Shown here: positions 1 to 64,000 of the stretch, in pieces
Layout of the letters: each line of letters begins with the position of its first letter
Numbering within the stretch: the first letter of the stretch is position 1
Source of the DNA: an uncultured Candidatus Saccharibacteria bacterium
Lineage (GTDB): Bacteria > Patescibacteriota > Minisyncoccia > 2-02-FULL-40-12 > GWA2-44-9
Assembly: GCA_964356795.1 (NCBI GenBank)
Contig: CAYHIK010000001.1
Span: 3,111 to 67,110, forward strand
DNA length: 64,000 bases
Direction of reading: 5' to 3'
Position numbers and translations under genes: made by a program
The notes under the pieces: generated by a model
Database searches by the model: none
Seen by the model: the letters and a program-made list of their open reading frames with translations, nothing else
Told to the model about the DNA's origin: nothing

Positions 1-736
1 GCGAACGCTCGAGTCGCATGTGAATCCACGCGAGCCACCAGAGCGCCTGCTCCCGCGCATTGTCGCTTCCAGCTACTTCTTTTGCGAGGAGCAACCGTTC
101 AGTGATTCCACCCGACAATGTTTTTGAAAATGCATCAATACTCGCCGCAATCTGATTGCGAACCTCAGTATTCGACATCTGAACAACCACACCAGGTCTT
201 CCATCGGAAATAGCGCGTACAAGCGCAGCGTCGGCAGGAGTGAGGGGTGTGCGACTAATGATGACGTCGAGCTCATCGGGGGCGAGTCCGTGGAATGCAA
301 TATGCATGCATCGACTCGCGATTGTGGGGAGTACCTGCGAGGGTAGCGCTGTGATAAAAAAGAACACCACAAATGCGGGTGGCTCCTCGAGCACCTTGAG
401 AATCGTGTTCGCGGCATCCGCGCTCATGAGTTCAGCGTGGTCGATGACGACAACCTTATGCGCTCCATAGAGCGGTCGCTGATACGCCCACTCTCGAACC
501 CTTCGAACATCCTCCACCGCGATAGCGGTTATTTTTTGACTCTCGTCGCTTATACCAGGCTCGAGAACGCGAATATCGGGTACACCCGCAATTGCATGCG
601 CACACTCAAGTGCAAGGAGCTTCTTTCCAATCCCATCGGGACCGTGAAGTGCGTAGGCGTGCGCAAATGCATTGTCACGAATACAACGCTCAAACTCAGC
701 CTTTTGTTCAGTGTGGCCAATGATGTTCCACTGCAT
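1..736 (-). CDS. holB: DNA polymerase III delta' subunit (HolB), 3' end runs off window start
   Basis: Hand translation of the minus strand starting at ATG 736-734. It reads MQWNIIGHTEQKAEFERCIRDNAFAHAYALHGPDGIGKKLL...KVLEEPPAFVVFFFITALPSQVLPTIASRC, the classic delta' AAA+ box plus the LPTIxSRC motif. The ORF track missed this frame, which has no stop before position 1. Confidence 0.7.
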   Translation of the reverse strand, partial: MQWNIIGHTEQKAEFERCIRDNAFAHAYALHGPDGIGKKLLALECAHAIAGVPDIRVLEPGISDESQKITAIAVEDVRRVREWAYQRPLYGAHKVVVIDHAELMSADAANTILKVLEEPPAFVVFFFITALPSQVLPTIASRCMHIAFHGLAPDELDVIISRTPLTPADAALVRAISDGRPGVVVQMSNTEVRNQIAASIDAFSKTLSGGITERLLLAKEVAGSDNAREQALWWLAWIHMRLERS

Positions 737-754
737 GCCAGGACTATAGCACAC

Positions 755-1891
755 CTACCCCGCAAGTATCACCTGGGCAATAGTGTCTGCGGCATCGCTC
801 TTTGCAAATGCACGAATCTTTGTGGAGAGTTCAGCGTATGCCGTTGGCTCAACAATGCGCTCAAGTTGCGAGAGCAACACCTGGACGCTCATATTTGCAC
901 CATCCATCACCACCGCACCGAATCTGCTCATCTCCGCCGCATTCATAACCTGGTGGTCATTTGCGGAACCCGGGAGAGGTACCACAATCATGGGCTTCCC
1001 AGCGTATGCGAGCTCGGTGAGCACTCCTGCAGATGCTCGCGTAACAGCGACGTCGATAGCACCATAGACAGTAGCAAGTTGCGACTGATCGAGGAATGGG
1101 TAGACGCGATACGAGGATGCGATGAGTGGCGCATACGAATCTTTCCCCTCCACCATATATTGCTCAATTGATTTCTTTACAGTTTCGTAGTTTTTCTCGC
1201 CGGTCTGATGGATAACTTGGTATCCCTTTTGAAGAATTTGAACGAGACCGTTGAGCACTACGTCATTGAGCTGTTGCGCACCCAGTGAACCGCCGATAAC
1301 CAGAAGCGTCTTACGCGCGGGATTGAGCTTGAGAGCCTCGTGCGCCGCGCCACGCTCAACGCAACAGAGTTCGGGTCGAAATGGATTACCCGTCAGCATT
1401 GTGGTGCGCCCCGCGCGCTTAAAGAATTCATCCGCAGTCGCAAATGACGTGAAGATGAGTTTACTTCGCTTCGCGAGGATGCGATTGGCGAGCCCAGGCA
1501 CCGAGTCTGACTCGTGCAAAAAGACGGGAATCATATAAAACCTCGCGGCGAGCGTGGGGAACGCGCACGTGTACCCTCCCTTCGCAAATACTGCGTCGGG
1601 CATAAAGAAGAATACTTTTGCGAGTGACTGAACAAGTGCGAGTGGAATTTTGAATATATCAGTGATATTTCCTGCACTTGCGTATCTCCGCAACTTTGGA
1701 GCGATGATGGTGGAATACGGGATACCGTTTTCTTTTGCGGCACGTTCAAAAATCGGACCATCCCCCATCATGCGCAATTGGAGAGCGATCCCGCTCTTCT
1801 GCGCGGCAACTTGAAGTGCGTGCGCAACCGCAATGAGCGGGTACACATGCCCGCCACTCCCGCCACCAACGAGTAAGACTCGAAAAGCCAT
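755..1891 (-). CDS. murG: UDP-GlcNAc:undecaprenyl-PP-MurNAc-pentapeptide GlcNAc transferase MurG
   Basis: N-terminus MAFRVLLVGGGSGGHVYPLIAVA (the GGSGGH motif) and a GT28 C-terminal domain; 378 aa. Confidence 0.85.
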   Translation of the reverse strand: MAFRVLLVGGGSGGHVYPLIAVAHALQVAAQKSGIALQLRMMGDGPIFERAAKENGIPYSTIIAPKLRRYASAGNITDIFKIPLALVQSLAKVFFFMPDAVFAKGGYTCAFPTLAARFYMIPVFLHESDSVPGLANRILAKRSKLIFTSFATADEFFKRAGRTTMLTGNPFRPELCCVERGAAHEALKLNPARKTLLVIGGSLGAQQLNDVVLNGLVQILQKGYQVIHQTGEKNYETVKKSIEQYMVEGKDSYAPLIASSYRVYPFLDQSQLATVYGAIDVAVTRASAGVLTELAYAGKPMIVVPLPGSANDHQVMNAAEMSRFGAVVMDGANMSVQVLLSQLERIVEPTAYAELSTKIRAFAKSDAADTIAQVILAG

Positions 1892-1894
1892 GCC

Positions 1895-2200
1895 TCAAGT
1901 ATACACCACCACACCCTCTTTGAGCAGATGCTCCTTCTTTGCGCGTATGCCCAGCGCGAATCCTCCTAACGTTCCATCGGAGCGAATCACTCGATGACAC
2001 GGCACGTCAGGAGCAAATGGATTCACGTGAAGTGCGCGACCTACGGCACGGGCGGCCTTCGGATTCCCTACGCGACGCGCGACCTCTGCGTACGTCATCA
2101 CATGTCCACGCGGAATACAGGCAACGACGCGATACACGGATTGCGCAAATAAGCTCAAGCCTGGATGTTGTCGTATGCGCTGGTCAATGCTCGGCTTCAT
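1895..2200 (-). CDS. methylated-DNA-protein-cysteine methyltransferase family protein (DNA-binding/active-site domain only)
   Basis: A PCHRV active-site motif (VPCHRVIRSDGTLGGF) sits within a ~100 aa MGMT C-terminal domain. There is no N-terminal domain. Confidence 0.65.
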   Translation of the reverse strand: MKPSIDQRIRQHPGLSLFAQSVYRVVACIPRGHVMTYAEVARRVGNPKAARAVGRALHVNPFAPDVPCHRVIRSDGTLGGFALGIRAKKEHLLKEGVVVYT

Positions 2201-2224
2201 ACGCGGAGCATAGCACGTACAGCG

Positions 2225-2884
2225 CTAGACCGTCGACTGACGATCAGGAAGGGGTTTCACCTGTTGGCGCCCCACGAATCCACGGAGATCGGAATAAATA
2301 CGAATTTGCATAATAGCGCCAAGCACTGCAAAGACACCGCCAATAAGAAACGCGGCTCGAAATCCATAATTCGTTACAATAATTCCTGATAATGCGGCCG
2401 CACCAGCACCGCTAATGCCGATCGCAACCGATTCAAGTGACCACTCGATATTTTCTTTCATCTTATCGATATGGCGCGTAAAGATTGCATACCACGGAGG
2501 GACCGCGAGCGCAGCTCCTACTCCAAACCATGCCTGTATCGCGTAGATGTGCCATGAGGTCGTAGCAAAAAGATATAGAAAAGGAGTCGATGCGATAACG
2601 ATACTGCCTGATACCATGCTATAAAAATCGTCGTACTCGCCGTGATTCTTGTCGAGCCAACGAGCGACGGGAATCTGGAGCGACGCCTTCACGAGTTGCG
2701 CGATAGCAACAGCAAACCCGACAACCTCGATGGTGCCGTCGGTAATTTGATTTGTTACGAATACTGCAAATACGGGCGCAAACACAGAAAGCCCAGAATT
2801 AATTAAAAAGTCGCTCGTAATGAGGACACGAATTGCATGACTGATACGCATGTTATCAGTATACCAAAAAGAGCCGCCCTGCAC
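2225..2884 (-). CDS. 6-TM MFS-like membrane protein (half-size, possibly truncated or split transporter)
   Basis: A hydrophobic 219 aa protein with about six predicted TM segments. Its sequence looks like the C-terminal half of an MFS transporter, and no N-terminal half is encoded upstream. Confidence 0.35.
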   Translation of the reverse strand: MQGGSFWYTDNMRISHAIRVLITSDFLINSGLSVFAPVFAVFVTNQITDGTIEVVGFAVAIAQLVKASLQIPVARWLDKNHGEYDDFYSMVSGSIVIASTPFLYLFATTSWHIYAIQAWFGVGAALAVPPWYAIFTRHIDKMKENIEWSLESVAIGISGAGAAALSGIIVTNYGFRAAFLIGGVFAVLGAIMQIRIYSDLRGFVGRQQVKPLPDRQSTV

Positions 2885-2913
2885 GGCTCTTCCTGTGTAT
2901 GAACTAAGAATAT

Positions 2914-4119
2914 CTACCGATGCAATATATGTGGCATCCCCCAGCCCGTTGCAGAGTCATCACCTTTTAGGTTGATGTCGGCCGCCATTTCACGAAGCAA
3001 GAACCGCGTGGCCTCGGCGGAATTCTTTGCATCGCTCTGCCAGACAAGCGCAGCAAGACCCGCTACATGCGGGGCCGCCATCGATGAGCCAGACAAGATG
3101 GCGTAGCCACCGCCACGATATGTTGATTCAATATTGATGCCAGGCGCAGCAAACTCAACATCTCCTTCATTACGCTGATAGGCACGCGTTGAATCGTTTA
3201 ATCCGCGCGAAGAAAATTCGGCAGGGGCTTGCGCGTTATCAAGAGCACCGACCGACACGACACGCTCGCTTCGCGCAGGCCAATCCAAGCTGTCGTCATA
3301 TGGGCCGTCGTTTCCGGCGGCGGCGATGACGAGCACATCGTGCTCCATCGCGTACACCAACGCGTCATCAATGAACGAGCTCTCCGATTCACCACCAAAT
3401 CCGAGCACGATAATCTGTGCACCATCATCAACTGCGCGCATCATTGCGGCGCCGATGTCGTCGGAGTAGCAGAGGCCATCGCCGTCGCATACGCGATATG
3501 CGGAAATACTTGCCGATGGAGCAAATCCGTAAATACCTTCGCCAAACACTCCGCCGTCAGCTGCGATAATGCCTGCCATGTGCGTACCGTGACCATTTGC
3601 GTCATCGCAAGAATCTTCAACGATGGGCTTTGCACCGTCAGAGAATGAGACGCATCCTACGATTCGGCGGGCCAAGTCGGGATGCTCCCGATCAACGCCG
3701 GTATCCAGCACTGCAACCGTCACACCAGAGCCTCCCGCTGTTTCCTTTGCCTGCGGGTCGTCGAGCATCTCACGAATCCCCCATGACACGAGCTGTGAGG
3801 GTATTGCCTGGGGCGTTGGAGAACTTAATGCGATTGTCTCGGCTAGTATGTTGAACTTTTTCACAGGAATTGGTCGGAGCCCTGCAAGCCGAACAAGTTT
3901 GAGCTGTAAATCGCTCAGCGTTGCGGTAAATCCGTCCTCGAACACATGGCGAGCACCAATAGCGTTCTTCCAGAAAGAACGTGTTGTGGGTATGAAATAG
4001 CGACCGTCAGCATTGACGGAAGCAGCATGAGTCGATGGGGAGCTGGCTAAAACAAACGAAAAAACAAGGAAAATAGCCGCGAATATTGGTTTCATAATTG
4101 CATGGCAAGTATAGCACAT
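2914..4119 (-). CDS. secreted subtilisin-like serine peptidase (S8 family)
   Basis: N-terminal signal peptide. It carries the S8 catalytic triad motifs DTGVD, GHGTHMAGIIAA and GSSMAAPHVAG. Confidence 0.85.
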   Translation of the reverse strand: MCYTCHAIMKPIFAAIFLVFSFVLASSPSTHAASVNADGRYFIPTTRSFWKNAIGARHVFEDGFTATLSDLQLKLVRLAGLRPIPVKKFNILAETIALSSPTPQAIPSQLVSWGIREMLDDPQAKETAGGSGVTVAVLDTGVDREHPDLARRIVGCVSFSDGAKPIVEDSCDDANGHGTHMAGIIAADGGVFGEGIYGFAPSASISAYRVCDGDGLCYSDDIGAAMMRAVDDGAQIIVLGFGGESESSFIDDALVYAMEHDVLVIAAAGNDGPYDDSLDWPARSERVVSVGALDNAQAPAEFSSRGLNDSTRAYQRNEGDVEFAAPGINIESTYRGGGYAILSGSSMAAPHVAGLAALVWQSDAKNSAEATRFLLREMAADINLKGDDSATGWGMPHILHR

Positions 4120-4140
4120 TCAACCCTTGGAAACAATCAA

Positions 4141-4788
4141 TTATTCGCCCGAAATTGCGCCATCTGACACGAGCATTTTCGGCTGAATATTCAGCGTTTT
4201 TAATACCGCAAAGTCGCGTATGAGCGTCTCCTTTGTGGATGCGTTATACACAGCCACGGCGGGGTGGTACAGCGGCACGATTGTAATTGGCCCGTAGGAG
4301 GCTTTCGTCGCAATGACCGTTCCGTGAAGAGCGCTAATTGGGGCGAGTTTATCCTTGCACCCAAAATGCTCCATGAGATATGCAGCAGCATATCTCCCAA
4401 GCGGAATAAGTACCTCGGGTTGAATTAATTGAATCTGTCGATCAAGAAAGGGGCCGTATGATGCAATCTCTTCTGGAAATGGATCGCGATTCGACGGTGG
4501 TCGGTCTTTTACGATATTCGTGATATAGACCGAAGAGCGATCGATATCGATTGACGCAAAGAGTTGGTCTAAAATCTTTCCCGTCGCACCGACGAATGGG
4601 CGACCCGTTGCCGCCTCGTTCCGACCAGGAGCCTCTCCGATAAACATCGCCCGCGCACCATGATGCCCTTCGCCGATGACAGGGTGCGCGCCATTCTTGA
4701 TGCGGTCTTCGTAGAGAGGCGACGTTGTGAGCGCAAGCACTTCATCGCGAATCGCGCGAAGCTGCTCAGTGATGGGAGATGTTTGCAT
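4141..4788 (-). CDS. uracil-DNA glycosylase, family 4
   Basis: GEAPGRNEAATGRPFVGATG motif and a C-terminal HPA motif. The start is likely the internal ATG at 4788 (MQTSPITEQ...). The longer track ORF to 4911 overlaps the upstream gene. Confidence 0.7.
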   Translation of the reverse strand: MQTSPITEQLRAIRDEVLALTTSPLYEDRIKNGAHPVIGEGHHGARAMFIGEAPGRNEAATGRPFVGATGKILDQLFASIDIDRSSVYITNIVKDRPPSNRDPFPEEIASYGPFLDRQIQLIQPEVLIPLGRYAAAYLMEHFGCKDKLAPISALHGTVIATKASYGPITIVPLYHPAVAVYNASTKETLIRDFAVLKTLNIQPKMLVSDGAISGE

Positions 4789-6142
4789 GACGCTTATTGT
4801 ACGGAACCGATGCACGTCCTGCAATGCCAGCGATGAGCGCCCACACTCCCCACCACAATAATCTGCCCTGCTGGAGCGTCCACGTGAAATGATCAAAGAG
4901 CACGATGGCACTCATCGAAAGCGCGAGCATGATAAGCGCAAAACGAACGAGTGGCTCACCCCGCTTCCGCATACGCTCCCGAATGCAGTACGCCATCCAC
5001 GCGATGAATGCAACAACACCGATAATACCTATTTCCGAATACATCAGGAGATACACGTTGTGCGCGGGCTGATACATATACCTGGGCAGGCCTGGATTGT
5101 AGTGGAAGAGCCACATTGGGAAATTACCAATACCGACGCCGAACCAATTAATATTCAACAGCGCCCGCGACCCGCTCGCGAGGGCGTCGATATTATATTG
5201 CACCCGATATCGCACCGCCTCATCAGATGATGAAATAGAAATGCGCGCGACAATGAGCGAAGAGAGCGCGAGACAGATGATTGCGCTCGAAATCGTGAGC
5301 GCAGCAAAGAGCCGTAAAAATCGCGCGCGAATTGTACGCCACCACGAGGCGCCCCGATACGCCTGATATGCGACGTATCCGAGCGTCACCATCAAAGCCG
5401 TCACATGCATTGCAATGATGGTACGGGAAAAAGTAACTACCAGACCCAGCGTAATAATTCCCATCGTGGCAGAATAAATTCCCATCGTGAGGGGCGATTC
5501 GTCGTCGTGCCTCATCCAGAACCACGACCACACCCACAGCGCCACCATCAATACGGCTGCGAGAATATTGGGATGTGGCAGGGTACCGTATGCGCGCAAC
5601 ACCTTCACCTTCGATAAATCATAAAACACTGCGACTCCCCTCATATCTGGGTTCAGGAGCGTCTCTCCAAGCCATCGGAGACCAACGTCGTGCTGGAGAA
5701 CAAACTGAGCAATACCGAGAGACGCTTGCACGAGCGCGCCCACCACAAACGCGAGCGCTGAAGCATCAGCTCGAAATACATACCAGGCATAGTGGCGAAG
5801 ATAGAGGTACAACAGCACACCCTCGATAAGCCGAGCGATAGAGTAGAGCGCAATAGGAAGTTCTTGAGCGTATATCAATGAACCAAGGGACATAGCCAGC
5901 ACGACTCCGAGGCTCCAATCCCACGCATCGAGGCGCCCCACGAACCACGCGCGCAGTCGTATACATGCAATCGTGAACAGGGCGAGCAGTAATACATCAG
6001 ACACATACAGCGCCATGGAGTTCCATTCACTAAATTGCAGGTCGTGCGTCCAGAATATCCAACGCGTTTGCCACGTACACAAACCTAAAAAAACATACCA
6101 CACGCCCTGCTCGAGAGACGGTAGCCACGATGAAGTCTTCAT
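4766..6142 (-). CDS. O-antigen ligase family (Wzy_C) polytopic membrane protein
   Basis: Multi-TM protein with Wzy_C-like FSRT...AHNVYLLMYSEIGIIG motifs. The start is probably ATG 6142 (MKTSSW), giving an ATGA overlap with the upstream permease stop. Confidence 0.55.
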   Translation of the reverse strand: MKTSSWLPSLEQGVWYVFLGLCTWQTRWIFWTHDLQFSEWNSMALYVSDVLLLALFTIACIRLRAWFVGRLDAWDWSLGVVLAMSLGSLIYAQELPIALYSIARLIEGVLLYLYLRHYAWYVFRADASALAFVVGALVQASLGIAQFVLQHDVGLRWLGETLLNPDMRGVAVFYDLSKVKVLRAYGTLPHPNILAAVLMVALWVWSWFWMRHDDESPLTMGIYSATMGIITLGLVVTFSRTIIAMHVTALMVTLGYVAYQAYRGASWWRTIRARFLRLFAALTISSAIICLALSSLIVARISISSSDEAVRYRVQYNIDALASGSRALLNINWFGVGIGNFPMWLFHYNPGLPRYMYQPAHNVYLLMYSEIGIIGVVAFIAWMAYCIRERMRKRGEPLVRFALIMLALSMSAIVLFDHFTWTLQQGRLLWWGVWALIAGIAGRASVPYNKRHANISHH

Positions 6143-7284
6143 CGCAACATGAGTTCGAACACAACCCCCGCAAGGAATATCAACGCGAGGCACCAGACGA
6201 GAAGTGACGGGATTGGAATATTAAACTCTGGTGTCCGCAAACGATTCTTGCGCGAGCGAACATACGCAATCAACACCAGCACCGACTGAAACCCGATAGC
6301 AACCGCGCCCACCAATCCAATGACATCGATAAAATTCCGAAGACCGCTCACGAACATGAGCAATGGCGGTACGAGGGTTAACATCCACGCGTGAATCGGT
6401 CGAATACGGTAATCGCGATGAAATGTTTCAAAGAGTGCAGTACCTAATAATATGTAGGACGTTGTCATGGTCAGCAGTCCAAGACATGAGCCGAGGATGA
6501 TAACCGGCATCCCAAATGTCCCAAAAAGTCCTGCGAATGATTCGGGCGATGTGATGTCGCCACTAATACCCACAATCGTAAATGCGAAGATAAGGTACAA
6601 CACTGCAACAATCGAAACTGCCGTGATAATCGCGGGTCGCATTAAACGCTCACGACCAGAAAGCAACTCGCGCTGCAATGGAATAGCCGACATGCCTGCA
6701 AATGCAAACAGGAGCACGCCATACGGAAGATGCCAATACTCTGGCGTCCACGCAGTGATGTGATCCCACTGGATATGCGGGAATCCAATCCCGGCAATCA
6801 CTGCAATGATAGACGCATACAGTCCAACCAGCACAATCTCAAACACCGCCATCGTGCGAAGGCGTATAAACCACATCAGCGACAACATGGATGCGAAGCC
6901 GATGCTGTACCACTGGGGATTAACTGCGAGAAACTGGGAAAGCACGTTGTGGAGAAATTCTCCTGAGACAATCATGTATGCGAGGAGCGCCCCGTACATA
7001 CTGATAAGAAGCGCGCACGTCATGAGCGCGCGGCCAAGAGGACCAAGCCAAATATTGATATATCCCACGACCTGATGGGTACCGGGCGATGATAGCACCA
7101 GCTCTGCAAACACAAGATCGAATAAAATCACGATAAGGGCCAATCCGACGAGCCAGGCGGTACCAACCCAAAAACCGGCCTTTGCAAATGCGAATGGAAT
7201 TCCAAAGATTCCAACGCCAACCATCGTGCCCACGAGCACGGCAGTCGCATACACAAACTTTCCATCACGTAGGATGCCTCGCAT
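6139..7284 (-). CDS. amino acid permease (Trp/Tyr/Ser-type HAAAP/AAT family)
   Basis: N-terminus MRGILRDGKFVYATAVLVGTMVGVGIFGIPFAFAKAGF, and about 11 TM segments. The track ORF begins at TTG 7314; an ATG at 7284 is preferred. Confidence 0.5.
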   Translation of the reverse strand: MRGILRDGKFVYATAVLVGTMVGVGIFGIPFAFAKAGFWVGTAWLVGLALIVILFDLVFAELVLSSPGTHQVVGYINIWLGPLGRALMTCALLISMYGALLAYMIVSGEFLHNVLSQFLAVNPQWYSIGFASMLSLMWFIRLRTMAVFEIVLVGLYASIIAVIAGIGFPHIQWDHITAWTPEYWHLPYGVLLFAFAGMSAIPLQRELLSGRERLMRPAIITAVSIVAVLYLIFAFTIVGISGDITSPESFAGLFGTFGMPVIILGSCLGLLTMTTSYILLGTALFETFHRDYRIRPIHAWMLTLVPPLLMFVSGLRNFIDVIGLVGAVAIGFQSVLVLIAYVRSRKNRLRTPEFNIPIPSLLVWCLALIFLAGVVFELMLR

Positions 7285-7327
7285 TCTGCTATTGTACCCC
7301 GCGCATTCGTACAATACAAAAGAGTCG

Positions 7328-9685
7328 CTACTTCTTACGAGTTACTGAACTCTTCAGTGCGTGCTTTAGCACATCATCCATGGTAGACACGGGAATGAAG
7401 GTCAGTTTTTGCTTTGCCTCCTTTGGCATATCCACGAGATCCCGCACATTGTCGGCAGGAATAAGAATAGTAGAGATACCCGCACGTAATGCCGCAAGCG
7501 ACTTTTCCTTTAATCCTCCGATAATCGTAACCTTTCCACGAAGGGTAACCTCACCTGTCATAGCAACTTTGCGATGTACGGGAGTTTTCGTAAACAATGA
7601 AATAAGCGCGGTCGTGAGGGCGATGCCAGCTGAAGGACCATCCTTCTTAATCGCGCCCGAAGGCAAGTGAATATGGAGATCCTCCTTGCCCATATCCACC
7701 TCGATACCCTGCTTTGCCACGTATGCACGAGCATAGGAAAGCGCTGCTTGAGCTGACTCTCGCATTACATCGCCAAGTTGACCTGTGAGGATGAGTTTTC
7801 CCTTACCTGGCATGCGAGCGACTTCAATAGGAAGGAGCTCTCCTCCCACGGGTGTCCACGCGAGACCCATAGCCATACCGACTTGGTCTTTCGATTCAGC
7901 AGCATCGTGGACAACTTTTTCAGGTCCGAGCATCCGCTCAACATCACGCACAGTCATCTTCACCTTTGTGGTCGGCGTGTTCGTCTCCACGAGCTTACGT
8001 GTGACCTTACGAGCAAGCGTCCCAATGAGGCGCGCCAACTCGCGCACACCCGCTTCGCGTGTATACTCGCGAATCACCGCGAGCAACACCGAGTCAGCGA
8101 AACGAACTTGGCCCTTCTTGAATCCGTGGTCAGCGAGAGCGCGAGGGACGAGAAATCCTTTTGCGATGGAAAGTTTTTCAGATTCGGTATATCCAGGAAA
8201 ACCAATAATCTCTAAGCGATCGCGGAGTGCGGGCGGAATAGTCTCAAGTGAGTTTGCGGTTGCAACGAACAGTACATCGGAAAGATCCAGTGGCATCTCG
8301 AGGTAATGATCGGAGAACGCGTGGTTCTGCTGTGGGTCGAGCGCCTCAAGAAGTGCGGAGCTTGGATCGCCACGAAAATCCATACCAAGCTTATCGATTT
8401 CATCCAGCAAGAACACGGGGTTCTTCACCTTGGCCGTGTGAATACCCTGCACGATTCGTCCCGGCATTGCGCCGACGTACGTCCTTCGGTGTCCCCGAAT
8501 CTCTGCCTCGTCACGCATACCACCAAGCGATACACGCACAAACTTTCTGCCCAATGCACGAGCAATGCTTTGCCCAATACTCGTCTTCCCTGTTCCGGGA
8601 GGTCCATAAAAACAAAGGATGGGTCCCTTTAATTTGCCGACCTGTTTTTGAACAGCAAGGTACTCGAGAATGCGGTCCTTTACCTTTTCCAATCCTGCAT
8701 GATCTTCGTCTAGGATTTTCTTGGCGCGCTTGAGTTCGATGACATCTTTCGTTGACGTCGTCCAGGGCAATTCAACAAGCCAGTCGAGATAGGTGCGTAC
8801 ATAGGAAACCTCTGGGCTCATTGGTGGCATCTTGGTGAGCCGATTGAATTCTTTCATCGCCTTTGCGTGCACCGATTCGGGCATCTTCGCATCATCAATT
8901 TTCTGCTTGAGCACATCGAACTCCTCGCGCTCATCATCAACACCGAGCTCCTTTTCGATGCTCTTGAGTTGCTCGCGGAGGAAGAACTCTTTTTGCATGC
9001 GTCCAATTTTCTTTTTGGTTTCTCGGGCAAGATCTTTTTCCGCTTCGAGCACTTCCATTTCACGAGAAAGGTGCACGTTGAGTTGACGCAATGCGTCACC
9101 ATGATCGCGCATCTCCAAGATATCCTGCTGTTGGCGGACGTCGAGATTTAAATTTGCCGCCACCAAGCCAATCACCTGCTCGGTGTCGCGGAGCTGTGTC
9201 ATAAGATATACCACCTCCGGCAAAATCGCGGGGAATGAACGTACATCGGCAATGTGTTTGAATTGTTCTAAGACACGACGAAGAAGCGCCGCATTCTCCG
9301 CGCTATCCATACGATCATTTGCAATAATCGCCTCCGCCTGTACCTGGATGTAGGGCACAAATCCGAGGTATTTTGTAATGCGGGCGCGACTCACGCCTTC
9401 GACATCAACCTTGGCACCACCGTCAGGTAAGCGAAATACTGAGATGATCTTGCCCACGGTGCCGACTGAAAAGAGGTCATCTTCACCAATTTCATCCTCT
9501 ATGTTCTTTTGCGTCACAAAAAGCACCATGCGGTCGCCCGCAAGGGCTGCCTCCATAGCGGCAATCGATTTTGATCGTTGCACAATCAATGGAATCACCA
9601 CTTTTGAGAACAACACCGTGTTCTTAAGGGCGATAAGGGGAAGCTGTTCGGATGAGGAATGTTGTGTTGGTTGTGGTTCGTTCAT
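7328..9685 (-). CDS. lon: ATP-dependent Lon protease
   Basis: Lon N-terminal domain, an AAA+ Walker A (GPPGTGKTS) and Walker B (DEIDKLG). The S16 domain carries the catalytic Ser in PKDGPSAGIAL. 785 aa. Confidence 0.9.
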   Translation of the reverse strand: MNEPQPTQHSSSEQLPLIALKNTVLFSKVVIPLIVQRSKSIAAMEAALAGDRMVLFVTQKNIEDEIGEDDLFSVGTVGKIISVFRLPDGGAKVDVEGVSRARITKYLGFVPYIQVQAEAIIANDRMDSAENAALLRRVLEQFKHIADVRSFPAILPEVVYLMTQLRDTEQVIGLVAANLNLDVRQQQDILEMRDHGDALRQLNVHLSREMEVLEAEKDLARETKKKIGRMQKEFFLREQLKSIEKELGVDDEREEFDVLKQKIDDAKMPESVHAKAMKEFNRLTKMPPMSPEVSYVRTYLDWLVELPWTTSTKDVIELKRAKKILDEDHAGLEKVKDRILEYLAVQKQVGKLKGPILCFYGPPGTGKTSIGQSIARALGRKFVRVSLGGMRDEAEIRGHRRTYVGAMPGRIVQGIHTAKVKNPVFLLDEIDKLGMDFRGDPSSALLEALDPQQNHAFSDHYLEMPLDLSDVLFVATANSLETIPPALRDRLEIIGFPGYTESEKLSIAKGFLVPRALADHGFKKGQVRFADSVLLAVIREYTREAGVRELARLIGTLARKVTRKLVETNTPTTKVKMTVRDVERMLGPEKVVHDAAESKDQVGMAMGLAWTPVGGELLPIEVARMPGKGKLILTGQLGDVMRESAQAALSYARAYVAKQGIEVDMGKEDLHIHLPSGAIKKDGPSAGIALTTALISLFTKTPVHRKVAMTGEVTLRGKVTIIGGLKEKSLAALRAGISTILIPADNVRDLVDMPKEAKQKLTFIPVSTMDDVLKHALKSSVTRKK

Positions 9686-9711
9686 ACAAATAAGGTGACG
9701 TTCTAGCGTGT

Positions 9712-9740
9712 CACTATACCATATTTCTCATATTTTGCAA
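9712..9740 (-). promoter_or_regulatory. sigma70-like promoter upstream of lon (TTGCAA-N17-TATAGT on minus strand)
   Basis: Reverse complement of 9712-9740 reads TTGCAA-17 nt-TATAGT, about 25 nt upstream of the lon ATG. Confidence 0.4.
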
Positions 9741-9751
9741 TGATTTCATCT

Positions 9752-9784
9752 AAAAAAGCCCTGTGCGTTATTCACGCACAGGGC
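9752..9784 (-). terminator. rho-independent terminator for the GC-rich gene 9807-10253
   Basis: Perfect 10-bp stem (gccctgtgcg / cgcacagggc) with a 7-nt loop, followed on the minus strand by a U6 run. Confidence 0.65.
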
Positions 9785-9806
9785 ACCAGAGATGGAGTCG
9801 AGGAAC

Positions 9807-10253
9807 CTAACTTGCACGCGCCAGGGCGGGGTCGTTGGGACCGAAGTCGTAGCCCAGCCAGCCGTAGTTCGCGCGCCACCTGCCGCCGCTCCAGTACAGA
9901 CACCGGACGCACGGGTCGCCATCGGAATCGCGGTAGATGGTGCCCCAGAAGAACACCGCCTTGCCCTTCCAGTCATCGGGGACGAGCTTGGGATGAGCCA
10001 GCAGGTAGTCTAGAGCGTTAGCGGGGAGGATGGGCTGGGACTTGAGCTCACGACGGAGGTTGTTGCCCACGACGAGCCTACTGCCCCGCTGCTTCTTGGA
10101 CAGGCGGAGCTTCACCCTGGTGGGGTCCCAGGTGAAGATGCCCTTCACTCGATTGGGGAGCTGGTCCTCTTCGTGATAGCTCCAGCCGTTGGGAATGAAG
10201 GGAAGGGCGTCGCAGTCAATGGCGTACCCACCATCGAACATCAAATCGCTCAT
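9807..10253 (-). CDS. hypothetical protein, compositionally atypical (high GC, Trp-rich C-terminus)
   Basis: ATG at 10253 (MSDLMFDGGYAIDCDALPF...) with an AAGGAG SD 7 nt upstream. The gene is clearly more GC-rich than the flanking genes, with GC-ending codons, and has its own terminator. No recognisable family. Confidence 0.5.
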   Translation of the reverse strand: MSDLMFDGGYAIDCDALPFIPNGWSYHEEDQLPNRVKGIFTWDPTRVKLRLSKKQRGSRLVVGNNLRRELKSQPILPANALDYLLAHPKLVPDDWKGKAVFFWGTIYRDSDGDPCVRCLYWSGGRWRANYGWLGYDFGPNDPALARAS

Positions 10254-10324
10254 AGTCAACTCCTTGGAACGAACACACCTACGCGATGTATTATGCCACA
10301 AATAATGTAGATGTACAAGAATCG

Positions 10325-11692
10325 CTACAGCTCAAATGATTGGCCCATATGGGGCACGATTGCGTCGACGCCAAGCTCCTGATGGGCGCGGTCCGCGAGT
10401 GCTTGGGAAGCTTCTGCCTCACCTTGGACGACAAAGCACTTCTTGAGCGTATTCCCTTGGTTTGCCTGTCGAATGTACTCCATGAGACCGTTTTGATCGG
10501 CATGCGCGGAGTATGCCCCAATCGAGGCGACATGGGCGCGGACCGGGACCTGCTCTCCAAGAATGCTCACCACCTTCTCACCGTCTTTGATTCTGCGTCC
10601 AAGCGAACCTTTTACCTGGTATCCGATAAACAAAATTGTATTTCGATTATCAGGAAGGTATCGACGCTCGTGATGCACGATACGACCACCCTGGCTCATA
10701 CCTGCGCCCGCGATAATAATCTTTGGAGCGGGAATACTATTAATTCCCTTTGATTGTGCGACCGCGGGAGTAAACGTGAGCCATGGGAACTGGAAGATTC
10801 CCCTGTTGTCACTGAGGAGCTCGCGAGCTTCTTCATTGAAGTACCGAGAAAATTTTCCATACTCTTTGGTAATCTCAATCGCAAGCGGACTATCAACGAA
10901 TACGGGCATGCGCGGAAGCTGTCCGGCTTCGAAGAGTGTGTCGAGCTCGAGCATCAGCTCTTGGGTTCGCTCAATAGCAAACGATGGAATCATCAGCACT
11001 CCCCCTCGTTCGTATGTTTGTAGAATTGTGTCGAGAAGTATCTGCCGCCGCTCACCGCGCGCCTCATGGAGACGATTGCCGTAGGCAGATTCAACGAGCG
11101 CATAGTCAACACCGCGCACGTAATCGATGTCGTGCAGGAGTGTGGATGGCGGATTTCCAATATCTCCCGAGAATAAAATTCGCTGTGCACGACCCTGCTC
11201 TTCGACGATGAACTCCCATGCGGTTGAGCCAAGCACATGGCCCGTGTCGTGCCCAATCATGGTCACCGCATGGTTGAGTTTTATTTTTTGACGATACGGG
11301 ACACCACGGAAAAGACTCACCGCGCCATCAAGGTCGTTGCGATCATAGAGCGGAGGCACTCCATGTGAACGCGCCTCAGATACAATCTTATCCAGCGTAT
11401 CGGGAAGCGCGGCAGCAACGATACCAGCGGTGGGCTCTGATGTGTAGATAACCCCACGGAATCCCTCACGATACAATTTTGGAATGCGACCCGTGTGATC
11501 GACGTGACTGTGTGTAATACACACATAGTCGATGGTCGCCGGATCGTACCCGAACTCATCGTAGTTCATCTCATCGTTATACCGAGAACCCTGAATCATC
11601 CCGCAATCAACGATGATGCGAAGCCCACCCGCTTCGAGTAAATAATTTGCTCCTGTCACGTATGCTGCGCCGCCAAAAAATGTAAGCTTCAT
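10325..11692 (-). CDS. MBL-fold beta-CASP family RNA-metabolising hydrolase (COG1236/RNase J-like)
   Basis: HSHVDHTG (the HxHxDH motif) in an N-terminal MBL domain, followed by a beta-CASP/RMMBL-like C-terminus. 455 aa. Confidence 0.65.
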   Translation of the reverse strand: MKLTFFGGAAYVTGANYLLEAGGLRIIVDCGMIQGSRYNDEMNYDEFGYDPATIDYVCITHSHVDHTGRIPKLYREGFRGVIYTSEPTAGIVAAALPDTLDKIVSEARSHGVPPLYDRNDLDGAVSLFRGVPYRQKIKLNHAVTMIGHDTGHVLGSTAWEFIVEEQGRAQRILFSGDIGNPPSTLLHDIDYVRGVDYALVESAYGNRLHEARGERRQILLDTILQTYERGGVLMIPSFAIERTQELMLELDTLFEAGQLPRMPVFVDSPLAIEITKEYGKFSRYFNEEARELLSDNRGIFQFPWLTFTPAVAQSKGINSIPAPKIIIAGAGMSQGGRIVHHERRYLPDNRNTILFIGYQVKGSLGRRIKDGEKVVSILGEQVPVRAHVASIGAYSAHADQNGLMEYIRQANQGNTLKKCFVVQGEAEASQALADRAHQELGVDAIVPHMGQSFEL

Positions 11693-11722
11693 CTCTTCTA
11701 GTATATACCATCCAGCGCAACA

Positions 11723-12556
11723 CTATATCCCCAGGGAGATTGCAAGCGCATACCCGAGAATTGCGGAAACGGCGATGGGAGGAAGGGCCGCCATGGGCGC
11801 AGTGCGCTCTTGGCGCGAGAATAGCCAGTGCATCACCGAGACGCCCACGAGCGAGAAGCCCGAAATCATCAATGCGGCGCCCACCGACTGACTCAATGCT
11901 GACACAGCAAGAATAAGCGGGAGGCCGATATCACCCGAACCAAGCACCATAACGTTCCGCTCCTGAATAGCGACAGAGCGCTTCTTAAAAAATGTGCGAA
12001 TACGTGCAGGAACGAGGAAACCAAATACTGCCCCACTCTGCATCATGCGCCCCGCCATCACTACCATGTGGCGAGAGCGATACACTGAGTAGATGTCATA
12101 TATTGAAAGAAGCGCGAGGAATGCGGACGCGATGAGCGGTGTAAGCGAGAGGCCAATGATTCCAGAGATACCGCCAATACCGAATATGATGGCGATGTTG
12201 TGAATAATTACCAAGGGAACCCGCCACGCGAGAAATGCGATAAGCACACCAGCGAGAAGGCTGTAGGGCATAGGAGTAATAGCTGCAAACACAAACTGCG
12301 CCCCCGCAATCAGCGCGACCATGAGAAAGAACGCGAGCGAGTAGCGTGCCACGCGCGCAAAGCGAACCATGACGTAGGTAAACACCGCAAATACCGCAAT
12401 GAAGATGAATGCACTCTGCATGCTCAGCTCGAGCGCGCCCAATCCTCCGCCAAGCCCCGGGGTTACGATATGCTTCCATGCCGCACACAGCGCAACAGCA
12501 ATCGTGCCAACGTAGAGCACGATCATAGACATAAACACGCGTATCGAATTACTCAT
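11723..12556 (-). CDS. presenilin/signal-peptide-peptidase-like intramembrane aspartyl protease (A22-like)
   Basis: Polytopic membrane protein with a YD motif in one TM (SIYDIYSVY), a GxGD-like motif in another (LGSGDIGLPL) and a PAL-like motif (AALPPIA). Confidence 0.4.
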   Translation of the reverse strand: MSNSIRVFMSMIVLYVGTIAVALCAAWKHIVTPGLGGGLGALELSMQSAFIFIAVFAVFTYVMVRFARVARYSLAFFLMVALIAGAQFVFAAITPMPYSLLAGVLIAFLAWRVPLVIIHNIAIIFGIGGISGIIGLSLTPLIASAFLALLSIYDIYSVYRSRHMVVMAGRMMQSGAVFGFLVPARIRTFFKKRSVAIQERNVMVLGSGDIGLPLILAVSALSQSVGAALMISGFSLVGVSVMHWLFSRQERTAPMAALPPIAVSAILGYALAISLGI

Positions 12557-13008
12557 TCACGAACAATTATAACACCTGCCTCATTTGTATTCGAGGCGTT
12601 CGTATATGCGTAGGTCCCAACAATAGAAAACGTATACGCGTAGTAGCCATTAGGATACACCGTACCAACACTATCAAACTCGGGAGTCCGCTGACCCGGT
12701 TGAAGCTGGGCAGTAATGCGGATAGGAAGTGGGCTTTCGTTTTTCCAGCGTACGGTATCCCCTGCATGAATGCGCAAGTTCGTAGGACTAAACACTCCGA
12801 AACGATAGCTCACATTATAGATACGCGCGTCGCGCTCCGCAGTAGAGGTTGGTGTTGGTTCAGGATTGTATTCAGGAGGACTTCCGAGCATCACCACCGC
12901 ACCAGTCATCATGAGGAGCACGAGCAGAATGAGCGGCCACAAATGAGGCCGTCCAAATGATGGTTCAGGTTCGGTACGACGTACTGCAAGAATAGCCGAT
13001 GTATCCAT
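12553..13008 (-). CDS. membrane-anchored hypothetical protein with cupredoxin-like beta domain (no Cu ligands)
   Basis: N-terminal TM segment, then a beta-rich domain (IHAGDTVRWKN...GVIIV) that resembles a plastocyanin-like fold but lacks the His/Cys/Met copper ligands. Confidence 0.35.
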   Translation of the reverse strand: MDTSAILAVRRTEPEPSFGRPHLWPLILLVLLMMTGAVVMLGSPPEYNPEPTPTSTAERDARIYNVSYRFGVFSPTNLRIHAGDTVRWKNESPLPIRITAQLQPGQRTPEFDSVGTVYPNGYYAYTFSIVGTYAYTNASNTNEAGVIIVRE

Positions 13009-13068
13009 GGCGAATAATCGTGATTGTATACTATTGATCGAATAAAAGCCACGAAGAAAAACCCGATC

Positions 13069-13743
13069 CTAATGGATCGGGAATGCGTTCGCGCGGGTGC
13101 GGATACTTCGAATCATCCTCTTCACAGCGCGGAGCGATGCAGTCTGTGGCATTAGTTGAAAGCATGCGCGGAACGCCCATGCCCGCTCCGGCTCATCGCG
13201 ATACAATCCTTGAATCATCGCACGGAGACTATCGCTATTGAACACCTCGTGAGAGTCATCGGCGTGACGACCAAACACCATGAATAGCGTCATATACCGG
13301 AGCAGACGCTGTGCATGCACGAGATCGGCGCTCCAAAAACAAGTCGCCCATGCCGCGCGCAGGTCTTCAACCGACTGCGCACTCGCCATGTATCGCCGTT
13401 CACATGGCTCAACGTGAAATCGAAATGGAAGGCACCACTCTCGCACGATGTGCGTATCCGTCGAATTGAATACGACGAGATGTACATCAGCGATAACTGC
13501 CCACACCTCACGAATCGTCATGTGGGGAAACAACACGTGGTATGCAGTATGAGCCCTCTCATTCCATGGGAACAAGTTGAACTCACGATCTGGACCATTC
13601 CGACTCCTAGGCTCCATGTGGTGCATCCTAGCATTCGGGTACTTCAGCTTGTACGGCTCTCGGGCTGTCGCATACGCTTGGTGCGGGTCGCCACTGGTAT
13701 GCCTCACGCGAGAAACCTCCTTGCATGAAACGAACTCAAGCAC
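13069..13743 (-). CDS. hypothetical protein
   Basis: 224-codon ORF inside the GC-rich block; no recognisable motifs. Confidence 0.35.
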   Translation of the reverse strand: MLEFVSCKEVSRVRHTSGDPHQAYATAREPYKLKYPNARMHHMEPRSRNGPDREFNLFPWNERAHTAYHVLFPHMTIREVWAVIADVHLVVFNSTDTHIVREWCLPFRFHVEPCERRYMASAQSVEDLRAAWATCFWSADLVHAQRLLRYMTLFMVFGRHADDSHEVFNSDSLRAMIQGLYRDEPERAWAFRACFQLMPQTASLRAVKRMIRSIRTRANAFPIH

Positions 13744-13815
13744 ACGGTATCATGCATACGTATTGTGTCAAAAAAACAGCCCAATCTTGGAGATTGAGCT
13801 GTAACCGAACAAATA

Positions 13816-15543
13816 CTAGGCGAGTACCACGGGATTCACCCCACGCGCGAACACGTAGTGTGGGGTCATGTCGGCGCGAGAGATGCGCGCCCACCACGGA
13901 TAGAACGTTCGAAGCCAGTGCTCGAGCGACAAGAATCGCTGACGCACCTCATCGTTGACGCCCCACTTGGTTCGTTGCCATGCGCAGAATTCGGCCTGAC
14001 GAAGATCAGATGTCATTTGGTACATCACCAAGTTGCCCATCGCCAGCGGGTACTCCGAAATTTCCGCAGGCACATGCGCCTGCACGAACGATGCATAGCA
14101 CTCCGCATCTCGCGCACGAGCGCTCGTACACGCCCGCGTGAACGCCTCGCTCTGAAACTTAGGATACGTGTAGAATCCGAGCAACGGTGTTACCCGGCTC
14201 CGTGCATGGACACTCAAGCTTTGACGCTGAAGGTCGCGCCATCCACGAAACGACATCGCATTCTGCACCATCACCGATGCAACTCGGAACAACTCCGGAA
14301 GTTTATCGTATTCACCACGTGGAACATCCTGGAGCGACGAGATGAAACGCTCAAACTCCTGCTCAATCTTATTCGCGAAGTCGATACCCCCGTAGATACG
14401 ACCATCGCGTGCCAAGAGGAGTCGCTCCATCACGCGACGTTCGTCGAACAAATCGAACACGAGTTCTTCCGTCGTCTCGATATACCGTGGCATGCTCCGC
14501 TCCCACGGAGTCGGATCGCAGTGCCGAAGGAAGTATCCGTGTCCTGCGCGCACCGTTTCATCCTGAATCATCTGTGCGACTGCGACGCACTCGGGAGAGT
14601 TCTCCAGTCGCAAGTGCTTCAAGAGCTCGCCCATTGCCTCGCCTGAAACGGCAAGTCCGAGTTCGGTCAGCGTAGCGCACGGCAACAGATTGCCCAGCAC
14701 GTCGCACGACTCACCAATAACGCCGGCGTTCAAATCTTTCTGATCTGTGACGCGCGACGAAGCCCACTCGCGCACTTCGTTCGGAAACGGTCCATCAAAG
14801 TTCGCACCGATGAGTTCTCGGTACGCTTCAACCGAAGCCTCAATGGTAACCTTGGCTCGGCGTTCGTATGCTTCACCGAAAACGCCAAGCTCGTTCCAGA
14901 TGGGGTACTGGCTCTTTCCCGAGAAGTCGACGTATCGCGTCGAAAGCTCGATGAATGCCGTCCCCGGCCAGGTCCTCTCGATAATCTTTGCGACCAGAAT
15001 CGAAACCTGCTCAACGCACAGAATGAGCCGGGCGGGTCGGATAATCGAGTTGTGGCCATACCGATCCAGGTGCTCATTCTTGAAGTCCTGGATACGCTTC
15101 GATGTGGCGATGTGGCGCCAGTACTCGGGATCGCCTGCAGCACTCACGAAAGACTCGAAGAGCGAGTCGAACGCAGGCGAATGATTACAAACGGCGTCGA
15201 GACCAGAGATGCTGAGCGTTCGGAACATCTTCTGGAGATCACGCCAATCCAGGTGCTGCGCACCTCCTTCGCCCTCACGAATCCCCGCAAACATCAGGAC
15301 GGGAATGAGGTTGTCCACGATATGCCCGCGAAGACCCCGCGAATTCTTGAGTCGCGAGTACATCGCAAGCACCGTCGCAATGACTGACTCGGGAAGCCCC
15401 GACAAGAAGAAAATCTTCCGATCGATGTTCGAACAAATCGCGGCCAATGCTCGCTTTTCGCGATTCGTAAACGTATAACTCACCGGCGCATTCACAAACT
15501 CTCGCGCCGCCGCATCCATCTCCGCCCGCATACTCGCGTCCAT
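13816..15543 (-). CDS. hypothetical protein (575 aa), GC-rich
   Basis: Long uninterrupted ORF with GC-ending codons. No confident family assignment. Confidence 0.45.
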   Translation of the reverse strand: MDASMRAEMDAAAREFVNAPVSYTFTNREKRALAAICSNIDRKIFFLSGLPESVIATVLAMYSRLKNSRGLRGHIVDNLIPVLMFAGIREGEGGAQHLDWRDLQKMFRTLSISGLDAVCNHSPAFDSLFESFVSAAGDPEYWRHIATSKRIQDFKNEHLDRYGHNSIIRPARLILCVEQVSILVAKIIERTWPGTAFIELSTRYVDFSGKSQYPIWNELGVFGEAYERRAKVTIEASVEAYRELIGANFDGPFPNEVREWASSRVTDQKDLNAGVIGESCDVLGNLLPCATLTELGLAVSGEAMGELLKHLRLENSPECVAVAQMIQDETVRAGHGYFLRHCDPTPWERSMPRYIETTEELVFDLFDERRVMERLLLARDGRIYGGIDFANKIEQEFERFISSLQDVPRGEYDKLPELFRVASVMVQNAMSFRGWRDLQRQSLSVHARSRVTPLLGFYTYPKFQSEAFTRACTSARARDAECYASFVQAHVPAEISEYPLAMGNLVMYQMTSDLRQAEFCAWQRTKWGVNDEVRQRFLSLEHWLRTFYPWWARISRADMTPHYVFARGVNPVVLA

Positions 15544-15636
15544 GATTTCTACCCCTTGTTAACGTGCCCGCGCACCGTAACAAATAAAAAAGCCCCGCAC
15601 AACGAGTGCGGGGAATCTGCCTGCCGAGAAGCGCGA

Positions 15637-16020
15637 CTAGAACACGAACGAGGCGAGAATCGACAGAACCGCGACGAGGGCAAGTAGTCCCGCCGACACC
15701 GAAAGGTGACTCATCCCCTCGGGATCCTGCTCAATCGTTGCGTACACCAGAGATGCGTTCACTCCAAATACCAGAGCGCACAGACCAAAGAGAGGTCCGT
15801 ACCACGGATTCCCCGTGAACCCCGTCGTAACACATAGGACTCCGCCAGAAGACATCGCAAGCACACCAAGAAATCGCACCCGTGAAAATTCACCGAGAAC
15901 GGTGTCGAGAAAATACTGCCGCCGAAAATCCCATACACCGAGCGCCACGAGTACAAGCCCGACAATTCCTAGAACCAGCACGACGCACCTCCTACAGAAG
16001 ACTTCGGACGACATCCGCAT
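15637..16020 (-). CDS. small membrane protein
   Basis: 127 aa with 3-4 hydrophobic segments. It overlaps the start of the Mur ligase gene by about 29 nt. Confidence 0.35.
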   Translation of the reverse strand: MRMSSEVFCRRCVVLVLGIVGLVLVALGVWDFRRQYFLDTVLGEFSRVRFLGVLAMSSGGVLCVTTGFTGNPWYGPLFGLCALVFGVNASLVYATIEQDPEGMSHLSVSAGLLALVAVLSILASFVF

Positions 16021-17290
16021 CTGACCAAGGAATCTTGCGCCCTCCAGCCAGTGCGATGCTTGTCTCCGAGCCTTTGCCTGTGATAATTACTATATCTCCT
16101 TTTTTCGCATCAGTCAATGCCTGTGCGATTGCCTCACGACGGTCCATGATGCGTTTTGTTTTTGTGCGACCAGATTCAGAGATGCCCTCCGCCACATCGT
16201 CGAGAATGCGCTTGGGATTTTCATCATAGGGGTCTTCGTTCGTGAGAATAATATTGTCGCAATACTTCTCTGCAAGTGCTCCAAACTTCGGTCGCTTCCA
16301 TGTATCACGTCCGCCCCCTGCAGCACCCAGCACTGCGATAAGGTTCTTAGCATTCGGCCGAAGCGTTGCATACACCGCCTCGAGGGATTCGGGCGTATGA
16401 GCATAATCTACCACCACGCCAAATGGTTCTTTCTGAATCCACTGCAACCGCCCCGGAATTTCCGCGATACTCTCAATAATTGGCTGTGCCGTTGGCAGGT
16501 CTACTCCATACATTGAAGCAGTCGATAGCGCGGCAAGAATATTGAGTACATTAAAATGACCGCCCAAGCGCGCCTCAAAGCGCGTGCCATACACATTGAA
16601 CGCAACGCAGTCTTCATGCACATCGAGCTGACTCGCGCGCATCTCACCACCCTCGACGCCGAAGAATAATTTCTTTTGTGCGGGGAATGATGCAAAGTAA
16701 TGCACCTCGGGATCATCGGCGTTCATGATGTGCACGTGCTGAGTGGTGGTAAATAATTTCCCCTTTGATGCACGATACTGCTCGTACCCTCCATGCGCCT
16801 CAATATGCTCGGGATGGAGATTCGTCCATACGGCACAATCAAACGTGACACCGATGTGACGCCCCTGCGCCAAACCTTCTGACGGAACTTCCATCACTAC
16901 ATGCGTGCAACCCGCAGACACCGCTTCGCGTAAAAACTTTTGAATCTTCCAGCGCCCTGGCATCGTCATCTTGAGTGTATTAGGCCACTCACGCTCTCGA
17001 ATCTTGTATCCAAGCGAACCAATCGCAGCAACTTTGACGCCAGCACCCTCGAGGAGTTTTGTGGTCAGATACACAACCGTGCTCTTCCCCTTAGTACCGG
17101 TGACGCCAATAACCTTGAGTTTCTGCGAGGGGAAGCCATAGCGAAGCGCCCCCGTCCACGCAAGCACTGGATGATACACACGCGCGGCAACACCAAACAC
17201 ACGCTTTGGGATAAAGCGCTTGATAAACCGCAGTGATGCATCAAGAATTCCCTCTTTAAACATGAGCCCAAGGATACTAGCGCGGAGCAA
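15992..17290 (-). CDS. murE: Mur ligase family, MurE-like UDP-MurNAc-tripeptide synthetase (short N-terminus)
   Basis: P-loop VIGVTGTKGKST. The central domain has TNLHPEHIEAHGGYEQYRASKGKLF. The C-terminal domain has DYAHTP...GAAGGGRDTWKRP...NEDPYDENP...GKGSE, matching the MurE DNPR-type signature. Confidence 0.6.
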   Translation of the reverse strand: MLRASILGLMFKEGILDASLRFIKRFIPKRVFGVAARVYHPVLAWTGALRYGFPSQKLKVIGVTGTKGKSTVVYLTTKLLEGAGVKVAAIGSLGYKIREREWPNTLKMTMPGRWKIQKFLREAVSAGCTHVVMEVPSEGLAQGRHIGVTFDCAVWTNLHPEHIEAHGGYEQYRASKGKLFTTTQHVHIMNADDPEVHYFASFPAQKKLFFGVEGGEMRASQLDVHEDCVAFNVYGTRFEARLGGHFNVLNILAALSTASMYGVDLPTAQPIIESIAEIPGRLQWIQKEPFGVVVDYAHTPESLEAVYATLRPNAKNLIAVLGAAGGGRDTWKRPKFGALAEKYCDNIILTNEDPYDENPKRILDDVAEGISESGRTKTKRIMDRREAIAQALTDAKKGDIVIITGKGSETSIALAGGRKIPWSDADVVRSLL

Positions 17291-18197
17291 TCTTGTACAG
17301 CCACGACCAGAATCGCTTGAATGTCATATCAAATGCACCGGGATACTCGATGGTGCGCGCGCCGAAGCCAAGCTTGAATCGCGTAACGCCGGGGTATTGG
17401 TCGGCATCGATTCCCCAGAAGTCATACCACGCGTATCCACGCTGTTTGTATTGCTGCATGAGCGTCCAGTGGAGAAGATGGGGCGCCATCAATGCACGAT
17501 GCTCGCGATCCATTGCACCGTGGAGATAGGTGACGGTCTTGCCGTGTTCAATCATAATTGCGGCGGCAATCGGTGCGCCACCGTAGCGCGCAACGTAGAG
17601 CACCGCACGAACCGCTGAATCAGAAGATGAAAAGTAGCGGAGTAACTTCTTGTAGTAGAGCATCCCGTGCGTACGGAAATCATCGTGCTCTGCGGTTTGC
17701 TGAAGGAGTTTCCAAAAAATATCGATGTCGGAAGATTGCTCGATCGTCACCCCTTTTCGTTCCGCGAGATTTATATTGTAACGATGCTTGTGGTGGAGCT
17801 TGTTGAGGAGTTCGTCATCGGAAAGCGTTAAGTCGGCGACGACCGTGCGTTTCGGCTGCATGTGTCGATACGAATGGCGTAATCGCATGCCGTTGCGAAT
17901 GAGAAGCTCGGGAACCATATCGTGCAGTGGCTCCATCTTGATAAACATACTCCCCTCGCGATGCGCGAGATCTTTGAGGTAGTGCGTAAAATGCGCTACC
18001 TCGTTGCGTAGGCCATCGCGCGCAAGCTCAAGATTCAATTCTGGTCCATAGGGAATATAGAGGAAGTTCTGCCCCATGCGAACATCGTGCCGTATAATAT
18101 TTGCCTTGAGGAATCCATCATCAAGACGCCACACGGGACGACCCAGATGCTTCTGAAATGCGAGCCACTCGATAGACTGTAGAAATGGACGATCCAT
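17277..18197 (-). CDS. FemAB-family aminoacyl-tRNA-dependent peptidoglycan bridge transferase
   Basis: 306 aa with FemAB-like YLHGAMD...WYDFWGI motifs, inside the cell-wall cluster. Confidence 0.6.
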   Translation of the reverse strand: MDRPFLQSIEWLAFQKHLGRPVWRLDDGFLKANIIRHDVRMGQNFLYIPYGPELNLELARDGLRNEVAHFTHYLKDLAHREGSMFIKMEPLHDMVPELLIRNGMRLRHSYRHMQPKRTVVADLTLSDDELLNKLHHKHRYNINLAERKGVTIEQSSDIDIFWKLLQQTAEHDDFRTHGMLYYKKLLRYFSSSDSAVRAVLYVARYGGAPIAAAIMIEHGKTVTYLHGAMDREHRALMAPHLLHWTLMQQYKQRGYAWYDFWGIDADQYPGVTRFKLGFGARTIEYPGAFDMTFKRFWSWLYKIAPR

Positions 18198-18217
18198 AGC
18201 GGTAGTATACCACGCGC

Positions 18218-19297
18218 CTAGCCAGTGCGCTCAGCAACGTTAAGCACCATCCCGAGCCCCGACAGCATGGCGACCATCGAAGTTCCTCCATAGCTAATGA
18301 ACGGCAGTGGAACCCCCGTCAGTGGGCCCAGGCCGGTCACAGCAGTAATATTCACCACCGCCTGAGTCATTACCCATATACACATCCCTGTACACAATAG
18401 CGCCCCAAAACCATCGTGCGCTCGCTGTGCAGTCATCATCAAGAGCGTTGCGAGAAATGCGAATAATGAAAGCGTGACAATACCACCCACAAGACCGAGC
18501 TCCTCCATGAGAATTGCAAAAATAGAATCTCCGATTGGCTCCGGCAAGAATCCTAGTTTTTGCGTACTCTGGCTCAGCCCCACACCCCACACCCCACCCG
18601 AACCAATCGCAATCAGCGATTGGTTTAATTGCCAGCCAGTTCCGCGAACATCCGCCTGCGGATTAAAGATTGTAGTAATACGAGCGAGGCGGAGCGGCGA
18701 CACAAATGCCGCAATGCCAATCATCGCCACTACCGCAATAACAACGGCGACGGAATGACGAATCGGGGTGCCCGCAAAAAAGTAAATACTTCCCGCGATA
18801 ATTGAAATAATGCCCAACGTTCCAAGGTCAGGCTGGAGCAGCAAGAGAAACGCCACAAAACCGGTCACAAGCGCGAAGGGTAAGAAGCCAAGTTGCCAGC
18901 TCTTGATTCGCTCGGAGCGCTCGCCAAGCCATGCCGCCAAATACACAATGAGCGCAAGCTTGAGAAACTCAGCAGGCTGGAATGTGAAGACGCCCAAGCT
19001 CAACCAACTCGTCGCGCCCTTCAGGTGCACACCAATACTCGGAACGAATACCAAAATCATTGCGACCAACGCAACGGCGAGAAACGGAAACGCGAGCACA
19101 CGAAGCTTGCGATAATCAAAACGCCAGAAAAAATAAAGCCCGAGGAGCCCGGGTAATATTCCGTATAACAACTGGTGGCGCCAATAATACGCAGAGGACC
19201 CGAATTGCTTCTCCGCTTGCACAGAGCTCGCGGACGACAACACAATAAGGCCAAAGACGAGCAAGATGAGAACTACCCCGAATATACGTCGAGCCAT
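18218..19297 (-). CDS. ftsW: SEDS-family peptidoglycan glycosyltransferase FtsW/RodA
   Basis: A 10-TM protein with the SEDS QPAEFLKLALIV motif and a SYGGTSM-type C-terminus. Confidence 0.85.
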   Translation of the reverse strand: MARRIFGVVLILLVFGLIVLSSASSVQAEKQFGSSAYYWRHQLLYGILPGLLGLYFFWRFDYRKLRVLAFPFLAVALVAMILVFVPSIGVHLKGATSWLSLGVFTFQPAEFLKLALIVYLAAWLGERSERIKSWQLGFLPFALVTGFVAFLLLLQPDLGTLGIISIIAGSIYFFAGTPIRHSVAVVIAVVAMIGIAAFVSPLRLARITTIFNPQADVRGTGWQLNQSLIAIGSGGVWGVGLSQSTQKLGFLPEPIGDSIFAILMEELGLVGGIVTLSLFAFLATLLMMTAQRAHDGFGALLCTGMCIWVMTQAVVNITAVTGLGPLTGVPLPFISYGGTSMVAMLSGLGMVLNVAERTG

Positions 19298-19318
19298 ACC
19301 GATAGTGTATCACACTCG

Positions 19319-20416
19319 CTATCGGAAAATGGTGCGCATCAAATCCTGAAGAACGGCACCGTTGAGCGGCGGGAGAATGGAGTCGGTGAGAAACAGCGCA
19401 AGCCCAACAATGGAGCCAATTGCACTCACCATCCAGAAACGCATCGTAATTTGGGTCTCATGCCATCCAAGCGCTTCGAAGTGATGGTGAATCGGCGTCG
19501 AAATGAAAATCTTCTTTCCACGAAGCTTCTTGCTCGTCATCTGCACAATGACTGAAAGCGACTCCATAACCAACACAATACCGATGACCGGTAAGAGGAG
19601 CGGAGTATTGGTAAGCATCGCAACAACGCCAACAGTGAAGCCAAGCGCCATCACGCCGGTATCCCCCATGAAAAACCGAGCTGGGTAAATGTTGAACCAC
19701 AAAAATGCAATCAGCGCCCCAATGAGGGCAGCGAGGAATACAACCAAATCCATATGCCCCTGATCAAATGCGATACCCGCGTACGCGGCGAGCATCGTCA
19801 TCAACGTGCCACCTACAAGCCCATCGAGGCCATCGGTTTCATTGCTCGAAAACGCAGTAGCAACAATCACAAAAACAAAGAAGAGTCCGTACCACAGTGG
19901 GCCGATAACCACATCTCCCATGAATGGGATATTGATAGCATCGTATCCGAGCTTTACCACGAACCACCACGCGCCAATCAGTGCGACAAGCGTGTACAAC
20001 AGCATGCGTTGCTTCATGCCAAATCCACCCCTGCGTCGAATGCCGATAATGTCGTCGGCCATTCCCACGAGCCCGGCGACAATCAAAAATCCGAGTGGCA
20101 AATACGTCTCGGAGCGTACGAGGAAATTCATACGACTCCAGAATCCATCAACGGTAAAATGAAGCCCCCAGAACAGGAGCGTGATAGCGACTGCAGTGAA
20201 CCACACCACAAACCCACCCATAGTGGGCGTGCCCTCTTTCTTTGAGTGGAGTGCATTAAATACGGGAGCTCCCTCGCGAGAAATCTGCTTGCCCCGCGCA
20301 AAGTATTTCTGCAACACCTTCATCCAGAGCGGTGTGAGAATTGATGCAACAAAAAACGACAGTGTCGCCACGGTCAGGATTCGCACCACATTAAATATCG
20401 TAAACGTCTCGTCCAT
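19319..20416 (-). CDS. mraY: phospho-N-acetylmuramoyl-pentapeptide transferase MraY
   Basis: MGDTGVMALGFTVG and HHHFE motifs in a polytopic membrane protein of 365 aa. Confidence 0.85.
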   Translation of the reverse strand: MDETFTIFNVVRILTVATLSFFVASILTPLWMKVLQKYFARGKQISREGAPVFNALHSKKEGTPTMGGFVVWFTAVAITLLFWGLHFTVDGFWSRMNFLVRSETYLPLGFLIVAGLVGMADDIIGIRRRGGFGMKQRMLLYTLVALIGAWWFVVKLGYDAINIPFMGDVVIGPLWYGLFFVFVIVATAFSSNETDGLDGLVGGTLMTMLAAYAGIAFDQGHMDLVVFLAALIGALIAFLWFNIYPARFFMGDTGVMALGFTVGVVAMLTNTPLLLPVIGIVLVMESLSVIVQMTSKKLRGKKIFISTPIHHHFEALGWHETQITMRFWMVSAIGSIVGLALFLTDSILPPLNGAVLQDLMRTIFR

Positions 20417-20419
20417 ATA

Positions 20420-21355
20420 TTATTCCCACCGATACGCGACCTGCGCCCACGAAATCAGGGCCCGTGTATCTGCAAATCTTCCACGCGAACCAAGAACAAT
20501 CGATACAAGTGTATCATTCTTTTCGGGTAATTTCACTACAAGCACCAAACACCCGAGCGCCTCATCGGTATAGCCTGTTTTGCCACCAACGATGCCAGGA
20601 ATCTGCCCAAGAAGCTCGTTGGTACTCACTACTTCATGCACGATTTTTCCATCAGCAGACGTCACCGCAATCCGTGATTGCGCCATAATGGGCCATAACT
20701 CCGGCGCCGAATGAAGCGTATCGCGCACCAAGCGAAGCAAGTCCTGAGCGGTACAGAGCGCCGCATCATCAAGCCCTGCGGGATCTATGAACGTACAATT
20801 ATACATTCCAAGTGAGTATGCCTTGCGGTTCATCTGCGCGACGAAATCAATACCACGCTCGCCCGCATATGCCGCGAGTGCGTATGCCGCATCATTACTT
20901 GATTCAACAAGCATCATCTGCACTAAATCACGAACCATGATGCGTTCGCCAAGATAGAGCGTCTGCTTCTGACCATCGACACGAACCGATTGCGAGGCAA
21001 TTGTGACGATTTCTTGTGAGTCAAAAAGGTCGCGGACCACAAGCGCAGTGAGTAACTTCGTAAGCGATGCGATGGGCACTTGAAGATTTGCATTCTTCTC
21101 AAATAATATCCGCCCGCTATCGAGGTGCGCGAGAAGTGCCGCGTTTGCATCGGGGATTGGCTCGACAATATTTGTGTCCCTGCGCGGAGCGTATGCAGGC
21201 TCAGCGATAGGCAGGAGAAAGGCTTGCGCCGCTCGGAGCTGTGGTGTCGCACCAGAAATATACGAGTATGGCTCAGGGTCGGGCGTCTTGAAGACGATCA
21301 CAACCACGGTGAGTCCAGCCAATATGAGCATTGGAAGAATCAATACACGCCGCAT
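20420..21355 (-). CDS. D-alanyl-D-alanine carboxypeptidase (S11, PBP5/6-like)
   Basis: Signal/TM N-terminus with the ASLTK (SxxK), SSND (SxN) and KTGYT (KTG) motifs. Confidence 0.8.
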   Translation of the reverse strand: MRRVLILPMLILAGLTVVVIVFKTPDPEPYSYISGATPQLRAAQAFLLPIAEPAYAPRRDTNIVEPIPDANAALLAHLDSGRILFEKNANLQVPIASLTKLLTALVVRDLFDSQEIVTIASQSVRVDGQKQTLYLGERIMVRDLVQMMLVESSNDAAYALAAYAGERGIDFVAQMNRKAYSLGMYNCTFIDPAGLDDAALCTAQDLLRLVRDTLHSAPELWPIMAQSRIAVTSADGKIVHEVVSTNELLGQIPGIVGGKTGYTDEALGCLVLVVKLPEKNDTLVSIVLGSRGRFADTRALISWAQVAYRWE

Positions 21356-21365
21356 GGGGCAATAA

Positions 21366-22781
21366 TTACTTTTCTATCGTTACGTGCAGCTCACGCAGCT
21401 GTCGGGAAGAAATCGGAGACGGAGAATGCATCATGAGATCGCGCGCGTCTCCTGTCTTTGGAAATGCGAGCACTTCGCGAATGTTTGGCTCATTATGCAA
21501 GAGCGCAATCAAGCGATCCCATCCCCACGCGATACCACCATGCGGAGGCGCACCGTGTTCGAATGCAGTGAGCATGTGACCGAAGTTTTCATCGATGCGC
21601 GCATCCTCAAAGCCCATGATACGAAAGACCGCGCGAAGACCTTCTGCGGTGTGGTTGCGAATTGAACCGCCACCAATCTCCCACCCGTTGAGCACGATGT
21701 CGTATTGGGTTGTGAGAATTTCTCCCACTCGTTCAGCACTGAGGAGTAACGGCATATGCTCTGGCTTGGGAGCCGAGAACGGGTTGTGAGTAAACGTCCA
21801 TCCACCACCATCCTCTTCAGTTTTCTCAAAGAATGGAAAATCAATAACCCAGCAGAACGCCAAGAGATTCTGGTCGTTTTTATCTTCGCGTAAATCGGGA
21901 CGATCGGTGCCGTATTTCTCTATTGCATCCGCATAGCTGATGCGCGGGAATGGAACTTGTTGAATCTTCTTTTCAGGATAGCGCTTCGTCACCAAATCAA
22001 TCAGGAGTGCTTCATTGAGCGCCATCACATCTTCTCGGTTCACAAAGCTCATCTCCATATCGAGCTGTGTAAATTCGGGCTGACGGTCACCGCGCGTGTC
22101 TTCATCGCGGAAGCATCGAGCAAATTGGAAATAGCGCTCCATACCAGCCACCATGAGGAGTTGCTTGTACTGCTGTGGCGACTGAGGAAGCGCATAAAAT
22201 GAGCCCGCGTAGAGACGACTTGGCACCACGTAGTCACGCGCGCCTTCGGGAGTGCTCTTAGTGAGCATAGGCGTCTCAATTTCGATAAACTCATGGGCGT
22301 CGAGCCAATTTCGTACAAATAATTGCCCATCGTGACGCGCCTGCATGTTGCGTGCAAGCCGTGGGCGTCGCAAGTCGAGGTAGCGCCACTCATGGCGAGT
22401 GTCTTCTCCAATCTCGTATCCATCGGTGTCGAGTGGCATCGGAGGAGTTGCCGACATGTTGAGCACTTCGAGCTCGTGCGGCTCGAGTTCGATAGAGCCA
22501 GTTTCGATTTCTGAATTTCGCATCTTCTCGGGACGCTCTTTGATGAGCCCCTTAATGCGCACCACCCATTCACTACGCAGTGTCTGCGCTACCTCGTAGC
22601 AGTCGGGCGTAAACGGACCGAATACCACCTGAATTACTCCGGTGCGGTCACGTAAATCAACGAATACAAGCTTGCCGTGGTCGCGACGATTCGCAACCCA
22701 CCCAAAAAGTTCCACCTCGCTCCCCGCCATGTCCTTGGTCTTGATAATAGATAATTCCTTCATGCCCTCGCATCGTATCAT
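21366..22781 (-). CDS. aspS: aspartate--tRNA ligase (class II, short archaeal/CPR-type; could be non-discriminating)
   Basis: OB anticodon-binding N-terminus (ELFGWVANRRDHGKLVFVDLRDRTG), plus class II motifs FRDEDTRGDRQPEFTQLD and GGSIRNH. 471 aa. Confidence 0.65.
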   Translation of the reverse strand: MIRCEGMKELSIIKTKDMAGSEVELFGWVANRRDHGKLVFVDLRDRTGVIQVVFGPFTPDCYEVAQTLRSEWVVRIKGLIKERPEKMRNSEIETGSIELEPHELEVLNMSATPPMPLDTDGYEIGEDTRHEWRYLDLRRPRLARNMQARHDGQLFVRNWLDAHEFIEIETPMLTKSTPEGARDYVVPSRLYAGSFYALPQSPQQYKQLLMVAGMERYFQFARCFRDEDTRGDRQPEFTQLDMEMSFVNREDVMALNEALLIDLVTKRYPEKKIQQVPFPRISYADAIEKYGTDRPDLREDKNDQNLLAFCWVIDFPFFEKTEEDGGGWTFTHNPFSAPKPEHMPLLLSAERVGEILTTQYDIVLNGWEIGGGSIRNHTAEGLRAVFRIMGFEDARIDENFGHMLTAFEHGAPPHGGIAWGWDRLIALLHNEPNIREVLAFPKTGDARDLMMHSPSPISSRQLRELHVTIEK

Positions 22782-22800
22782 ACGATTTGACGGGTCGCAA

Positions 22801-22829
22801 TTGAAAATGTTTAGTTTTTAGGGTATGAT
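22801..22829 (+). promoter_or_regulatory. sigma70-like promoter for tRNA-Lys (TTGAAA-N17-TATGAT)
   Basis: TTGAAA at 22801-22806, a 17-nt spacer, TATGAT at 22824-22829, then 12 nt to the mature tRNA 5' end. Confidence 0.5.
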
Positions 22830-22841
22830 ATGCGAGCAAAA

Positions 22842-22914
22842 CCGCCCTTAGCTCAGTTGGTAGAGCTGCTCCCTTTTAAGGAGAAGGTCGCTGGTTCGAA
22901 TCCAGCAGGGCGGA
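22842..22914 (+). tRNA. tRNA-Lys (anticodon UUU)
   Basis: Cloverleaf worked out by hand. Acceptor CCGCCCT/AGGGCGG, D-arm GCTC-AGTTGGTA-GAGC, anticodon arm GCTCC-CTTTTAA-GGAGA with U33 and A37, T-arm GCTGG-TTCGAAT-CCAGC, discriminator A. No encoded CCA. Confidence 0.85.
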
Positions 22915-23092
22915 CTATGAATCAACGGCTAATGCCCCTGCGACATTAGCCGTTGATTTTATGATTCATCCTGCTGGATTCGAAGCCCGGAGCGATGTGG
23001 CCGCACCAGCGGACACCGTGAGGGCCGGAACCCGGAGGCATTGATTCGCGACGGCGAATCAATGACCGGAGGGTGAATCCAGCAGGGCGGAC
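22898..23092. repeat. triplicated tRNA 3'-end segment: direct copies 22898-22915 and 23075-23092 (gaatccagcagggcggac), inverted copy 22967-22985
   Basis: Exact 18-bp direct repeat of the tRNA T-arm/acceptor 3' sequence 177 bp downstream, plus a 14/19 inverted copy. This is an att-site-like architecture. Confidence 0.6.
22921..22961 (+). terminator. rho-independent terminator after tRNA-Lys
   Basis: 14-bp perfect stem atcaacggctaatg / cattagccgttgat with a 9-nt loop, followed by TTTT. Confidence 0.6.
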
Positions 23093-23162
23093 AGACATTG
23101 ACATGCGAGCCTTTCTTGTGCATGATTAAGTGTGCTCGAGATATTTTTTTTGGAGGTAGCCT

Positions 23163-23381
23163 ATGAGCGCTCGGTCCCTCGAAAGGATCCAGGAAAAGCT
23201 GTGTCGCAACGATGCGGAGATACGCGCCCTTCAGGAGAAGAGGGAGCAGCTCCTAAAAGAGCTAAAGGCAGCGTGTAGCCATCCAAAGAACAGACGCCTC
23301 CAAACAGGCACCGGTGAGGTATGCGGCGTCTGCACTAAAGTCCTTGAGTGCTATCTGCCACACATCGGAAACCACATTTAG
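23163..23381 (+). CDS. small hypothetical protein (72 aa), coiled-coil N-terminus, C-terminal CGVC...C motif
   Basis: GGAGGT SD 6 nt before the ATG. A TTGACA -35 box lies at 23098-23103, directly after the tRNA-end repeat. The gene has its own hairpin terminator at 23389-23416. Confidence 0.5.
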   Translation: MSARSLERIQEKLCRNDAEIRALQEKREQLLKELKAACSHPKNRRLQTGTGEVCGVCTKVLECYLPHIGNHI

Positions 23382-23523
23382 AATCCTAGCCGACCACATG
23401 GTCGGCCTTTCCTTTGCTCTCTTATACTCATGTCTTAATGACAAATTTCGGAAGCCCGAGCTCATTGACTTTATACAATTATTATGTTATACTTAATATA
23501 GACGTTTTTCAAAGGAGGATGCC

Positions 23524-23835
23524 GTGAATATCGCAGGTATCGACAAGGCGATCGTATTGGCCGCGTTGTACAATCGCGCCCGTACCATCGGACTGGCGGG
23601 CATGATGGACTTCGACCCCACCCCACTGGACGTGCTGGTGGCGAGGAAGATCATCAAGGAACGGCGCGGTGCCAACCCACTGTACTTCGACTACTTCCAG
23701 GGGCGTTGCATGAAGATCGATCTCTCGAGAGATGAGGTCGACACCACGCTCTTCGACAACGAGTATGGCCCGGGTGCCGCCCAGCGAGCCCTCGACGCGG
23801 CATCTGCTGTCGATGCGGACATGAAGAAGAAGTAG
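23524..23835 (+). CDS. small hypothetical protein (103 aa)
   Basis: GTG start with an AAAGGAGG SD 5 nt upstream. Terminator hairpin at 23847-23884. Confidence 0.45.
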   Translation: MNIAGIDKAIVLAALYNRARTIGLAGMMDFDPTPLDVLVARKIIKERRGANPLYFDYFQGRCMKIDLSRDEVDTTLFDNEYGPGAAQRALDAASAVDADMKKK

Positions 23836-23969
23836 AAACCCCAAACGAACCCCACGCCAAACGGTATGGGGTTCAATCTTTTTAATAAAACCTCCCGAAA
23901 CTTGATTATTATCAATAAATATTGTACAGTATTTATGTCGTTTCATAGCGCAGTTAGGAGCGAGTAATT

Positions 23970-24230
23970 ATGCGCATTGAGATTCATGACTATACGCACA
24001 TCTTCGATAGCTTAACACTCAGGCGTCCGCCGACACACACACCCCTACTTCACTCTTGGGGTGTGGACGACAGTGGATATCCACGCGTCGTTGATATCCC
24101 AGGAGCGGATGTACTCCGAATCGAACGGGCATTTGCAGAATTCAAATGGGCACAGGAACGACTTCGAGGACTCAATCGTGGCCCCGAGCCAAATTCCTGC
24201 CAATGCGGAAACTGCCCAGGGAGTAGCTAG
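23970..24230 (+). CDS. small hypothetical protein (86 aa) with C-terminal CQCGNCPG motif
   Basis: AGGAG SD upstream. Followed by the hairpin agtcgcatt-ccgt-aatgcgact and T5 at 24254-24280. Confidence 0.45.
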   Translation: MRIEIHDYTHIFDSLTLRRPPTHTPLLHSWGVDDSGYPRVVDIPGADVLRIERAFAEFKWAQERLRGLNRGPEPNSCQCGNCPGSS

Positions 24231-24286
24231 GTCGTGGTCATCAAAGTCGCATTCCGTAATGCGACTTTTTCTATCACAACAATCAC

Positions 24287-25936
24287 CTACGACTTCCCGA
24301 GCGCTTTTGCGATGAGCGCGCGAAGCTCTTCATCGCTGGTAGTGCGGAATGATGCGCCCGTTGCTGTGGGGCGACTTGGCTTCTGTTCAAACTCTTCAGC
24401 ATCTGGCTTGTGTTCTATTTTCCTCCCCTTAAAGTCGACTGCTCCTTGCAATAGATTTCCCAGCGAAGCGGGAGGGCGCACCTCGGAAGCTTGTTGTTGT
24501 GGGCGCGACTGTTGCGGACGAGGCTGCTGCGGACGCGCCACTGATTGCGATGGGAATTGACCACGAGCGGGGCGCGGTGATGCTGGCCCATCATCTCGGC
24601 GGGGCGGACGCTCGCGAGCATCATCGCGAGGCGCGTAGCCCGCAGGCACGATTGGTGCGCGCCATGCTGATATGGCAGCTTCGACTTCTGCGCGCGGATG
24701 CGCGTACATCGTGCGCGAGTATTCGATAACCTCATTGCGCGTGCTCTGCGCGAGCTTTGCGGGCGTATCCATGGTCATCGCTGAAAACGCATGACTCGTG
24801 ACACCATCAATCATCAGCTTCAGATAAATCTGACGGAACCCAAGGTTCACAATATCAGTCGCCATAAACTCTGGCGCAAACTCTTTTTCCAAAAATTCGG
24901 CGTCTTCAGCTCCAACACGGAATGAAATAATCGTGCCCACGTTTCCAAATGCCGCTTCGGCAACCTTTTCGTCTAACTGCTTGATATATTGATGCCCAAC
25001 GATAAGGGATAGGTTGAATTTACGCGCTTCGGAAAGAATATTCGCAAACGAAGCCGTCGCAAAGTTTTGGAACTCATCAACGATAAGACAGAAGTCTGCG
25101 CGCTCATGCTTGGGAATATCAACGCGACTCATTGCGGCAAGCTGAACCTTGGTGATAATCATGGCCCCCAGCAAGCGCGATGCGTCCTCCCCAATGCGGC
25201 CCTTGGAAATATCGACAAGAATAATCTTCCGCTGGTCCATCGCCTCTCGCATGTTGAACGTGGATTTCGACTGGCCTACCAGGTTACGAATCAACGAGTT
25301 TGAAACGAATTGTCCGACCTTGTTCTGAATTGCTGCCGTCGCTTCACTCGCGAACTTATCAGTGTACTTTGCAAACTCCTGCGTCCAGAATGCCTTCACC
25401 TCGCTATCGGTCACCTGGTCAACAACGGTCTTCCGGTAGTCCTTTTCTGCCAACATGCGGTTGATGCCGAGCAACGTTGAGCCAGGCGCCTCCAAGAGTG
25501 CGAGGATAGTGTTGTTGAGAATGTACTCCATACGTGCCGACCATGCGTCTTCCCAAATCTTCTTGAACACCGCCATCATACCGTCCGCCACGAGGTGACG
25601 CTGATCAAATCCGACCTGTTCCATCACATTGAACCCAACAGGAAACTGCATATCTGCTGGGTTGATGAAGATCACATCTTTGACGCGCTCGGGTGGGATA
25701 TAGTCGAGGAGATCGAACACCGCATCTCCGTGGGGGTCCATAAAGCAGAGTCCACGACCGTCCTGAATATCCTGAATCGCAAGCGTCTTGAGAAGTTCGG
25801 ACTTGCCCATGCCCGATTTGCCAACCACGTACATGTGGCGGCGACGGTCATCGAGCTTGATGCCGAAATGCGTAACAGAATTTCGAAACTCTGTGTTTCC
25901 AAACAGTACTACATCATTGTCAGAATTGGCGTTCAT
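24287..25936 (-). CDS. VirD4/TraD/TraG-like type IV secretion coupling-protein NTPase (T4SS-DNA_transf domain), no TM segments; P/R/Q-rich C-terminal tail
   Basis: Walker A GKSGMGKS and Walker B LIVDEFQNF in a TrwB/TraD-type ATPase core. The low-complexity tail is RPQQPRPQQSRPQQQ. Confidence 0.65.
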   Translation of the reverse strand: MNANSDNDVVLFGNTEFRNSVTHFGIKLDDRRRHMYVVGKSGMGKSELLKTLAIQDIQDGRGLCFMDPHGDAVFDLLDYIPPERVKDVIFINPADMQFPVGFNVMEQVGFDQRHLVADGMMAVFKKIWEDAWSARMEYILNNTILALLEAPGSTLLGINRMLAEKDYRKTVVDQVTDSEVKAFWTQEFAKYTDKFASEATAAIQNKVGQFVSNSLIRNLVGQSKSTFNMREAMDQRKIILVDISKGRIGEDASRLLGAMIITKVQLAAMSRVDIPKHERADFCLIVDEFQNFATASFANILSEARKFNLSLIVGHQYIKQLDEKVAEAAFGNVGTIISFRVGAEDAEFLEKEFAPEFMATDIVNLGFRQIYLKLMIDGVTSHAFSAMTMDTPAKLAQSTRNEVIEYSRTMYAHPRAEVEAAISAWRAPIVPAGYAPRDDARERPPRRDDGPASPRPARGQFPSQSVARPQQPRPQQSRPQQQASEVRPPASLGNLLQGAVDFKGRKIEHKPDAEEFEQKPSRPTATGASFRTTSDEELRALIAKALGKS

Positions 25937-25939
25937 AGA

Positions 25940-27268
25940 TTAGCGAGTAGGAAGCATCGTGGGTGGCTGACCCTTCTTCGACTGTACGCGTGGAAGAAGT
26001 GGAGCTTTTACATTAAGGCCTGGCATGTGCCACAACGTGGCGAGCTCTTCAACATTGAGGATGAGTGGGAAATCTTTCGGATTTTTTGACGGCTTGGCGA
26101 ACGCGCGCTTTCGATACGAGCCGTACATACCCTTCTTCTTTTTCAGCGTCCCCTCATCGGCACCAAATCCTTTGTCATTCGGGAAGAGCCAGGGGAATGT
26201 GCCCTTGTCCTTAGTGCCCGCTCCCGGCTTGAAGGTGTTCATGTTGTTGTAGAACAACTGCTTAAACATTGCGGTAATACTGGATGGACGCGCGCCATTG
26301 AATGCGTCTTTGCGAGCCACATACAGTACGCGAAGCGTTGTCTTGAATGCAACCAGCGAAAGCTTTCGCTGTATGCCTTCGAGCGCAAGCTTGTCTGCAG
26401 GCGTGAGATTCCCCATCGTGAATGGTTTCTCTTCTTTCTTTTTCTCCTCCGCAGGTGTAATCAAGCCGAACTCTGTGGCGAGAAACCCAAGAAGGGTGAA
26501 TGGAGCAAGCGCAATCGTCTGCACGAGCGGAGCTTCTGGCTTCTTGGGCTCCTTGCCAATCATCTTATCGACAACCGCTTGACCGTCTTTCACCCAATCG
26601 CCACCGGTGGGGCGGAAGATGTACTGCAACCACAAATACTCCCCAGGTCGAAGGGCGCTCATCATTTCAAGCAGTGGCGCGAGTGGATCAAGTCGAGCGT
26701 ACTCATCCTTACCTCCCGCGTCTTCAAATTCAGTCCAACTCCTGATGGGGTATGCGGGTGGCTGGGAGCCGACGAACTCGGTGCCCGACACATCGTATTG
26801 CGTTGAATCAAACTCATCGGGCAAAAGCGAGATGTAATCACCCGTCATCTTAATCTCGGCTTGCGGGTATTGCGCGAACAGAAGCGCCTCAACGGTATTC
26901 CGCTGACCCTCAGTGCATCGAATATAGAAATGAGTCTCTCCCCCATGCGAGACAATCTCGAGCGAGAACCAATCCGGGACTTTGCCCACAAAATATTGAT
27001 CCTTCCACTTAATACCTCCACCGTAGCTCGCATGAAGCCCGGCAAAAAAGTTTTGCGCTGCCATCGGACTGCTATAGAGAATCTCAGGCGGTGGAACAAT
27101 CTCGAGCACCACCCATTTCATACCAGCAAGATACGCGTCTTTGAGGTAATCAAGCCAGAGTGAACGAGCAACCGCTCCAAGAATCAGCGGGAACCACACC
27201 CACCAAAACTCAAACGCGAGCAAAAAGCCCTGTCGTAATACGCTGAGAATTGACGTCGCATCATACAT
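25940..27268 (-). CDS. membrane protein genetically coupled to the VirD4-like ATPase (possible split N-terminal membrane module of coupling protein)
   Basis: Two N-terminal TM helices, then a 400 aa soluble domain with a Lys-rich tail. Its stop lies 4 nt from the ATPase start, so the two are translationally coupled. Confidence 0.45.
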   Translation of the reverse strand: MYDATSILSVLRQGFLLAFEFWWVWFPLILGAVARSLWLDYLKDAYLAGMKWVVLEIVPPPEILYSSPMAAQNFFAGLHASYGGGIKWKDQYFVGKVPDWFSLEIVSHGGETHFYIRCTEGQRNTVEALLFAQYPQAEIKMTGDYISLLPDEFDSTQYDVSGTEFVGSQPPAYPIRSWTEFEDAGGKDEYARLDPLAPLLEMMSALRPGEYLWLQYIFRPTGGDWVKDGQAVVDKMIGKEPKKPEAPLVQTIALAPFTLLGFLATEFGLITPAEEKKKEEKPFTMGNLTPADKLALEGIQRKLSLVAFKTTLRVLYVARKDAFNGARPSSITAMFKQLFYNNMNTFKPGAGTKDKGTFPWLFPNDKGFGADEGTLKKKKGMYGSYRKRAFAKPSKNPKDFPLILNVEELATLWHMPGLNVKAPLLPRVQSKKGQPPTMLPTR

Positions 27269-27359
27269 AGTCTCTTGATAAAGTATACCACATTACGCGC
27301 AAAGGCCCCGTGTATACGGAGCCTTTGCGAACCCGCCGGATTTCTCCCGGACATGTTTT

Positions 27360-28421
27360 CTATTTCTTGCGAAGATGGAAGTGGCCGTTTTCGTCTTTCA
27401 CGAATGTGCCAGAATCCTGGAGATTCAATAGAATCGTATTCTCCTTTACCAAGCGTACCGAGCTCACGCGAGCAACCAACTCCACGCGTGGCAATGGCTT
27501 GCCATGTGAGCGAAGGATATCTACTAGCACATCTTTGACGGTGCCCGATTTATATCCCCACTCGGAGAGCGCATACATACCGCGGCCAACGAGCACAAAT
27601 CGCTTGTCCTTGATGAGCTCATTGTGCACGGTCTGCACGTTCACCTTCTTTGCATCAAATTTTGCCACGTTGATAAGCTTCGCAATCTGGCTGAAGTGCT
27701 GAGGCTTTTCTGCCTGCTTGATCACCAAATACGCCTTATCGCGAACACCCTTGGGACGAATCTGGCTCCAGTGGGTCAATCCCATCTGGCCAAAAATATT
27801 GCATCCGAGGTCCTTGCAAATAGCAGAAATCGTTGCGAGGTGCTTATCGGTAAACTTTGAACCATCGAGTGCGGATACATTATTTTTCGTCGCAAGCTCA
27901 ATGACCTGGCCCACGGGAATAACCGAATTATGAGACTGAAGGGCGGACGTGAGCGCCGCAACCTGCGCGCGGAACGCATCGAGGGTCGCGCGGCTACGCG
28001 TCCAAAACGCGTGGTAGTGGTCGTTGTCCGCCATACGAATCAATTCAGTGTCGAGTGTAAGTGCAAAAATAAGAGAGGCATTGGCGACGGTGTCCTTGTC
28101 GTTTCCTGACACCATTTTGAACAATGCTCGCTCACGAACAACCCCACCCTCCCGAGCAATCAAATCCTTCATACTTGATGTAAATCGAGTCAATTCACGA
28201 ATATCTGAAGCATGCTTTGCGAGCTGAGCAAGCGCGAACTCTTCAATCTGTCGAACGCGTTCACGAGTGATTCCGTACCCCTTACCGATGGATTCGAGCG
28301 TTTCCTTGGTGCCTGTCTTCAAACCAAAGCGCCGTGAGACGATATCACGGTTACGCGGATTGAGCGTTTTGACCAACTGTGCGACTGACTTGGTCAGGGT
28401 TTTTACATCGATAGTTGCCAT
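27360..28421 (-). CDS. sigma-70 region-4-like HTH domain protein
   Basis: N-terminal ...GITRERVRQIEEFALAQL, the sigma r4 HTH signature, followed by a ~300 aa domain of unknown function. Likely ATG at 28421; the track ORF starts at TTG 28487. Confidence 0.45.
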   Translation of the reverse strand: MATIDVKTLTKSVAQLVKTLNPRNRDIVSRRFGLKTGTKETLESIGKGYGITRERVRQIEEFALAQLAKHASDIRELTRFTSSMKDLIAREGGVVRERALFKMVSGNDKDTVANASLIFALTLDTELIRMADNDHYHAFWTRSRATLDAFRAQVAALTSALQSHNSVIPVGQVIELATKNNVSALDGSKFTDKHLATISAICKDLGCNIFGQMGLTHWSQIRPKGVRDKAYLVIKQAEKPQHFSQIAKLINVAKFDAKKVNVQTVHNELIKDKRFVLVGRGMYALSEWGYKSGTVKDVLVDILRSHGKPLPRVELVARVSSVRLVKENTILLNLQDSGTFVKDENGHFHLRKK

Positions 28422-28526
28422 ACGTTTGCATCTGTTATCTAAAGCAATGCCGTCCTCTCGGGGCAGCACGCCTACATACAGTAGCAATTATTATTAAACT
28501 CGTCAAGCCCTCCCGCCAGACACTCC

Positions 28527-29471
28527 CTACCGAGACTTATTTCGACGACTCATCCACACAAGAACCGGTGATGCGATAAAGATTGAGGAATACGCCCCCA
28601 GGCCAATCCCGAGCATAAGCGCAAGGGCAAAATACTTGATACTGTCCCCTCCAAACAAGAACACCGCAAGGGATGACAGGATCACCACGAGCGTATTATT
28701 GATAGAGCGAACCAGCGTTTGCATGACACTTTCGTGTACCAAGTCTGGCAGGGAAAGCTTCGAGCCACGAAGGATATTCTCGCGGACGCGGTCATAGATA
28801 ACCACCTTGTCGGAGACGGTGTAGCCCAAGATGGTCAAGATTGCGGCAACATAGATACCAGTGATTTGGACATCGTAGAAATGCCCAAGTACCGCGAAGA
28901 CGCCCATAGGGATAATGATGTCGTGCGCGAGGCCGAGAAGCGTCCCCGCGGTCATCGCCCACAGCGAGAGTGACCGTGAAAGCGTTCTAAACATCCACGC
29001 GATGTACACGAGCACCGCCGTCAATAAGATAAAAATTGCGAGCTTACTCTTTTGCACAAGCTCGTCTCCAAGCGCAGGTCCGATGGAATCGAATCGCACC
29101 TCGGTGATTGTTGTCGTTGGAAATGCCTTCGTAAGCCCCTCCAGGAGCGCCTGATGTTCAGTCTCGCTCAGTGGACCACTTCGAATAATGGTCTCGGAAT
29201 CGCCCGACGGGCTTACGGTGATATCGAGATACGACTTCCCATCAAGCTGTGCAATCGCCTTGATGACATCGTCATTCGCTGGTCGCTCGCTAAATTGCAC
29301 CTCGAGAATACTCCCGCCCGTGAAGTCAACGCCCCAATTCAAGCCCCATACTTTCAATACGCCAAACGACGCAATGAGTATGATGACCGAAGCCGCGAAC
29401 ATGACAGAATAAAATCGTTTCATGGAATCAAGAGAATAATGCTCGATACTTACCAAGACGGCTCGATGCAA
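28527..29471 (-). CDS. secF: protein translocase subunit SecF
   Basis: GLNWGVDFTGGSILEVQF motif and an RND-like 6-TM topology. The start could instead be ATG at 29423. Confidence 0.8.
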   Translation of the reverse strand: MHRAVLVSIEHYSLDSMKRFYSVMFAASVIILIASFGVLKVWGLNWGVDFTGGSILEVQFSERPANDDVIKAIAQLDGKSYLDITVSPSGDSETIIRSGPLSETEHQALLEGLTKAFPTTTITEVRFDSIGPALGDELVQKSKLAIFILLTAVLVYIAWMFRTLSRSLSLWAMTAGTLLGLAHDIIIPMGVFAVLGHFYDVQITGIYVAAILTILGYTVSDKVVIYDRVRENILRGSKLSLPDLVHESVMQTLVRSINNTLVVILSSLAVFLFGGDSIKYFALALMLGIGLGAYSSIFIASPVLVWMSRRNKSR

Positions 29472-30786
29472 ACACTCGCAAGAATGTACGCGTTACCACG
29501 ATAGAGGTAAACAAGCTTATAATAACGCCCGTCCCCAACGTGAGTGCAAACCCTCGAACAATCGACGCCGTGAATGCATACAGGACCAATGCGCTAATGA
29601 ATGCCGTCACGTGACTGTCGCGAATCGATGGCCACGACCGACGGAATCCCTCTGCCATCGCCGCACTGAGCGAGCGCCCTGCAGAAAGCTCCTCTTTCAT
29701 ACGAGCAAAAATAAGGACATTTGCATCAAGCGCCATGCCCAGCGAAAGAATGAATCCAGCTACACCCGCGAGCGTCAATGTGACGGGTAATGCCTTATAT
29801 ACAGAAAGCGTAATAAGAAGATAGACACCCAATGCAAGAAGCGACGTGACACCGGGAAGACGGTAAAAGGCAATCATGAAGAGGCCCACAAGAATGAGTC
29901 CCCATACTCCCGCATTCATACTATTCTGAAGCGATTCCTGACCCAGCGATGCTCCAATCGTCTGCTGTGAAATAAGCTTGATTGGCACGGGAAGCGCTCC
30001 GCTATTGAGGCGGGTTGCAAGCAACTTCGATTCTGGGGCTGTGAAGTTTCCGCTAATGACGGCGCTTCCATCCACAATCTCACTCTGAACAACAGGGATA
30101 CTAATAGGAACCCCGTCGAGGAAGATCGCGACCGGCTTCCCAAGATTGCGTCGCGTAATATCGGCAAATAACTTTGCGCCTTCATCGTTGAGCTCAAGAC
30201 TCACCTGGGGTCGTCCCGTCTGAGGGTCGAATGACACCAGCGCGCGTTTTAATTGTTTGCCAGAAAGGCCTGTTGAAATCCACGCATTTGGATCGGTAGC
30301 GCTCTGCTCTTTGAATTCCAAGAATGGCGTCTCCCCGATGAGCTTGATTGCCTCGTTCACATCCTTTACACCCGCAATCTCAACAATGAGTCTATCCGAG
30401 CCGCTGATTTGCACGACTGGCTCTGCAACACCAAAGAAGTTCACCCGACGCTCGACGACATCGCGAACACCCTGCATCGCAGAGGCGCGGTCAATATCGG
30501 CGGCAAGGCCTGAGAAGTCCGCCTGATACAGTAAGTGTGCACCTCCGAGTAAATCGAGCCCAAGGGTAAACGGTTGCGCGGGAACACTCGGAATCGGTCC
30601 GAGCCATGAAGGGAGATACTGATTCGTAAATCCAATACCGCGATTTACTGCACTCGGAGACACGTACACAAACAACGCCAACGATATGAGAATTATGCTT
30701 GAGAGAATTTTTGAGTTTCGCGTCATGCGTGGAACATCAATTACGGGCTTCATGATGACAATACTGACCGTTCTTGTCAAATCCAC
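29428..30786 (-). CDS. secD: protein translocase subunit SecD
   Basis: LGLDLLGGAHLLYQAD motif, a periplasmic domain and a C-terminal 6-TM bundle. Start ambiguous between GTG 30786, ATG 30753 and ATG 30726. Confidence 0.8.
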   Translation of the reverse strand: MDLTRTVSIVIMKPVIDVPRMTRNSKILSSIILISLALFVYVSPSAVNRGIGFTNQYLPSWLGPIPSVPAQPFTLGLDLLGGAHLLYQADFSGLAADIDRASAMQGVRDVVERRVNFFGVAEPVVQISGSDRLIVEIAGVKDVNEAIKLIGETPFLEFKEQSATDPNAWISTGLSGKQLKRALVSFDPQTGRPQVSLELNDEGAKLFADITRRNLGKPVAIFLDGVPISIPVVQSEIVDGSAVISGNFTAPESKLLATRLNSGALPVPIKLISQQTIGASLGQESLQNSMNAGVWGLILVGLFMIAFYRLPGVTSLLALGVYLLITLSVYKALPVTLTLAGVAGFILSLGMALDANVLIFARMKEELSAGRSLSAAMAEGFRRSWPSIRDSHVTAFISALVLYAFTASIVRGFALTLGTGVIISLFTSIVVTRTFLRVFASSRLGKYRALFS

Positions 30787-31002
30787 GGCTCTTCATGACG
30801 TCCTCCATATGGGTCCTTCGCCGATAGTCCCTGCTCGGAACTTGGTCACAAAGAACGCTCACCTCGCGAACCGTAGAACATGTTGCAATATTGGGGATGC
30901 AACATTCTGCGGCTCGCCATCAGCTCGCATCTATCATTTCTGCCAAGATTCCTAGGGCAGGGGCTACCGGCTACGGATCACTCGATATATGCTCTTACTA
31001 AT

Positions 31003-31030
31003 GAAAAGGCGGAGATGGTTAGTCTCCGCC
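31003..31030 (-). terminator. rho-independent terminator after small membrane protein gene
   Basis: ggcggaga/tctccgcc stem followed, on the minus strand, by TTTTCATT. Confidence 0.5.
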
Positions 31031-31055
31031 GAGGACGCACTACCGCCGACGCTTT

Positions 31056-31430
31056 CTACGAGATGCCGGCGTTATCTGGCTTCCGCCTGGTGAAGAACCC
31101 GCGGAGATAGTAGTAAGCCACCCCCTGCAAGGAGCCGATGATCATGAAGATCCCCGGGGAAAGGACGTAGAACAAGCGGATGTGCCACTCAAGTCCGCCC
31201 GTCGTGATCGTCCACATGGGAATGCCGCCGATTACGAGACCCAGCGGACCCCATACCAACACCTCCCGAGTGGACAGGTAACCCGAACCACCCGCTCTCT
31301 TCATGTGAATCTTCGCCAGTGTGAACCCGAGGAGCACTGCGCATGGCCACTCAGCCAGCCACACCAGACTACCCACAAACCCGAGCGCCACGAACACTAC
31401 GAGCAACGTAAATTCCATGCAAACCTCCAC
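31056..31430 (-). CDS. small 4-TM membrane protein (hypothetical)
   Basis: 124-codon ORF, four hydrophobic segments; no CrcB or SMR signature. Confidence 0.4.
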   Translation of the reverse strand: MEVCMEFTLLVVFVALGFVGSLVWLAEWPCAVLLGFTLAKIHMKRAGGSGYLSTREVLVWGPLGLVIGGIPMWTITTGGLEWHIRLFYVLSPGIFMIIGSLQGVAYYYLRGFFTRRKPDNAGIS

Positions 31431-31466
31431 TGCACATGATACGCCATAATTTGTATCATGTCAAGT

Positions 31467-31629
31467 TTCCCGCTAACCCATTCCAGCGCAGGGGTCTTGG
31501 CGGAAATAATAGTTGCGAGGCGAAATCAACCGCAGTAGTGTTGCATCTTCAAAACTGCAACATCTACTACGGTCGATAAGCCGAGAACTCCTTACGACCA
31601 AGCCCCGAGCAGGGATGGGTTAGCGGGGA
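31467..31629 (-). other. ~160-nt nested inverted-repeat / structured element in the intergenic region between the nuclease gene and the small membrane protein gene
   Basis: Outer 15-bp inverted repeat ttcccgctaacccat / atgggttagcgggga, and a second tier ggggtcttgg / ccaagcccc. The inner hairpin is ccgcagtag-tgttgca...tgcaaca-tctactacgg. Confidence 0.5.
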
Positions 31630-31635
31630 AGTTGA

Positions 31636-33111
31636 CTACTCTGCCTCATCGAGCTTTTCACGAGACTTGCGGGGCTTCTGGGAGGCGAGCCAATCGCGGA
31701 GGAGCATCGTGGCGCGTACATCGTCTTCGTTGTAGCGAATGATTCTATCAAGCGATGCGCGATCCCCCGTGCGAAGCCACGTGTCGTACCATACGACAGA
31801 CTCCGCTCCGCCCGCCTCCGAATCTGCCCATGCATACCCAAGATACTTTGCCACATCTTTCAATGTATAGAAGTAGAGCGGAAGCACTACGGAATCAATC
31901 GTCTTCTGGTGGAGATCAACCGAGTGTTCGTGGAATTTCTGCACGAGATGCGATGGCGCACCGTGGCGCTGTGCGAGACGGTCAAACACCATCTTTTCAT
32001 AAAACGCATAGTGATAAATCGCAAAATTCTCCCACCCTGCGAGCAGGTCGAGGAATTTGCCCCACATCACGGCTTCATCTTCGGGCTTTTCTGCAATCAG
32101 CGTAGAGTAGGTCACGGCACCAGACGCAGTATCGCGAATCAAAAGCCCAAGCAAATAATCGACGTCGCGCGTCGGATCAGATTCAATATCGAAGAAAATT
32201 TCAGTGGCAACCTCGGGAAATGCCCCCTTTCGGATAATCTTTGGCTCTCCGCTCATGAGGACGCGCGCCTGATTCTGGAAACGGACAATCTTATCGTACG
32301 GCCAATCTTCAAATTTACCACGGAGATCGTCGGCATCGGCTTGTGCAAGGTCGGCAACCGTATGAATCCCAACGCTATACAAACGACGCTGATCGGCCTG
32401 CGAGAGGCGATAGATAAGCGAGACGTCATTGCATCCTTCGGCACCCTCAAGGCAAAGCGAGTACCACGGAGTACGCTTACAGCTCGATTTCAAGAACGGC
32501 GCGGGCTTATCCCCCGATAAGATGCGCTCGATGTCTTCGCGCGTTGTGTGAAATTGCGAAATAAAATCCCCTACCAAAAACGAACGCTCATGGCCCTGTG
32601 GATCAATCACGTATGCCTCGGTCGGCCGCACACCCTGAATCTTCTCTAAAATCAAAGAATAGAACACGAGCGGAAACTTATGCTCATCTTTAAGCTCAAG
32701 ATTTCGCTGTACATCGTACGTGACATATTGAAAGTCCCCCAGCGTACTCTTCCCGGGTCGAGCTTCGAGTAAATCGGGCATCCCCACCCAATCTTCCGTC
32801 ATGAGCACACCGTGGTAAATGTTTTTCCCCTGCTTCATCAGCTCGAGCGTTGCCAAGTAGGCCTCTTCCAAGTCGCGATACTGCTCGGGCTTGAGTTCCT
32901 CGAACTTCTTATGCGCTCCAAGTGAGCCGACGGCATCCTGCATCTTACCTTTGTAGATAATATCCAGGAGTGGGGATGGCTCTTTCTTATGCGCGCTATC
33001 GGCGTAAATGTCGTACCAAATCCAATGCGGGCACTGAAAGAATTTATAGAAGTGCTGAGCGGTTAGTTTCTGTGTTGGTTCCATGGGGGCATTGTACCGT
33101 GCGCGCAGCAA
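31636..33111 (-). CDS. TM0106-family RecB-like nuclease (RNase H-like/YprB-type domain)
   Basis: 491 aa. The C-terminal region EIFFDIESDP...YHYAFYEKMVFDRL...YNEDDVRAT resembles the TM0106 putative RecB-family nuclease. Confidence 0.45.
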   Translation of the reverse strand: MLRARYNAPMEPTQKLTAQHFYKFFQCPHWIWYDIYADSAHKKEPSPLLDIIYKGKMQDAVGSLGAHKKFEELKPEQYRDLEEAYLATLELMKQGKNIYHGVLMTEDWVGMPDLLEARPGKSTLGDFQYVTYDVQRNLELKDEHKFPLVFYSLILEKIQGVRPTEAYVIDPQGHERSFLVGDFISQFHTTREDIERILSGDKPAPFLKSSCKRTPWYSLCLEGAEGCNDVSLIYRLSQADQRRLYSVGIHTVADLAQADADDLRGKFEDWPYDKIVRFQNQARVLMSGEPKIIRKGAFPEVATEIFFDIESDPTRDVDYLLGLLIRDTASGAVTYSTLIAEKPEDEAVMWGKFLDLLAGWENFAIYHYAFYEKMVFDRLAQRHGAPSHLVQKFHEHSVDLHQKTIDSVVLPLYFYTLKDVAKYLGYAWADSEAGGAESVVWYDTWLRTGDRASLDRIIRYNEDDVRATMLLRDWLASQKPRKSREKLDEAE

Positions 33112-33129
33112 AAAAGAAACGACCCGTCC

Positions 33130-34509
33130 TTAGAGGGCGGGTCGAACGACGGAGCACACGAAGCGGTCGCGGTGCAGATACTTCGCAGCAACCGCGCGAA
33201 GCATGCGATGTGTTACGCGTCTAATGTCATCGTAATAGGACGAAAACCGCGAAAGATCTTCATCTCCATTTGCGAGCGACATAAGGATACGGTCAGAGAG
33301 TGCACCCGGTGAGAAGCGATAGTGCTCGAGGAACAGATGCGCGAGGAAGAATGTTGCATCCTCGACATCCTCTTCGAGTTCGGAGCTAGGCCCCGAAACG
33401 ATATCGCTGATCACATCAAGCATTCGCTCGATGAGATACTCACAGTGAGCGCGATCCCCACGAGTTGCGAATTCAACGAGCATCACCCCGTGACTCGACG
33501 AACAGTCCCAGACAACATCGGAATGATAGATGCCACCGGGATGCACGAGGTTCCCCTCTCGAAGCGCCGCATCAATGCGATCCTTCAGGATGCCTTCGAG
33601 CACTTCGAGCGCGAATGCGTCTCTCGTACTAAAGGTCTCGGTCGGCCACAGCATGCACACGTGGTGCATCGTTGCACCGCTGCGGTCTGTAGTGATGCGA
33701 CGGATATCGGTGAGTACGGGCACATCATCCGAACGATTGTAGCTCCACGAAGTTGCGGGCCATGGTGGCAATTCATTCAAACGAGCATCACGCACCATCC
33801 GCACCGCGTCGTGCTGATTGGGGCCGATGAGCACCACACACATCGTCGCGGGCACACAGTTCACCTGCGCCCACTGCTTCATCGTTCCAACCTTCACGCG
33901 CGCCAGCTGTTCGGGATCAGAATCGCCCCAGTGCCGAGCAGGATTCGTCGTGTATAGCGCGCGGAGTGCCGCACGATACCCAGCCATGCCCGGCCATTCG
34001 TCGTTCAAGCCCGTCTCATTGTCGACTGCAGAACGTTCAACCGAAAGTGCACGGGCATTCACAATCGCATCGTCACGATTCCGCATGTCGCGAATATCGT
34101 ACATTGCATCGCGCACCATGCCAGCCATGATTTGGAACACTTCGTTCCGATGGCGTGCATGGAACAAATCCTGATGACCGTATCCCGTATAGCTATGCTC
34201 GGTGTGCACGTTGATGCCCGAACCGCTCGACCCACCGAAGTATCGACGGAACATGCGGTCAGCCTGACGAGCGCTAATCGGTTGCGGTCGTTCCGGGTAT
34301 CGACGCGCCCAGCGCGCAACGACTCGTGGTGACGCGCCACGGCAGAACAAATGCTCAACCGCATGCGCCATCCCGATGAACGACACAGGATCGTTGCGGG
34401 TCCCCCGCAAAAATCCAACCTGTGATGCGCTCAGAAGCCTATTGGAAACATTCACCAGTCTGACGCCGTTTTCGAACAGCGTAATGACGGGCGGGTTCTT
34501 ATCCGCCAT
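33130..34509 (-). CDS. M16-family zinc metallopeptidase (insulinase/pitrilysin-like)
   Basis: Inverted zincin motif HAVEHLFCRG (HxxEH). ATG at 34509 with an AAGGAGGTG SD 7 nt upstream. About 460 aa. Confidence 0.6.
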   Translation of the reverse strand: MADKNPPVITLFENGVRLVNVSNRLLSASQVGFLRGTRNDPVSFIGMAHAVEHLFCRGASPRVVARWARRYPERPQPISARQADRMFRRYFGGSSGSGINVHTEHSYTGYGHQDLFHARHRNEVFQIMAGMVRDAMYDIRDMRNRDDAIVNARALSVERSAVDNETGLNDEWPGMAGYRAALRALYTTNPARHWGDSDPEQLARVKVGTMKQWAQVNCVPATMCVVLIGPNQHDAVRMVRDARLNELPPWPATSWSYNRSDDVPVLTDIRRITTDRSGATMHHVCMLWPTETFSTRDAFALEVLEGILKDRIDAALREGNLVHPGGIYHSDVVWDCSSSHGVMLVEFATRGDRAHCEYLIERMLDVISDIVSGPSSELEEDVEDATFFLAHLFLEHYRFSPGALSDRILMSLANGDEDLSRFSSYYDDIRRVTHRMLRAVAAKYLHRDRFVCSVVRPAL

Positions 34510-34598
34510 AACGCTCACCTCCTTCAGATGAGAAAGAACGATGGAACGACAATAAAGAAAAAACCCATCCGCCACAAGAGCGAATGGGTATCGACTGT

Positions 34599-35186
34599 TT
34601 AGTCGAAGCAGAGATACATGAGGCGATAATTCGAGTACTCCCAATCGCCGTCATCGTAGTCGTAACGGTCGGCGGGTCTCCGATTCGTCGGAACCCAGTA
34701 CCAGCCACATCCGACGTTCGGACGATACCAGTACGGCCAGTAGAAGCTCACCCACGAAGAACGGTCGTAGTGCCAGAGCCGATAGTGCGGACCGAAGTTG
34801 CGTCCGTAGAACCGGGTCCTGCCGTACCAATCGGCGCCACGATACGAGCGAGGGAAGCGATACCAGCGGCCCCGGTCAGGACGCTGATAGTTCCTCCAGT
34901 GATACTGATCATATCGATTGCGATCATCGCGACGGTCGTACTGCCCAGGACGCGGATGACGGTCCTGTGCGCCACGACGGTCTCGCTCGCTCTGTGCGCG
35001 AGGCACTGCACGGTTCGACGGTGGCGCCTCGTGAGCTCGCTCGCGGGGCTGAGCCTTCCGCTCGCGATTGCCATCGCTCGAACGCGGCCTGCCCTGCTGC
35101 TGTGCGTTTGCGGCGGTACCCGTACACCACAGGGCAGTGAGTACCACGAAGAACGCGATGAGCAGAATGCGTGTTCTGCGTCCCAT
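34599..35186 (-). CDS. secreted low-complexity Arg/Asp/Tyr/Trp-rich protein
   Basis: Strong AGGAGG SD 6 nt before the ATG. Sec signal peptide MGRRTRILLIAFFVVLTALWCTGTAANA-QQ. The mature region is dominated by R, D, Y and W in RY/WY-type repeats. Confidence 0.6.
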   Translation of the reverse strand: MGRRTRILLIAFFVVLTALWCTGTAANAQQQGRPRSSDGNRERKAQPRERAHEAPPSNRAVPRAQSERDRRGAQDRHPRPGQYDRRDDRNRYDQYHWRNYQRPDRGRWYRFPRSYRGADWYGRTRFYGRNFGPHYRLWHYDRSSWVSFYWPYWYRPNVGCGWYWVPTNRRPADRYDYDDGDWEYSNYRLMYLCFD

Positions 35187-35236
35187 GCGAATCCTCCTAA
35201 CAAGGAAAAGAACAACGCCTACATTGTAGCACTAAG

Positions 35237-35692
35237 TCAAGCGGTTGCAACACGCCCCGGCACCGAAACGCTTGGGTATCGCTTCACCTCGTGCTTCGGT
35301 ATAAACGACTTCAAATACCTTCGCTGTGAAGCGGAAAACTGCCGGACGAGAATTCCCTCAATAGAAAGGATGGAACGCTCCCCGGCGCGAGGGAGAATGA
35401 CATGCGCAAGCTCATGAATGAGTGTCTCAACCTCGTCATCCCGGCAGCGATGCGTGTTTTTTGCTGGATTTATGAGGATTTGCACCCAATTACCCGATGG
35501 GTGGATATCAGGGTCCATAAGGCCTCGAATGACCTTACGATGTGGGTCGTCGGGGTTCACTAGGCGCTTCTTTCGGGAGATTTTCACACGCTCGCTCCGA
35601 AGTACCACCACGAATTGCCTGAATACCCAGTCAACAAGCGCATCACCGCTTCTCGGTAGACTTGTCATGTATTTTGATGCAGCTCGTTTCAT
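35237..35692 (-). CDS. small putative zincin-like metallopeptidase (HExxH)
   Basis: LIHELAHVILP motif in a 151 aa soluble protein, in the same operon as the M16 peptidase. Confidence 0.35.
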   Translation of the reverse strand: MKRAASKYMTSLPRSGDALVDWVFRQFVVVLRSERVKISRKKRLVNPDDPHRKVIRGLMDPDIHPSGNWVQILINPAKNTHRCRDDEVETLIHELAHVILPRAGERSILSIEGILVRQFSASQRRYLKSFIPKHEVKRYPSVSVPGRVATA

Positions 35693-35815
35693 GGATTTGG
35701 AGGGTGTAGCTGCGGCATGGTATACGGCTCCTGGGTTCTTCGCAACCTTGACCTATAGGCTCGATTTGTGGCATGAAAAAACACCCTCACGGGTGCTTTT
35801 TCATATCCGCCAGAA

Positions 35816-36004
35816 CTACATCTGCATTTTCTTCTGACCCATCACCTGATAAATCGCTGATAATGCCACGAGCGCATACAATACGCGCGCGAGGGTGAGG
35901 CCGAGGTATTGCCCGACACCGAGACCGAACAACACGAGACCCCAGTTGAGGCCACCGATCACCAACAGCCAAAACGTTACTTTATTGAGATTCACATAAA
36001 TCAC
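35816..36004 (-). CDS. DUF378-family small membrane protein
   Basis: LLVIGGLNWGLVLFGL, the DUF378 signature, in a 62 aa two-TM protein. Confidence 0.55.
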   Translation of the reverse strand: MIYVNLNKVTFWLLVIGGLNWGLVLFGLGVGQYLGLTLARVLYALVALSAIYQVMGQKKMQM

Positions 36005-36071
36005 CCCCTCTATGTAGCTCCCCTAATTATCGCATACATCGACAGCGCGTCGAGCAATATTCATCCACACC

Positions 36072-36968
36072 TCACTGCGACTCATAGAGTAACCGATGTA
36101 TAACTTCACGGACATTATGATGATCCACCAGAATCGATTCGAGCGCATTCAGGAGTATTAAATCGGGATGATGGCCAATCATCTGTAGTATCGGCATCAG
36201 CGACGTAATTCCCTCGCACGAGACGTGCGTTACGCCGGACCGCGCAAGCTCAACGCCCGCGGTGTGGTTCTTCGAATGCTTCGAAATACCTGTTGCAACC
36301 AAGTCACCGATGCCCGCAATCGAAAGTATAATCTCACGGTCAATGCGAATATGGCGCGCAATTGCAATCATCTCTCGAACTGCCTGAGAAAAGAGCCAGC
36401 CCCGAGCATTTCCACCCAATGCAAGCCCATCCCCCATACCCATCATGATTGCATAGATGTTTTTAAGTACACCGGCATACGAAACCGAGCGCATATCCGA
36501 CGTTATTTGTGTTCGAAGTGGCGACCCATCAAATACCGAGGAAACTTTGTGTGCGCAGTCATCAGACGATGAAGCAATGAGTGCCATTCCGGGAAGTCCC
36601 GATGCCAACTCATGCGCAAGCATCGCACCACTCATCACCACAATGCAGTGTTTGGGCAGTAGCTCTTCGCACACCTGATACATTGCGAGCCCAGAAGGTG
36701 CTTCAATCCCTTTCGCAAGAGTAACAATAGGGGTCAACGAAGGCACGAGTGCAGAAATACGCGTCACCGCGGTACGCATCGCGCCACTGGGCACACAAAG
36801 AAAAATCACATCTACAGTAGGAACAGTTGATTCAAGCGGAGCACATCCTCCAGGGCACTTGCTTGCATCAATATCCCAATACGAAACTGCGGCATGCTCA
36901 CTCGAGATAATTCCGCCCAGTGACGTGCCAAGCGCCCCTGCGCCAATAATGAGAACGTGTTGTTGCAT
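36072..36968 (-). CDS. gpsA: NAD(P)H-dependent glycerol-3-phosphate dehydrogenase GpsA
   Basis: VLIIGAGALGTSLG Rossmann motif, AKGIE, LKNIYAIMMGMGDGLALGGNA. The preferred start is MQQHV (about 36968), because the TTG at 37001 lies inside the maf terminator U-tract. Confidence 0.65.
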   Translation of the reverse strand: MQQHVLIIGAGALGTSLGGIISSEHAAVSYWDIDASKCPGGCAPLESTVPTVDVIFLCVPSGAMRTAVTRISALVPSLTPIVTLAKGIEAPSGLAMYQVCEELLPKHCIVVMSGAMLAHELASGLPGMALIASSSDDCAHKVSSVFDGSPLRTQITSDMRSVSYAGVLKNIYAIMMGMGDGLALGGNARGWLFSQAVREMIAIARHIRIDREIILSIAGIGDLVATGISKHSKNHTAGVELARSGVTHVSCEGITSLMPILQMIGHHPDLILLNALESILVDHHNVREVIHRLLYESQ

Positions 36969-37000
36969 GTGTTGCACCTCTCTATAAAGTATAGCACGCA

Positions 37001-37028
37001 AAAAAAGACCAACCCACGCGGGTTGGTC
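37001..37028 (-). terminator. rho-independent terminator after maf
   Basis: gaccaaccc-acgc-gggttggtc hairpin, followed on the minus strand by a U7 run. Confidence 0.5.
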
Positions 37029-37035
37029 ACATCCC

Positions 37036-37626
37036 CTAATCCTTCAGCAGATGCAGGGTCAAATGCAGGAACCGACTCGGAAGCCCCTGAATCGTCTCTG
37101 GGTCTCCGGCCACGTCCAAGATGTGGTCGGAAAATAGCGGATGCTCCATCGTGAATGCGCCCGACCACCCCATCGCGGTCCCGTCAGCGATAATCTCGTC
37201 GATGCGCTGTGGCGAAAAGGGAGTGAACGCGATTGAAGCAGTATCTACGACGAGCGCGGAATAGTCCTTTGAAGCTCCGCCATGCCCATCGACACGAAGC
37301 GCATACATCGCGGTCACGCACTCAGGAACAAATCGTCGATACGACCGTAGCCATACACGCGCCTCATTCTCAGATGATGGCTTCTCACGAATACTACCAT
37401 CCATCATCTGAACTACCGTATCGGCAGTGAAGATGAGCGCCGGCTCAGAAAGCATCGCCGCAATCGCCTCTGCCTTCGCACACGCAACCTTGATGGTCAC
37501 GGAGTGCGCCGACGTTCGCGGAAACACGTTCTCGTCGATGTTCGGGGCGATGATGTCAAACTCTGGCACCACCCTCCGCATAATCTCCGCACGTCTCACC
37601 GAACTCGAACCAAGAATGATTCTCAA
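37036..37626 (-). CDS. maf: Maf-like nucleoside triphosphate pyrophosphatase
   Basis: MRIILGSSSVRRAEIM...IFTADTVV is the Maf family signature; 196 aa. Confidence 0.65.
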   Translation of the reverse strand: MRIILGSSSVRRAEIMRRVVPEFDIIAPNIDENVFPRTSAHSVTIKVACAKAEAIAAMLSEPALIFTADTVVQMMDGSIREKPSSENEARVWLRSYRRFVPECVTAMYALRVDGHGGASKDYSALVVDTASIAFTPFSPQRIDEIIADGTAMGWSGAFTMEHPLFSDHILDVAGDPETIQGLPSRFLHLTLHLLKD

Positions 37627-37684
37627 TGCACCCTCCTTGCAAGGGTTTTATTATGACATATTTCGTGATATTTGCAATATCACC

Positions 37685-40372
37685 CTACGCGCCGTGGCAC
37701 TTCTTGTATTTCTTTCCACTACCACAGGGGCAGGGGTCGTTGCGGCCGATGTGCTCGCTGTGAATTTCCGATTCCGATGCGCCCGCATCGCCTGATTGAA
37801 GCGATGCGATTGGCTTCTCGCCAGAAATATCGGGGCGGAGCTCGATAACATTCTTCGGTCGCTCATCGTGCATCACCTGCACACGGAATATGACGCTCGC
37901 AACGCGGGCGGCAACACTTGCGAGCAGTTGCACGTACATCTGCTGAGATTCGATTTTGTATTCAACTAAGGGGTCTCGCTGACCATACGCGCGAAGACGC
38001 ACCGACTCTCGCAAGTATTCCATCGCCTCGATGTGGTCTACCCACACATCATCAATCGTGCGCAAGATGACCGCTGTCTCAATCTGTCGTAGTTGCTCTG
38101 CACCGACGCGCTGTTCGTGGACACCATAGAGACGCTCAATTTCATCCTGCAAAAACGCGATAAGCTCTTCAGGGTCAGCGACACCACTCGAAGTGCAGTC
38201 AAGAAGTAATTGGTGAAGAGAATCCTCAAATGGAGCAACCGCTTTGCACGCTTCGGTAATTTCTTCGGTGTTGACCTCGCCCGTCTCAGCGCTCACATGA
38301 GCGCGCACGACATGCTCAACCTGCGACTGGAGGTAGTCAACGACTCGGTCGCGACTACTCGCACCCATGAGCACCTCGCGACGAAGCGCGTACATCGTCT
38401 CGCGATGCTTGTTCATCACATCGTCATACTCGAGCACGTATTTGCGCATATCGAAGTTGTGTCCCTCGATGCGACTCTGCGCTTGCGCAATTGAGCTTGA
38501 AACAAAACGATTCTCGATGACATCTTCATCGGTCACGCCAAGCGTATTCATCATATTGGTGAGTCGGTCTCCACCGAAGATTCTCACGAGCTCGTCTTGC
38601 GTTGATACGAAGAATTGACTCGCGCCTGGATCCCCTTGTCGGCCCGCACGGCCACGAAGCTGGTCATCAATACGGCGAGCTTCATGACGCTCAGTACCAA
38701 ACACCGCAAGCCCACCGAGCTCGCGTACACGAATAGCTTCTGCCTCATCGACAGGATTTCCACCTAAGATAATATCGACACCACGACCAGCCATGTTGGT
38801 GGCGACCGTGACTGCACCCACCCTGCCTGCCTGCGCAATGATTTCGGCCTCACGCTCGTGGTTCTTTGCATTGAGCATTTGGTGACGCACGCCTGAACGC
38901 GTAAGCAACAACGAGAGCGTCTCGTTCTTTTCGATAGAGACCGTACCTACCAGCACCGGCTGACCGGTTTCATTTCTCTTTTTGATTTCTTCCGCGAGTG
39001 CGCGAAACTTCCCCTCTTCGGTTTTATAAATTCGGTCGGGTAAATCCTTGCGAACCATCGGCTTGTTGGTGGGCACGATGACGACATCAAGCTTATATAC
39101 TTTGTGGAATTCTTCTGCGGATGTGCGGGCGGTTCCCGTCATGCCTGAAAGCTTCGTGTAGAGACGGAAGTAATTCTGGAATGTCACCGTCGCAAGCGTG
39201 CGACTCTCGCGCTGAACCTTGACGCCTTCCTTTGCCTCGATTGCTTGATGAAGTCCATCTGACCAGCGACGGCCCGGCATAAGGCGACCCGTGAACTCAT
39301 CGACGATAATCACCTCGTCATTCTTCACCACGTAGTCGCGGTCGAGCTTGAAGAGCACCTGAGCACGAAGCGCCTGCTCGAGGTGATGCACATACCGAGC
39401 GCCACCCTCTTCATAGATATTGGCGATACCCATACGTCCCTGAACTTTTTCTATTCCTGCATCCGTGATACTGACAGCCTTGAGTTTTTCGTCGATATTG
39501 TAATCTTCGCCCTCTTTCAGGTGTGGTACGACGCGAGAAAATGATGCGTAGAGTTGTCCTGATTCTTCGTCGGGACTTGAGATGATGAGCGGGGTGCGCG
39601 CTTCATCGATAAGAATTGAGTCGACTTCGTCGACGATGGCAAAATGATGAGTATGCTCGGGGCGCTGTGCCATCGCGGACACCTGGCTCGCCATGTTATC
39701 GCGCAGATAATCGAATCCGTATTCGTTATTGGTTCCATAGGTGATATCTGCCTCGTATGCCTGCCTACGCTCTACGGGGCGAAGGAACTCATGCACCACA
39801 CGGAATGAGCCGGTCGCATCGCGCTCTTCATCGAGCGCCTCTTCCTGCTCTGGCTTCACGTGTGACGGATCGTAGAGATAACTCGAATCATGATTAAGGA
39901 CACCGACGCTCATGCCAAGCGCATAATAAATCTGGCCCATCCACGTCGCATCGCGACGACTGAGGTAGTCGTTCACAGTGACCACGTGCACGCCTTTGCC
40001 AGAAAGCGCATTCAGATACGCGGGAAGTGTCGCAACAAGCGTCTTTCCCTCTCCAGTGCCCATCTGCGCGATGGAACCGCGGTGCAACGCGATACCACCC
40101 ATCAACTGCACATCGAAGTGGCGCTTCCCCGATACGCGTCGAGATACCTCGCGCACCGCGGCAAATGCCTCGGGGAGAATATCGTTGAGGGTTTCCCCCT
40201 CGCTGAGGCGTGCCTTAAAAATCTTCGACAACTCTCGAAGCTCGATATCGGTGCGGGCGCGCATACCCTCTTCGTGGCCGTTGATAGCCGCTACGGTGGG
40301 CTGCATCGCTCGAATGGTTCGAGCGTTTGCGTCGGGAAATAGTTTTGAGATGAATTCAAACATGAGATGCAT
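37685..40372 (-). CDS. secA: preprotein translocase ATPase SecA
   Basis: 895 aa with DEAD-motor motifs (MGTGEGKTLVATLPAYLNAL, DEVDSILIDEARTPLIIS) and a C-terminal zinc finger CPCGSGKKYKKCHG. Confidence 0.9.
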   Translation of the reverse strand: MHLMFEFISKLFPDANARTIRAMQPTVAAINGHEEGMRARTDIELRELSKIFKARLSEGETLNDILPEAFAAVREVSRRVSGKRHFDVQLMGGIALHRGSIAQMGTGEGKTLVATLPAYLNALSGKGVHVVTVNDYLSRRDATWMGQIYYALGMSVGVLNHDSSYLYDPSHVKPEQEEALDEERDATGSFRVVHEFLRPVERRQAYEADITYGTNNEYGFDYLRDNMASQVSAMAQRPEHTHHFAIVDEVDSILIDEARTPLIISSPDEESGQLYASFSRVVPHLKEGEDYNIDEKLKAVSITDAGIEKVQGRMGIANIYEEGGARYVHHLEQALRAQVLFKLDRDYVVKNDEVIIVDEFTGRLMPGRRWSDGLHQAIEAKEGVKVQRESRTLATVTFQNYFRLYTKLSGMTGTARTSAEEFHKVYKLDVVIVPTNKPMVRKDLPDRIYKTEEGKFRALAEEIKKRNETGQPVLVGTVSIEKNETLSLLLTRSGVRHQMLNAKNHEREAEIIAQAGRVGAVTVATNMAGRGVDIILGGNPVDEAEAIRVRELGGLAVFGTERHEARRIDDQLRGRAGRQGDPGASQFFVSTQDELVRIFGGDRLTNMMNTLGVTDEDVIENRFVSSSIAQAQSRIEGHNFDMRKYVLEYDDVMNKHRETMYALRREVLMGASSRDRVVDYLQSQVEHVVRAHVSAETGEVNTEEITEACKAVAPFEDSLHQLLLDCTSSGVADPEELIAFLQDEIERLYGVHEQRVGAEQLRQIETAVILRTIDDVWVDHIEAMEYLRESVRLRAYGQRDPLVEYKIESQQMYVQLLASVAARVASVIFRVQVMHDERPKNVIELRPDISGEKPIASLQSGDAGASESEIHSEHIGRNDPCPCGSGKKYKKCHGA

Positions 40373-40399
40373 GTCGCCTGCGGTGCAGGCGACGTATAC

Positions 40400-40732
40400 C
40401 TACTCTTCCGAGGGCTTCCGCTGGGCGTCTGAGTGCTTTTCTTTGACCTTTTTAATCTGCACCTTCATCGCATCCTTGGCATCAACGATTGCTGCATGGA
40501 GGTCGTAGTTATTCGACTCAGTGCGAAGAAGTTGACCTGGAATTGAGATATTGATTTCAGCGTAATAGATGGCTCCACTCTGATGATGATTCGATGGAAT
40601 CGAAACTTCGACACGTGCACTCGCCTCACCCATTTCTCCGATAAGATGCTCGAGATCTGCGACTTTCTCCTCAATAAATGCGCGGAGCGGGGCGTTAAGC
40701 TCGATATTTTTCGCGTGAATATCAATATTCAT
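40400..40732 (-). CDS. hpf: ribosome hibernation promoting factor (short HPF/RaiA)
   Basis: MNIDIHAKNIELNAPLRAFIEEKV, an S30AE-family N-terminus; 110 aa. Confidence 0.7.
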   Translation of the reverse strand: MNIDIHAKNIELNAPLRAFIEEKVADLEHLIGEMGEASARVEVSIPSNHHQSGAIYYAEINISIPGQLLRTESNNYDLHAAIVDAKDAMKVQIKKVKEKHSDAQRKPSEE

Positions 40733-40773
40733 AGTATCTATATTATACGCTTTTTCCTTTGATTTTTCAACCG

Positions 40774-42525
40774 CTACCGCAGGATATCAGCACCCGTCGC
40801 ATACCATGAAACCTCTGCATCGTTCACCGTGAATATCGCTCCCCAGTCTCGACCTGAGGCGTCCCACTGGGTTGCAGTGATGTTCATCCAGTGCTTCGTG
40901 CCATCCGGCCACACCGCATATACTTTTTTCTGGCTTTGCGCACGCACGTAGTTGCTCGTGGTGTATCGGGCGAAGATATCGTCAGGCACTTCTATTACCG
41001 GCCTCGACTCAAATCCATACAACTCAAGCACGCCCCTCGGAAGATAGCGCCGATACGCGCCCCACACGACATAAACCTCATCCTGCCCCGCACGACGAAT
41101 TAAATCACCATCAGAAAGTTGCACGTATTGTGGGGCGGGCACATTTGGAGTCGGAGTCGGACTCTGCGCTATATTCGTCGACACCAACGAAGCGTCACCT
41201 ATACCGACAGAGACTGACACCGCCCGCACATCAACACTCCGCGTCCCAACGGGTTGCATCGAACCATAGGATATCGCGACCGCGACGGATGTGAGCGGGA
41301 CTCCGCTTCGTTGAGCGGGTATGGGCACATCTGCTATACCCCCAACTGATACAAATGGCACTATCGAAATCTGCGAATTCTGATAGGTCCCAATCACAGC
41401 GCCACGCCACGCCACATCTGAAGCTCCCTGGATACGAATGCGAGCATCAGGATGAGATGCTGTGGTGTTCGTCATTATCGCCTTGAACCAAAGAGGCTGC
41501 CACTCTCGAACTGAATACGTGAAGTTTGCGCGCGTCGAAACATCGATAGTTGCCTGTAATGTCGGCGGAACATGAAGCGCCTGCAATCCACTTCGGATGT
41601 AGCCGTACTTTGAATTGGTTGTTCGATCGTTGAGATATGATGCAACCATCCAGTCGACAAACACGTCACCAAATGAGCGAGCCTCCCCGCCTTGGCGAAG
41701 CGCCGACTCCACCGCCGAAACTCCTGCCATATCGTTGTGCATCGAATTCGCAATGACATCGGCTCCATAGTGATCCACAATATAATGCGCAAAGAGCGAA
41801 GCGACGGCATAATCATTCGACGTGTTGGGCCACTCTACGAGCGAGTCGGAAGGTGACTGCGCAAACGTATCCATCCGACGCTGAAGCGTACTTCCTCCAA
41901 ATGGCTCGCTGTACCCGGCCAGCGTGATTGCGTATTCACTGCGCGCCTCGTTGAGCCACACGTCATCCATGACATCACGCAAAAGTTCTTTCTGATTAAA
42001 TGAGATGAGATGCTGGAACTCATGCACGAGAAATGTCTTCGCATTCCCCGTGAGCGCGCTCTCTGCGCTGACAAATATCATCTCGCGCGCATTACTCGCC
42101 GATGCCCGCTCTTGTGAGTAGTTGTGGATCGTCTCAAAGTACCCACCGCTCCCGCCCACAAGGCGCTCGAGGAGAATGACTACGTGCGGATCTCCGTCAA
42201 CGCCAGGGTTTGCCTCTTTACCCCAAAATTCCGTGGAGCGAGGATAGATGACAGCATCGAATTCATTCGCAAGCGTTGTAAGATTCGCCGCGTAGCGTTG
42301 CTGCTGATCAAATGGGAGCGATGACCAATATCGATCGTCAACATAAAAATATGCGTGCTGGCTCACGTTCCGAAGCGTGGCAGAAAGAGTGTTCGCGCCG
42401 CTCGCATCGTAGAGTACGTTTACTCGAAATGTCTGAATTTGACCAAGTGTATCGGCATACACAGCCCGAGCGCCACTCAAAAAGAGCGTAAGTATGAGGC
42501 CGGTAGCAACAACGTATCGCTTCAT
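40774..42525 (-). CDS. secreted zincin-like metallopeptidase (HExxH), 583 aa
   Basis: Signal peptide MKRYVVATGLILTLFLSGARAVYA and an FLVHEFQHLISF motif. The C-terminal region is beta-rich. Confidence 0.4.
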   Translation of the reverse strand: MKRYVVATGLILTLFLSGARAVYADTLGQIQTFRVNVLYDASGANTLSATLRNVSQHAYFYVDDRYWSSLPFDQQQRYAANLTTLANEFDAVIYPRSTEFWGKEANPGVDGDPHVVILLERLVGGSGGYFETIHNYSQERASASNAREMIFVSAESALTGNAKTFLVHEFQHLISFNQKELLRDVMDDVWLNEARSEYAITLAGYSEPFGGSTLQRRMDTFAQSPSDSLVEWPNTSNDYAVASLFAHYIVDHYGADVIANSMHNDMAGVSAVESALRQGGEARSFGDVFVDWMVASYLNDRTTNSKYGYIRSGLQALHVPPTLQATIDVSTRANFTYSVREWQPLWFKAIMTNTTASHPDARIRIQGASDVAWRGAVIGTYQNSQISIVPFVSVGGIADVPIPAQRSGVPLTSVAVAISYGSMQPVGTRSVDVRAVSVSVGIGDASLVSTNIAQSPTPTPNVPAPQYVQLSDGDLIRRAGQDEVYVVWGAYRRYLPRGVLELYGFESRPVIEVPDDIFARYTTSNYVRAQSQKKVYAVWPDGTKHWMNITATQWDASGRDWGAIFTVNDAEVSWYATGADILR

Positions 42526-42581
42526 GCGTACAGCATAGCAAAATAGCCATCCCCGTTCGAGCTTCTTTCCACAGGCAGAGT

Positions 42582-42610
42582 TTGACTAATTAGCAGTTTA
42601 TCTATATAAT
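42582..42610 (+). promoter_or_regulatory. consensus sigma70 promoter TTGACT-N17-TATAAT giving a (near-)leaderless transcript of the sugar transferase gene
   Basis: TTGACT at 42582-42587, a 17-nt spacer, TATAAT at 42605-42610. The ATG at 42621 lies only about 3-4 nt from the predicted +1. Confidence 0.55.
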
Positions 42611-42620
42611 ATAGTATCCT

Positions 42621-43985
42621 ATGAGGAAGATTTCCCTCTTATTTTCTGACTTTTTGGCATTTTATGGGGCTCTAGCGCTCATACTTTTGGCACGATATGG
42701 CGCCTCCCAATGGTCTAACCAGTGGGATGTCCACGTCGCGCCATTCTCGATTTTGCTCGTGGTATGGATTTTTGCACTCTACATCGCAAATCTCTATGAA
42801 CAGCGCACCATGCGTAATGACCGTGCGTTCTTCGAGCGACTCGCCCAGGCAATGACCGTTGCAACCATTGCGTCGATTATCTTCTTCTATCTTATCCCTA
42901 CGTTCGGCATCGCCCCAAAGCTAAACCTATTCTTGTTCCTCATCACACTCGCCGCGCTCATGTGGGCGATCCGACTCGGCTACAACCGCGTACTCGCATC
43001 GGGCTCAAAGAAAAACATCCTCGTCGTTGGCCATAATCAAGAATCACTTGAGCTTGTTCAGTTCATTTCCGAAAATCCCCAGTTCGGATACCGTGTTGCG
43101 GGAATCCTCCGCATCGGCCAGCATGAGCTCCCACTCGATGAACGCCCCATCTTGTGCCCCATCATCGAATCTCTCCAGGACGCGCCTGCGTTCATCGACA
43201 CAGAAGATATTGCGCTTGTCGTCATTAGCCCGTCAGCGTATGCGATGCGGGAAGTGGTAGACCTCTTCTTTGGCACGCTTTCCCAGCGCGTCGACTTCAC
43301 GAAGCTCGCCACATTCACCGAGACACTCACCGGCACCGTGCCATTGGGAGCCATCGACCAAACATGGTTCCTCGACAATATCTCGCAACACTCTCGTCGT
43401 GCATTCGACGTCATCAAGCGCGCCACGGATATCGCAGCCGTCGTCGTGCTTGGAATTCCAACGCTCGCGATACTACCATTCGTAGCGCTTGCAATTTATG
43501 CCGAATCCCCGGGCCCCATCTTCTTCACCAATCGACGCACTGGCCGAGGCGGTAAGCCGTTTGATATGTTGAAGTTCCGCTCCATGCGACCCGACGCTGA
43601 ACGCACCACCGGTGCTGTGTGGGCATCACAGAACGACCCCCGCGTAACCCGCGTCGGCAAATTCCTTCGCACCACTCGAATTGATGAACTCCCTCAACTC
43701 GTCAACATTCTCCGCGGAGAAATGTCCCTTGTTGGTCCGCGAGCAGAACGCCCAGAATTCGACTCTCAACTCGCTACCCAAATCCCCTTCTATCGAGAGC
43801 GCTATCTCATCAAACCAGGACTCTCAGGTTGGGCACAAATTAACTACCCGTATGGGTCTTCCGTGCAGGACGCGGAGCATAAGCTCGAGTACGATCTCTA
43901 CTATATCAAGCATCGTTCACTCGTGCTTGATGTCGAGATTATCCTCAAAACAATCAATATCTCGATTCGACGGGCGGGGCGCTAG
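42621..43985 (+). CDS. polyprenyl-phosphate sugar phosphotransferase (bacterial sugar transferase/WbaP family)
   Basis: N-terminal TM helices and a C-terminal DELPQLVNILRGEMSLVGPR...PGLSGWAQ signature. Confidence 0.8.
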   Translation: MRKISLLFSDFLAFYGALALILLARYGASQWSNQWDVHVAPFSILLVVWIFALYIANLYEQRTMRNDRAFFERLAQAMTVATIASIIFFYLIPTFGIAPKLNLFLFLITLAALMWAIRLGYNRVLASGSKKNILVVGHNQESLELVQFISENPQFGYRVAGILRIGQHELPLDERPILCPIIESLQDAPAFIDTEDIALVVISPSAYAMREVVDLFFGTLSQRVDFTKLATFTETLTGTVPLGAIDQTWFLDNISQHSRRAFDVIKRATDIAAVVVLGIPTLAILPFVALAIYAESPGPIFFTNRRTGRGGKPFDMLKFRSMRPDAERTTGAVWASQNDPRVTRVGKFLRTTRIDELPQLVNILRGEMSLVGPRAERPEFDSQLATQIPFYRERYLIKPGLSGWAQINYPYGSSVQDAEHKLEYDLYYIKHRSLVLDVEIILKTINISIRRAGR

Positions 43986-46255
43986 GGGCGACCGCCAAGA
44001 GAAATGATGAATTGCGTTGCTGCGTCAATCACCGCCTGATCACCATTCGCCAGCTCAATCACCTTACGCGCCGCAGTAATCGCATCTTGAACCCTACCAA
44101 GATTGGCATAGGTATCTGCGAGTAACCTCATATACTCAAGATTCGCGGGGAAATTTTTCACCATGAGCTCAAGTACTTGGGCCGCGTTTGCCATATCGTT
44201 GAGTCGAAGATGAGTATCGAGCAGCCGCTGCGCATCCTCCTCGCTCATTGCGTATCCCTTGTTCACGGCCATCGTCATTAATTTTGCAGCATCCTTGAGA
44301 ATCACCGGGTCATTCCCCTTGCCCGCCATCGCAAGCCGTACGGAACCAAGATACCAATATGAAACTCCCACCTCTGGTTGTAGGTCTACTGCTTTCTTGA
44401 ACCACTGGTATGCCGAGAGATAGTCGGCCTTGTTGAGATACACCTGCGCAATTTCATAATACGTGCGCACAAAGGTTGGGCTAATATCGAGCGCCTTCAT
44501 AGATTGCTCGAGTGCCATGTCGTTGTACGGACTCTTAGAGCTTGTGGAGCCCAGCGTACTATACACGCGCGAGAGGTAGAGGTAGGGCAAGTAGTCGAGC
44601 GGATTCTCCTGGATATTCTTTTTTACATCCTCCGCGACGCGCAGAGAAACTTTCTCAAAATCTGGAATCTTGGAAATATCAGTTGTAGAACCAAGTTCGA
44701 GCAAGTACTGCGCGAAGCGATGGCGATATTCGTATCGTCCAGGCACATCGTACTCAATCGCTTCTCGGTATTTATTCACCGCGCCAACCCAATCGCCGTC
44801 CCAACTCGCAACAATCGCGCGAGTTGAGGCATAGTTCGCAAACGATGGCCGCACATTTGTGCCATACACGAATAGCGCCGTAACGATAGCCAGGAGTCCC
44901 GCAACGAATATCTGCGGAGCGGACCACGACACACGCCGAGCAATCTTGAGCGGGGCAGCATCGACGGAGCGCCACGCAACGTGAATGACGTACCCAAGCA
45001 ACGTGAAGAACGTGATGAAATTGGCGCTCGTATCGAAGATAAAGGAATTGTGCACGACGTAGGCAATCGTCATCGCAGTAAATCCAATACCAAGCACACG
45101 CTCATCGCCACCACGCTTCATCATGTGAGCCAACGCGATAAAGAGCATCGCAAACATCGAGAGATATGAGAGCAACCCCACCAGACCCATCGTCACGAGC
45201 ACCTCCATAAACATATTATGGGCGCGATCAAAGAAAGTCTCCGATCCTGGTCCATTGAAGAACTTCGGATTGAAGTGCTTGCTAAACGGTATATTGAAGT
45301 TTTCCGGACCCCAGCCGACGAGCATCGTCTTCGGGCTTTCGCTCCATCCCTTAAGCCCCGCTGACCATGCCCAAAAACGAGTTTGCACGGTAAAGGTACT
45401 CGAAGAGAAATCGGTTACACGACGCAAGTACGGCGAATTCTGTACGAGTGAGGTCGGGCGAAGTGCAAGCCCGAGGAATACGAACACGATAACGCTCGTC
45501 AATCCTCCGAGAAGCAACTTCTTCGCAAGCTTGCTCCGATTGAGTACACTCCAGAGAAGGGCCCAGCTAATACCACCCAAGACAATACCAATGAGCGATC
45601 CGCGGACAGCGGTCGAAATAACCGCTCCAAGCATGAGGGCGGCCGCGCCTCGATACCATATCCTCCAATTCTTCGTCGTGCGACTCATGAATGACATCGT
45701 GAGCGCTAAAAATGCAACAAGAATCTGATATCCCGCAAAGAGCGCCGTGTTCCCAATAGTTCCGAAAATTCTCGCTCTTCCCCCGCCACCCATAATAAAG
45801 CTCAAGTCGGTCTTCTGGAGCACGCCGTACATTGCTGAAAGAAAACCAACGCCCACAAAAAGATTCAAAAGAATATCCCAATCATTGCGCGTTCGCACCA
45901 CAGAAACGAGCATCACTAGGTACGCCACATAGTGCCAAAAAGTGAACAGGCCACCCATACGCTCGAGCGTGCCCCAGAAACTCTGGAGAAATGCCACAGA
46001 TGTTGCGGTGGTGAGCGAGAATGCGGCCGCAAATGCAAGGAACGCCCACAGAATCGGGTGGCCTTTCGGTAAATAGCTCCGATCACGCCATACCAGCAAG
46101 GCGTAGAGCGGAATCATGATTTGAACGATGCTTCGAAATATAACCACCTTTCCGAAATGGAACGGCGAAACGTACTGACTAAAAATAATCAGCGGTACAA
46201 ACGCGATTGCGTAGATTGCATAGCGCAAGCACCGAGAGAGGAATGATTCGTTCAT
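43982..46255 (-). CDS. Wzy/O-antigen-ligase-like polytopic membrane protein with C-terminal TPR repeats
   Basis: About 12 TM segments with a Wzy_C-like region, then a ~250 aa TPR-like helical repeat domain. Probable ATG at 46255 (MNESFLSR). Confidence 0.5.
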   Translation of the reverse strand: MNESFLSRCLRYAIYAIAFVPLIIFSQYVSPFHFGKVVIFRSIVQIMIPLYALLVWRDRSYLPKGHPILWAFLAFAAAFSLTTATSVAFLQSFWGTLERMGGLFTFWHYVAYLVMLVSVVRTRNDWDILLNLFVGVGFLSAMYGVLQKTDLSFIMGGGGRARIFGTIGNTALFAGYQILVAFLALTMSFMSRTTKNWRIWYRGAAALMLGAVISTAVRGSLIGIVLGGISWALLWSVLNRSKLAKKLLLGGLTSVIVFVFLGLALRPTSLVQNSPYLRRVTDFSSSTFTVQTRFWAWSAGLKGWSESPKTMLVGWGPENFNIPFSKHFNPKFFNGPGSETFFDRAHNMFMEVLVTMGLVGLLSYLSMFAMLFIALAHMMKRGGDERVLGIGFTAMTIAYVVHNSFIFDTSANFITFFTLLGYVIHVAWRSVDAAPLKIARRVSWSAPQIFVAGLLAIVTALFVYGTNVRPSFANYASTRAIVASWDGDWVGAVNKYREAIEYDVPGRYEYRHRFAQYLLELGSTTDISKIPDFEKVSLRVAEDVKKNIQENPLDYLPYLYLSRVYSTLGSTSSKSPYNDMALEQSMKALDISPTFVRTYYEIAQVYLNKADYLSAYQWFKKAVDLQPEVGVSYWYLGSVRLAMAGKGNDPVILKDAAKLMTMAVNKGYAMSEEDAQRLLDTHLRLNDMANAAQVLELMVKNFPANLEYMRLLADTYANLGRVQDAITAARKVIELANGDQAVIDAATQFIISLGGRP

Positions 46256-46271
46256 AGTGATATATTCTATT

Positions 46272-47537
46272 TTATTTGCACCCCCGAAGCAACGCACGCT
46301 CATACCACTCAAGTGCGCGTTGCGTGTGAATTGCTCGAGTAAAATGCGCTTCGACACGCTCGCGACCAGCAACGCCCATACGCTGTCGAAGCTCGTCATC
46401 GCCTAAGAGTTTCGAAATTGTTTCCGCCATTCCGTCGGCATCAAATGGATTCACCACAAAACCCGTAACACCATCGGCAATAATCTCCGGAGTCCCTCCA
46501 AAGCGTGTACCAACAACGGGCTTTCCCGCAGACATCGCTTGCATGACCATGAGCGGAGCTGGGTCGAAATAAATCGACGGCACCACAACAATGGTTGCAG
46601 CTGAAAACAATGCGGCACGCTCCCTTTCGTGGAGGAGATCGATGCAACGCAGGGCGTGAGATGCGCCCTTCTGTTCTGCGTAACGAATCAGGGAATCCCG
46701 ATACCCACCACGTTCAATTGCCATCACCACGAGAGCGCCTGGGTGAGACTTAAGCACCTGGGGAAGCGTATTGATGAGCACCTCGGACCCCTTATCCTGC
46801 ATGGCACGCCCTCCAAATAGCACGATGGGGCGATTCCCAAAACCAAGCCGCTCACGCAAAGCTACAACCTCGCTATCTGACGCCTGAAACTCAAGCGGCT
46901 CGACACCATTGTAGAGTGTCGTGACGTTCTGAATACCATTTTGGCGAAGCGCATTCCCCAGCGCATCCGAGACGGAAAAAATTGCATGCGCGCTTCGGAG
47001 CGACCGCCGGATACTCCACCTTCGAAATGGATTAAAGGCCTTCCCAACTTGGCGGATAGTAAACAGTATTGGGACGCGATAATCAAACGGACCACGCTGA
47101 TGCGCATTGCTCGAATCAATAAAGTGATAGAGACGCGTATACGCAAAACTCAACGTGTCATGCAGTGTAATGAACACGGGAATGCCAATCGCGTGAATCC
47201 ATCGAAGCGCCGCAAATGAAAAATGCTCGTGCACATTGTGGGCGTGCACAATATCCGGTTTGAGTTTTTGTATAATTGAAAGAGTCGCTGAGCGTATAAA
47301 TGGATTGTTTGCGGAAAGATACGAACGCACAAACTGTGATGTTCGTGGGGCATAGATTCGATGCACCGATATGCCCGCATACGTCGAAACGCCCTCGCCT
47401 TCCTTGTTCTGCGTCGTGGTAATCACATCTATGCTATGCCCGCGCGCCATCATGCCCGATGCCATGTCGAGGGCAACCTGTCCCGCGCCTCCCACACTTT
47501 CAGGCGCAAACGAATCGGTAATATATACAATCTTCAT
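46272..47537 (-). CDS. glycosyltransferase family 4
   Basis: MKIVYITDSFAPESVGGAGQV N-terminus and a GT4 C-terminal EX7E region (...FGGTPEII...). ATG at 47537. Confidence 0.75.
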   Translation of the reverse strand: MKIVYITDSFAPESVGGAGQVALDMASGMMARGHSIDVITTTQNKEGEGVSTYAGISVHRIYAPRTSQFVRSYLSANNPFIRSATLSIIQKLKPDIVHAHNVHEHFSFAALRWIHAIGIPVFITLHDTLSFAYTRLYHFIDSSNAHQRGPFDYRVPILFTIRQVGKAFNPFRRWSIRRSLRSAHAIFSVSDALGNALRQNGIQNVTTLYNGVEPLEFQASDSEVVALRERLGFGNRPIVLFGGRAMQDKGSEVLINTLPQVLKSHPGALVVMAIERGGYRDSLIRYAEQKGASHALRCIDLLHERERAALFSAATIVVVPSIYFDPAPLMVMQAMSAGKPVVGTRFGGTPEIIADGVTGFVVNPFDADGMAETISKLLGDDELRQRMGVAGRERVEAHFTRAIHTQRALEWYERALLRGCK

Positions 47538-48154
47538 TATTTCTTTTTCACAATGATGAAGCTGTCCGAAAACACCTTCCGGGGATGCGACCACTGATCA
47601 AACCAGAGAAGCGCGCCGTCGATTCGCCGCATTAACCCCTTTCGTATGCGCGACTGCTTCTTGTAGGGATCAAAGACGAGAAACTTCAGATATGAAGACA
47701 GAAGTGCCCATATGCCGCCATACACCCCCCTCTCTACAACATCGCACTGATGGCGCCGAGCGATAGCGCTCAATCCTTCGGGGGTGTACCGGAAAAAGTC
47801 GCCCGGATCTGCGTGCACAGGCTGGGTGAATGGCGCAGTAATAATCGCATGACCGCCAGAGCGCACCACGCGCGAAATCTCACTCATGAGCTGTTCGGGA
47901 TGAGGAACGTGTTCAAATACTTGATTACAAATGACCGTATCAAATTCCCCCTCTCCGAATGGCATATGCAAAACATCGCCCACGACGTCGACGCCGCCGC
48001 CTGCGGATGTATCGATGCATGTGTACGACGTGGCATGTTGAAGGATAAACGATTTGTATTTTGTCGCTGAGCCGCCACCCGCATCAAGTACCCGCCCAGA
48101 GATATATGCGCTTGCATGCACTAATACATCTCGCGTTGTGTGAATATTTTTCAT
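47537..48154 (-). CDS. class I SAM-dependent methyltransferase (type 11)
   Basis: VLDAGGGSATKY motif I and DTVICNQVFEHVPHPEQ. It is a paralogue of the MTs at 48151-48795 and 58314-58973. Confidence 0.7.
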   Translation of the reverse strand: MKNIHTTRDVLVHASAYISGRVLDAGGGSATKYKSFILQHATSYTCIDTSAGGGVDVVGDVLHMPFGEGEFDTVICNQVFEHVPHPEQLMSEISRVVRSGGHAIITAPFTQPVHADPGDFFRYTPEGLSAIARRHQCDVVERGVYGGIWALLSSYLKFLVFDPYKKQSRIRKGLMRRIDGALLWFDQWSHPRKVFSDSFIIVKKK

Positions 48155-48795
48155 TTCTTGAGAATGGCAAGCCAGCCCATAGTATGCTTTTTATTTGCGG
48201 CGCTCGTATCAATCCTGTCTAAGAATATCGCGCAACGCCCTACAATGGAAAAACATCGGCTCGCGATGGCGCCAATAATTCTATGTCGGTAGAGTCCACC
48301 ACGATCAATGAAGTATCTGATGCAGAATTGCGTCATCATAGAGAACATCCCGCCACGGGGAACGAATCGCACAACCGAAAGACCACACTCGCCCGCGATA
48401 CTCTCAATCCAATACTTTGTGAACCGAGAAAAATCATACGGCTCTTCATGTAGTTCGCACGCCTGCGGAACCGTTAGCAAGATCGTACCCCTAGGTCGAA
48501 GCACCCTGCTCATTTCGTGCATTGCCTGCTCAGGATGCACAACATGTTCGAGCACCTGTGTGCACACAATTCCATCGAATGACGCATCGGGAAATGGAAT
48601 GTGTTCGGCCGAACCGACGACATCAATGCCGTCCTCCTTTCGGATATCCATTCGAACATATGAATCAAATGTAAAGTAGTGTCGGTAACGCGCGACCGAA
48701 CCAGCCCCAACATCAAGCACCGCGCCTCCGATGTGCGATGCATGTTCTTTGATGTGCCGGTCAAGCAACATGCGATCAATTTGGAAGATTTGCAT
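48151..48795 (-). CDS. class I SAM-dependent methyltransferase (type 11), tandem paralogue
   Basis: VLDVGAGSVARY and DGIVCTQVLEHVVHPEQ. ATG at 48795, 4 nt from the flippase stop. Confidence 0.7.
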   Translation of the reverse strand: MQIFQIDRMLLDRHIKEHASHIGGAVLDVGAGSVARYRHYFTFDSYVRMDIRKEDGIDVVGSAEHIPFPDASFDGIVCTQVLEHVVHPEQAMHEMSRVLRPRGTILLTVPQACELHEEPYDFSRFTKYWIESIAGECGLSVVRFVPRGGMFSMMTQFCIRYFIDRGGLYRHRIIGAIASRCFSIVGRCAIFLDRIDTSAANKKHTMGWLAILKK

Positions 48796-48799
48796 AGCG

Positions 48800-50131
48800 T
48801 TATGCTGCTGACGCCGTACGTAGATAGCGCCGCGTATACAAGAATATCGTAGCGTGAGCAATGACATACCATGCCGTCACAATTCCAATCGTACCCCACG
48901 CGCCAAAGTGTTTTATCGCAAACAACGCAAGAGGTACGCCGACTCCTAGGTTCACCGTGTGCATTATGATAGAAACATGAACCTTATTGAGCGCTCTCAA
49001 AATTGAACCAAGACCTACGCCAAGACCCATGAGCGCACCGTAGGGAACAAGCGCGTACACATAGCGCACGCTCTGCGCAAATTCAGGGCCATAGAATATC
49101 TTAAACGCTATCGGGGCCACAAGCGCGGCCCCAAGAGTGAGCCCCGTCGAGATGCCGACCGCATACATAGTGACGCGGACAAAGTTTCTCGAGAGTCGCG
49201 CAACTCCCTGTACTTTCATTTTTGGAAATTCAACATTGAGGAGCATTCCTATGGGACCGAGAAATCCAAGCGCCAGGTTAATGTACGCAAATGCGAGTTT
49301 GAAAAACGTAACTTCCGACGGTGATACATAAATACCCGTGAGAAGGATGGGGAGGATGTTGTAGAGATTCGAGAGATTCCTATCAACGGCAATCCAGAAG
49401 CTATATCGCAAATATTTCTGAATAGAAGCTTCGCGCGCATACGCAAGCAAATCTCGAATCCTCGGAAGTATCGAAAAATCTCGCTGTAATCTCTTCCACA
49501 CAACGACTGACGCGATGCAGAGAATGCTTGCACCAACAAAATGACCAGACACGATACCGCCCACACCAAACCCCGCTATCACAAACGAGAGAGCAAACGT
49601 GGTGCGCAACATCTGATCACTCAATCCAAGTATCGTCATCTGGCGAATGCGCCCCACAACCTGGGAGCCAATCGTCGAAAAAGAATACGCCGTCGTCGAG
49701 ACGATCGATGCACAGATAACAACCGCCGCGAACCATCCAATCGCGGTCGTGCCATAGAGCTGATACGAGATAAGTGGTGCCAGCGCCGCACCAAAGAGCG
49801 TTACAAAACTCATGATAACGGTAATCTTCACAAGAAACGCCAGCGCGTCACGGATTTCTCGCGCATCTTTCCGCGCATACGCCTCGCCCAGAATCGTCGT
49901 CACTGCATCCTGCGCTCCTACGCCAAGAAAAATTGAAATGAACCCCGCGAGACTGAATGTAAGCGCGTATACGCCAAATGCTTCGGGCTGAAGCACGCGA
50001 GCCATAATAATACCCGCAATAGCTTGGAATACGTTTCCAAACATGCTCCCCGCCTGAAGAATGGCAGTATTTCGGACAAATGTATGGGTGCGAAAATACT
50101 CGATTTTCTCTCGAATCTGCGCGATTGACAT
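48800..50131 (-). CDS. Wzx-type oligosaccharide flippase (MOP/polysaccharide biosynthesis protein family)
   Basis: 443 aa with about 12 TM segments and a typical PST-family N-terminus. Confidence 0.6.
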   Translation of the reverse strand: MSIAQIREKIEYFRTHTFVRNTAILQAGSMFGNVFQAIAGIIMARVLQPEAFGVYALTFSLAGFISIFLGVGAQDAVTTILGEAYARKDAREIRDALAFLVKITVIMSFVTLFGAALAPLISYQLYGTTAIGWFAAVVICASIVSTTAYSFSTIGSQVVGRIRQMTILGLSDQMLRTTFALSFVIAGFGVGGIVSGHFVGASILCIASVVVWKRLQRDFSILPRIRDLLAYAREASIQKYLRYSFWIAVDRNLSNLYNILPILLTGIYVSPSEVTFFKLAFAYINLALGFLGPIGMLLNVEFPKMKVQGVARLSRNFVRVTMYAVGISTGLTLGAALVAPIAFKIFYGPEFAQSVRYVYALVPYGALMGLGVGLGSILRALNKVHVSIIMHTVNLGVGVPLALFAIKHFGAWGTIGIVTAWYVIAHATIFLYTRRYLRTASAA

Positions 50132-50166
50132 GCGCGCATACTAGCACGGAATGACGCGAAAATAAA

Positions 50167-53100
50167 CTAAAATAGCGACTTTATATATTCTTGCGTCAGC
50201 ACCCCCGCATACTCAAATAGCACCGTGTGCTCCCCTGCAGGGATGGGGAGACCGTGGAAGAGGTAGTTTGCCATGTAGGATTGTGTGGGGGCGCCGTCGA
50301 TGGTGATACGCCATCCGGGGAGATTTGATTCGGAGAAGACGAGCCAGCGATCATGATTTGTTTTTGTCATGAGGCGAAGGTATCCGTCACGGTATGCTTC
50401 GATGGTAATGGAGTCGGATGAGGTGTGTTGATTCTTGATTGCTCCACAATCTGCGCATTCGATGAATGTGGTGTTTGCGAAGTTTGCATTTGATTCGATG
50501 ATTGTTTTGAAATTCTTCTCTTCATCAGTCTCGGATACATGCGTAATGCCCCGTGCAAAGTAGATGCGGGGCATGACAGTCGTGTTCTCGTAGAGATAGA
50601 TGGGGATGTTGAATCGCGTAGATGATGCCTCTTCGAGTAGCTGCAGACCAGAGGTTGCGGGGAGCTCATACGCGGAGATGAGGTACTTCACGTTCAGCAT
50701 GGAGAGGACGGGGAGGCGGTGTGAGAAAAGAGATAGTTTTTCGGGTAGCGAAATGCTTTCATTTGCGAGCGATGCAAACCGCTGGTTCGATTCACTCCCC
50801 ACAAATGCCAGAACTCGCTGCCCCCTTCGTGGCGCCATCGGCTCATAGCCGTCGATGGTCGCAATGCCTCGCAGAAGGCCGGTATTGGGCATGAGCGAAT
50901 CAATGCCATACATCATCGCATCTCTGGATGCACCCTCATTGATTGCGGATATGCGCTGAGATCCTGCAGAACCATAGAGGAAGCTAAACGTACGAAAACT
51001 CATCGCATCATCGCCTCTCGAAAGAATCGCATCCGCGATTGGGGGCGACGAAGAGAGCGTATCAGACCGCGCAAACGTGTGCCCCATCATTCCCGATACA
51101 CCAAGCAACACACACGAAGTAACCACGGACGCCACGGCAAATGCCTTCGCATCTCTCGCATATTGGGCCACCAGATAGACCGCAGCGATAGATGCTAGAG
51201 CGATCAAGAAACTTGCATCTCCGAGCGAAAAATTATCGAAAGAATTTTTCACGATTCGCTCGATGAGTGCGTGGTAGTACTCAAGAGGAAGCCCCGTCGT
51301 GCCCTGATACATTTTCTCTGTGAATTGATGCTGAACGTATCGGATAATGCTCTCGCCCGCCACTGCAAATACCAGAGTTGCTGTCGTGGCAATGCCAAGC
51401 ACGCTAATAAACGCACGTCTTGAATATAGCTGGATACTCGCCCTCACACCCTCCCAATGCTCTATCGTCCACTTCATGCCATAGCCCGCCAGAATTGCCA
51501 TCGAAAAATTAAGAACAAACGTCCATCGAGCTGGCCCACGGAAATACTCCAACACGGGGAGCTGATGGAGTACCCAAAATATGGGGGAGTATTTAAATGA
51601 AGCAATAATCACACCAGCGCTCAGCAAGGCAAAGAATCTAACACTGGATTCGCTCTTGTACATCTTTGCCACCGCAATGAATGCAAATACGAGACCAAAG
51701 ATACCGATATACGGCAAAAATTCGGCGGACACACCGTATCGAAATGAAAAATACGGAAATACAAACTTTATCAAATCCAATGGCGTCGCCGCATCGACAC
51801 TTGCCTGCGCAAGAGTAAGACCGCCGACTCTCGTTGAAAGCGGAGTAAATACCGCCACATATATAAACTGCGGGAGTCCAATAATAAACGCCACGAGAAG
51901 CGCACCAATTGCACGCCCACTATCCCAGATGATGCCCCTCAGGCTCTTTCCCGCCTTGCGCGCCGCAGACTCAAGCCACAGCCAATAGAGCGCAGCGACC
52001 ATGAGCGCCATAATCACGAACTGTTGATGCGACCCCAAGAACGAGAGTCCAACGAGTGCCGAGTAAAACAGCGCCGCCCACCGTGACCCCCTCACCATAC
52101 TCCGCGCCATGAGCAATGATGCGGGCAACACATACACTGCGGAAACAACAGCGATATTTCCAAGCCAATGCGCGGTGAATTGGCCCAGTGTAAACGTAAT
52201 CGCGACAAAAAAGCTTACGAGCCGACTTGAGAATAATTGCCGAGCAAGTGCGTAGCTTAAATATCCCGCAAGGAGAGCAAAGAATACTACGAGTGCATTA
52301 TAACTTCCAGAAAAAGCGCGATAGATTGGATGAAAGAACCCCCACTGAAATGACGATGGAATCGGAAATCCCGAAAGAATCCCAGAAGTCCACTGAGTTC
52401 CCATGATTGAGCTATCCGGATAAAATACCCCAACCGCGTCTCCATCAAAGAAGATATATCTCTGCCCAAAGAATACGCCGAGACAAATGAGCGCAAATAC
52501 ACCAAGCAGTATAAATCTTCGACGCAACGGATTCTCATCATACGCGCCAAAAAAGCGCCGAGTCCAAACTTGAAGAAGTTCCCAGAGCGTGTAGACGTAT
52601 GATCCAATCGATATTCGAGATATAATTGGCGCCGTATACGTAATAGGTATCTCACGAATATCTAAGCCTCGAGCATTTGCAATTGCGAGCATCTCTATAT
52701 CAAACCCCCAACGCATGAGCGAAAGCCGCGAGAATAGTTCATGCGCCAAACTCCCACGAATCATTTTCAAGCCACGTTGAGTGTCGATGATATTCCAACC
52801 CATAACGAATCGGATTAATCGCTTTGCAAGAAGCCCCAATACGCCTCTTTTCCAAAATTGACCGCCAGGGGCGATGCCGGGAGCGGACGCGATTAATACA
52901 TCCGCGCCGTCACAGCATTGAGGCCAGAACTTATCCAGCTCTAAAACACTAATCTGCAAATCTGCATCTATGAAGAGTCGGCAGTCTCCCTGTGCCGCCA
53001 GCATTCCCGTTTTTACAGCTGCTCCCTTTCCTCGGTTTCGCTCATGCGACTTGATTTGGACATGTGAAAGATGGAGCCCTTCAACTACAGACCTCGTATC

Positions 53101-53253
53101 GTCCATAGATCCATCATCAACAACAATAATCTCACACGCCATATTCTTTGCATTGAAATAATCCGTAATCGTTTGAATGGTGCGAATAATACCCCTCCCC
53201 TCATTAAAGGCGGGTATAATAACTGACGTCAGTGTGGGTAGCGCTGATTTCAT
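50167..53253 (-). CDS. fusion protein: N-terminal GT2 (DPM1-like polyprenyl-P glycosyltransferase) + C-terminal YfhO-like GT-C polytopic membrane glycosyltransferase
   Basis: N-terminus SVIIPAFNEG...VVDDGSMDDT...DADLQ (the GT2 DxD motif). The remaining ~800 aa have more than 10 TM segments and a YfhO-like C-terminus. 1028 aa. Confidence 0.6.
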   Translation of the reverse strand: MKSALPTLTSVIIPAFNEGRGIIRTIQTITDYFNAKNMACEIIVVDDGSMDDTRSVVEGLHLSHVQIKSHERNRGKGAAVKTGMLAAQGDCRLFIDADLQISVLELDKFWPQCCDGADVLIASAPGIAPGGQFWKRGVLGLLAKRLIRFVMGWNIIDTQRGLKMIRGSLAHELFSRLSLMRWGFDIEMLAIANARGLDIREIPITYTAPIISRISIGSYVYTLWELLQVWTRRFFGAYDENPLRRRFILLGVFALICLGVFFGQRYIFFDGDAVGVFYPDSSIMGTQWTSGILSGFPIPSSFQWGFFHPIYRAFSGSYNALVVFFALLAGYLSYALARQLFSSRLVSFFVAITFTLGQFTAHWLGNIAVVSAVYVLPASLLMARSMVRGSRWAALFYSALVGLSFLGSHQQFVIMALMVAALYWLWLESAARKAGKSLRGIIWDSGRAIGALLVAFIIGLPQFIYVAVFTPLSTRVGGLTLAQASVDAATPLDLIKFVFPYFSFRYGVSAEFLPYIGIFGLVFAFIAVAKMYKSESSVRFFALLSAGVIIASFKYSPIFWVLHQLPVLEYFRGPARWTFVLNFSMAILAGYGMKWTIEHWEGVRASIQLYSRRAFISVLGIATTATLVFAVAGESIIRYVQHQFTEKMYQGTTGLPLEYYHALIERIVKNSFDNFSLGDASFLIALASIAAVYLVAQYARDAKAFAVASVVTSCVLLGVSGMMGHTFARSDTLSSSPPIADAILSRGDDAMSFRTFSFLYGSAGSQRISAINEGASRDAMMYGIDSLMPNTGLLRGIATIDGYEPMAPRRGQRVLAFVGSESNQRFASLANESISLPEKLSLFSHRLPVLSMLNVKYLISAYELPATSGLQLLEEASSTRFNIPIYLYENTTVMPRIYFARGITHVSETDEEKNFKTIIESNANFANTTFIECADCGAIKNQHTSSDSITIEAYRDGYLRLMTKTNHDRWLVFSESNLPGWRITIDGAPTQSYMANYLFHGLPIPAGEHTVLFEYAGVLTQEYIKSLF
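50193..50716. repeat. ~524-bp direct repeat, copy 1 (identical to 53255-53778)
   Basis: The two copies are offset by 3062 bp. The encoded C-terminal ~174 aa of both YfhO-like proteins are identical. The antisense 100-aa ORFs at 50367-50669 and 53429-53731 are also identical in the track. Confidence 0.85.
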
Positions 53254-55643
53254 CGCGTCAGCACCCCCGCATACTCAAATAGCACCGTGTGCTCCCCTGC
53301 AGGGATGGGGAGACCGTGGAAGAGGTAGTTTGCCATGTAGGATTGTGTGGGGGCGCCGTCGATGGTGATACGCCATCCGGGGAGATTTGATTCGGAGAAG
53401 ACGAGCCAGCGATCATGATTTGTTTTTGTCATGAGGCGAAGGTATCCGTCACGGTATGCTTCGATGGTAATGGAGTCGGATGAGGTGTGTTGATTCTTGA
53501 TTGCTCCACAATCTGCGCATTCGATGAATGTGGTGTTTGCGAAGTTTGCATTTGATTCGATGATTGTTTTGAAATTCTTCTCTTCATCAGTCTCGGATAC
53601 ATGCGTAATGCCCCGTGCAAAGTAGATGCGGGGCATGACAGTCGTGTTCTCGTAGAGATAGATGGGGATGTTGAATCGCGTAGATGATGCCTCTTCGAGT
53701 AGCTGCAGACCAGAGGTTGCGGGGAGCTCATACGCGGAGATGAGGTACTTCACGTTCAGCATGGAGAGGACGGGGAGGTGGCGTGAGAATATTTGTAATT
53801 TCTCTTGCAGAGGCATCGAGGCATACGCCAATGAAGCACCCGTCGTAGCTCGCTCACTTCCAAGAAGCGCTATCGTTCGCGCAATGCGCCGCGTCATAAT
53901 ATTGGAAAAACCATCAATACTCAAAGCTCCGTACTGAATGCCAATATTGGGCACCATGAGGTCTCGCTGAAATTCAATAGAATCCGAGATTGAATACGTT
54001 CCCGAAAATGGCTGGTTCAATTTCTGATCTACAGCCGAGCCCGAAAGAACACTCAAATATCTGCCATCAGCGCCCTGCATACGCTCAGAGAATACTGGAG
54101 ATTTAGCAATGACTGATGCAGGAATAATTTGCGTTATATTGGGGTGCACAAAGAAAAGCGAGCACGCTGTGAGCGCAATCGTCGCACCACGTGCATAGCC
54201 GTCAAAGCCACGAACCGCCACCCGTCGAGCAATGAGAATTGCGACTCCGATAGATGCGAATCCAACGAAAAACACGGGATTGAATATGTCAGCATTGGAG
54301 ATAAGAGTATTGAAGAGCGATGAGATTGCGTTGTGGTAATGCTCCGCCGAGAGCCCACCCGTACGCGATGCGAGAAAATGCTCATCAAAATATGCATAGG
54401 CATATGAGAGGATGTGTGGACGAAGCGGAATAATAATCAAGCGCACAACAAGCGCGATAATAGCCAATCCCCCGAACATCCAGCGAAGCACTCGTTGAGC
54501 CCTACCCCATACAGAGTGCGCACCATGCGCTCTCGCGAAATCAAAGCCGATACCAGCCATAATCGCTAATCCAAAATTTCCGATATACATCCACCGATTT
54601 GAGCCACGGAATAGTTCGAGCACGGGAAGTTGATGCATGAGCCAGAACAAGGGGGAAAAGCGGAGTGCTGATAGTATCCCAAATCCAAACAAAAGCAGCA
54701 TCGGTAAAACACGTGAATCTAATCTACGAATCGTATACGCCACGCACGCCAGTATGACGGCAATAATCCCGATATAGAGCGTTGGCTCGGGTGCGTTTAG
54801 CTTGAGAAGTTGCACCCCTGGCATCACATACCACACCCAATCAAATGGGGTCAGAGAAGATATCTGCGCATCCTGAAAGCTCAGCCCCTGCGAGCGAGCG
54901 CTCAGCTCGGTGAATATTTGGGATGGAGAGATTTGGGGCCATGCAAGCAGAAAACCAAGACCCGCGCAGACACATATCAGTGCGAGTGATTTGAGTATGT
55001 TGCGCCTCATAAGCCTATCACTCTTCGCGCGCAAGAACTCAAAGACAGCGAGCAAGCCGACTCCGATATACGCCAAAACAACCCACTGAGGCTGGCCCGC
55101 GATAAGCGCATACCAGGTTGCAAGGAGCGCGATAATCGAAAATGCATAACGCCCGCTCATCCCCCTCCGAAGCGCGATAACGAGAATCGGGAGAAGATAT
55201 ATGGAATTCGCAACGGTTATATTATTGCTCCAATTCGCATTATGAGATCCGAATGAATACGCGATTGCAGTAAAGAGTGATGCCTGTCGAGATAGCGCAT
55301 AGCTTCGCGCGGCTCCAAATGACGCGACGAAAAGGACAGCCAGCGAAATAAATATCTCGATATTGTACGCCCCAACAACGTCAAACGTCCGAAATAGAAA
55401 TTGCGTTAGCGGAGATTCGAGACCACCGATGAGATCGATAAACATGGGGAACCCGCCCAGCATACCAGACGACCACAGAAACGAATTACCATCGCGCAAC
55501 TGCTCCGCAAAAAAAGTAAGACCTGGATAAAAAGACTGAATAGCATCGCCATTTGAATACGCGTAGCCAAATATCTGCGGAATAAAAAAGAGAATCATGA
55601 CTGCGCCAAGCGAAGCAATAGTTAAAATCTTTTTACTCTTCAT
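53250..55643 (-). CDS. YfhO-like GT-C family polytopic membrane glycosyltransferase
   Basis: 797 aa with more than 12 TM segments. Its C-terminal domain is identical to that of the upstream fusion protein. Confidence 0.55.
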   Translation of the reverse strand: MKSKKILTIASLGAVMILFFIPQIFGYAYSNGDAIQSFYPGLTFFAEQLRDGNSFLWSSGMLGGFPMFIDLIGGLESPLTQFLFRTFDVVGAYNIEIFISLAVLFVASFGAARSYALSRQASLFTAIAYSFGSHNANWSNNITVANSIYLLPILVIALRRGMSGRYAFSIIALLATWYALIAGQPQWVVLAYIGVGLLAVFEFLRAKSDRLMRRNILKSLALICVCAGLGFLLAWPQISPSQIFTELSARSQGLSFQDAQISSLTPFDWVWYVMPGVQLLKLNAPEPTLYIGIIAVILACVAYTIRRLDSRVLPMLLLFGFGILSALRFSPLFWLMHQLPVLELFRGSNRWMYIGNFGLAIMAGIGFDFARAHGAHSVWGRAQRVLRWMFGGLAIIALVVRLIIIPLRPHILSYAYAYFDEHFLASRTGGLSAEHYHNAISSLFNTLISNADIFNPVFFVGFASIGVAILIARRVAVRGFDGYARGATIALTACSLFFVHPNITQIIPASVIAKSPVFSERMQGADGRYLSVLSGSAVDQKLNQPFSGTYSISDSIEFQRDLMVPNIGIQYGALSIDGFSNIMTRRIARTIALLGSERATTGASLAYASMPLQEKLQIFSRHLPVLSMLNVKYLISAYELPATSGLQLLEEASSTRFNIPIYLYENTTVMPRIYFARGITHVSETDEEKNFKTIIESNANFANTTFIECADCGAIKNQHTSSDSITIEAYRDGYLRLMTKTNHDRWLVFSESNLPGWRITIDGAPTQSYMANYLFHGLPIPAGEHTVLFEYAGVLTR
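53255..53778. repeat. ~524-bp direct repeat, copy 2
   Basis: See copy 1; sequence identity is inferred from identical translations in two frames and from visual comparison. Confidence 0.85.
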
Positions 55644-57193
55644 GATTTCTTTGCAATCACGAACACGTTGTCATACAGATTAATAGGGATGCTAAGCGAT
55701 GCGAGCCACGACCGCTCGATGACGCGCGCAAAACGACGCACCACAGCAATGCCAGACCAAGAAGCAAGTATCGAGAAGACATACGGAACTGAAAATGATT
55801 TACCAATTGCACCCATTGAGATAACGGTAAAGCCAGCGCGCTCTAGAGCCGTACGCAGTCCAGTCCTAGAAAAAAGCACGAGATGCTCGGGTGGCACGAT
55901 GAGGTGCCAGTGAACACCCCATAATCGAGCCCAAACGCTTCCACTATCCGGCGTGTTTATTGCGATAACTCCATCAGAATTCAAAAGCTTATGCGCAGCA
56001 GCAAGCGCATCGTGTGCGCTCGGCACGTGCTCAAGCACGTCCCACATAGTTACCACTTCGTAGCGCTCACCGGAATCACCCATTGACTCAATCGTTCCCT
56101 GTCGAATATCGAGACCTCTCTCGCGACCCTCCCCAGATGCAGACTCAGATATCTCCACTCCACGAGCGCGCATACCGTATCGATTCGCAAGCGCCACAAA
56201 ATATCCATTCGCCGCTCCAACGTCAAGAAGTGTAGCATCCAACTTCACGCGCTCCTGAATCGCACGAATATATGCGACAAATGTCGATTCTTGGGATTGC
56301 TTGTCACGCTCATAGTCCGCATATCCAAAGCCACCGCCCGCCCCGTGAAAATAGTCCTCTCCATACACGTAGCTCGTGTTGTGAGGTATGGGAAATACAA
56401 ATACCGATCCGCACCTCTTTGATCGATACACCGAGTGTCCATTTCGTCGGCCCATCAATTGGCCATCGCGCTCATCACAAACAGGACATGTAACTTTTTG
56501 TGCCCGTATCTTCCATGGCCCCATAATTCCCTCCCGAATTATGAATCCCGAAATTTTTGATTCGCCCTCTCGACGAGCTTGGAAAATGATGGGGGTCTCG
56601 CGAAATGTAGCACCAGATGACACCAGGGCATATTTAAGCTCCTGAAGAAATGCGTAGCCGGATAAATCGATAGCATCGAGGTCGATGGCGCGAAGGGCAC
56701 GAGTAGTGATGCATTGGTATCCTGTCGTCCAATCTCGAATTGGGTAGCGTAAAATCGTCCGCACGTATAGGTTGGCCCAATAGCTTAATTGCCGACGCCA
56801 TAATTCCCACTTCGCAATTCCCCCTCCCTTCACATAGCGAGAACCTATCGCAAGATCAACGTTCTTCGCTGTTGAAATGAGCTCTGGCAGATATTTGGGA
56901 TGATGCGAAAAATCAGCGTCCATCGTTACAACTCGCTCGACTGATCCATCCTTGAGCACCTCTTTGAATGCTGAAATGTAGGCAGCGCCGAGCCCTTGCT
57001 TGCCAGGGCGAGACATTAATCGAACCGATGCGTGCTTCTGCATACTCGCCCGAACCGCATCAGCGGTACCATCAGGAGAATTATCATCAACCACCAAGAC
57101 GCCCACATCGGGCGCACTCCGAAGAATCTCCTCAATCAGAGATGAGATGTTTCCTCTTTCGTTATATGTGGGCAGAATGACGACCGTTTTCAT
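55640..57193 (-). CDS. fusion protein: GT2 polyprenyl-phosphate glycosyltransferase + class I SAM methyltransferase
   Basis: N-terminus VVILPTYNERGNI...VVDDNSPDGT...DADFS (GT2). C-terminus TLLDVGAANGYF...VVTMWDVLEHV (methyltransferase motifs I and post-I). Confidence 0.65.
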   Translation of the reverse strand: MKTVVILPTYNERGNISSLIEEILRSAPDVGVLVVDDNSPDGTADAVRASMQKHASVRLMSRPGKQGLGAAYISAFKEVLKDGSVERVVTMDADFSHHPKYLPELISTAKNVDLAIGSRYVKGGGIAKWELWRRQLSYWANLYVRTILRYPIRDWTTGYQCITTRALRAIDLDAIDLSGYAFLQELKYALVSSGATFRETPIIFQARREGESKISGFIIREGIMGPWKIRAQKVTCPVCDERDGQLMGRRNGHSVYRSKRCGSVFVFPIPHNTSYVYGEDYFHGAGGGFGYADYERDKQSQESTFVAYIRAIQERVKLDATLLDVGAANGYFVALANRYGMRARGVEISESASGEGRERGLDIRQGTIESMGDSGERYEVVTMWDVLEHVPSAHDALAAAHKLLNSDGVIAINTPDSGSVWARLWGVHWHLIVPPEHLVLFSRTGLRTALERAGFTVISMGAIGKSFSVPYVFSILASWSGIAVVRRFARVIERSWLASLSIPINLYDNVFVIAKKS

Positions 57194-57196
57194 GCG

Positions 57197-58321
57197 CTAC
57201 TTCATTAATGAATCAAATGCCGCGCACACATCTTCAACCGTAATGCGCTCAACCTGACGGCGCGCTTCGGTATAATCATAGATGCGCGCGTTCATAATAT
57301 GCACCACTGGCTCCTTTCGCTCTTTCCAGAGCACCACTACGTGCCCCCGGCCCCGCGGAGGCTGCTCGCGCTCATCAACAGGCCCCACAATATCAACGGT
57401 CTTCACTCCGAATGCTTCGGCAATGTATACAGGACCCGTATCAACAGCAACAAAGACCTGCATTCGAGCCATGAGCGCTTTTAGTGCATCGAGGGAGAGC
57501 GCATGTGATGCATCAATGATTGGCGTACCGCTTGAAACAGCACCCTTGAACGCGATAACTTCTTCCGTGTCAGCTGGCCCACCGATGAGAATAATGCGCG
57601 CCGCATAGTGCGCATAGATATAATCGGCAACTCGCGCAAATCGATCAGCTCCCCAATTTTTTATTTTATTTCCGCTCGATACCGAAATACCAACGACAAC
57701 GTCATTCTCGCTGATAGAATTCTTTTGGAAAAAATTATCAATCTCCTCTCCTGCTTCGGAGGAAAATCCGAGATGCTTCTGCGTGTCGTCTGTAGTGATT
57801 CCAAGCGGCTCAAGAAGTCGTAAATACTCAGCCGGAGCATACGACCCCATGCGATGAGGTCGTGTGATCGCCACGATACTTAATAGTCGATACATCCGCG
57901 TATCGTTTGGGCTAAAGCCATTTTCAACGCGTGGAACCATAATCGCTTTTGCACCACCAAGATACGCGATAGCGAGCGCGGTAAAACTCGGAGCAACCGA
58001 AATGGCCACATCTACTGATAGTTGAGAAAAGCGCGCAAGAACCTCATCGAATTCTGTGAACGGTATATATTCATCAACGTCCTGATTATGACGAAGCAGT
58101 TCTTGATACTGTGGCTGGCCAACTACATACAGTTGAGATTTGGGATATGCCGACTTGAGCGCTCGGAACACGGGAGTCGTGCACACCATATCGCCAAGCT
58201 GCGCCATCTGAAATACAACAATGACTTTTGGGTTCTTTGGAGGCGTCTTTGCGAATCCGTGCAGCACGGCGTGGGCAACACCTCGAAGTAATATCGAGAA
58301 ATACGAGATTTTTTTATGCAT
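57197..58321 (-). CDS. glycosyltransferase family 9 (heptosyltransferase-like)
   Basis: QLGDMVCTTPVFRALK and DTGPVYIAEAFG, the GT9 signatures. Confidence 0.55.
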   Translation of the reverse strand: MHKKISYFSILLRGVAHAVLHGFAKTPPKNPKVIVVFQMAQLGDMVCTTPVFRALKSAYPKSQLYVVGQPQYQELLRHNQDVDEYIPFTEFDEVLARFSQLSVDVAISVAPSFTALAIAYLGGAKAIMVPRVENGFSPNDTRMYRLLSIVAITRPHRMGSYAPAEYLRLLEPLGITTDDTQKHLGFSSEAGEEIDNFFQKNSISENDVVVGISVSSGNKIKNWGADRFARVADYIYAHYAARIILIGGPADTEEVIAFKGAVSSGTPIIDASHALSLDALKALMARMQVFVAVDTGPVYIAEAFGVKTVDIVGPVDEREQPPRGRGHVVVLWKERKEPVVHIMNARIYDYTEARRQVERITVEDVCAAFDSLMK

Positions 58322-58973
58322 GATCGTGCTTGCTTGCTACGAGAAAAAAGGCGCTCGCAAACGCATCCTTTTCTTTTATCGATTTCTTGATGTCGCCATA
58401 GATAGCTCGAAACATCGAGGGCATCTTCTGTAGTATTTTCGCAAATGCAAAAAGTAAGAATTTACTCACCGCATTGAATCGCATACGACTTTGATATCCA
58501 GCTCGCTGTGCAAGAATGGCAAATGATGTTTGTGCGTCAGCCTCTGCTTCGAGTTTTTCTATTGTCCATCCTGAATGAAAAAGCTCTTGAAGTCCGTACT
58601 TTGTAAATCTCCAAAAATCTCCCGGGGCATCGTGTATGGGAAAGAGAAATGGAACGGAAACAATAATACGGCCACCCGCCTTCAGGCATCGACGCATCTC
58701 TGTGATAGCTCGGGCGGGTTCTTTGAGGTGCTCGAGAACCGACATGCATAGAACGACGTCGAATTCCCCATCTTGGAATGGAAGATCGTACACACTAGCT
58801 ACGATGTCTACGCCTGGGCCCGGCTTAATATCGATTCCCGTTCGGTGTTGGAAATACGAGCCATAGCTGGGCTTCCCATAGGAGCCAACCTCCAGCACCC
58901 GCGCATCCGAAGCGTACGGGGCAATGAGTGTGTCGAGCCTTTTTCTGCTTATTTTGTCTGTGAGAAAGCTCAT
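58314..58973 (-). CDS. class I SAM-dependent methyltransferase (type 11)
   Basis: RVLEVGSYG and DVVLCMSVLEHLKEP. Paralogous to the two MTs at 47.5-48.8 kb. Confidence 0.7.
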   Translation of the reverse strand: MSFLTDKISRKRLDTLIAPYASDARVLEVGSYGKPSYGSYFQHRTGIDIKPGPGVDIVASVYDLPFQDGEFDVVLCMSVLEHLKEPARAITEMRRCLKAGGRIIVSVPFLFPIHDAPGDFWRFTKYGLQELFHSGWTIEKLEAEADAQTSFAILAQRAGYQSRMRFNAVSKFLLFAFAKILQKMPSMFRAIYGDIKKSIKEKDAFASAFFLVASKHDHA

Positions 58974-59054
58974 TTTTGCTAGACTTTACGATACCACGCT
59001 CGCACAAAAACAAAAAGCCTTGTATTTACTACTGTATACTATTAAGATTTCTCC

Positions 59055-59828
59055 ATGGAACAGAAGAGTGAAGCATATTATTACGACCTATCCCATAAGG
59101 AGGAACGCTGGGATCAGGGCGATAATAAGCGATTTATTACCCTCATCAACGAAACCGCCAAAGACGTACTCGAAATTGGGTGCGGCACCGCCAGTATCGT
59201 GCCATGGCTCAAGAAAGAGATTACCTATACAGGCGTGGACATTTCCGCGCTCGCTATTCAGCGAGCAAAGCAATTCCATGCAGGACGAGAGCGCACATCT
59301 TTTATTTGCGAATCAGTTGATTCGCTTAATCTTCGACCTGAAAGCTACGACGTCGTTGCAGCGTTCAACTCCCTTGAGCATGTGCGAAATCCCAAAAAAA
59401 TGCTGACACTTATACTGCGCGCATTAAAACCAAATGGCCACATCATACTCACAGGCCCAAATCTAGATTTACCGTGGAGCACACCGAATGGCATACGTCA
59501 TTATAAGGCTCATCAAATCTTCTTCTTTCGATTACTAAGAATGGGCGATTATATAAAAAGGATATTTGGATTTCTTCCTTTTCGCACGATTCCTGAAAAT
59601 TACACGGAATCAACAGGGAAATATGAGAAGCCAGACGATGATTTACGGCACGTACTATCCTCTTTTGAAGTTATCACATGGCTCACACGCAATCACATTG
59701 AAATAACATACACCCCTCAATTCCCTGCGTGCAGGAGCTACAAAGACTACATCAAGCGCGCAATCACATTTCTCCCAGGAATGCGCTACTACGGACGACA
59801 TTTTACTGTTATCGGAAAGAAGAAGTAA
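59055..59828 (+). CDS. class I SAM-dependent methyltransferase
   Basis: [12 protein letters not shown] motif I and [12 protein letters not shown]. It is the only plus-strand gene in the locus and overlaps the GT4 gene convergently by about 20 nt. Confidence 0.65.
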
Positions 59829-60942
59829 ATTCTTGTATGCTACGAGCTCGCTTCGTCCAAGAATATTTCTGAACTTCCTCGCGAGCGCGGACTGCTCGCT
59901 GGGCACCATCAGTCATCGCAGTGCGAATGCCCTGCGCCATTGATTCGCTGTCATCAGGAGTCACGAACACCGCACACTCATCGGATAACACCTCGCGCAA
60001 TGAAGGCAAATCAGATGCGACAATGGGCGTGCCCGACGCCATGTATTCGAATAACTTCAGAGGAGATGTGTAGCGACTCGATATTTTTTCCTTCTGTGAA
60101 TTCGGTAGCGCCACGACATCACCCGCCGACAAATACAACGGCACCTGCTGATGCGGAACAAACCCCCTGAATATAACGTTGGCGCTACCCCCATGCTTCA
60201 TTTTATATACTTGTATATCTTCTGGCGTTCCACCGACAAATACAAAAAGCATATCGGGCAGTGTTACCGCCGCCCCCAAGAGCGTGTCGACTCCCTTCCA
60301 TCCATAGAGATGGCCCGCGTATACGACTATTTTTTTATCCTGCGGCAAATCGAGCATAGTCCGAGCATCGGCACGATGTGGAACATTCTTAAACATCTCG
60401 AGGTCCACACCGTCGGGAGCCACCAGCACCCGCCCCATGTACACCCTCTCAATATCCTCGCACAACCCATTCGATATGGTGATAATCCCGCGAATTGCGT
60501 GGAGCACCTTTCTATATATATAGGACTGAATATTCTTAGGCATTGAATGCATCTCCCAATACATAGGAAGCTTGAGCGACCGAAGCACGAAAAGCGAAAA
60601 TGGGTCGCGCGAATAAATCACGCCTTGCGCGTGAGCGAGGTGTCGGCGTACGGCAAACCCAAATGCTAATTGCTGAAGCCAAAAAAAGAATTTCGCCAGT
60701 GGCGCGAACGTGGTCACCGTAATGAAATCGGCGGAGGATAATTTCGTTATTTTGAATCCATGCTTTATTCCATAATATTTGATTGGATCTTTTTCGGTGA
60801 TTGATGGGTATGTGCGCCTATCAGGAATGATGAGCTCACACTCAACACCAAGCGATGCAAACGCTTCGCACGTCTTCATAATCTGAAGGCCGTGCGCCTT
60901 TGGTGTGGGGAGTTGATTATTCGCGACGTAGTAGAGCTTCAT
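59809..60942 (-). CDS. glycosyltransferase family 4
   Basis: GT-B fold with a C-terminal EX7E motif ([19 protein letters not shown]). Confidence 0.75.
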
Positions 60943-61967
60943 ATGCTTAGTCCCGTTATTCGGAGCACCTCGGACATTCTATCGAGATACGTATGCGAAG
61001 CTCGCGTGCGCTCAAATCCCGCCCGCGCAATTCGCATGCGCTCTTCATCGTGGGCGAGGTAGTGTGCAACTTTTTCTCGTATATCGTGCTTGTCGTGAAA
61101 TGGAATAAATTCTTCGCCCTCCCTGAAGAGATTAAAAATCTCCTTCTTATCGTCTCGATTCAGTAAGAATCCGCCCGCACCCGTGATTTCAAATGGGCGC
61201 ACATTCACGCCCGTGCCGAGCACGTCGGATACATGCATACTAATCACCACCTTACTGCGAGCGTAGATACTCGCCATCTCCGAGCTCGAAGGATACCCAT
61301 GGTATACATCGTAGAGACTCGTATCCTTCCAGGCCTTGTTTCCCCATACGTGCAGACCCAAGTCTTTCACGCACGCGAGAATGTGCTCACGATCCGCATA
61401 TCGCACGCGGTCATACGACCCGATAAATGAAATGGGATATTCGTAGTTGGTATCGGGAAATGCCATATCCTTGGCAATATCGGCACAGAATGGAAGATAG
61501 TGGGCGTGCTGATATCCAGAATCAGCGAGCGTGGACACAACCAGCGGGTCAAAGTTAAAAAAATGAGAATAGTGCGGTGCGATTCGGAGCATCCGCTGGA
61601 GGTGGTCCATCGTTTCCGGATACCAGTTCACGACAACCGACCTCTGGCGAAGCTCGTCGAGCATATCGAGTCCGAGCGTCTTCCCCTTTGATACGAAGAC
61701 GAGGTCGGGCTGGAAACGACGAGCAACATCGAGAATATGGCGGTCTACTTTCCGAAGCTCTCTTCGGTGAAGTGGCTCGCGGATTACGCTCGGGAGCTTA
61801 TCGAATACTCGCTGAGGCAACGTATTCGTCATCAACAGCGTTGTCCCTAAATAATCAGCAAACTGAACCTCGCACCCGAGCTGTTGGAATGCTCGCGTGA
61901 TTGGTTCGGTGAAGATTGAATATCGCTGACTAATGAGGAGTACCTTTTTCATGAGATGGCTCGCCAA
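60939..61967 (-). CDS. CgeB-like / DUF3880 glycosyltransferase family protein
   Basis: The C-terminal third (...[13 protein letters not shown]...) resembles the GT1-like domain of the CgeB family; 342 aa. Confidence 0.4.
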
Positions 61968-62802
61968 GTAATGCGATACGAATTCTGAATTTTACAGAGC
62001 CGTACAGAAGTAGCCACTTATACTGAATGCGGCGAAATTCGTACATAGGCGGAAGTGTCTCCGAAAAACCGTGACGCGCATACATCCACGCAATACGAAA
62101 CAGTGTCCGCACTAATCCGCCAACATTCCGATATACAATCCAATACATAAACGTGCCGAGTGGAATTTTCACCGCTTCACGGATCTGAATTTGAATATGC
62201 CCACGATTCAAATTTGGCTCATAGGGCGGAATCCCGCCGTTCGGCTCCACGATAACGAACCACGGATTCTTCATAGTCCCTACGGGAAACTTCTTTGCAT
62301 CAAATGCTAGTCGAGAATGAGGCGTCCGCTCGTGTCGTATTCCTGACGCCCGATTCATGAGTCTCATCTGGTATCCGGGATATGCCGTTGAATGTCTAAT
62401 CTCCCGACCATTGTAATTAATGTGCCCAGGCAATTGGTAGATGTAGTGCTTGATGGGGGTCGTCGTAACGATTGCGCGAATTTCTTCGGCAGTTCTTGCG
62501 GGAAGCTCCTCGTCTGTATCAAGGTAAAAATTCCAATCATAGCGCCCCCCCTCGATGGCCTTGTTCCGAAGTGCCGCAACGTCTTTGAGTCGATAATTCG
62601 GCTGGTCAGTATCGGCTTGCTTCACGATGTGATTCGTATACTCCCGAGCAATCGCGAGCGTATCATCGGTGCTATTGCCATCGAGAATGAGAATATCATC
62701 GAACTCTTTCAGGCTCTCAAGGCATCGACGAAGCACGCGACCCGAATTGAGCGTAAACACCTGCGCAGTACACGGTATCTTGTTGTTATCGCTTGGCGAC
62801 AT
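61930..62802 (-). CDS. glycosyltransferase family 2
   Basis: ATG at 62802 (MSPSDNNKIPCTAQVFTLNSG...) with ILDGNSTDDT and DTDEEL (DxD). The longer track ORF, reaching 62997, overlaps the downstream GT4. Confidence 0.6.
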   Translation of the reverse strand: MSPSDNNKIPCTAQVFTLNSGRVLRRCLESLKEFDDILILDGNSTDDTLAIAREYTNHIVKQADTDQPNYRLKDVAALRNKAIEGGRYDWNFYLDTDEELPARTAEEIRAIVTTTPIKHYIYQLPGHINYNGREIRHSTAYPGYQMRLMNRASGIRHERTPHSRLAFDAKKFPVGTMKNPWFVIVEPNGGIPPYEPNLNRGHIQIQIREAVKIPLGTFMYWIVYRNVGGLVRTLFRIAWMYARHGFSETLPPMYEFRRIQYKWLLLYGSVKFRIRIALLGEPSHEKGTPH

Positions 62803-63970
62803 CGTGAAATAATGAAAACATTTTCTTACTAATGACCTCATTGCTGAAGTGGGAGACAATGTATTCTCGCCCATTCGCTCCATACTGCCGTGCTCTTTCC
62901 GGATTCTGCACCAATGCAACCATTGCCGCGTAGAGCGCATCCTCATCGTTGGGTGGAACCATGATGCCCGTCTTCTGATCAAGCAGAACCTCATCAATGG
63001 ATCCCGTATGGGTTGAAATCACAGGAACACCGCACAGTGAGGCCTCGGCAATTGAGTATCCAAACTGCTCCTCCCACCCGTCGAGCGGAATGCTGGGATA
63101 GAGAAATACATCCGCTGCATTATACAGTGCTGGCAATTTCTCATTTTCGGTAATCCAGGGCACAAATATAACTTCAGACTGTAATCCAAGACTATCTACG
63201 AGTGCTCGCAGTTCCGACTCATACTCTCCGCTCCCTACAATCAAGAATTTTACAGCATACTCGCCCTTCATGCGCGCCAGAGCACGCAATGCAATATGAA
63301 TTCCCTTGCGCTTTCCGAGGGCGCCGATAAAGAGAAACACCTTACTCCCCGTCAAACCGTACTGCCGAGAGACGTCTTCATGATTGATGCCTGGACGGAA
63401 TCGTTGCACATCAAATCCTGCGTGCAAAAATGTGCCTATCGCTATGTCTGACCCAAATGACTTCAGAATGCGCTCAGCTTTATGCATACCGCAAATCGCA
63501 CCATCCGACAGGGCGAGCGTTGCGCGTATAATCCATTGCTTCAGCCGATACCTTAGGCCTCTATCCTTCTCTTTATAGGGAATATTCTCCCAGTAGTGGA
63601 ATACATGCTTCATGCCAAACAACTTCGCCCAGAAGGCATTATAGAGCGTTGAGAGCACATTGGGCTCTCCTGTAGTGAAGAGGATATCTACTCCCTTCGT
63701 GAATCGAATCCACGCGAGCCGAACGACAAAAAATGGCATCCATCCCTTCAGGAGTCCGCCAATCACTGGGTACTGAGAATGCGTGAAGAATGCCGGCGAG
63801 TGGAAGATGTGAAACCCCTTTCGCGTGAACGGCTTGAACACGACTTTTCCATGCTTTGCCGTCCAGTTACTCGGCAAAATAAAGAAGAGGTGCTCCCGCT
63901 CGGGATACGACTCGAATACATCAAAGAGATTCTGACGTGTGTAGGTGTAGCCTGAAACGACGATATTCAT
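62786..63970 (-). CDS. glycosyltransferase family 4
   Basis: LFIGALGKRKG and the EX7E region FGYSIAEASLCGVPVISTHTGS. Confidence 0.75.
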   Translation of the reverse strand: MNIVVSGYTYTRQNLFDVFESYPEREHLFFILPSNWTAKHGKVVFKPFTRKGFHIFHSPAFFTHSQYPVIGGLLKGWMPFFVVRLAWIRFTKGVDILFTTGEPNVLSTLYNAFWAKLFGMKHVFHYWENIPYKEKDRGLRYRLKQWIIRATLALSDGAICGMHKAERILKSFGSDIAIGTFLHAGFDVQRFRPGINHEDVSRQYGLTGSKVFLFIGALGKRKGIHIALRALARMKGEYAVKFLIVGSGEYESELRALVDSLGLQSEVIFVPWITENEKLPALYNAADVFLYPSIPLDGWEEQFGYSIAEASLCGVPVISTHTGSIDEVLLDQKTGIMVPPNDEDALYAAMVALVQNPERARQYGANGREYIVSHFSNEVISKKMFSLFHDVAKR

Positions 63971-64000
63971 GGGCGCTCGCAGAGTGTGTTTATCGATGAA

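Follow-up and report, generated by a model that had tools for sequence, protein, structure and literature searches.

How might methylation be built into a surface-glycan pathway at the point where a sugar is loaded onto its lipid carrier? This question is raised by a surface-glycan gene cluster of ~29 kb in the genome of an uncultivated groundwater member of the Patescibacteria, in which one of eight methyltransferase (MT) domains is fused to a carrier-loading GT2 glycosyltransferase. Since the MT resides on the enzyme that loads the sugar onto the lipid carrier, the bacterium probably exports pre-methylated sugars. If this is true, surface sugars would leave the cell already methylated, with carrier loading and methylation combined on one polypeptide. 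The genes are best read, with somewhat better than even confidence, as a glycan pathway of the Wzx/Wzy type whose side-branch modules would make a methylated polyprenyl-phosphate sugar for use outside the cell.

The initial annotation of the window (the whole 64,000-nucleotide stretch of DNA analysed) placed the cluster within 18 kb. The genes listed there were found in place, but the true locus is longer at both ends. Its left edge lies at position 42621, where a priming phosphoglycosyltransferase is followed by a Wzy_C-TPR protein. On the right, it reaches at least 6.7 kb past base 64000 on contig L091, which is 100% identical to window positions 55912-64000. Upstream of GT4c on L091 (its protein identical to the window copy) are eight additional glycan genes; the extra genes encode three further MTs (one of FkbM type and two others), a cupin/FdtA-like protein, a polysaccharide deacetylase, and three GT4 enzymes. 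The locus had been described as noticeably AT-richer than the core genes, and the shift is real but small (49.5% GC vs 52.7% in the remaining window; 1-kb windows, Mann-Whitney p = 1e-7). Its suggested variability was borne out, as cassettes are exchanged between close relatives that share 72-78% nucleotide identity. Start codon checks also revealed over-extended starts in several listed ORFs. The likely starts are ATG codons at 46255 for the Wzy_C-TPR protein (757 aa; longest ORF to 46399; relatives 756-761 aa), at 47537 for GT4a (421 aa, as in relatives; earlier ORF span 46272-47594), and at 62802 for GT2c (290 aa, as in relatives; longest ORF to 62997), and probably at 48795 for MT2 (214 aa).

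Features of the glycan locus within the window, with strand and supporting domain evidence
Feature	Coordinates	Strand	Evidence
Priming polyprenyl-phosphate phosphoglycosyltransferase (WbaP/EPS_sugtrans type), 454 aa, 5 TM	42621..43985	+	Pfam Bac_transf E 9e-63
Wzy_C (O-antigen ligase/polymerase-like) membrane protein, C-terminal TPR	43982..46255	-	Pfam Wzy_C E 1e-13 + TPR families
GT4a glycosyltransferase	46272..47537	-	Glycos_transf_1 E 8e-29, Glyco_transf_4 E 2e-24
MT1, small class I SAM methyltransferase, 205 aa	47537..48154	-	Methyltransf_11 E 2e-14
MT2, paralogue of MT1/MT3	48151..48867	-	Methyltransf_11 E 1e-15
Wzx-type flippase, ~10 TM segments	48800..50131	-	Polysacc_synt PF01943 E 9e-14 + TM scan
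GT2-YfhO fusion, 1028 aa	50167..53253	-	Single ORF; Pfam Glycos_transf_2 E 8e-27, YfhO 43.8 bits (cut-off 28.5)
YfhO-like GT-C candidate, 797 aa	53250..55643	-	Pfam YfhO 61.8 bits (cut-off 28.5)
GT2-MT fusion, 517 aa	55640..57193	-	Pfam Glycos_transf_2 + Methyltransf_23 in one ORF
GT9 (heptosyltransferase-family) glycosyltransferase	57197..58321	-	Glyco_transf_9 E 2e-16
MT3, paralogue of MT1/MT2, 219 aa	58314..58973	-	Methyltransf_11 E 7e-15
MT4, class I MT unrelated to MT1-3 family	59055..59828	+	Methyltransf_11 E 2e-19
GT4b glycosyltransferase	59809..60942	-	Glycos_transf_1 E 2e-22
CgeB-like glycosyltransferase	60939..61967	-	Glyco_trans_1_2 PF13524 E 6e-30
GT2c glycosyltransferase	61930..62802	-	Glycos_transf_2 E 4e-11
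GT4c glycosyltransferase	62786..63970	-	Glycos_transf_1 E 1e-36

The main line of the pathway can be proposed from domain content. A WbaP-like transferase (364 bits to NCBIfam TIGR03025, cut-off 296) would prime undecaprenyl phosphate, after which an oligosaccharide would be assembled in the cytoplasm by the GT4, GT2, GT9, and CgeB-like enzymes, methylated on its sugars by the stand-alone MTs, and flipped by Wzx, with the Wzy_C-TPR protein serving in polymerisation or in ligation to an acceptor. Pfam confirmed the earlier inventory of three GT4 enzymes, a GT9, a CgeB-like enzyme, a GT2, a Wzx flippase, and two YfhO matches, except that the second GT2 and one YfhO protein proved to be a single ORF. 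The GT9 protein scores 81 bits against the heptosyltransferase III model, under its cut-off, and in relative L001 a GT4 stands in place of GT9 and MT3. The CgeB-like protein has a sub-threshold match to DUF3880 (PF12996; 24.5 bits vs a cut-off of 25.2).

Pfam likewise agrees with the reported five class I SAM-dependent MT domains in five ORFs of the window, four stand-alone and one fused. MT1, MT2, and MT3 are clear paralogues, as first proposed, sharing 37-41% identity (E 1e-24 to 5e-32; 37.5% for MT2 vs MT1), and MT4, whose GC content of 44.3% is the lowest in the locus, is only distantly related to them. Across the whole locus, the stand-alone MTs represent at least four unrelated families. 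Their distribution differs among relatives: MT1 has orthologues in L001 and L003 (66-76% identity, same gene position), MT2 is absent from both (a gap in blastn alignments), MT3 has an orthologue in L003 (86% identity) and none in L001, and the MT4 slot is occupied in relatives by a B12-binding radical SAM enzyme. None of the MTs scores above the threshold for an MT family of ubiquinone, rRNA, or tRNA modification, so the possibility raised in the initial annotation itself, that they belong to unrelated pathways, finds no support here.

The GT2 half of the GT2-MT fusion (residues 1-231, nt 56501-57193; Glycos_transf_2 at residues 5-168, E 1e-23) had been called DPM1-like, and rightly so. Its best solved relative is the dolichyl-phosphate mannose synthase (DPMS) of Pyrococcus furiosus (E 1e-29; 32% identity over the catalytic domain), and its best matches are exclusively polyprenyl-phosphate glycosyltransferases (DPMS, ArnC, and GtrB). 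Equivalents of DPMS E12, D39, D89/D91 (DXD), H94, R117, G122, R131, S135, R202, and K208, which include the guanine-binding Asp and the A-loop pair R202/K208, are invariant in 32 family members, and both interface helices are predicted. Residues R117, R131, and S135 form the Dol-P phosphate site that is “conserved in bona fide DPMSs” (PMC5526996). In contrast, the positions of DPMS Q93 and K178 are occupied by S96 and A181 in the fusion, which leaves its sugar specificity uncertain and allows for a donor other than mannose. The fusion has a Zn-ribbon and MT in place of the C-terminal membrane domain of DPMS, and the domain boundary at about residue 231 coincides with the start of that domain. 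Eukaryotic DPM1 also lacks TM segments, and DPMS cut at residue 230 retains membrane targeting and activity, much like this GT2 without membrane helices. On balance, this half is likely a polyprenyl-phosphate hexose synthase of the DPMS type and, given the bacterial host, its carrier is presumably undecaprenyl rather than dolichyl phosphate.

The other half (residues 232-517, nt 55643-56500) comprises a Zn-ribbon and a TcaB9-like class I MT core, in the same order as in the NDP-hexose C-3 methyltransferases TcaB9, KijD1, and TylCIII. That it is a genuine MT, as claimed from the start, is upheld by its Methyltransf_23 match (residues 314-459, E 6e-26) and by SAM-binding motifs that are invariant across the family (D324, G326, G330, E347, and D385). 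Its best structural matches are TcaB9, KijD1, and MtmC. Moreover, H181, E224, and H225 of TcaB9, the targets of solved mutant structures, align with H389, E436, and H437 of the fusion, which are invariant in its family. Unlike these enzymes, the fusion lacks most of the third domain, is joined to a lipid-carrier glycosyltransferase, has proline in place of TcaB9 Y222, and shares only ~20% identity with TcaB9. Pfam detected neither the N-terminal (PF08421) nor the C-terminal (PF08484) C-methyltransferase domain in it, and a short tail (residues 466-499) is predicted to form hydrophobic and amphipathic helices. In the clade of the window protein, SxxC replaces the second CxxC of the ribbon. The sugars may be O-methylated, as initially suggested, yet the nearest solved relative of the fused MT is a C-methyltransferase.

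Far from being a one-off, the GT2-MT fusion is a recurrent and widespread family, with ~70 full-length protein clusters (90% identity clustering); all those carrying a taxon name are from Patescibacteria. The two halves also occur as adjacent, overlapping genes in L088, L005, and at least 20 metagenome loci. In L088, where their identity to the corresponding parts of the window protein is 63% and 48%, the gene order GT2, MT, YfhO, GT2-YfhO is intact. Other members show further architectures, namely GT2 + DPMS membrane domain + MT (P0021) and membrane domain + MT (P0080). At every inspected fusion locus, the fusion adjoins a multi-pass membrane protein, which may be YfhO, PMT_2, GT87, or a 10-11 TM family without a Pfam match. 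Of 35 metagenome loci that extend 2.5 kb or more to either side of the MT, 28 carry such a protein within 1 kb (12 of 13 for close orthologues). A DPMS-like GT2 within 500 nt occurs in only 13 of the 35, so only close orthologues show this association strongly.

In the window, the membrane partners are YfhO-like proteins, for which a GT-C fold is a candidate assignment. The 797-aa protein has ~12 TM within its first 510 residues and a soluble domain of ~290 aa after them; the start of its gene and the GT2-MT stop overlap. Just after TM1, the G and D of an (N/D)GD motif and the F-Y of an FYP motif are invariant in alignment A2. The GT2-YfhO fusion, overlooked as a single protein in the initial annotation, consists of an ArnC/GtrB/DPMS-like GT2 (residues 1-240, nt 52534-53253; DADLQ motif; best PDB matches ArnC, GtrB, and DPMS), a YfhO-like multi-pass part, and a C-terminal soluble domain. 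It is 45% identical over 780 aa to the second YfhO-like protein (YfhO2), and its architecture is common to five clusters; an AF2 model of the full protein gave a pLDDT of 57.8.

The proposed pairing of GT2 with YfhO was sustained, as both YfhO-family proteins are paired with an ArnC/GtrB/DPMS-like GT2 in modules of the same kind as CsbB/GtcA/YfhO. In that system, a cytoplasmic GT2 makes a C55-P-sugar, which is flipped and then transferred outside the cell by a YfhO-family membrane glycosyltransferase (PMC7389260). The present locus differs in that one pair is a single protein, the other GT2 bears an MT and no membrane helices, and a GtrA/GtcA-type flippase gene is absent from the locus. Moreover, classical YfhO is described with 12 TM helices, the last two of which are separated by a large loop, whereas here the soluble end is followed by no final TM. 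The teichoic acid or glycolipid acceptor first envisaged is indicated by no feature of the locus: the setting is Wzx/Wzy-type with a WbaP-like primer, and no teichoic-acid gene occurs among the locus genes examined.

By analogy, the DPMS-type domain of the GT2-MT fusion would place a hexose, probably from a GDP-sugar, on polyprenyl phosphate at the inner membrane face, and the TcaB9-like domain would methylate that same hexose. The product would then be flipped, and the translationally coupled YfhO-like protein would join the sugar to the glycan or another acceptor outside the cell. The GT2-YfhO fusion would follow the same logic within one polypeptide as a second side branch. The identity of the sugar, where and by what chemistry it is methylated, the flippase, the acceptor, and the order of steps are all inferred; as to the order, we slightly favour methyl transfer to the sugar once it is lipid-linked.

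Partial precedents exist. In Haloferax volcanii, a Dol-P-mannose synthase (AglD), a flippase helper (AglR), and a Dol-P-mannose-dependent transferase (AglS) add the final sugar outside the cell, and a SAM-dependent MT, AglP, acts in the same glycan pathway (PMC3871713). Unlike the enzyme described here, AglP is a separate protein of an archaeal N-glycosylation pathway. It reportedly methylates the hexuronic acid of the oligosaccharide, not a monosaccharide on a separate carrier. A precedent for changing a sugar on its carrier is provided by ArnC/ArnD/ArnT, in which a GT2 loads undecaprenyl phosphate and the sugar is deformylated by ArnD at the cytoplasmic face before flipping and GT-C use; yet this is deformylation rather than methylation, the enzymes are separate, and the acceptor is lipid A.

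The two reactions could also occur in the opposite order, with the MT acting on a GDP-linked sugar in the manner of TcaB9 or TylCIII, possibly by C-methylation of a GDP-4-keto-6-deoxyhexose, and the DPMS-like domain then loading the methylated sugar. This is a tentative alternative, and the kinship of the MT half counts for it and against our preferred order: TcaB9, KijD1, and MtmC act on nucleotide-sugars and give C-methyl groups, and the fusion has a Zn-ribbon ahead of the MT core, as in TcaB9, and retains the three TcaB9 catalytic residues. A GDP-mannose 4,6-dehydratase gene also lies beside the GT2/MT pair at five loci (L005, L096, L099, L117, and L134), which would also suit a route in which a GDP-4-keto sugar is methylated prior to transfer; a C-3 methylation of this kind has been put forward for virenose (PMC3539893). 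In addition, members of the family of the cupin/FdtA-like protein just past the window act on 4-keto sugars. On the other hand, no dehydratase is visible in this locus, neither C-methyltransferase domain is detected by Pfam, Y222 is replaced, the tail helices fit a membrane or lipid substrate better, and the MT of P0021 and P0080 is attached to a membrane domain.

Methylation of the lipid-linked sugar must also be weighed against a capping role, in which the GT2 would add a terminal sugar to an Und-PP-linked glycan in the cytoplasm, the MT would cap it to stop elongation, and the YfhO-like neighbours would be unrelated. WsaE and WbdD offer the model, as they combine MT and glycosyltransferase domains on one polypeptide of a surface-glycan locus; WsaE, with an MT and two glycosyltransferase domains, places a 2-O-methyl group on the rhamnose that ends an S-layer glycan (PMC2943079). 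Cytoplasmic glycosyltransferases and MTs are abundant here as well. However, the MT of WsaE is N-terminal and sits beside a pair of rhamnosyltransferase domains working on the growing chain, whereas this GT is a carrier-loading, DPMS-type enzyme with a complete lipid-phosphate site and an A-loop that do not vary within the family. In known methyl-capping systems, methylation ends a chain exported by an ABC transporter, and this locus has Wzx and Wzy_C instead of one. A capping role is improbable and would leave the conserved GT-C-like adjacency and the fusions to a DPMS membrane domain unexplained.

Still less probable is an MT half that methylates a lipid or protein, or plays only a structural or SAM-sensing part: the class I MT fold is promiscuous and similarity to characterised MTs is weak (E about 1e-7), but SAM-binding and putative catalytic residues are invariant in relatives 30-84% identical, which implies selection as an enzyme, TcaB9, a sugar MT, leads generic MTs by 3.6 Z units, and the coupling to DPMS-like and GT-C-like genes is persistent.

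Finally, the initial annotation remarked that a direct coupling of lipid-linked sugar synthesis to methylation had not been seen described. Glycosyltransferase-MT fusions such as WsaE are known in general; for a DPMS-type synthase fused to an MT, a full-text literature search found no description.

The claim that a methyltransferase is fused to the C-terminus of a GT2 glycosyltransferase was borne out by one ORF of 517 codons (Table), whose product consists of an N-terminal GT2 half (residues 1–231) and a C-terminal methyltransferase (MT) half (residues 232–517). An assembly or frameshift artefact was considered and rejected, since the protein is a single ORF both here and in ~70 independent clusters. 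The AF2 model of the fusion is confident (pLDDT 89.5, pTM 0.77). The GT2 domain possesses a GT-A fold with a DXD metal site, and residues described in the structure paper on dolichol-phosphate mannose synthase (DPMS) of P. furiosus (PMC5526996) were mapped onto it by alignment; their conservation was read from an alignment of 32 fusion proteins of 31–84% identity. In P. furiosus DPMS, the acceptor phosphate site is formed by R117, R131 and S135, residues reported as conserved among bona fide DPMSs, and the A-loop residues R202 and K208, together with E12, couple donor binding to loop closure (PMC5526996). The phosphate-site equivalents in the fusion (R119, R133 and S137) are invariant in 32/32 sequences, as are the A-loop equivalents R207 and K213, plus E12. 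Also kept and invariant, in DPMS numbering, are the guanine-contacting D39, the DXD pair D89/D91, H94 and G122. The mannose- and metal-contacting Q93 and K178 are not kept, being S96 and A181 in the fusion, and the donor sugar therefore need not be mannose. Judged by these residues, the GT2 half would stand as a member of the wider DPM1–GtrB–ArnC carrier-loading group; the label "mannose synthase" is not established. The half stops at about residue 231, precisely where the membrane domain of DPMS begins. As DPMS cut at residue 230 has been found to retain membrane targeting and full activity, a version devoid of transmembrane (TM) segments is, by analogy, plausible as a working enzyme.

The MT half opens with a CxxC...CxxC ribbon, followed by a class I MT core with SAM-binding residues that are invariant in the family alignment. 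Its closest solved relative is the sugar C-methyltransferase TcaB9, and three TcaB9 residues for which mutant structures have been solved (H181, E224 and H225) correspond to H389, E436 and H437 of the fusion, each invariant across the family, such that a Zn-ribbon and a class I core bearing all three residues occur together. Neither the N-terminal PF08421 nor the C-terminal third domain PF08484 was reported by Pfam at E up to 0.01, and only ~55 residues follow the core, with hydrophobic and amphipathic helices at residues 466–499. On these grounds, TcaB9/TylCIII is given as the closest fold, and the MT half is not filed as a member of that family. The third cysteine of the ribbon (residue 258), at least 90% conserved in the family, is a serine in the window protein and in the related proteins P0001 and P0002 (CxxC...SxxC), and the substitution may alter metal binding in this clade.

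The full-length GT2-MT architecture is shared by ~70 clusters (90% identity) among the best 120 matches, where every taxon-named cluster belongs to Patescibacteria, and full-length representatives are also present in a 50%-identity library. Database names for these proteins are only "glycosyltransferase", "methyltransferase domain-containing protein" or "dolichol-phosphate mannosyltransferase". An exact-sequence look-up of the window's own fusion protein gave no match. A genome scan with the full-length family alignment gave at least 600 matches; those listed were mostly ordinary DPMS-like GT2 genes of many phyla, and only L005 was relevant among them. The two halves also occur as separate genes. 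For example, in the related locus L088, a 233-aa GT2 (63% identical to window residues 1–233) precedes a 293-aa MT that shares 48% identity with residues 232–516, with a YfhO gene and then a GT2-YfhO fusion downstream, in the same order as in the window. The same split pair, as adjacent overlapping genes, was found in L005 and in at least 20 metagenome loci. Other arrangements include P0021, which joins a GT2, a GtrA/DPMS membrane domain and an MT, and P0080, which joins the membrane domain and an MT. In L134, an MT domain apparently occupies the C-terminus of a 758-aa, 9-TM protein with a DPMS-like GT2 gene immediately downstream, and this protein appears to be a further fusion variant of the module.

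A large, multi-pass membrane protein adjoins the fusion gene in every locus inspected. The partner is a YfhO protein in the window, L001, L003 and L088, a PMT_2 protein in L086 and L087, and a GT87 protein in L089, while the remaining partners are proteins of 529–612 aa with 10–11 TM segments that have no Pfam match. The L087, L088 and both L090 representatives of the latter are 19–28% identical to one another and, on sequence, may constitute an undescribed GT-C-like family; the L085 protein gave no blastp match to the other four. Among 35 metagenome loci, an unbiased set in which an MT homologue is flanked by at least 2.5 kb on either side, a multi-pass membrane protein was situated within 1 kb of the MT in 28 (12 of the 13 close orthologues), and a DPMS-like GT2 within 500 nt in 13 (8 of the 13 close orthologues).

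The pairing of GT2 and YfhO-like proteins that had been claimed for the locus takes two forms, as the genes either adjoin with a short overlap (55640–55643) or are fused. The fused form, missed by the initial annotation, is one 1028-aa protein in which a GT2 domain (residues 10–174) precedes a YfhO-like membrane protein, and over the C-terminal 780 residues it shares 45% identity with the neighbouring 797-aa YfhO-like protein. The GT2 domain carries a DADLQ motif, and its best matches in both sequence and fold are ArnC, GtrB and DPMS. The AF2 model of the 1028-aa protein, built from 8 sequences, is poor (pLDDT 57.8, pTM 0.46) and produced no GT-C matches; a Foldseek search with it was informative for the GT2 part only, where ArnC, GtrB and DPMS occupied the top 23 places. 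The two YfhO-like proteins score 61.8 and 43.8 bits against PF09586 (cut-off 28.5), with the best stretch spanning just the last ~70 profile positions. A hydropathy scan detected ~12 TM segments, and after TM1 the G and D of an (N/D)GD motif and the F-Y of an FYP motif are invariant in 8 sequences. GT-C enzymes typically combine multi-pass topology with an acidic motif in the first loop outside the membrane. Based on the Pfam match to the C-terminal end, the topology and the conserved acidic motif, both proteins are candidate GT-C enzymes. The single-chain GT2-YfhO architecture was found in five clusters only, all close to the clade of the window; P0264 is 100% identical to the window's GT2-YfhO protein. 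In L001 a separate MT gene stands in place of the GT2 part. Pairing of GT2 and candidate GT-C genes is conserved in L001, L003 and L088, and L085–L090 possess other GT-C-like partners.

It is possible, if short of probable, that these genes specify an undescribed glycosyl donor of Patescibacteria, namely a methylated monosaccharide on polyprenyl phosphate, made by a single bifunctional DPMS-methyltransferase that methylates on the carrier at the membrane surface. GT-C enzymes would deliver the pre-methylated sugar outside the cell, where there is no SAM; the family would then be a hallmark of envelope biosynthesis, widespread in this lineage, and the Pfam-less neighbours of 10–11 TM segments would be a new GT-C-like family using the donor. 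Domain assignments, conserved residues, the fusion and fission pattern, and synteny are observed; from sequence, predicted structures and gene neighbourhoods of uncultivated organisms, we infer which sugar is used, how and where it is methylated, which flippase acts and what the acceptor is. In the scheme judged most likely, a Wzx/Wzy-type main pathway would comprise a primer, cytoplasmic glycosyltransferases, a flippase and a Wzy_C protein, and the stand-alone MTs would presumably methylate, in the cytoplasm, sugars of the lipid-linked oligosaccharide or of nucleotide precursors. Two side-branch modules would be embedded in this pathway, of the same kind as CsbB/GtcA/YfhO of Firmicutes (PMC7389260) and AglD/AglR/AglS of Haloferax (PMC3871713). 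In the first, the fusion would form a polyprenyl-phosphate hexose and methylate the same sugar, and after flipping, the translationally coupled YfhO-like protein would transfer the methylated sugar outside the cell; the second would be the GT2-YfhO fusion. A Wzx-like helper, AglR, takes the flippase role in Haloferax (PMC3871713). Pfam found no small flippase of the GtrA/GtcA type (PF04138) among the locus genes, and the Wzx-like gene beside the module is the sole flippase candidate in the locus.

Methylation could precede or follow lipid loading, and either order would leave a methylated sugar attached to the lipid carrier. Methylation of the lipid-linked sugar is slightly favoured because the nucleotide-binding third domain is absent, the C-terminal helices are hydrophobic and membrane-tethered variants exist. 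ArnD of the Arn pathway provides a precedent for modification at the level of the carrier. Methylation of a GDP-sugar first, with loading onto the lipid afterwards, is nearly as likely; the resemblance of the MT half to TcaB9 would agree with this order, as would the C-3 methylation at the GDP level proposed for virenose synthesis (PMC3539893). Also in its favour, five loci (L005, L096, L099, L117 and L134) have a gene for GDP-mannose 4,6-dehydratase immediately next to the GT2/MT pair, an indirect hint at a GDP-6-deoxy or 4-keto hexose as the donor in those genomes; no such gene is visible in the locus of the window. Finally, the fusion is unlikely to cap chains in the manner of WsaE, itself a precedent for GT-MT fusion (PMC2943079), given its intact Dol-P site and the Wzx/Wzy context.

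The locus itself is a densely packed run of genes on the minus strand, and it begins earlier than initially annotated, with a WbaP/EPS-type priming phosphoglycosyltransferase (TIGR03025, 364 bits; cut-off 296) and a Wzy_C-TPR membrane protein. Components of a Wzx/Wzy-dependent pathway are represented by this primer, a flippase (PF01943) and a Wzy-type protein (PF04932), the last of which may polymerise or ligate the glycan or may be a protein O-oligosaccharyltransferase. Family searches of the locus proteins found no Wzz/PCP match. A 583-aa protein encoded beside the primer, with transcription diverging from the primer gene, has no Pfam or NCBIfam match; its two TM segments (4–22 and 386–404) give it a PCP-like topology resembling that of Wzc/PCP chain-length regulators, without sequence evidence for such a role. 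On the right, the locus continues beyond the window: a groundwater metagenome contig from the Hainich aquifer (L091), 100% identical to window positions 55912–64000, adds 6.7 kb encoding an FkbM-type MT, two class I MTs, a cupin/FdtA-like protein, a polysaccharide deacetylase and three GT4 enzymes. The complete locus thus spans ~29 kb and holds eight MT domains from at least five unrelated MT families. Some ORF starts in the mechanical list are over-long, with likely starts at 47537 (GT4a), 62802 (GT2c), 46255 (Wzy_C-TPR) and perhaps 48795 (MT2).

All five class I SAM MT domains described in the initial annotation were recovered by Pfam. The three GT4 enzymes, the GT2 domains, the GT9, the CgeB-like protein and the Wzx-type flippase of its inventory were borne out too, and YfhO was matched twice above cut-off, but what it had listed as separate GT2 and YfhO proteins is the single GT2-YfhO ORF. 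The three MTs called paralogues, MT1, MT2 and MT3, are 37–41% identical; MT4, on the plus strand, is unrelated to them. MT1 and MT2 share only 37.5% identity, on which ground a recent tandem duplication as the source of MT2 was rejected. A role of the MTs in ubiquinone, menaquinone, rRNA or tRNA modification, which the initial annotation had named as refuting its reading, was likewise rejected, as every MT falls short of the cut-offs of all models for methyltransferases of quinones, rRNA or tRNA (UbiE, UbiG and CmoB models, 18–54 bits; cut-offs 103–420).

Coordinates of features in the window and in related loci
Feature	Sequence	Coordinates	Strand
beta-CASP/metallo-beta-lactamase RNase	window	10325-11692	-
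Aspartyl-tRNA synthetase	window	21366-22781	-
VirD4/TraD-like ATPase and neighbour	window	24287-27268	-
Sigma-70 region-4-like protein	window	27360-28487	-
583-aa protein	window	40774-42525	-
Priming phosphoglycosyltransferase	window	42621-43985
Wzy_C-TPR membrane protein (PF04932)	window	43982-46255/46399
GT4a	window	46272-47537
MT1	window	47537-48154
MT2	window	48151-48867
GT2-YfhO fusion	window	50167-53253	-
YfhO-like protein	window	53250-55643
GT2-MT fusion	window	55640-57193	-
MT3	window	58314-58973
MT4	window	59055-59828	+
GT2c	window	61930-62802
B12-binding radical SAM enzyme	L003	6744-8150
GDP-mannose 4,6-dehydratase	L005	8459-9418
GDP-mannose 4,6-dehydratase	L096	4008-5123
GDP-mannose 4,6-dehydratase	L099	2-733
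9-TM protein with MT domain	L134	4573-6846
Pfam-less 10-11 TM protein adjoining DPMS-MT gene	L085	8535-10124
Pfam-less 10-11 TM protein adjoining DPMS-MT gene	L087	8547-10319
Pfam-less 10-11 TM protein adjoining DPMS-MT gene	L088	1610-3286
Pfam-less 10-11 TM proteins adjoining DPMS-MT genes	L090	4150-5988 and 7992-9737

The remainder of the window encodes core functions (murG, murE, mraY, ftsW, lon, secA, secD and aspS), and the closest proteins, by best match, come from Patescibacteria metagenome-assembled genomes. The locus is AT-richer than its surroundings, as had been noted, although the shift is small (49.5% GC versus 52.7% in the rest of the window; 1-kb windows, p = 1e-7), with MT4 lowest at 44.3% GC. 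Its description as a variable island is likewise sustained by two relatives (72–78% nucleotide identity) that retain the frame of the locus and swap cassettes. In such comparisons, the GT9 and MT3 genes are exchanged for a GT4, the GT2-YfhO fusion for two genes, an MT and then a plain YfhO, and the FkbM MT for a carbamoyltransferase, while MT2 is confined to the window among the loci compared. The MT4 slot is filled in three relatives by a 468-aa B12-binding radical SAM enzyme, possibly a class B radical SAM methylase, in which case the slot would hold a methylating enzyme either way. At the junctions of the MT4 and MT2 cassettes, a search for repeats found only short matches at chance level and so no sign of a mobile element. 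The locus is unusually rich in MTs, as claimed, when set against well-studied O-antigen and capsule loci, but not within its own Patescibacteria clade, where such richness is the rule (4–8 MT domains per locus in L001, L003, L086, L088 and L090).

MTs are commonplace in glycan loci, and three-component systems are familiar. A search of the open-access literature found no description of a DPMS-type carrier-loading synthase to which a sugar MT is coupled or fused, although such absence is weak evidence. Within the same literature, no paper on YfhO in Patescibacteria was found, nor any description of methylated polyprenyl-phosphate monosaccharide donors or single-chain GT2-YfhO modules. Methyl groups on surface sugars alter hydrophobicity, phage and host recognition, and resistance to glycosidases. 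Methylation requires SAM and so must occur inside the cell; a synthase-MT fusion that passes an already methylated sugar to an outward-facing transferase would, if the proposal is true, explain how methyl-sugars enter extracytoplasmic decoration steps, and the few polyprenyl-phosphate sugars known as donors would gain a new type. Most Patescibacteria are episymbionts that have tiny genomes and are uncultivated, and they presumably attach to their hosts by way of the surface. Commitment of ~29 kb of such a genome to a variable, heavily methylating glycan locus suggests that the surface glycan is under diversifying selection. Small size and the absence of predicted TM helices, in the fusion as in its split forms, make direct expression and assay feasible, and the hypothesis is testable without cultivation.

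Several other genes in the window deserve mention. The beta-CASP/metallo-beta-lactamase RNase has "type VII CRISPR Cas14" as its best NCBIfam match, at 356 bits, where the cut-off is 800, far higher; its most likely identity is an ordinary RNase J/CPSF-like enzyme, and no evidence points to a Cas protein. Two stretches of the aspartyl-tRNA synthetase, which is just 471 aa long, match the bacterial model, so that the enzyme seems to lack the bacterial insertion domain. Amid the core genes, a VirD4/TraD-like coupling ATPase (549 aa) is encoded beside a 442-aa protein without a family match, and the pair may belong to a type IV secretion or DNA-uptake system, or be what is left of one. Finally, a 375-aa protein unusually combines a sigma-70 region-4-like N-terminal part with a stretch weakly resembling RNA polymerase delta (TIGR04567, 31.5 bits; cut-off 42).

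Follow-up and report, generated by a model that had tools for sequence, protein, structure and literature searches.

Organization of the locus

The locus is centered on two adjacent, co-oriented genes on the minus strand of the window (the whole 64-kb stretch of DNA that was analyzed), referred to as A and B. Gene A (53250..55643, 797 aa) encodes a YfhO-family GT-C glycosyltransferase, as assigned by Pfam (PF09586), an AF2 model, and Foldseek; its N-terminal transmembrane/catalytic module lies at 53779-55643. Gene B (50167..53253, 1028 aa) encodes a fusion of a GT2 domain (PF00535) with a YfhO-family GT-C (PF09586 and BLASTP against A), and the two genes overlap, the start codon of B sharing an ATGA (53250-53253) with the stop codon of A. 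With PF09586 scores of 61.8 bits (A) and 43.8 bits (B) against a gathering cut-off of 28.5, both are members of the YfhO family, most of the signal coming from the last ~70 residues, which fall within the repeat described below. An earlier note on this DNA had annotated a GT2-YfhO fusion beside a YfhO-like protein, and Pfam agrees.

The GT2 domain of B (52732..53226, minus strand, residues 10-174; 94.7 bits) is probably a polyprenyl-phosphate sugar synthase. Among the NCBIfam models it weakly resembles PgfS, ArnC-type, PpgS, AglJ, and Dol-P hexose transferase, all far below the cut-offs. The transmembrane GT-C module of B (50717..52518, minus strand, residues about 246-846) is about 28-31% identical to that of A. 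About 10 hydrophobic segments are found in each protein, and none lies beyond residue ~504 in A or ~723 in B, the soluble region being C-terminal. The AF2 model of A (pLDDT 89, pTM 0.91) agrees with the architecture expected of a GT-C, which comprises 8-13 transmembrane helices plus an extracytoplasmic domain in a fold like that of solved GT-Cs; the top Foldseek matches are AftD, ArnT, PglB/STT3, and AftA (E 8e-7 to 1e-3). A sequence search of the PDB with A gave no match. D33 of A, a candidate for the conserved acidic residue of the first extracytoplasmic loop, is invariant in 13 homologues and nearly so in 44. B ends in a specific tail, (Q)EYIKSLF plus the stop codon (50167..50192, minus strand), which is conserved in the B orthologues of the related loci L003, L004, and L005; the homology between A and B ends at this tail because A stops there.

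Directly upstream of A, a gene on the same strand (55640..57193) encodes a GT2-methyltransferase fusion (Pfam PF00535 and PF13489, with weak NCBIfam matches). Its synteny with A is kept in L003 and L005, and it is a candidate for the enzyme that makes the lipid-linked sugar donor of A. Directly downstream of B lies a flippase gene (48800..50131, minus strand; Pfam PF01943 and PF13440, weak NCBIfam match to MOP flippase), and the only flippase seen beside B is of this MOP/Wzx type; no small GtrA/GtcA-type flippase was identified among the locus ORFs scanned. Judged from its gene content, the locus makes a surface glycan, and the host is a groundwater Patescibacteria (CPR) genome.

An identical repeat at the 3′ ends of both genes

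Base-by-base comparison at an offset of 3062 yields a maximal exact match of 524 bp between 50193-50716 and 53255-53778, which a repeat search showed to be the sole long repeat of the window. Both copies are on the minus strand and in the same reading frame. The copy in A (53255..53778) codes for residues 623-796 and the copy in B (50193..50716) for residues 847-1020, in both cases the C-terminal extracytoplasmic beta-sandwich domain, with 174 identical residues running from LPVLSMLNVKYL to FEYAGVLT. Outside the repeat, the codon-aligned genes share just 31% of their protein residues, 45% of their nucleotides, and 33% of their third codon positions, so the identity of the repeat, which extends to 100% of third positions, exceeds chance by far. 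The alignment thereby reproduces exactly the pair of identical segments named in the earlier note, together with its shared C-terminal ~174 aa and its differing N-terminal membrane domains (~30% identical in protein). The note had also remarked that the translations match in two frames; they do, but this is trivial for identical DNA. An overlapping gene hidden in the repeat was rejected, as the +2-frame open stretch of ~100-120 aa present in the window, L003, and L005 is missing in L138, L076, and L061.

Recurrence of the pattern in related lineages

The same within-genome repeat at the 3′ ends of A and B was found in related loci. Besides the 524 bp of the window, identical repeats occur in L003 (530 bp), L138 (519 bp), and L009 (at least 127 bp, up to a contig end that falls within the second copy), where the 100% identity is to be taken as at least about 98-99%, since all contigs and loci are short-read metagenome assemblies in which low-level differences between copies may have been collapsed. 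Partly decayed repeats are found in L005 (517 bp, 96.9%; 100% identical and then 82% over the last 30 codons) and in L076/L077 (590 bp, 91.5%). In the window, L003, L138, and L009, the sequence of the identical repeat is specific to the lineage each time, and identity between the A orthologues of the window and of L009 or L138 amounts to only about 40%. Between the window and L003, the repeats share 77.8% DNA identity, like the flanks (75-77%), and synonymous codon agreement is 0.57 in the repeat versus 0.54-0.57 in the flanks. As the repeat is no better kept between lineages than its flanks, the identity within genomes reflects recent copying and not constraint at the DNA level. A functional DNA or RNA element inside the repeat was rejected for the same agreement of synonymous codons, which is no greater than in the flanks.

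The boundaries of the repeat are the same everywhere. The 5′ edge lies 0-6 codons from the motif (R)LPxLSMLNVKY in 6/6 lineages, and the 3′ edge reaches the final one or two codons of A in the window, L003, and L138. Four pairs (L004, L061, L062, and L063) are not homogenized: their C-terminal parts are 58-65% identical in nucleotides, and their longest exact runs between A and B measure 11-20 nt, which is consistent with escape from conversion. These longest runs mostly lie elsewhere than the LSMLNVKY motif, and a microhomology anchor at this motif as the cause of the fixed 5′ border was not supported. L061 and L062 share ~90% of nucleotides in the flanks and in the C-terminal part of A and only 51-60% in the N-terminal part of A and in all of B, a pattern of inter-genome mosaicism.

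Given that every contig is derived from short-read metagenomes and that the repeat exceeds the typical read length, it has to be considered whether a collapsed or mis-joined repeat conceals 3′ ends that are really different or merely similar. Metagenome assemblers merge near-identical variants, the L009 assembly breaks at this repeat, and the order A-repeat-B-repeat-tail is not the sole path that can be taken through the loop of an assembly graph. Such an artefact is nevertheless extremely improbable. Another assembly of this population, made independently (L001, ENA ERZ1292624 contig 1869, with a coverage of only ~5x), has the same structure and the same identical repeat, with a single base different from the window in 15.7 kb. 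The structure recurs, each time with its own repeat sequence, in the assemblies of four or more further projects and sites, and the pattern is seen in L005 and L076 with copies that differ and are therefore resolved unambiguously in the assembly. The reading frame continues across both junctions, with complete YfhO proteins as the result, and L004, where the repeat is absent, confirms the gene order A-B-flippase as well as the B-type tail.

Age of the duplication and concerted evolution

In the N-terminal part, all 200 bootstrap replicates (100%) place each gene nearest to its counterpart of the same type from another genome, with the exception of the L076 pair, whose N-terminal part reflects a duplication of its own. 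In the C-terminal part, the nearest neighbor is the paralogue in the same genome, again in 100% of 200 bootstrap replicates, for the window, L003, L005, L009, L076, and L138. By this test, the A/B duplication is old and predates the divergence of all these genomes. Two marks of concerted evolution are found: in the repeat, paralogues within a genome are closer to each other than to their orthologues, synonymous sites included, and the trees of the N- and C-terminal parts are incongruent. We consider it very probable that A and B are old tandem paralogues whose 3′ 0.5 kb stays identical through recurrent gene conversion within the chromosome, a form of concerted evolution restricted to one domain, although conversion is read here from end states only and no event was directly observed. 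The earlier note had proposed recent gene conversion or duplication; conversion is strongly supported and recurs in at least five other lineages, whereas a recent duplication is wrong for a pair that is older than the divergence of all these genomes.

A single event, either a recent partial duplication or the horizontal acquisition of a segment with an identical 3′ end, could leave the same end state in one genome with no ongoing process, and inter-genome mosaicism is real at the locus (L061/L062). However, zero differences are seen in three or four independent lineages whose repeats are >20% apart from one another, intermediate states of decay exist in L005 and L076, and the repeat boundaries are shared by all, while isolated events spread randomly over time would seldom all be so recent. 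This explanation is therefore judged very unlikely.

The repeats of the window, L003, and L005 group with the C-terminal part of the B gene of L004, and the A gene of L004 is no close orthologue of A in the window; the deeper branches are ambiguous with regard to the direction of conversion. As to duration, continuous conversion since before the split of the lineages would be very long-lived, and the alternative, independent re-initiation between diverged copies, is hard to explain mechanistically.

Crossover between the repeats

Identical direct repeats of 524 bp at a distance of 3062 bp are a good substrate for homologous recombination, and occasional RecA-type deletion or amplification between them is expected. 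The product of a deletion would be an in-frame A gene with the tail of B (804 aa), in a locus of the surface-glycan type, and such loci are mosaic in this group. The earlier note had seen a built-in recombination switch, in which crossover would delete or duplicate the intervening 3-kb gene, as a plausible mechanism of phase or antigenic variation. In this reading, the repeats would exist for a programmed or selected crossover that deletes, or amplifies by unequal exchange, the 3-kb B module and varies the surface glycan. This reading has found no support and appears unlikely. No recombinase, invertase, or reverse transcriptase is encoded in the 18 locus ORFs scanned with Pfam (40.8-64 kb; two plus-strand ORFs of at least 150 aa, 58924-59406 and 59055-59828, lay outside the scan), and the same holds for the genes called in related loci. 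A and B both persist in 10/10 lineages having the pair, and no single-gene deletion form is present among 137 related loci, the close relatives being sampled by one or two assemblies each. In an exact look-up among 15 billion proteins, the deletion-chimera proteins of the window, L003, and L138 and the duplication-junction protein of the window were absent while the parental proteins were present, which is weak evidence, since just one or two assemblies represent these organisms. Searches of protein sequences with A and B as queries likewise gave no deletion or duplication variants within this thin sampling of close relatives. Furthermore, a deletion would remove B together with one copy of the repeat and would thus be irreversible within a lineage, unlike known phase switches.

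Two dedicated systems were rejected. A diversity-generating retroelement (DGR) does not fit, as the repeats are identical, with no differences at adenine positions, and no reverse transcriptase is found in the scanned ORFs or in the genes of related loci. Site-specific recombination was dismissed since the scanned locus ORFs contain no recombinase.

Proposed mechanism

In the mechanism proposed for recurrent conversion, RecA-type homologous recombination would do the converting, with heteroduplex running until heterology is reached, which on the 3′ side would be the end of gene A and on the 5′ side the strongly diverged N-terminal module. The boundary may stay fixed because conversion is unable to enter DNA of about 45% identity, and/or by selection against chimeras that reach into the specificity-setting module. 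Lineages in which conversion lapsed would have diverged too far to resume it. Deletion or amplification of B through crossover between the repeats would be an expected side effect and not a function.

From fold resemblance and gene neighborhood, the shared C-terminal domain would bind a common partner, most likely the acceptor glycan, and the two N-terminal modules would use different lipid-linked sugars, that of A coming from the upstream GT2-methyltransferase and that of B from the fused GT2 domain. The identity might further be adaptive: both GT-Cs would need the same acceptor-recognition domain, conversion would spread changes to both at once, concerted evolution would date back to before the split of the Patescibacteria lineages, selection would hold the boundary at the domain border, and crossover between the repeats would add standing variation, on/off or in copy number, in the glycosylation branch of B. 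We regard this extended scenario as rather doubtful.

Comparison with known systems

The locus resembles the CsbB/YfhO and GtrB/GtrA/Gtr-type three-component systems (PMC5836110, PMC8035078), where a GT2 is encoded next to a YfhO-family GT-C; here, the two are fused. By this likeness, a polyprenyl-phosphate sugar is predicted to be made inside the cell and transferred to a polymer outside. Unlike in those systems, two systems are found in tandem, one of them fused, and in a CPR bacterium. Bacillus subtilis YfhO has 13 helices and carries its large extracellular region between the final two (Rismondo et al. 2018, PMC5836110), whereas the soluble region of A and B is C-terminal without a helix after it. 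A literature search for YfhO with gene conversion, or for YfhO in Patescibacteria, gave nothing relevant.

The tufA/tufB genes of Salmonella undergo concerted evolution by RecA-dependent gene conversion, with tracts bounded by the gene limits (Paulsson et al. 2017, PMC5485169). As in A and B, two protein-coding paralogues on the same chromosome are kept near-identical by non-reciprocal recombination with tracts limited by the bounds of homology. However, the tuf genes are functionally identical, distant, and inverted, and are converted over their whole length, whereas A and B form adjacent direct repeats in which one domain is converted and the remainder is ~30% identical. In the release factors RF1/RF2, conversion is confined to domain 3, whose function both have in common (Ishikawa et al. 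2015, PMC4530459); these, too, are ancient diverged paralogues that swap only the domain of shared function, in events that are independent between lineages. The RF events are rare, old, and inferred from trees, while A and B are tandem, and in several lineages their repeat copies still show 100% DNA identity, which implies that conversion is frequent or ongoing.

Surface paralogues with near-identical terminal segments and divergent specificity regions include babA/babB of Helicobacter pylori and flaA/flaB of Campylobacter. Both pairs are homogenized and shuffled by intragenomic recombination, flaA/flaB being tandem as well, and give demonstrable antigenic or expression variants. In contrast, A and B are enzymes and not surface antigens, and no variants were seen in the protein look-up and the related loci under thin sampling.

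Significance

The A/B pair is a clear new instance of an evolutionary process that is already known, without evidence for a dedicated genetic switch. It provides a clean case of domain-restricted concerted evolution in enzymes across several lineages, in which one module of a glycosyltransferase stays identical between paralogues and the other is free to diverge. This suggests that the C-terminal beta-sandwich of YfhO-type GT-Cs is an exchangeable module with a shared function, an idea that could steer domain-swap work on the YfhO family, for which no structure has been solved. The case also indicates that homologous recombination actively shapes surface-glycan loci of CPR bacteria, whose cell surfaces presumably matter for a life in dependence on a host. 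On the practical side, repeats of this kind break or misdirect the short-read assembly of these genomes, as exemplified by the contig end of L009.

A repeated 3' end in two adjacent YfhO-family genes

Gene A (53250-55643, minus strand, 797 aa), which has a match to Pfam YfhO, and gene B (50167-53253, minus strand, 1028 aa), in which a GT2 domain (residues 10-174) is followed by a YfhO-like body, are adjacent and overlap by the ATGA formed by the stop codon of A and the start codon of B. Self-comparison of the window gives a 524-bp exact match between 50193-50716 and 53255-53778 (offset 3062 bp), so that the position and description of the repeat in the earlier note were correct; a repeat search found no further long repeats in the 64 kb window. 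The two copies are on the minus strand, share a reading frame and sit at the 3' ends of their respective genes; they encode 174 identical residues (A 623-796 and B 847-1020) directly before the final codon of A. Beyond them, A ends with R and the stop codon, and B with QEYIKSLF. Outside the repeat, the YfhO-like parts of A and B share only 31% protein identity, 45% DNA identity, and 33% identity at third codon positions. The GC skew is +0.07 to +0.14 over both copies (window 50000-50999 and 53000-53999) and negative in nearly all surrounding 500-bp windows, for which the amino acid composition of the encoded domain may be the source.

The A and B proteins are present both in the 165-kb NCBI contig and in an independent ENA contig (locus L001) from a Hainich groundwater metagenome (well H41, 0.1-um fraction). 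L001 carries the identical repeat and differs from the window by one base in 15.7 kb. That sole difference (T versus A at 45713) lies inside the Wzy_C-TPR gene (43982-46399).

Occurrence in related loci

The loci of the closest homologues were fetched, and genome and metagenome collections were searched with the C-terminal domain alignment as query, yielding 137 loci; every locus was compared with itself for A/B repeats. The relatives carry labels of Patescibacteria, Paceibacterota, or Saccharibacteria MAGs. Copies that are 100% identical were found, besides the window, in L003 (GCA_964491455.1, 652-kb contig; 530 bp), whose A and B are each about 77% identical to their window counterparts, and in L138 (WOOD18 scaffold, 171 kb; 519 bp), whose A is 41% identical to that of the window and is separated from B by a methyltransferase gene. 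In the Paceibacterota MAG locus L009, the copies (8071-8197 and 12128-12254) are 100% identical over at least 127 bp; the second copy is cut off after 127 nt by the end of contig JAGOSO010000005.1 (position 12254). This is the signature of an assembler halting at a repeat and is consistent with an assembly-graph break at k=127; such repeats would thus fragment short-read CPR assemblies.

Two further pairs are less uniform. In L005 (Hainich H51), the 517-bp repeat (8677-9192 versus 11776-12291) is 96.9% identical as a mosaic: the first ~430 bp are 100% and the last 30 codons 82% identical, with the 14 differences bunched in the ~90 bp that lead up to the A stop codon, which looks like either erosion from the 3' edge of the repeat or a shorter last conversion tract. 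The L076/L077 pair shows 91.5% identity over 590 bp. The pairs in L004, L061, L062, and L063 are not homogenised (C-terminal segments of 58-65% DNA identity).

The cargo between the copies varies: the window genome and L003 have a GT2 domain fused to B, and L005 and L138 have a separate gene for a methyltransferase. In L138, the start of that gene falls within the first repeat copy (10394-10412), giving a 22-nt overlap with the 3' end of A, and the gene's first 19 nt therefore recur at the end of B. Contig Ga0209518_1002482, the source of L067 and L076, carries four YfhO-like genes in a row. The final two stem from a younger duplication of their own, with 57% DNA identity in the N-terminal module (patches up to 81%) and 88-97% in the C-terminal segment; another pair on this contig shares 73-75% identity across 454 bp of the C-terminal segment. 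Several Bacteroidales loci with a distant match to the C-terminal domain contain tandem paralogous segments of ~1.26-1.34 kb that are 67-74% identical (L034:655-3262, L041:737-3340, L042:703-3318, L052:673-3272, L054:3464-6057, and L058:3119-5870). These lie several kb from the YfhO-like gene and are unrelated to the A/B repeat.

Concerted evolution of the C-terminal segment

When A and B were aligned jointly, their diverged membrane modules (N-parts) formed one clade for A and one for B, each spanning all genomes, and the A/B duplication is therefore old; only the L076 pair stands apart, as a separate duplication. The 3' segments that hold the repeat (C-parts) grouped by genome. In a nearest-neighbour test with 200 bootstrap replicates for each part, the nearest neighbour of an N-part was the same gene type from another genome in 100% of the replicates (L076 pair excepted), and that of a C-part was the same-genome paralogue in 100% of the replicates for the window genome, L003, L005, L009, L076, and L138.

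Within-genome identity could stem from constraint on the DNA itself or from a single ancestral event. Codon agreement at conserved residues is equal inside (0.57) and outside (0.54-0.57) the repeat, and the window and L003 repeats are only 77.8% identical, like the flanking orthologous sequence (75-77%). It follows from the two comparisons together that neither source applies and that the copying was recent and took place separately in each lineage. The absence of any difference in three or four lineages, together with decaying states in two more, points to a recurrent process behind the homogenisation.

In each of the six lineages, the 5' edge of identity lies 0-6 codons from the invariant motif (R)LPxLSMLNVKY, which marks the start of the last domain in the predicted models. 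The 3' edge in the window genome, L003, and L138 extends to the final codon or two of A, where all homology ends, and in L005 it falls about 20 codons before that point. Either of two causes may lie behind the fixed 5' edge: conversion may be unable to enter DNA of about 45% identity, or selection may act against chimeras that include part of the N-terminal module. The idea that the motif serves as a microhomology anchor was not supported. As the longest exact A/B runs in the non-homogenised pairs measure 11-20 nt, copies that have once diverged are probably beyond the reach of renewed conversion.

All assemblies are short-read, and an assembler can pass the loop of repeat, B, and repeat once and merge near-identical copies; "100%" therefore stands for an identity of at least about 98-99%, and the copy number is provisional. 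Despite these limits, the biology of the shared 3' ends is not in doubt, because at least four further projects and sites have yielded assemblies with the same architecture, the copies in two lineages differ enough for unambiguous resolution, and a repeat-free relative confirms the gene order and the B-type tail.

Similar cases are babA/babB and flaA/flaB. The closest are tufA/tufB, an example of concerted evolution of bacterial paralogues (PMC5485169), and RF1/RF2, where conversion is limited to one domain (PMC4530459). A literature search found no report linking gene conversion with YfhO proteins or Patescibacteria. The shared 3' end of A and B is real and well explained. It adds an unusually clean and recurrent case to a known process, in a gene family and a phylum that are new to it, and amounts neither to a new kind of system nor to a demonstrated switch.

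Crossover between the copies

Direct repeats are expected to undergo deletion or duplication by crossover at some low rate. Here, the predicted crossover product would be an in-frame A with the tail of B (804 aa) and loss of B, and unequal exchange would duplicate B. The earlier note had proposed that such events serve as a recombination switch, but this use is not demonstrated and nothing indicates it. The 18 locus ORFs scanned and the called genes of the related loci included neither a recombinase nor a reverse transcriptase, and A and B are both kept in 10 of the 10 lineages with the pair. No deletion-form locus was seen among the relatives, a weak argument with one or two assemblies per organism. 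The exact deletion chimeras of the window genome, L003, and L138 were absent from a 15-billion-protein collection in which A and B themselves were found; the duplication-junction protein of the window genome was likewise absent there, which again weighs little with one or two assemblies per organism.

Exchange between genomes

L061 and L062 (segments L061:2722-3579 and 6687-10792, and L062:7803-8662 and 12495-16600) share about 90% DNA identity in the flanks and the last ~860 bp of A, but only about 60% in the N-part of A and 51-56% in all of B, with a breakpoint in the same general region. Glycosyltransferase modules have therefore also been exchanged between genomes, as is typical of surface-glycan loci, and look, from these alignments, like swappable cassettes.

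Gene products and the glycan locus

An AlphaFold model of A (pLDDT 89, pTM 0.91; 44-sequence alignment) predicts that the transmembrane helices end near residue 504 and that residues 505-797 form an extracytoplasmic region. Foldseek placed the model among the GT-C enzymes AftD, ArnT, PglB/STT3, and AftA; no solved structure of any sequence relative of A was found.

The surrounding glycan locus (42.6-64 kb) encodes an initiating sugar transferase, a Wzy-like protein with TPR repeats, GT4, GT9, and GT2 enzymes, several methyltransferases, and a MOP flippase. Upstream, A adjoins a GT2-methyltransferase fusion gene (55640-57193) that is kept upstream of A in L003 and L005. Both GT2 domains, that of B and that of this fusion, show a weak likeness to polyprenyl-phosphate sugar synthases, and, on the analogy of CsbB/YfhO (PMC5836110), two pairs of donor synthase and GT-C enzyme, one of them fused, are probably encoded here.

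A 583-aa ORF without Pfam match (40774-42525) separates the glycan locus from the S30AE/SecA genes; its position is kept in L003, L004, and L005 (575-584 aa, likewise without Pfam match). Within the glycan locus, three separate class-I methyltransferase genes (47537-48154, 48151-48867, and 58314-58973), together with the GT2-methyltransferase fusion, suggest a heavily methylated glycan.
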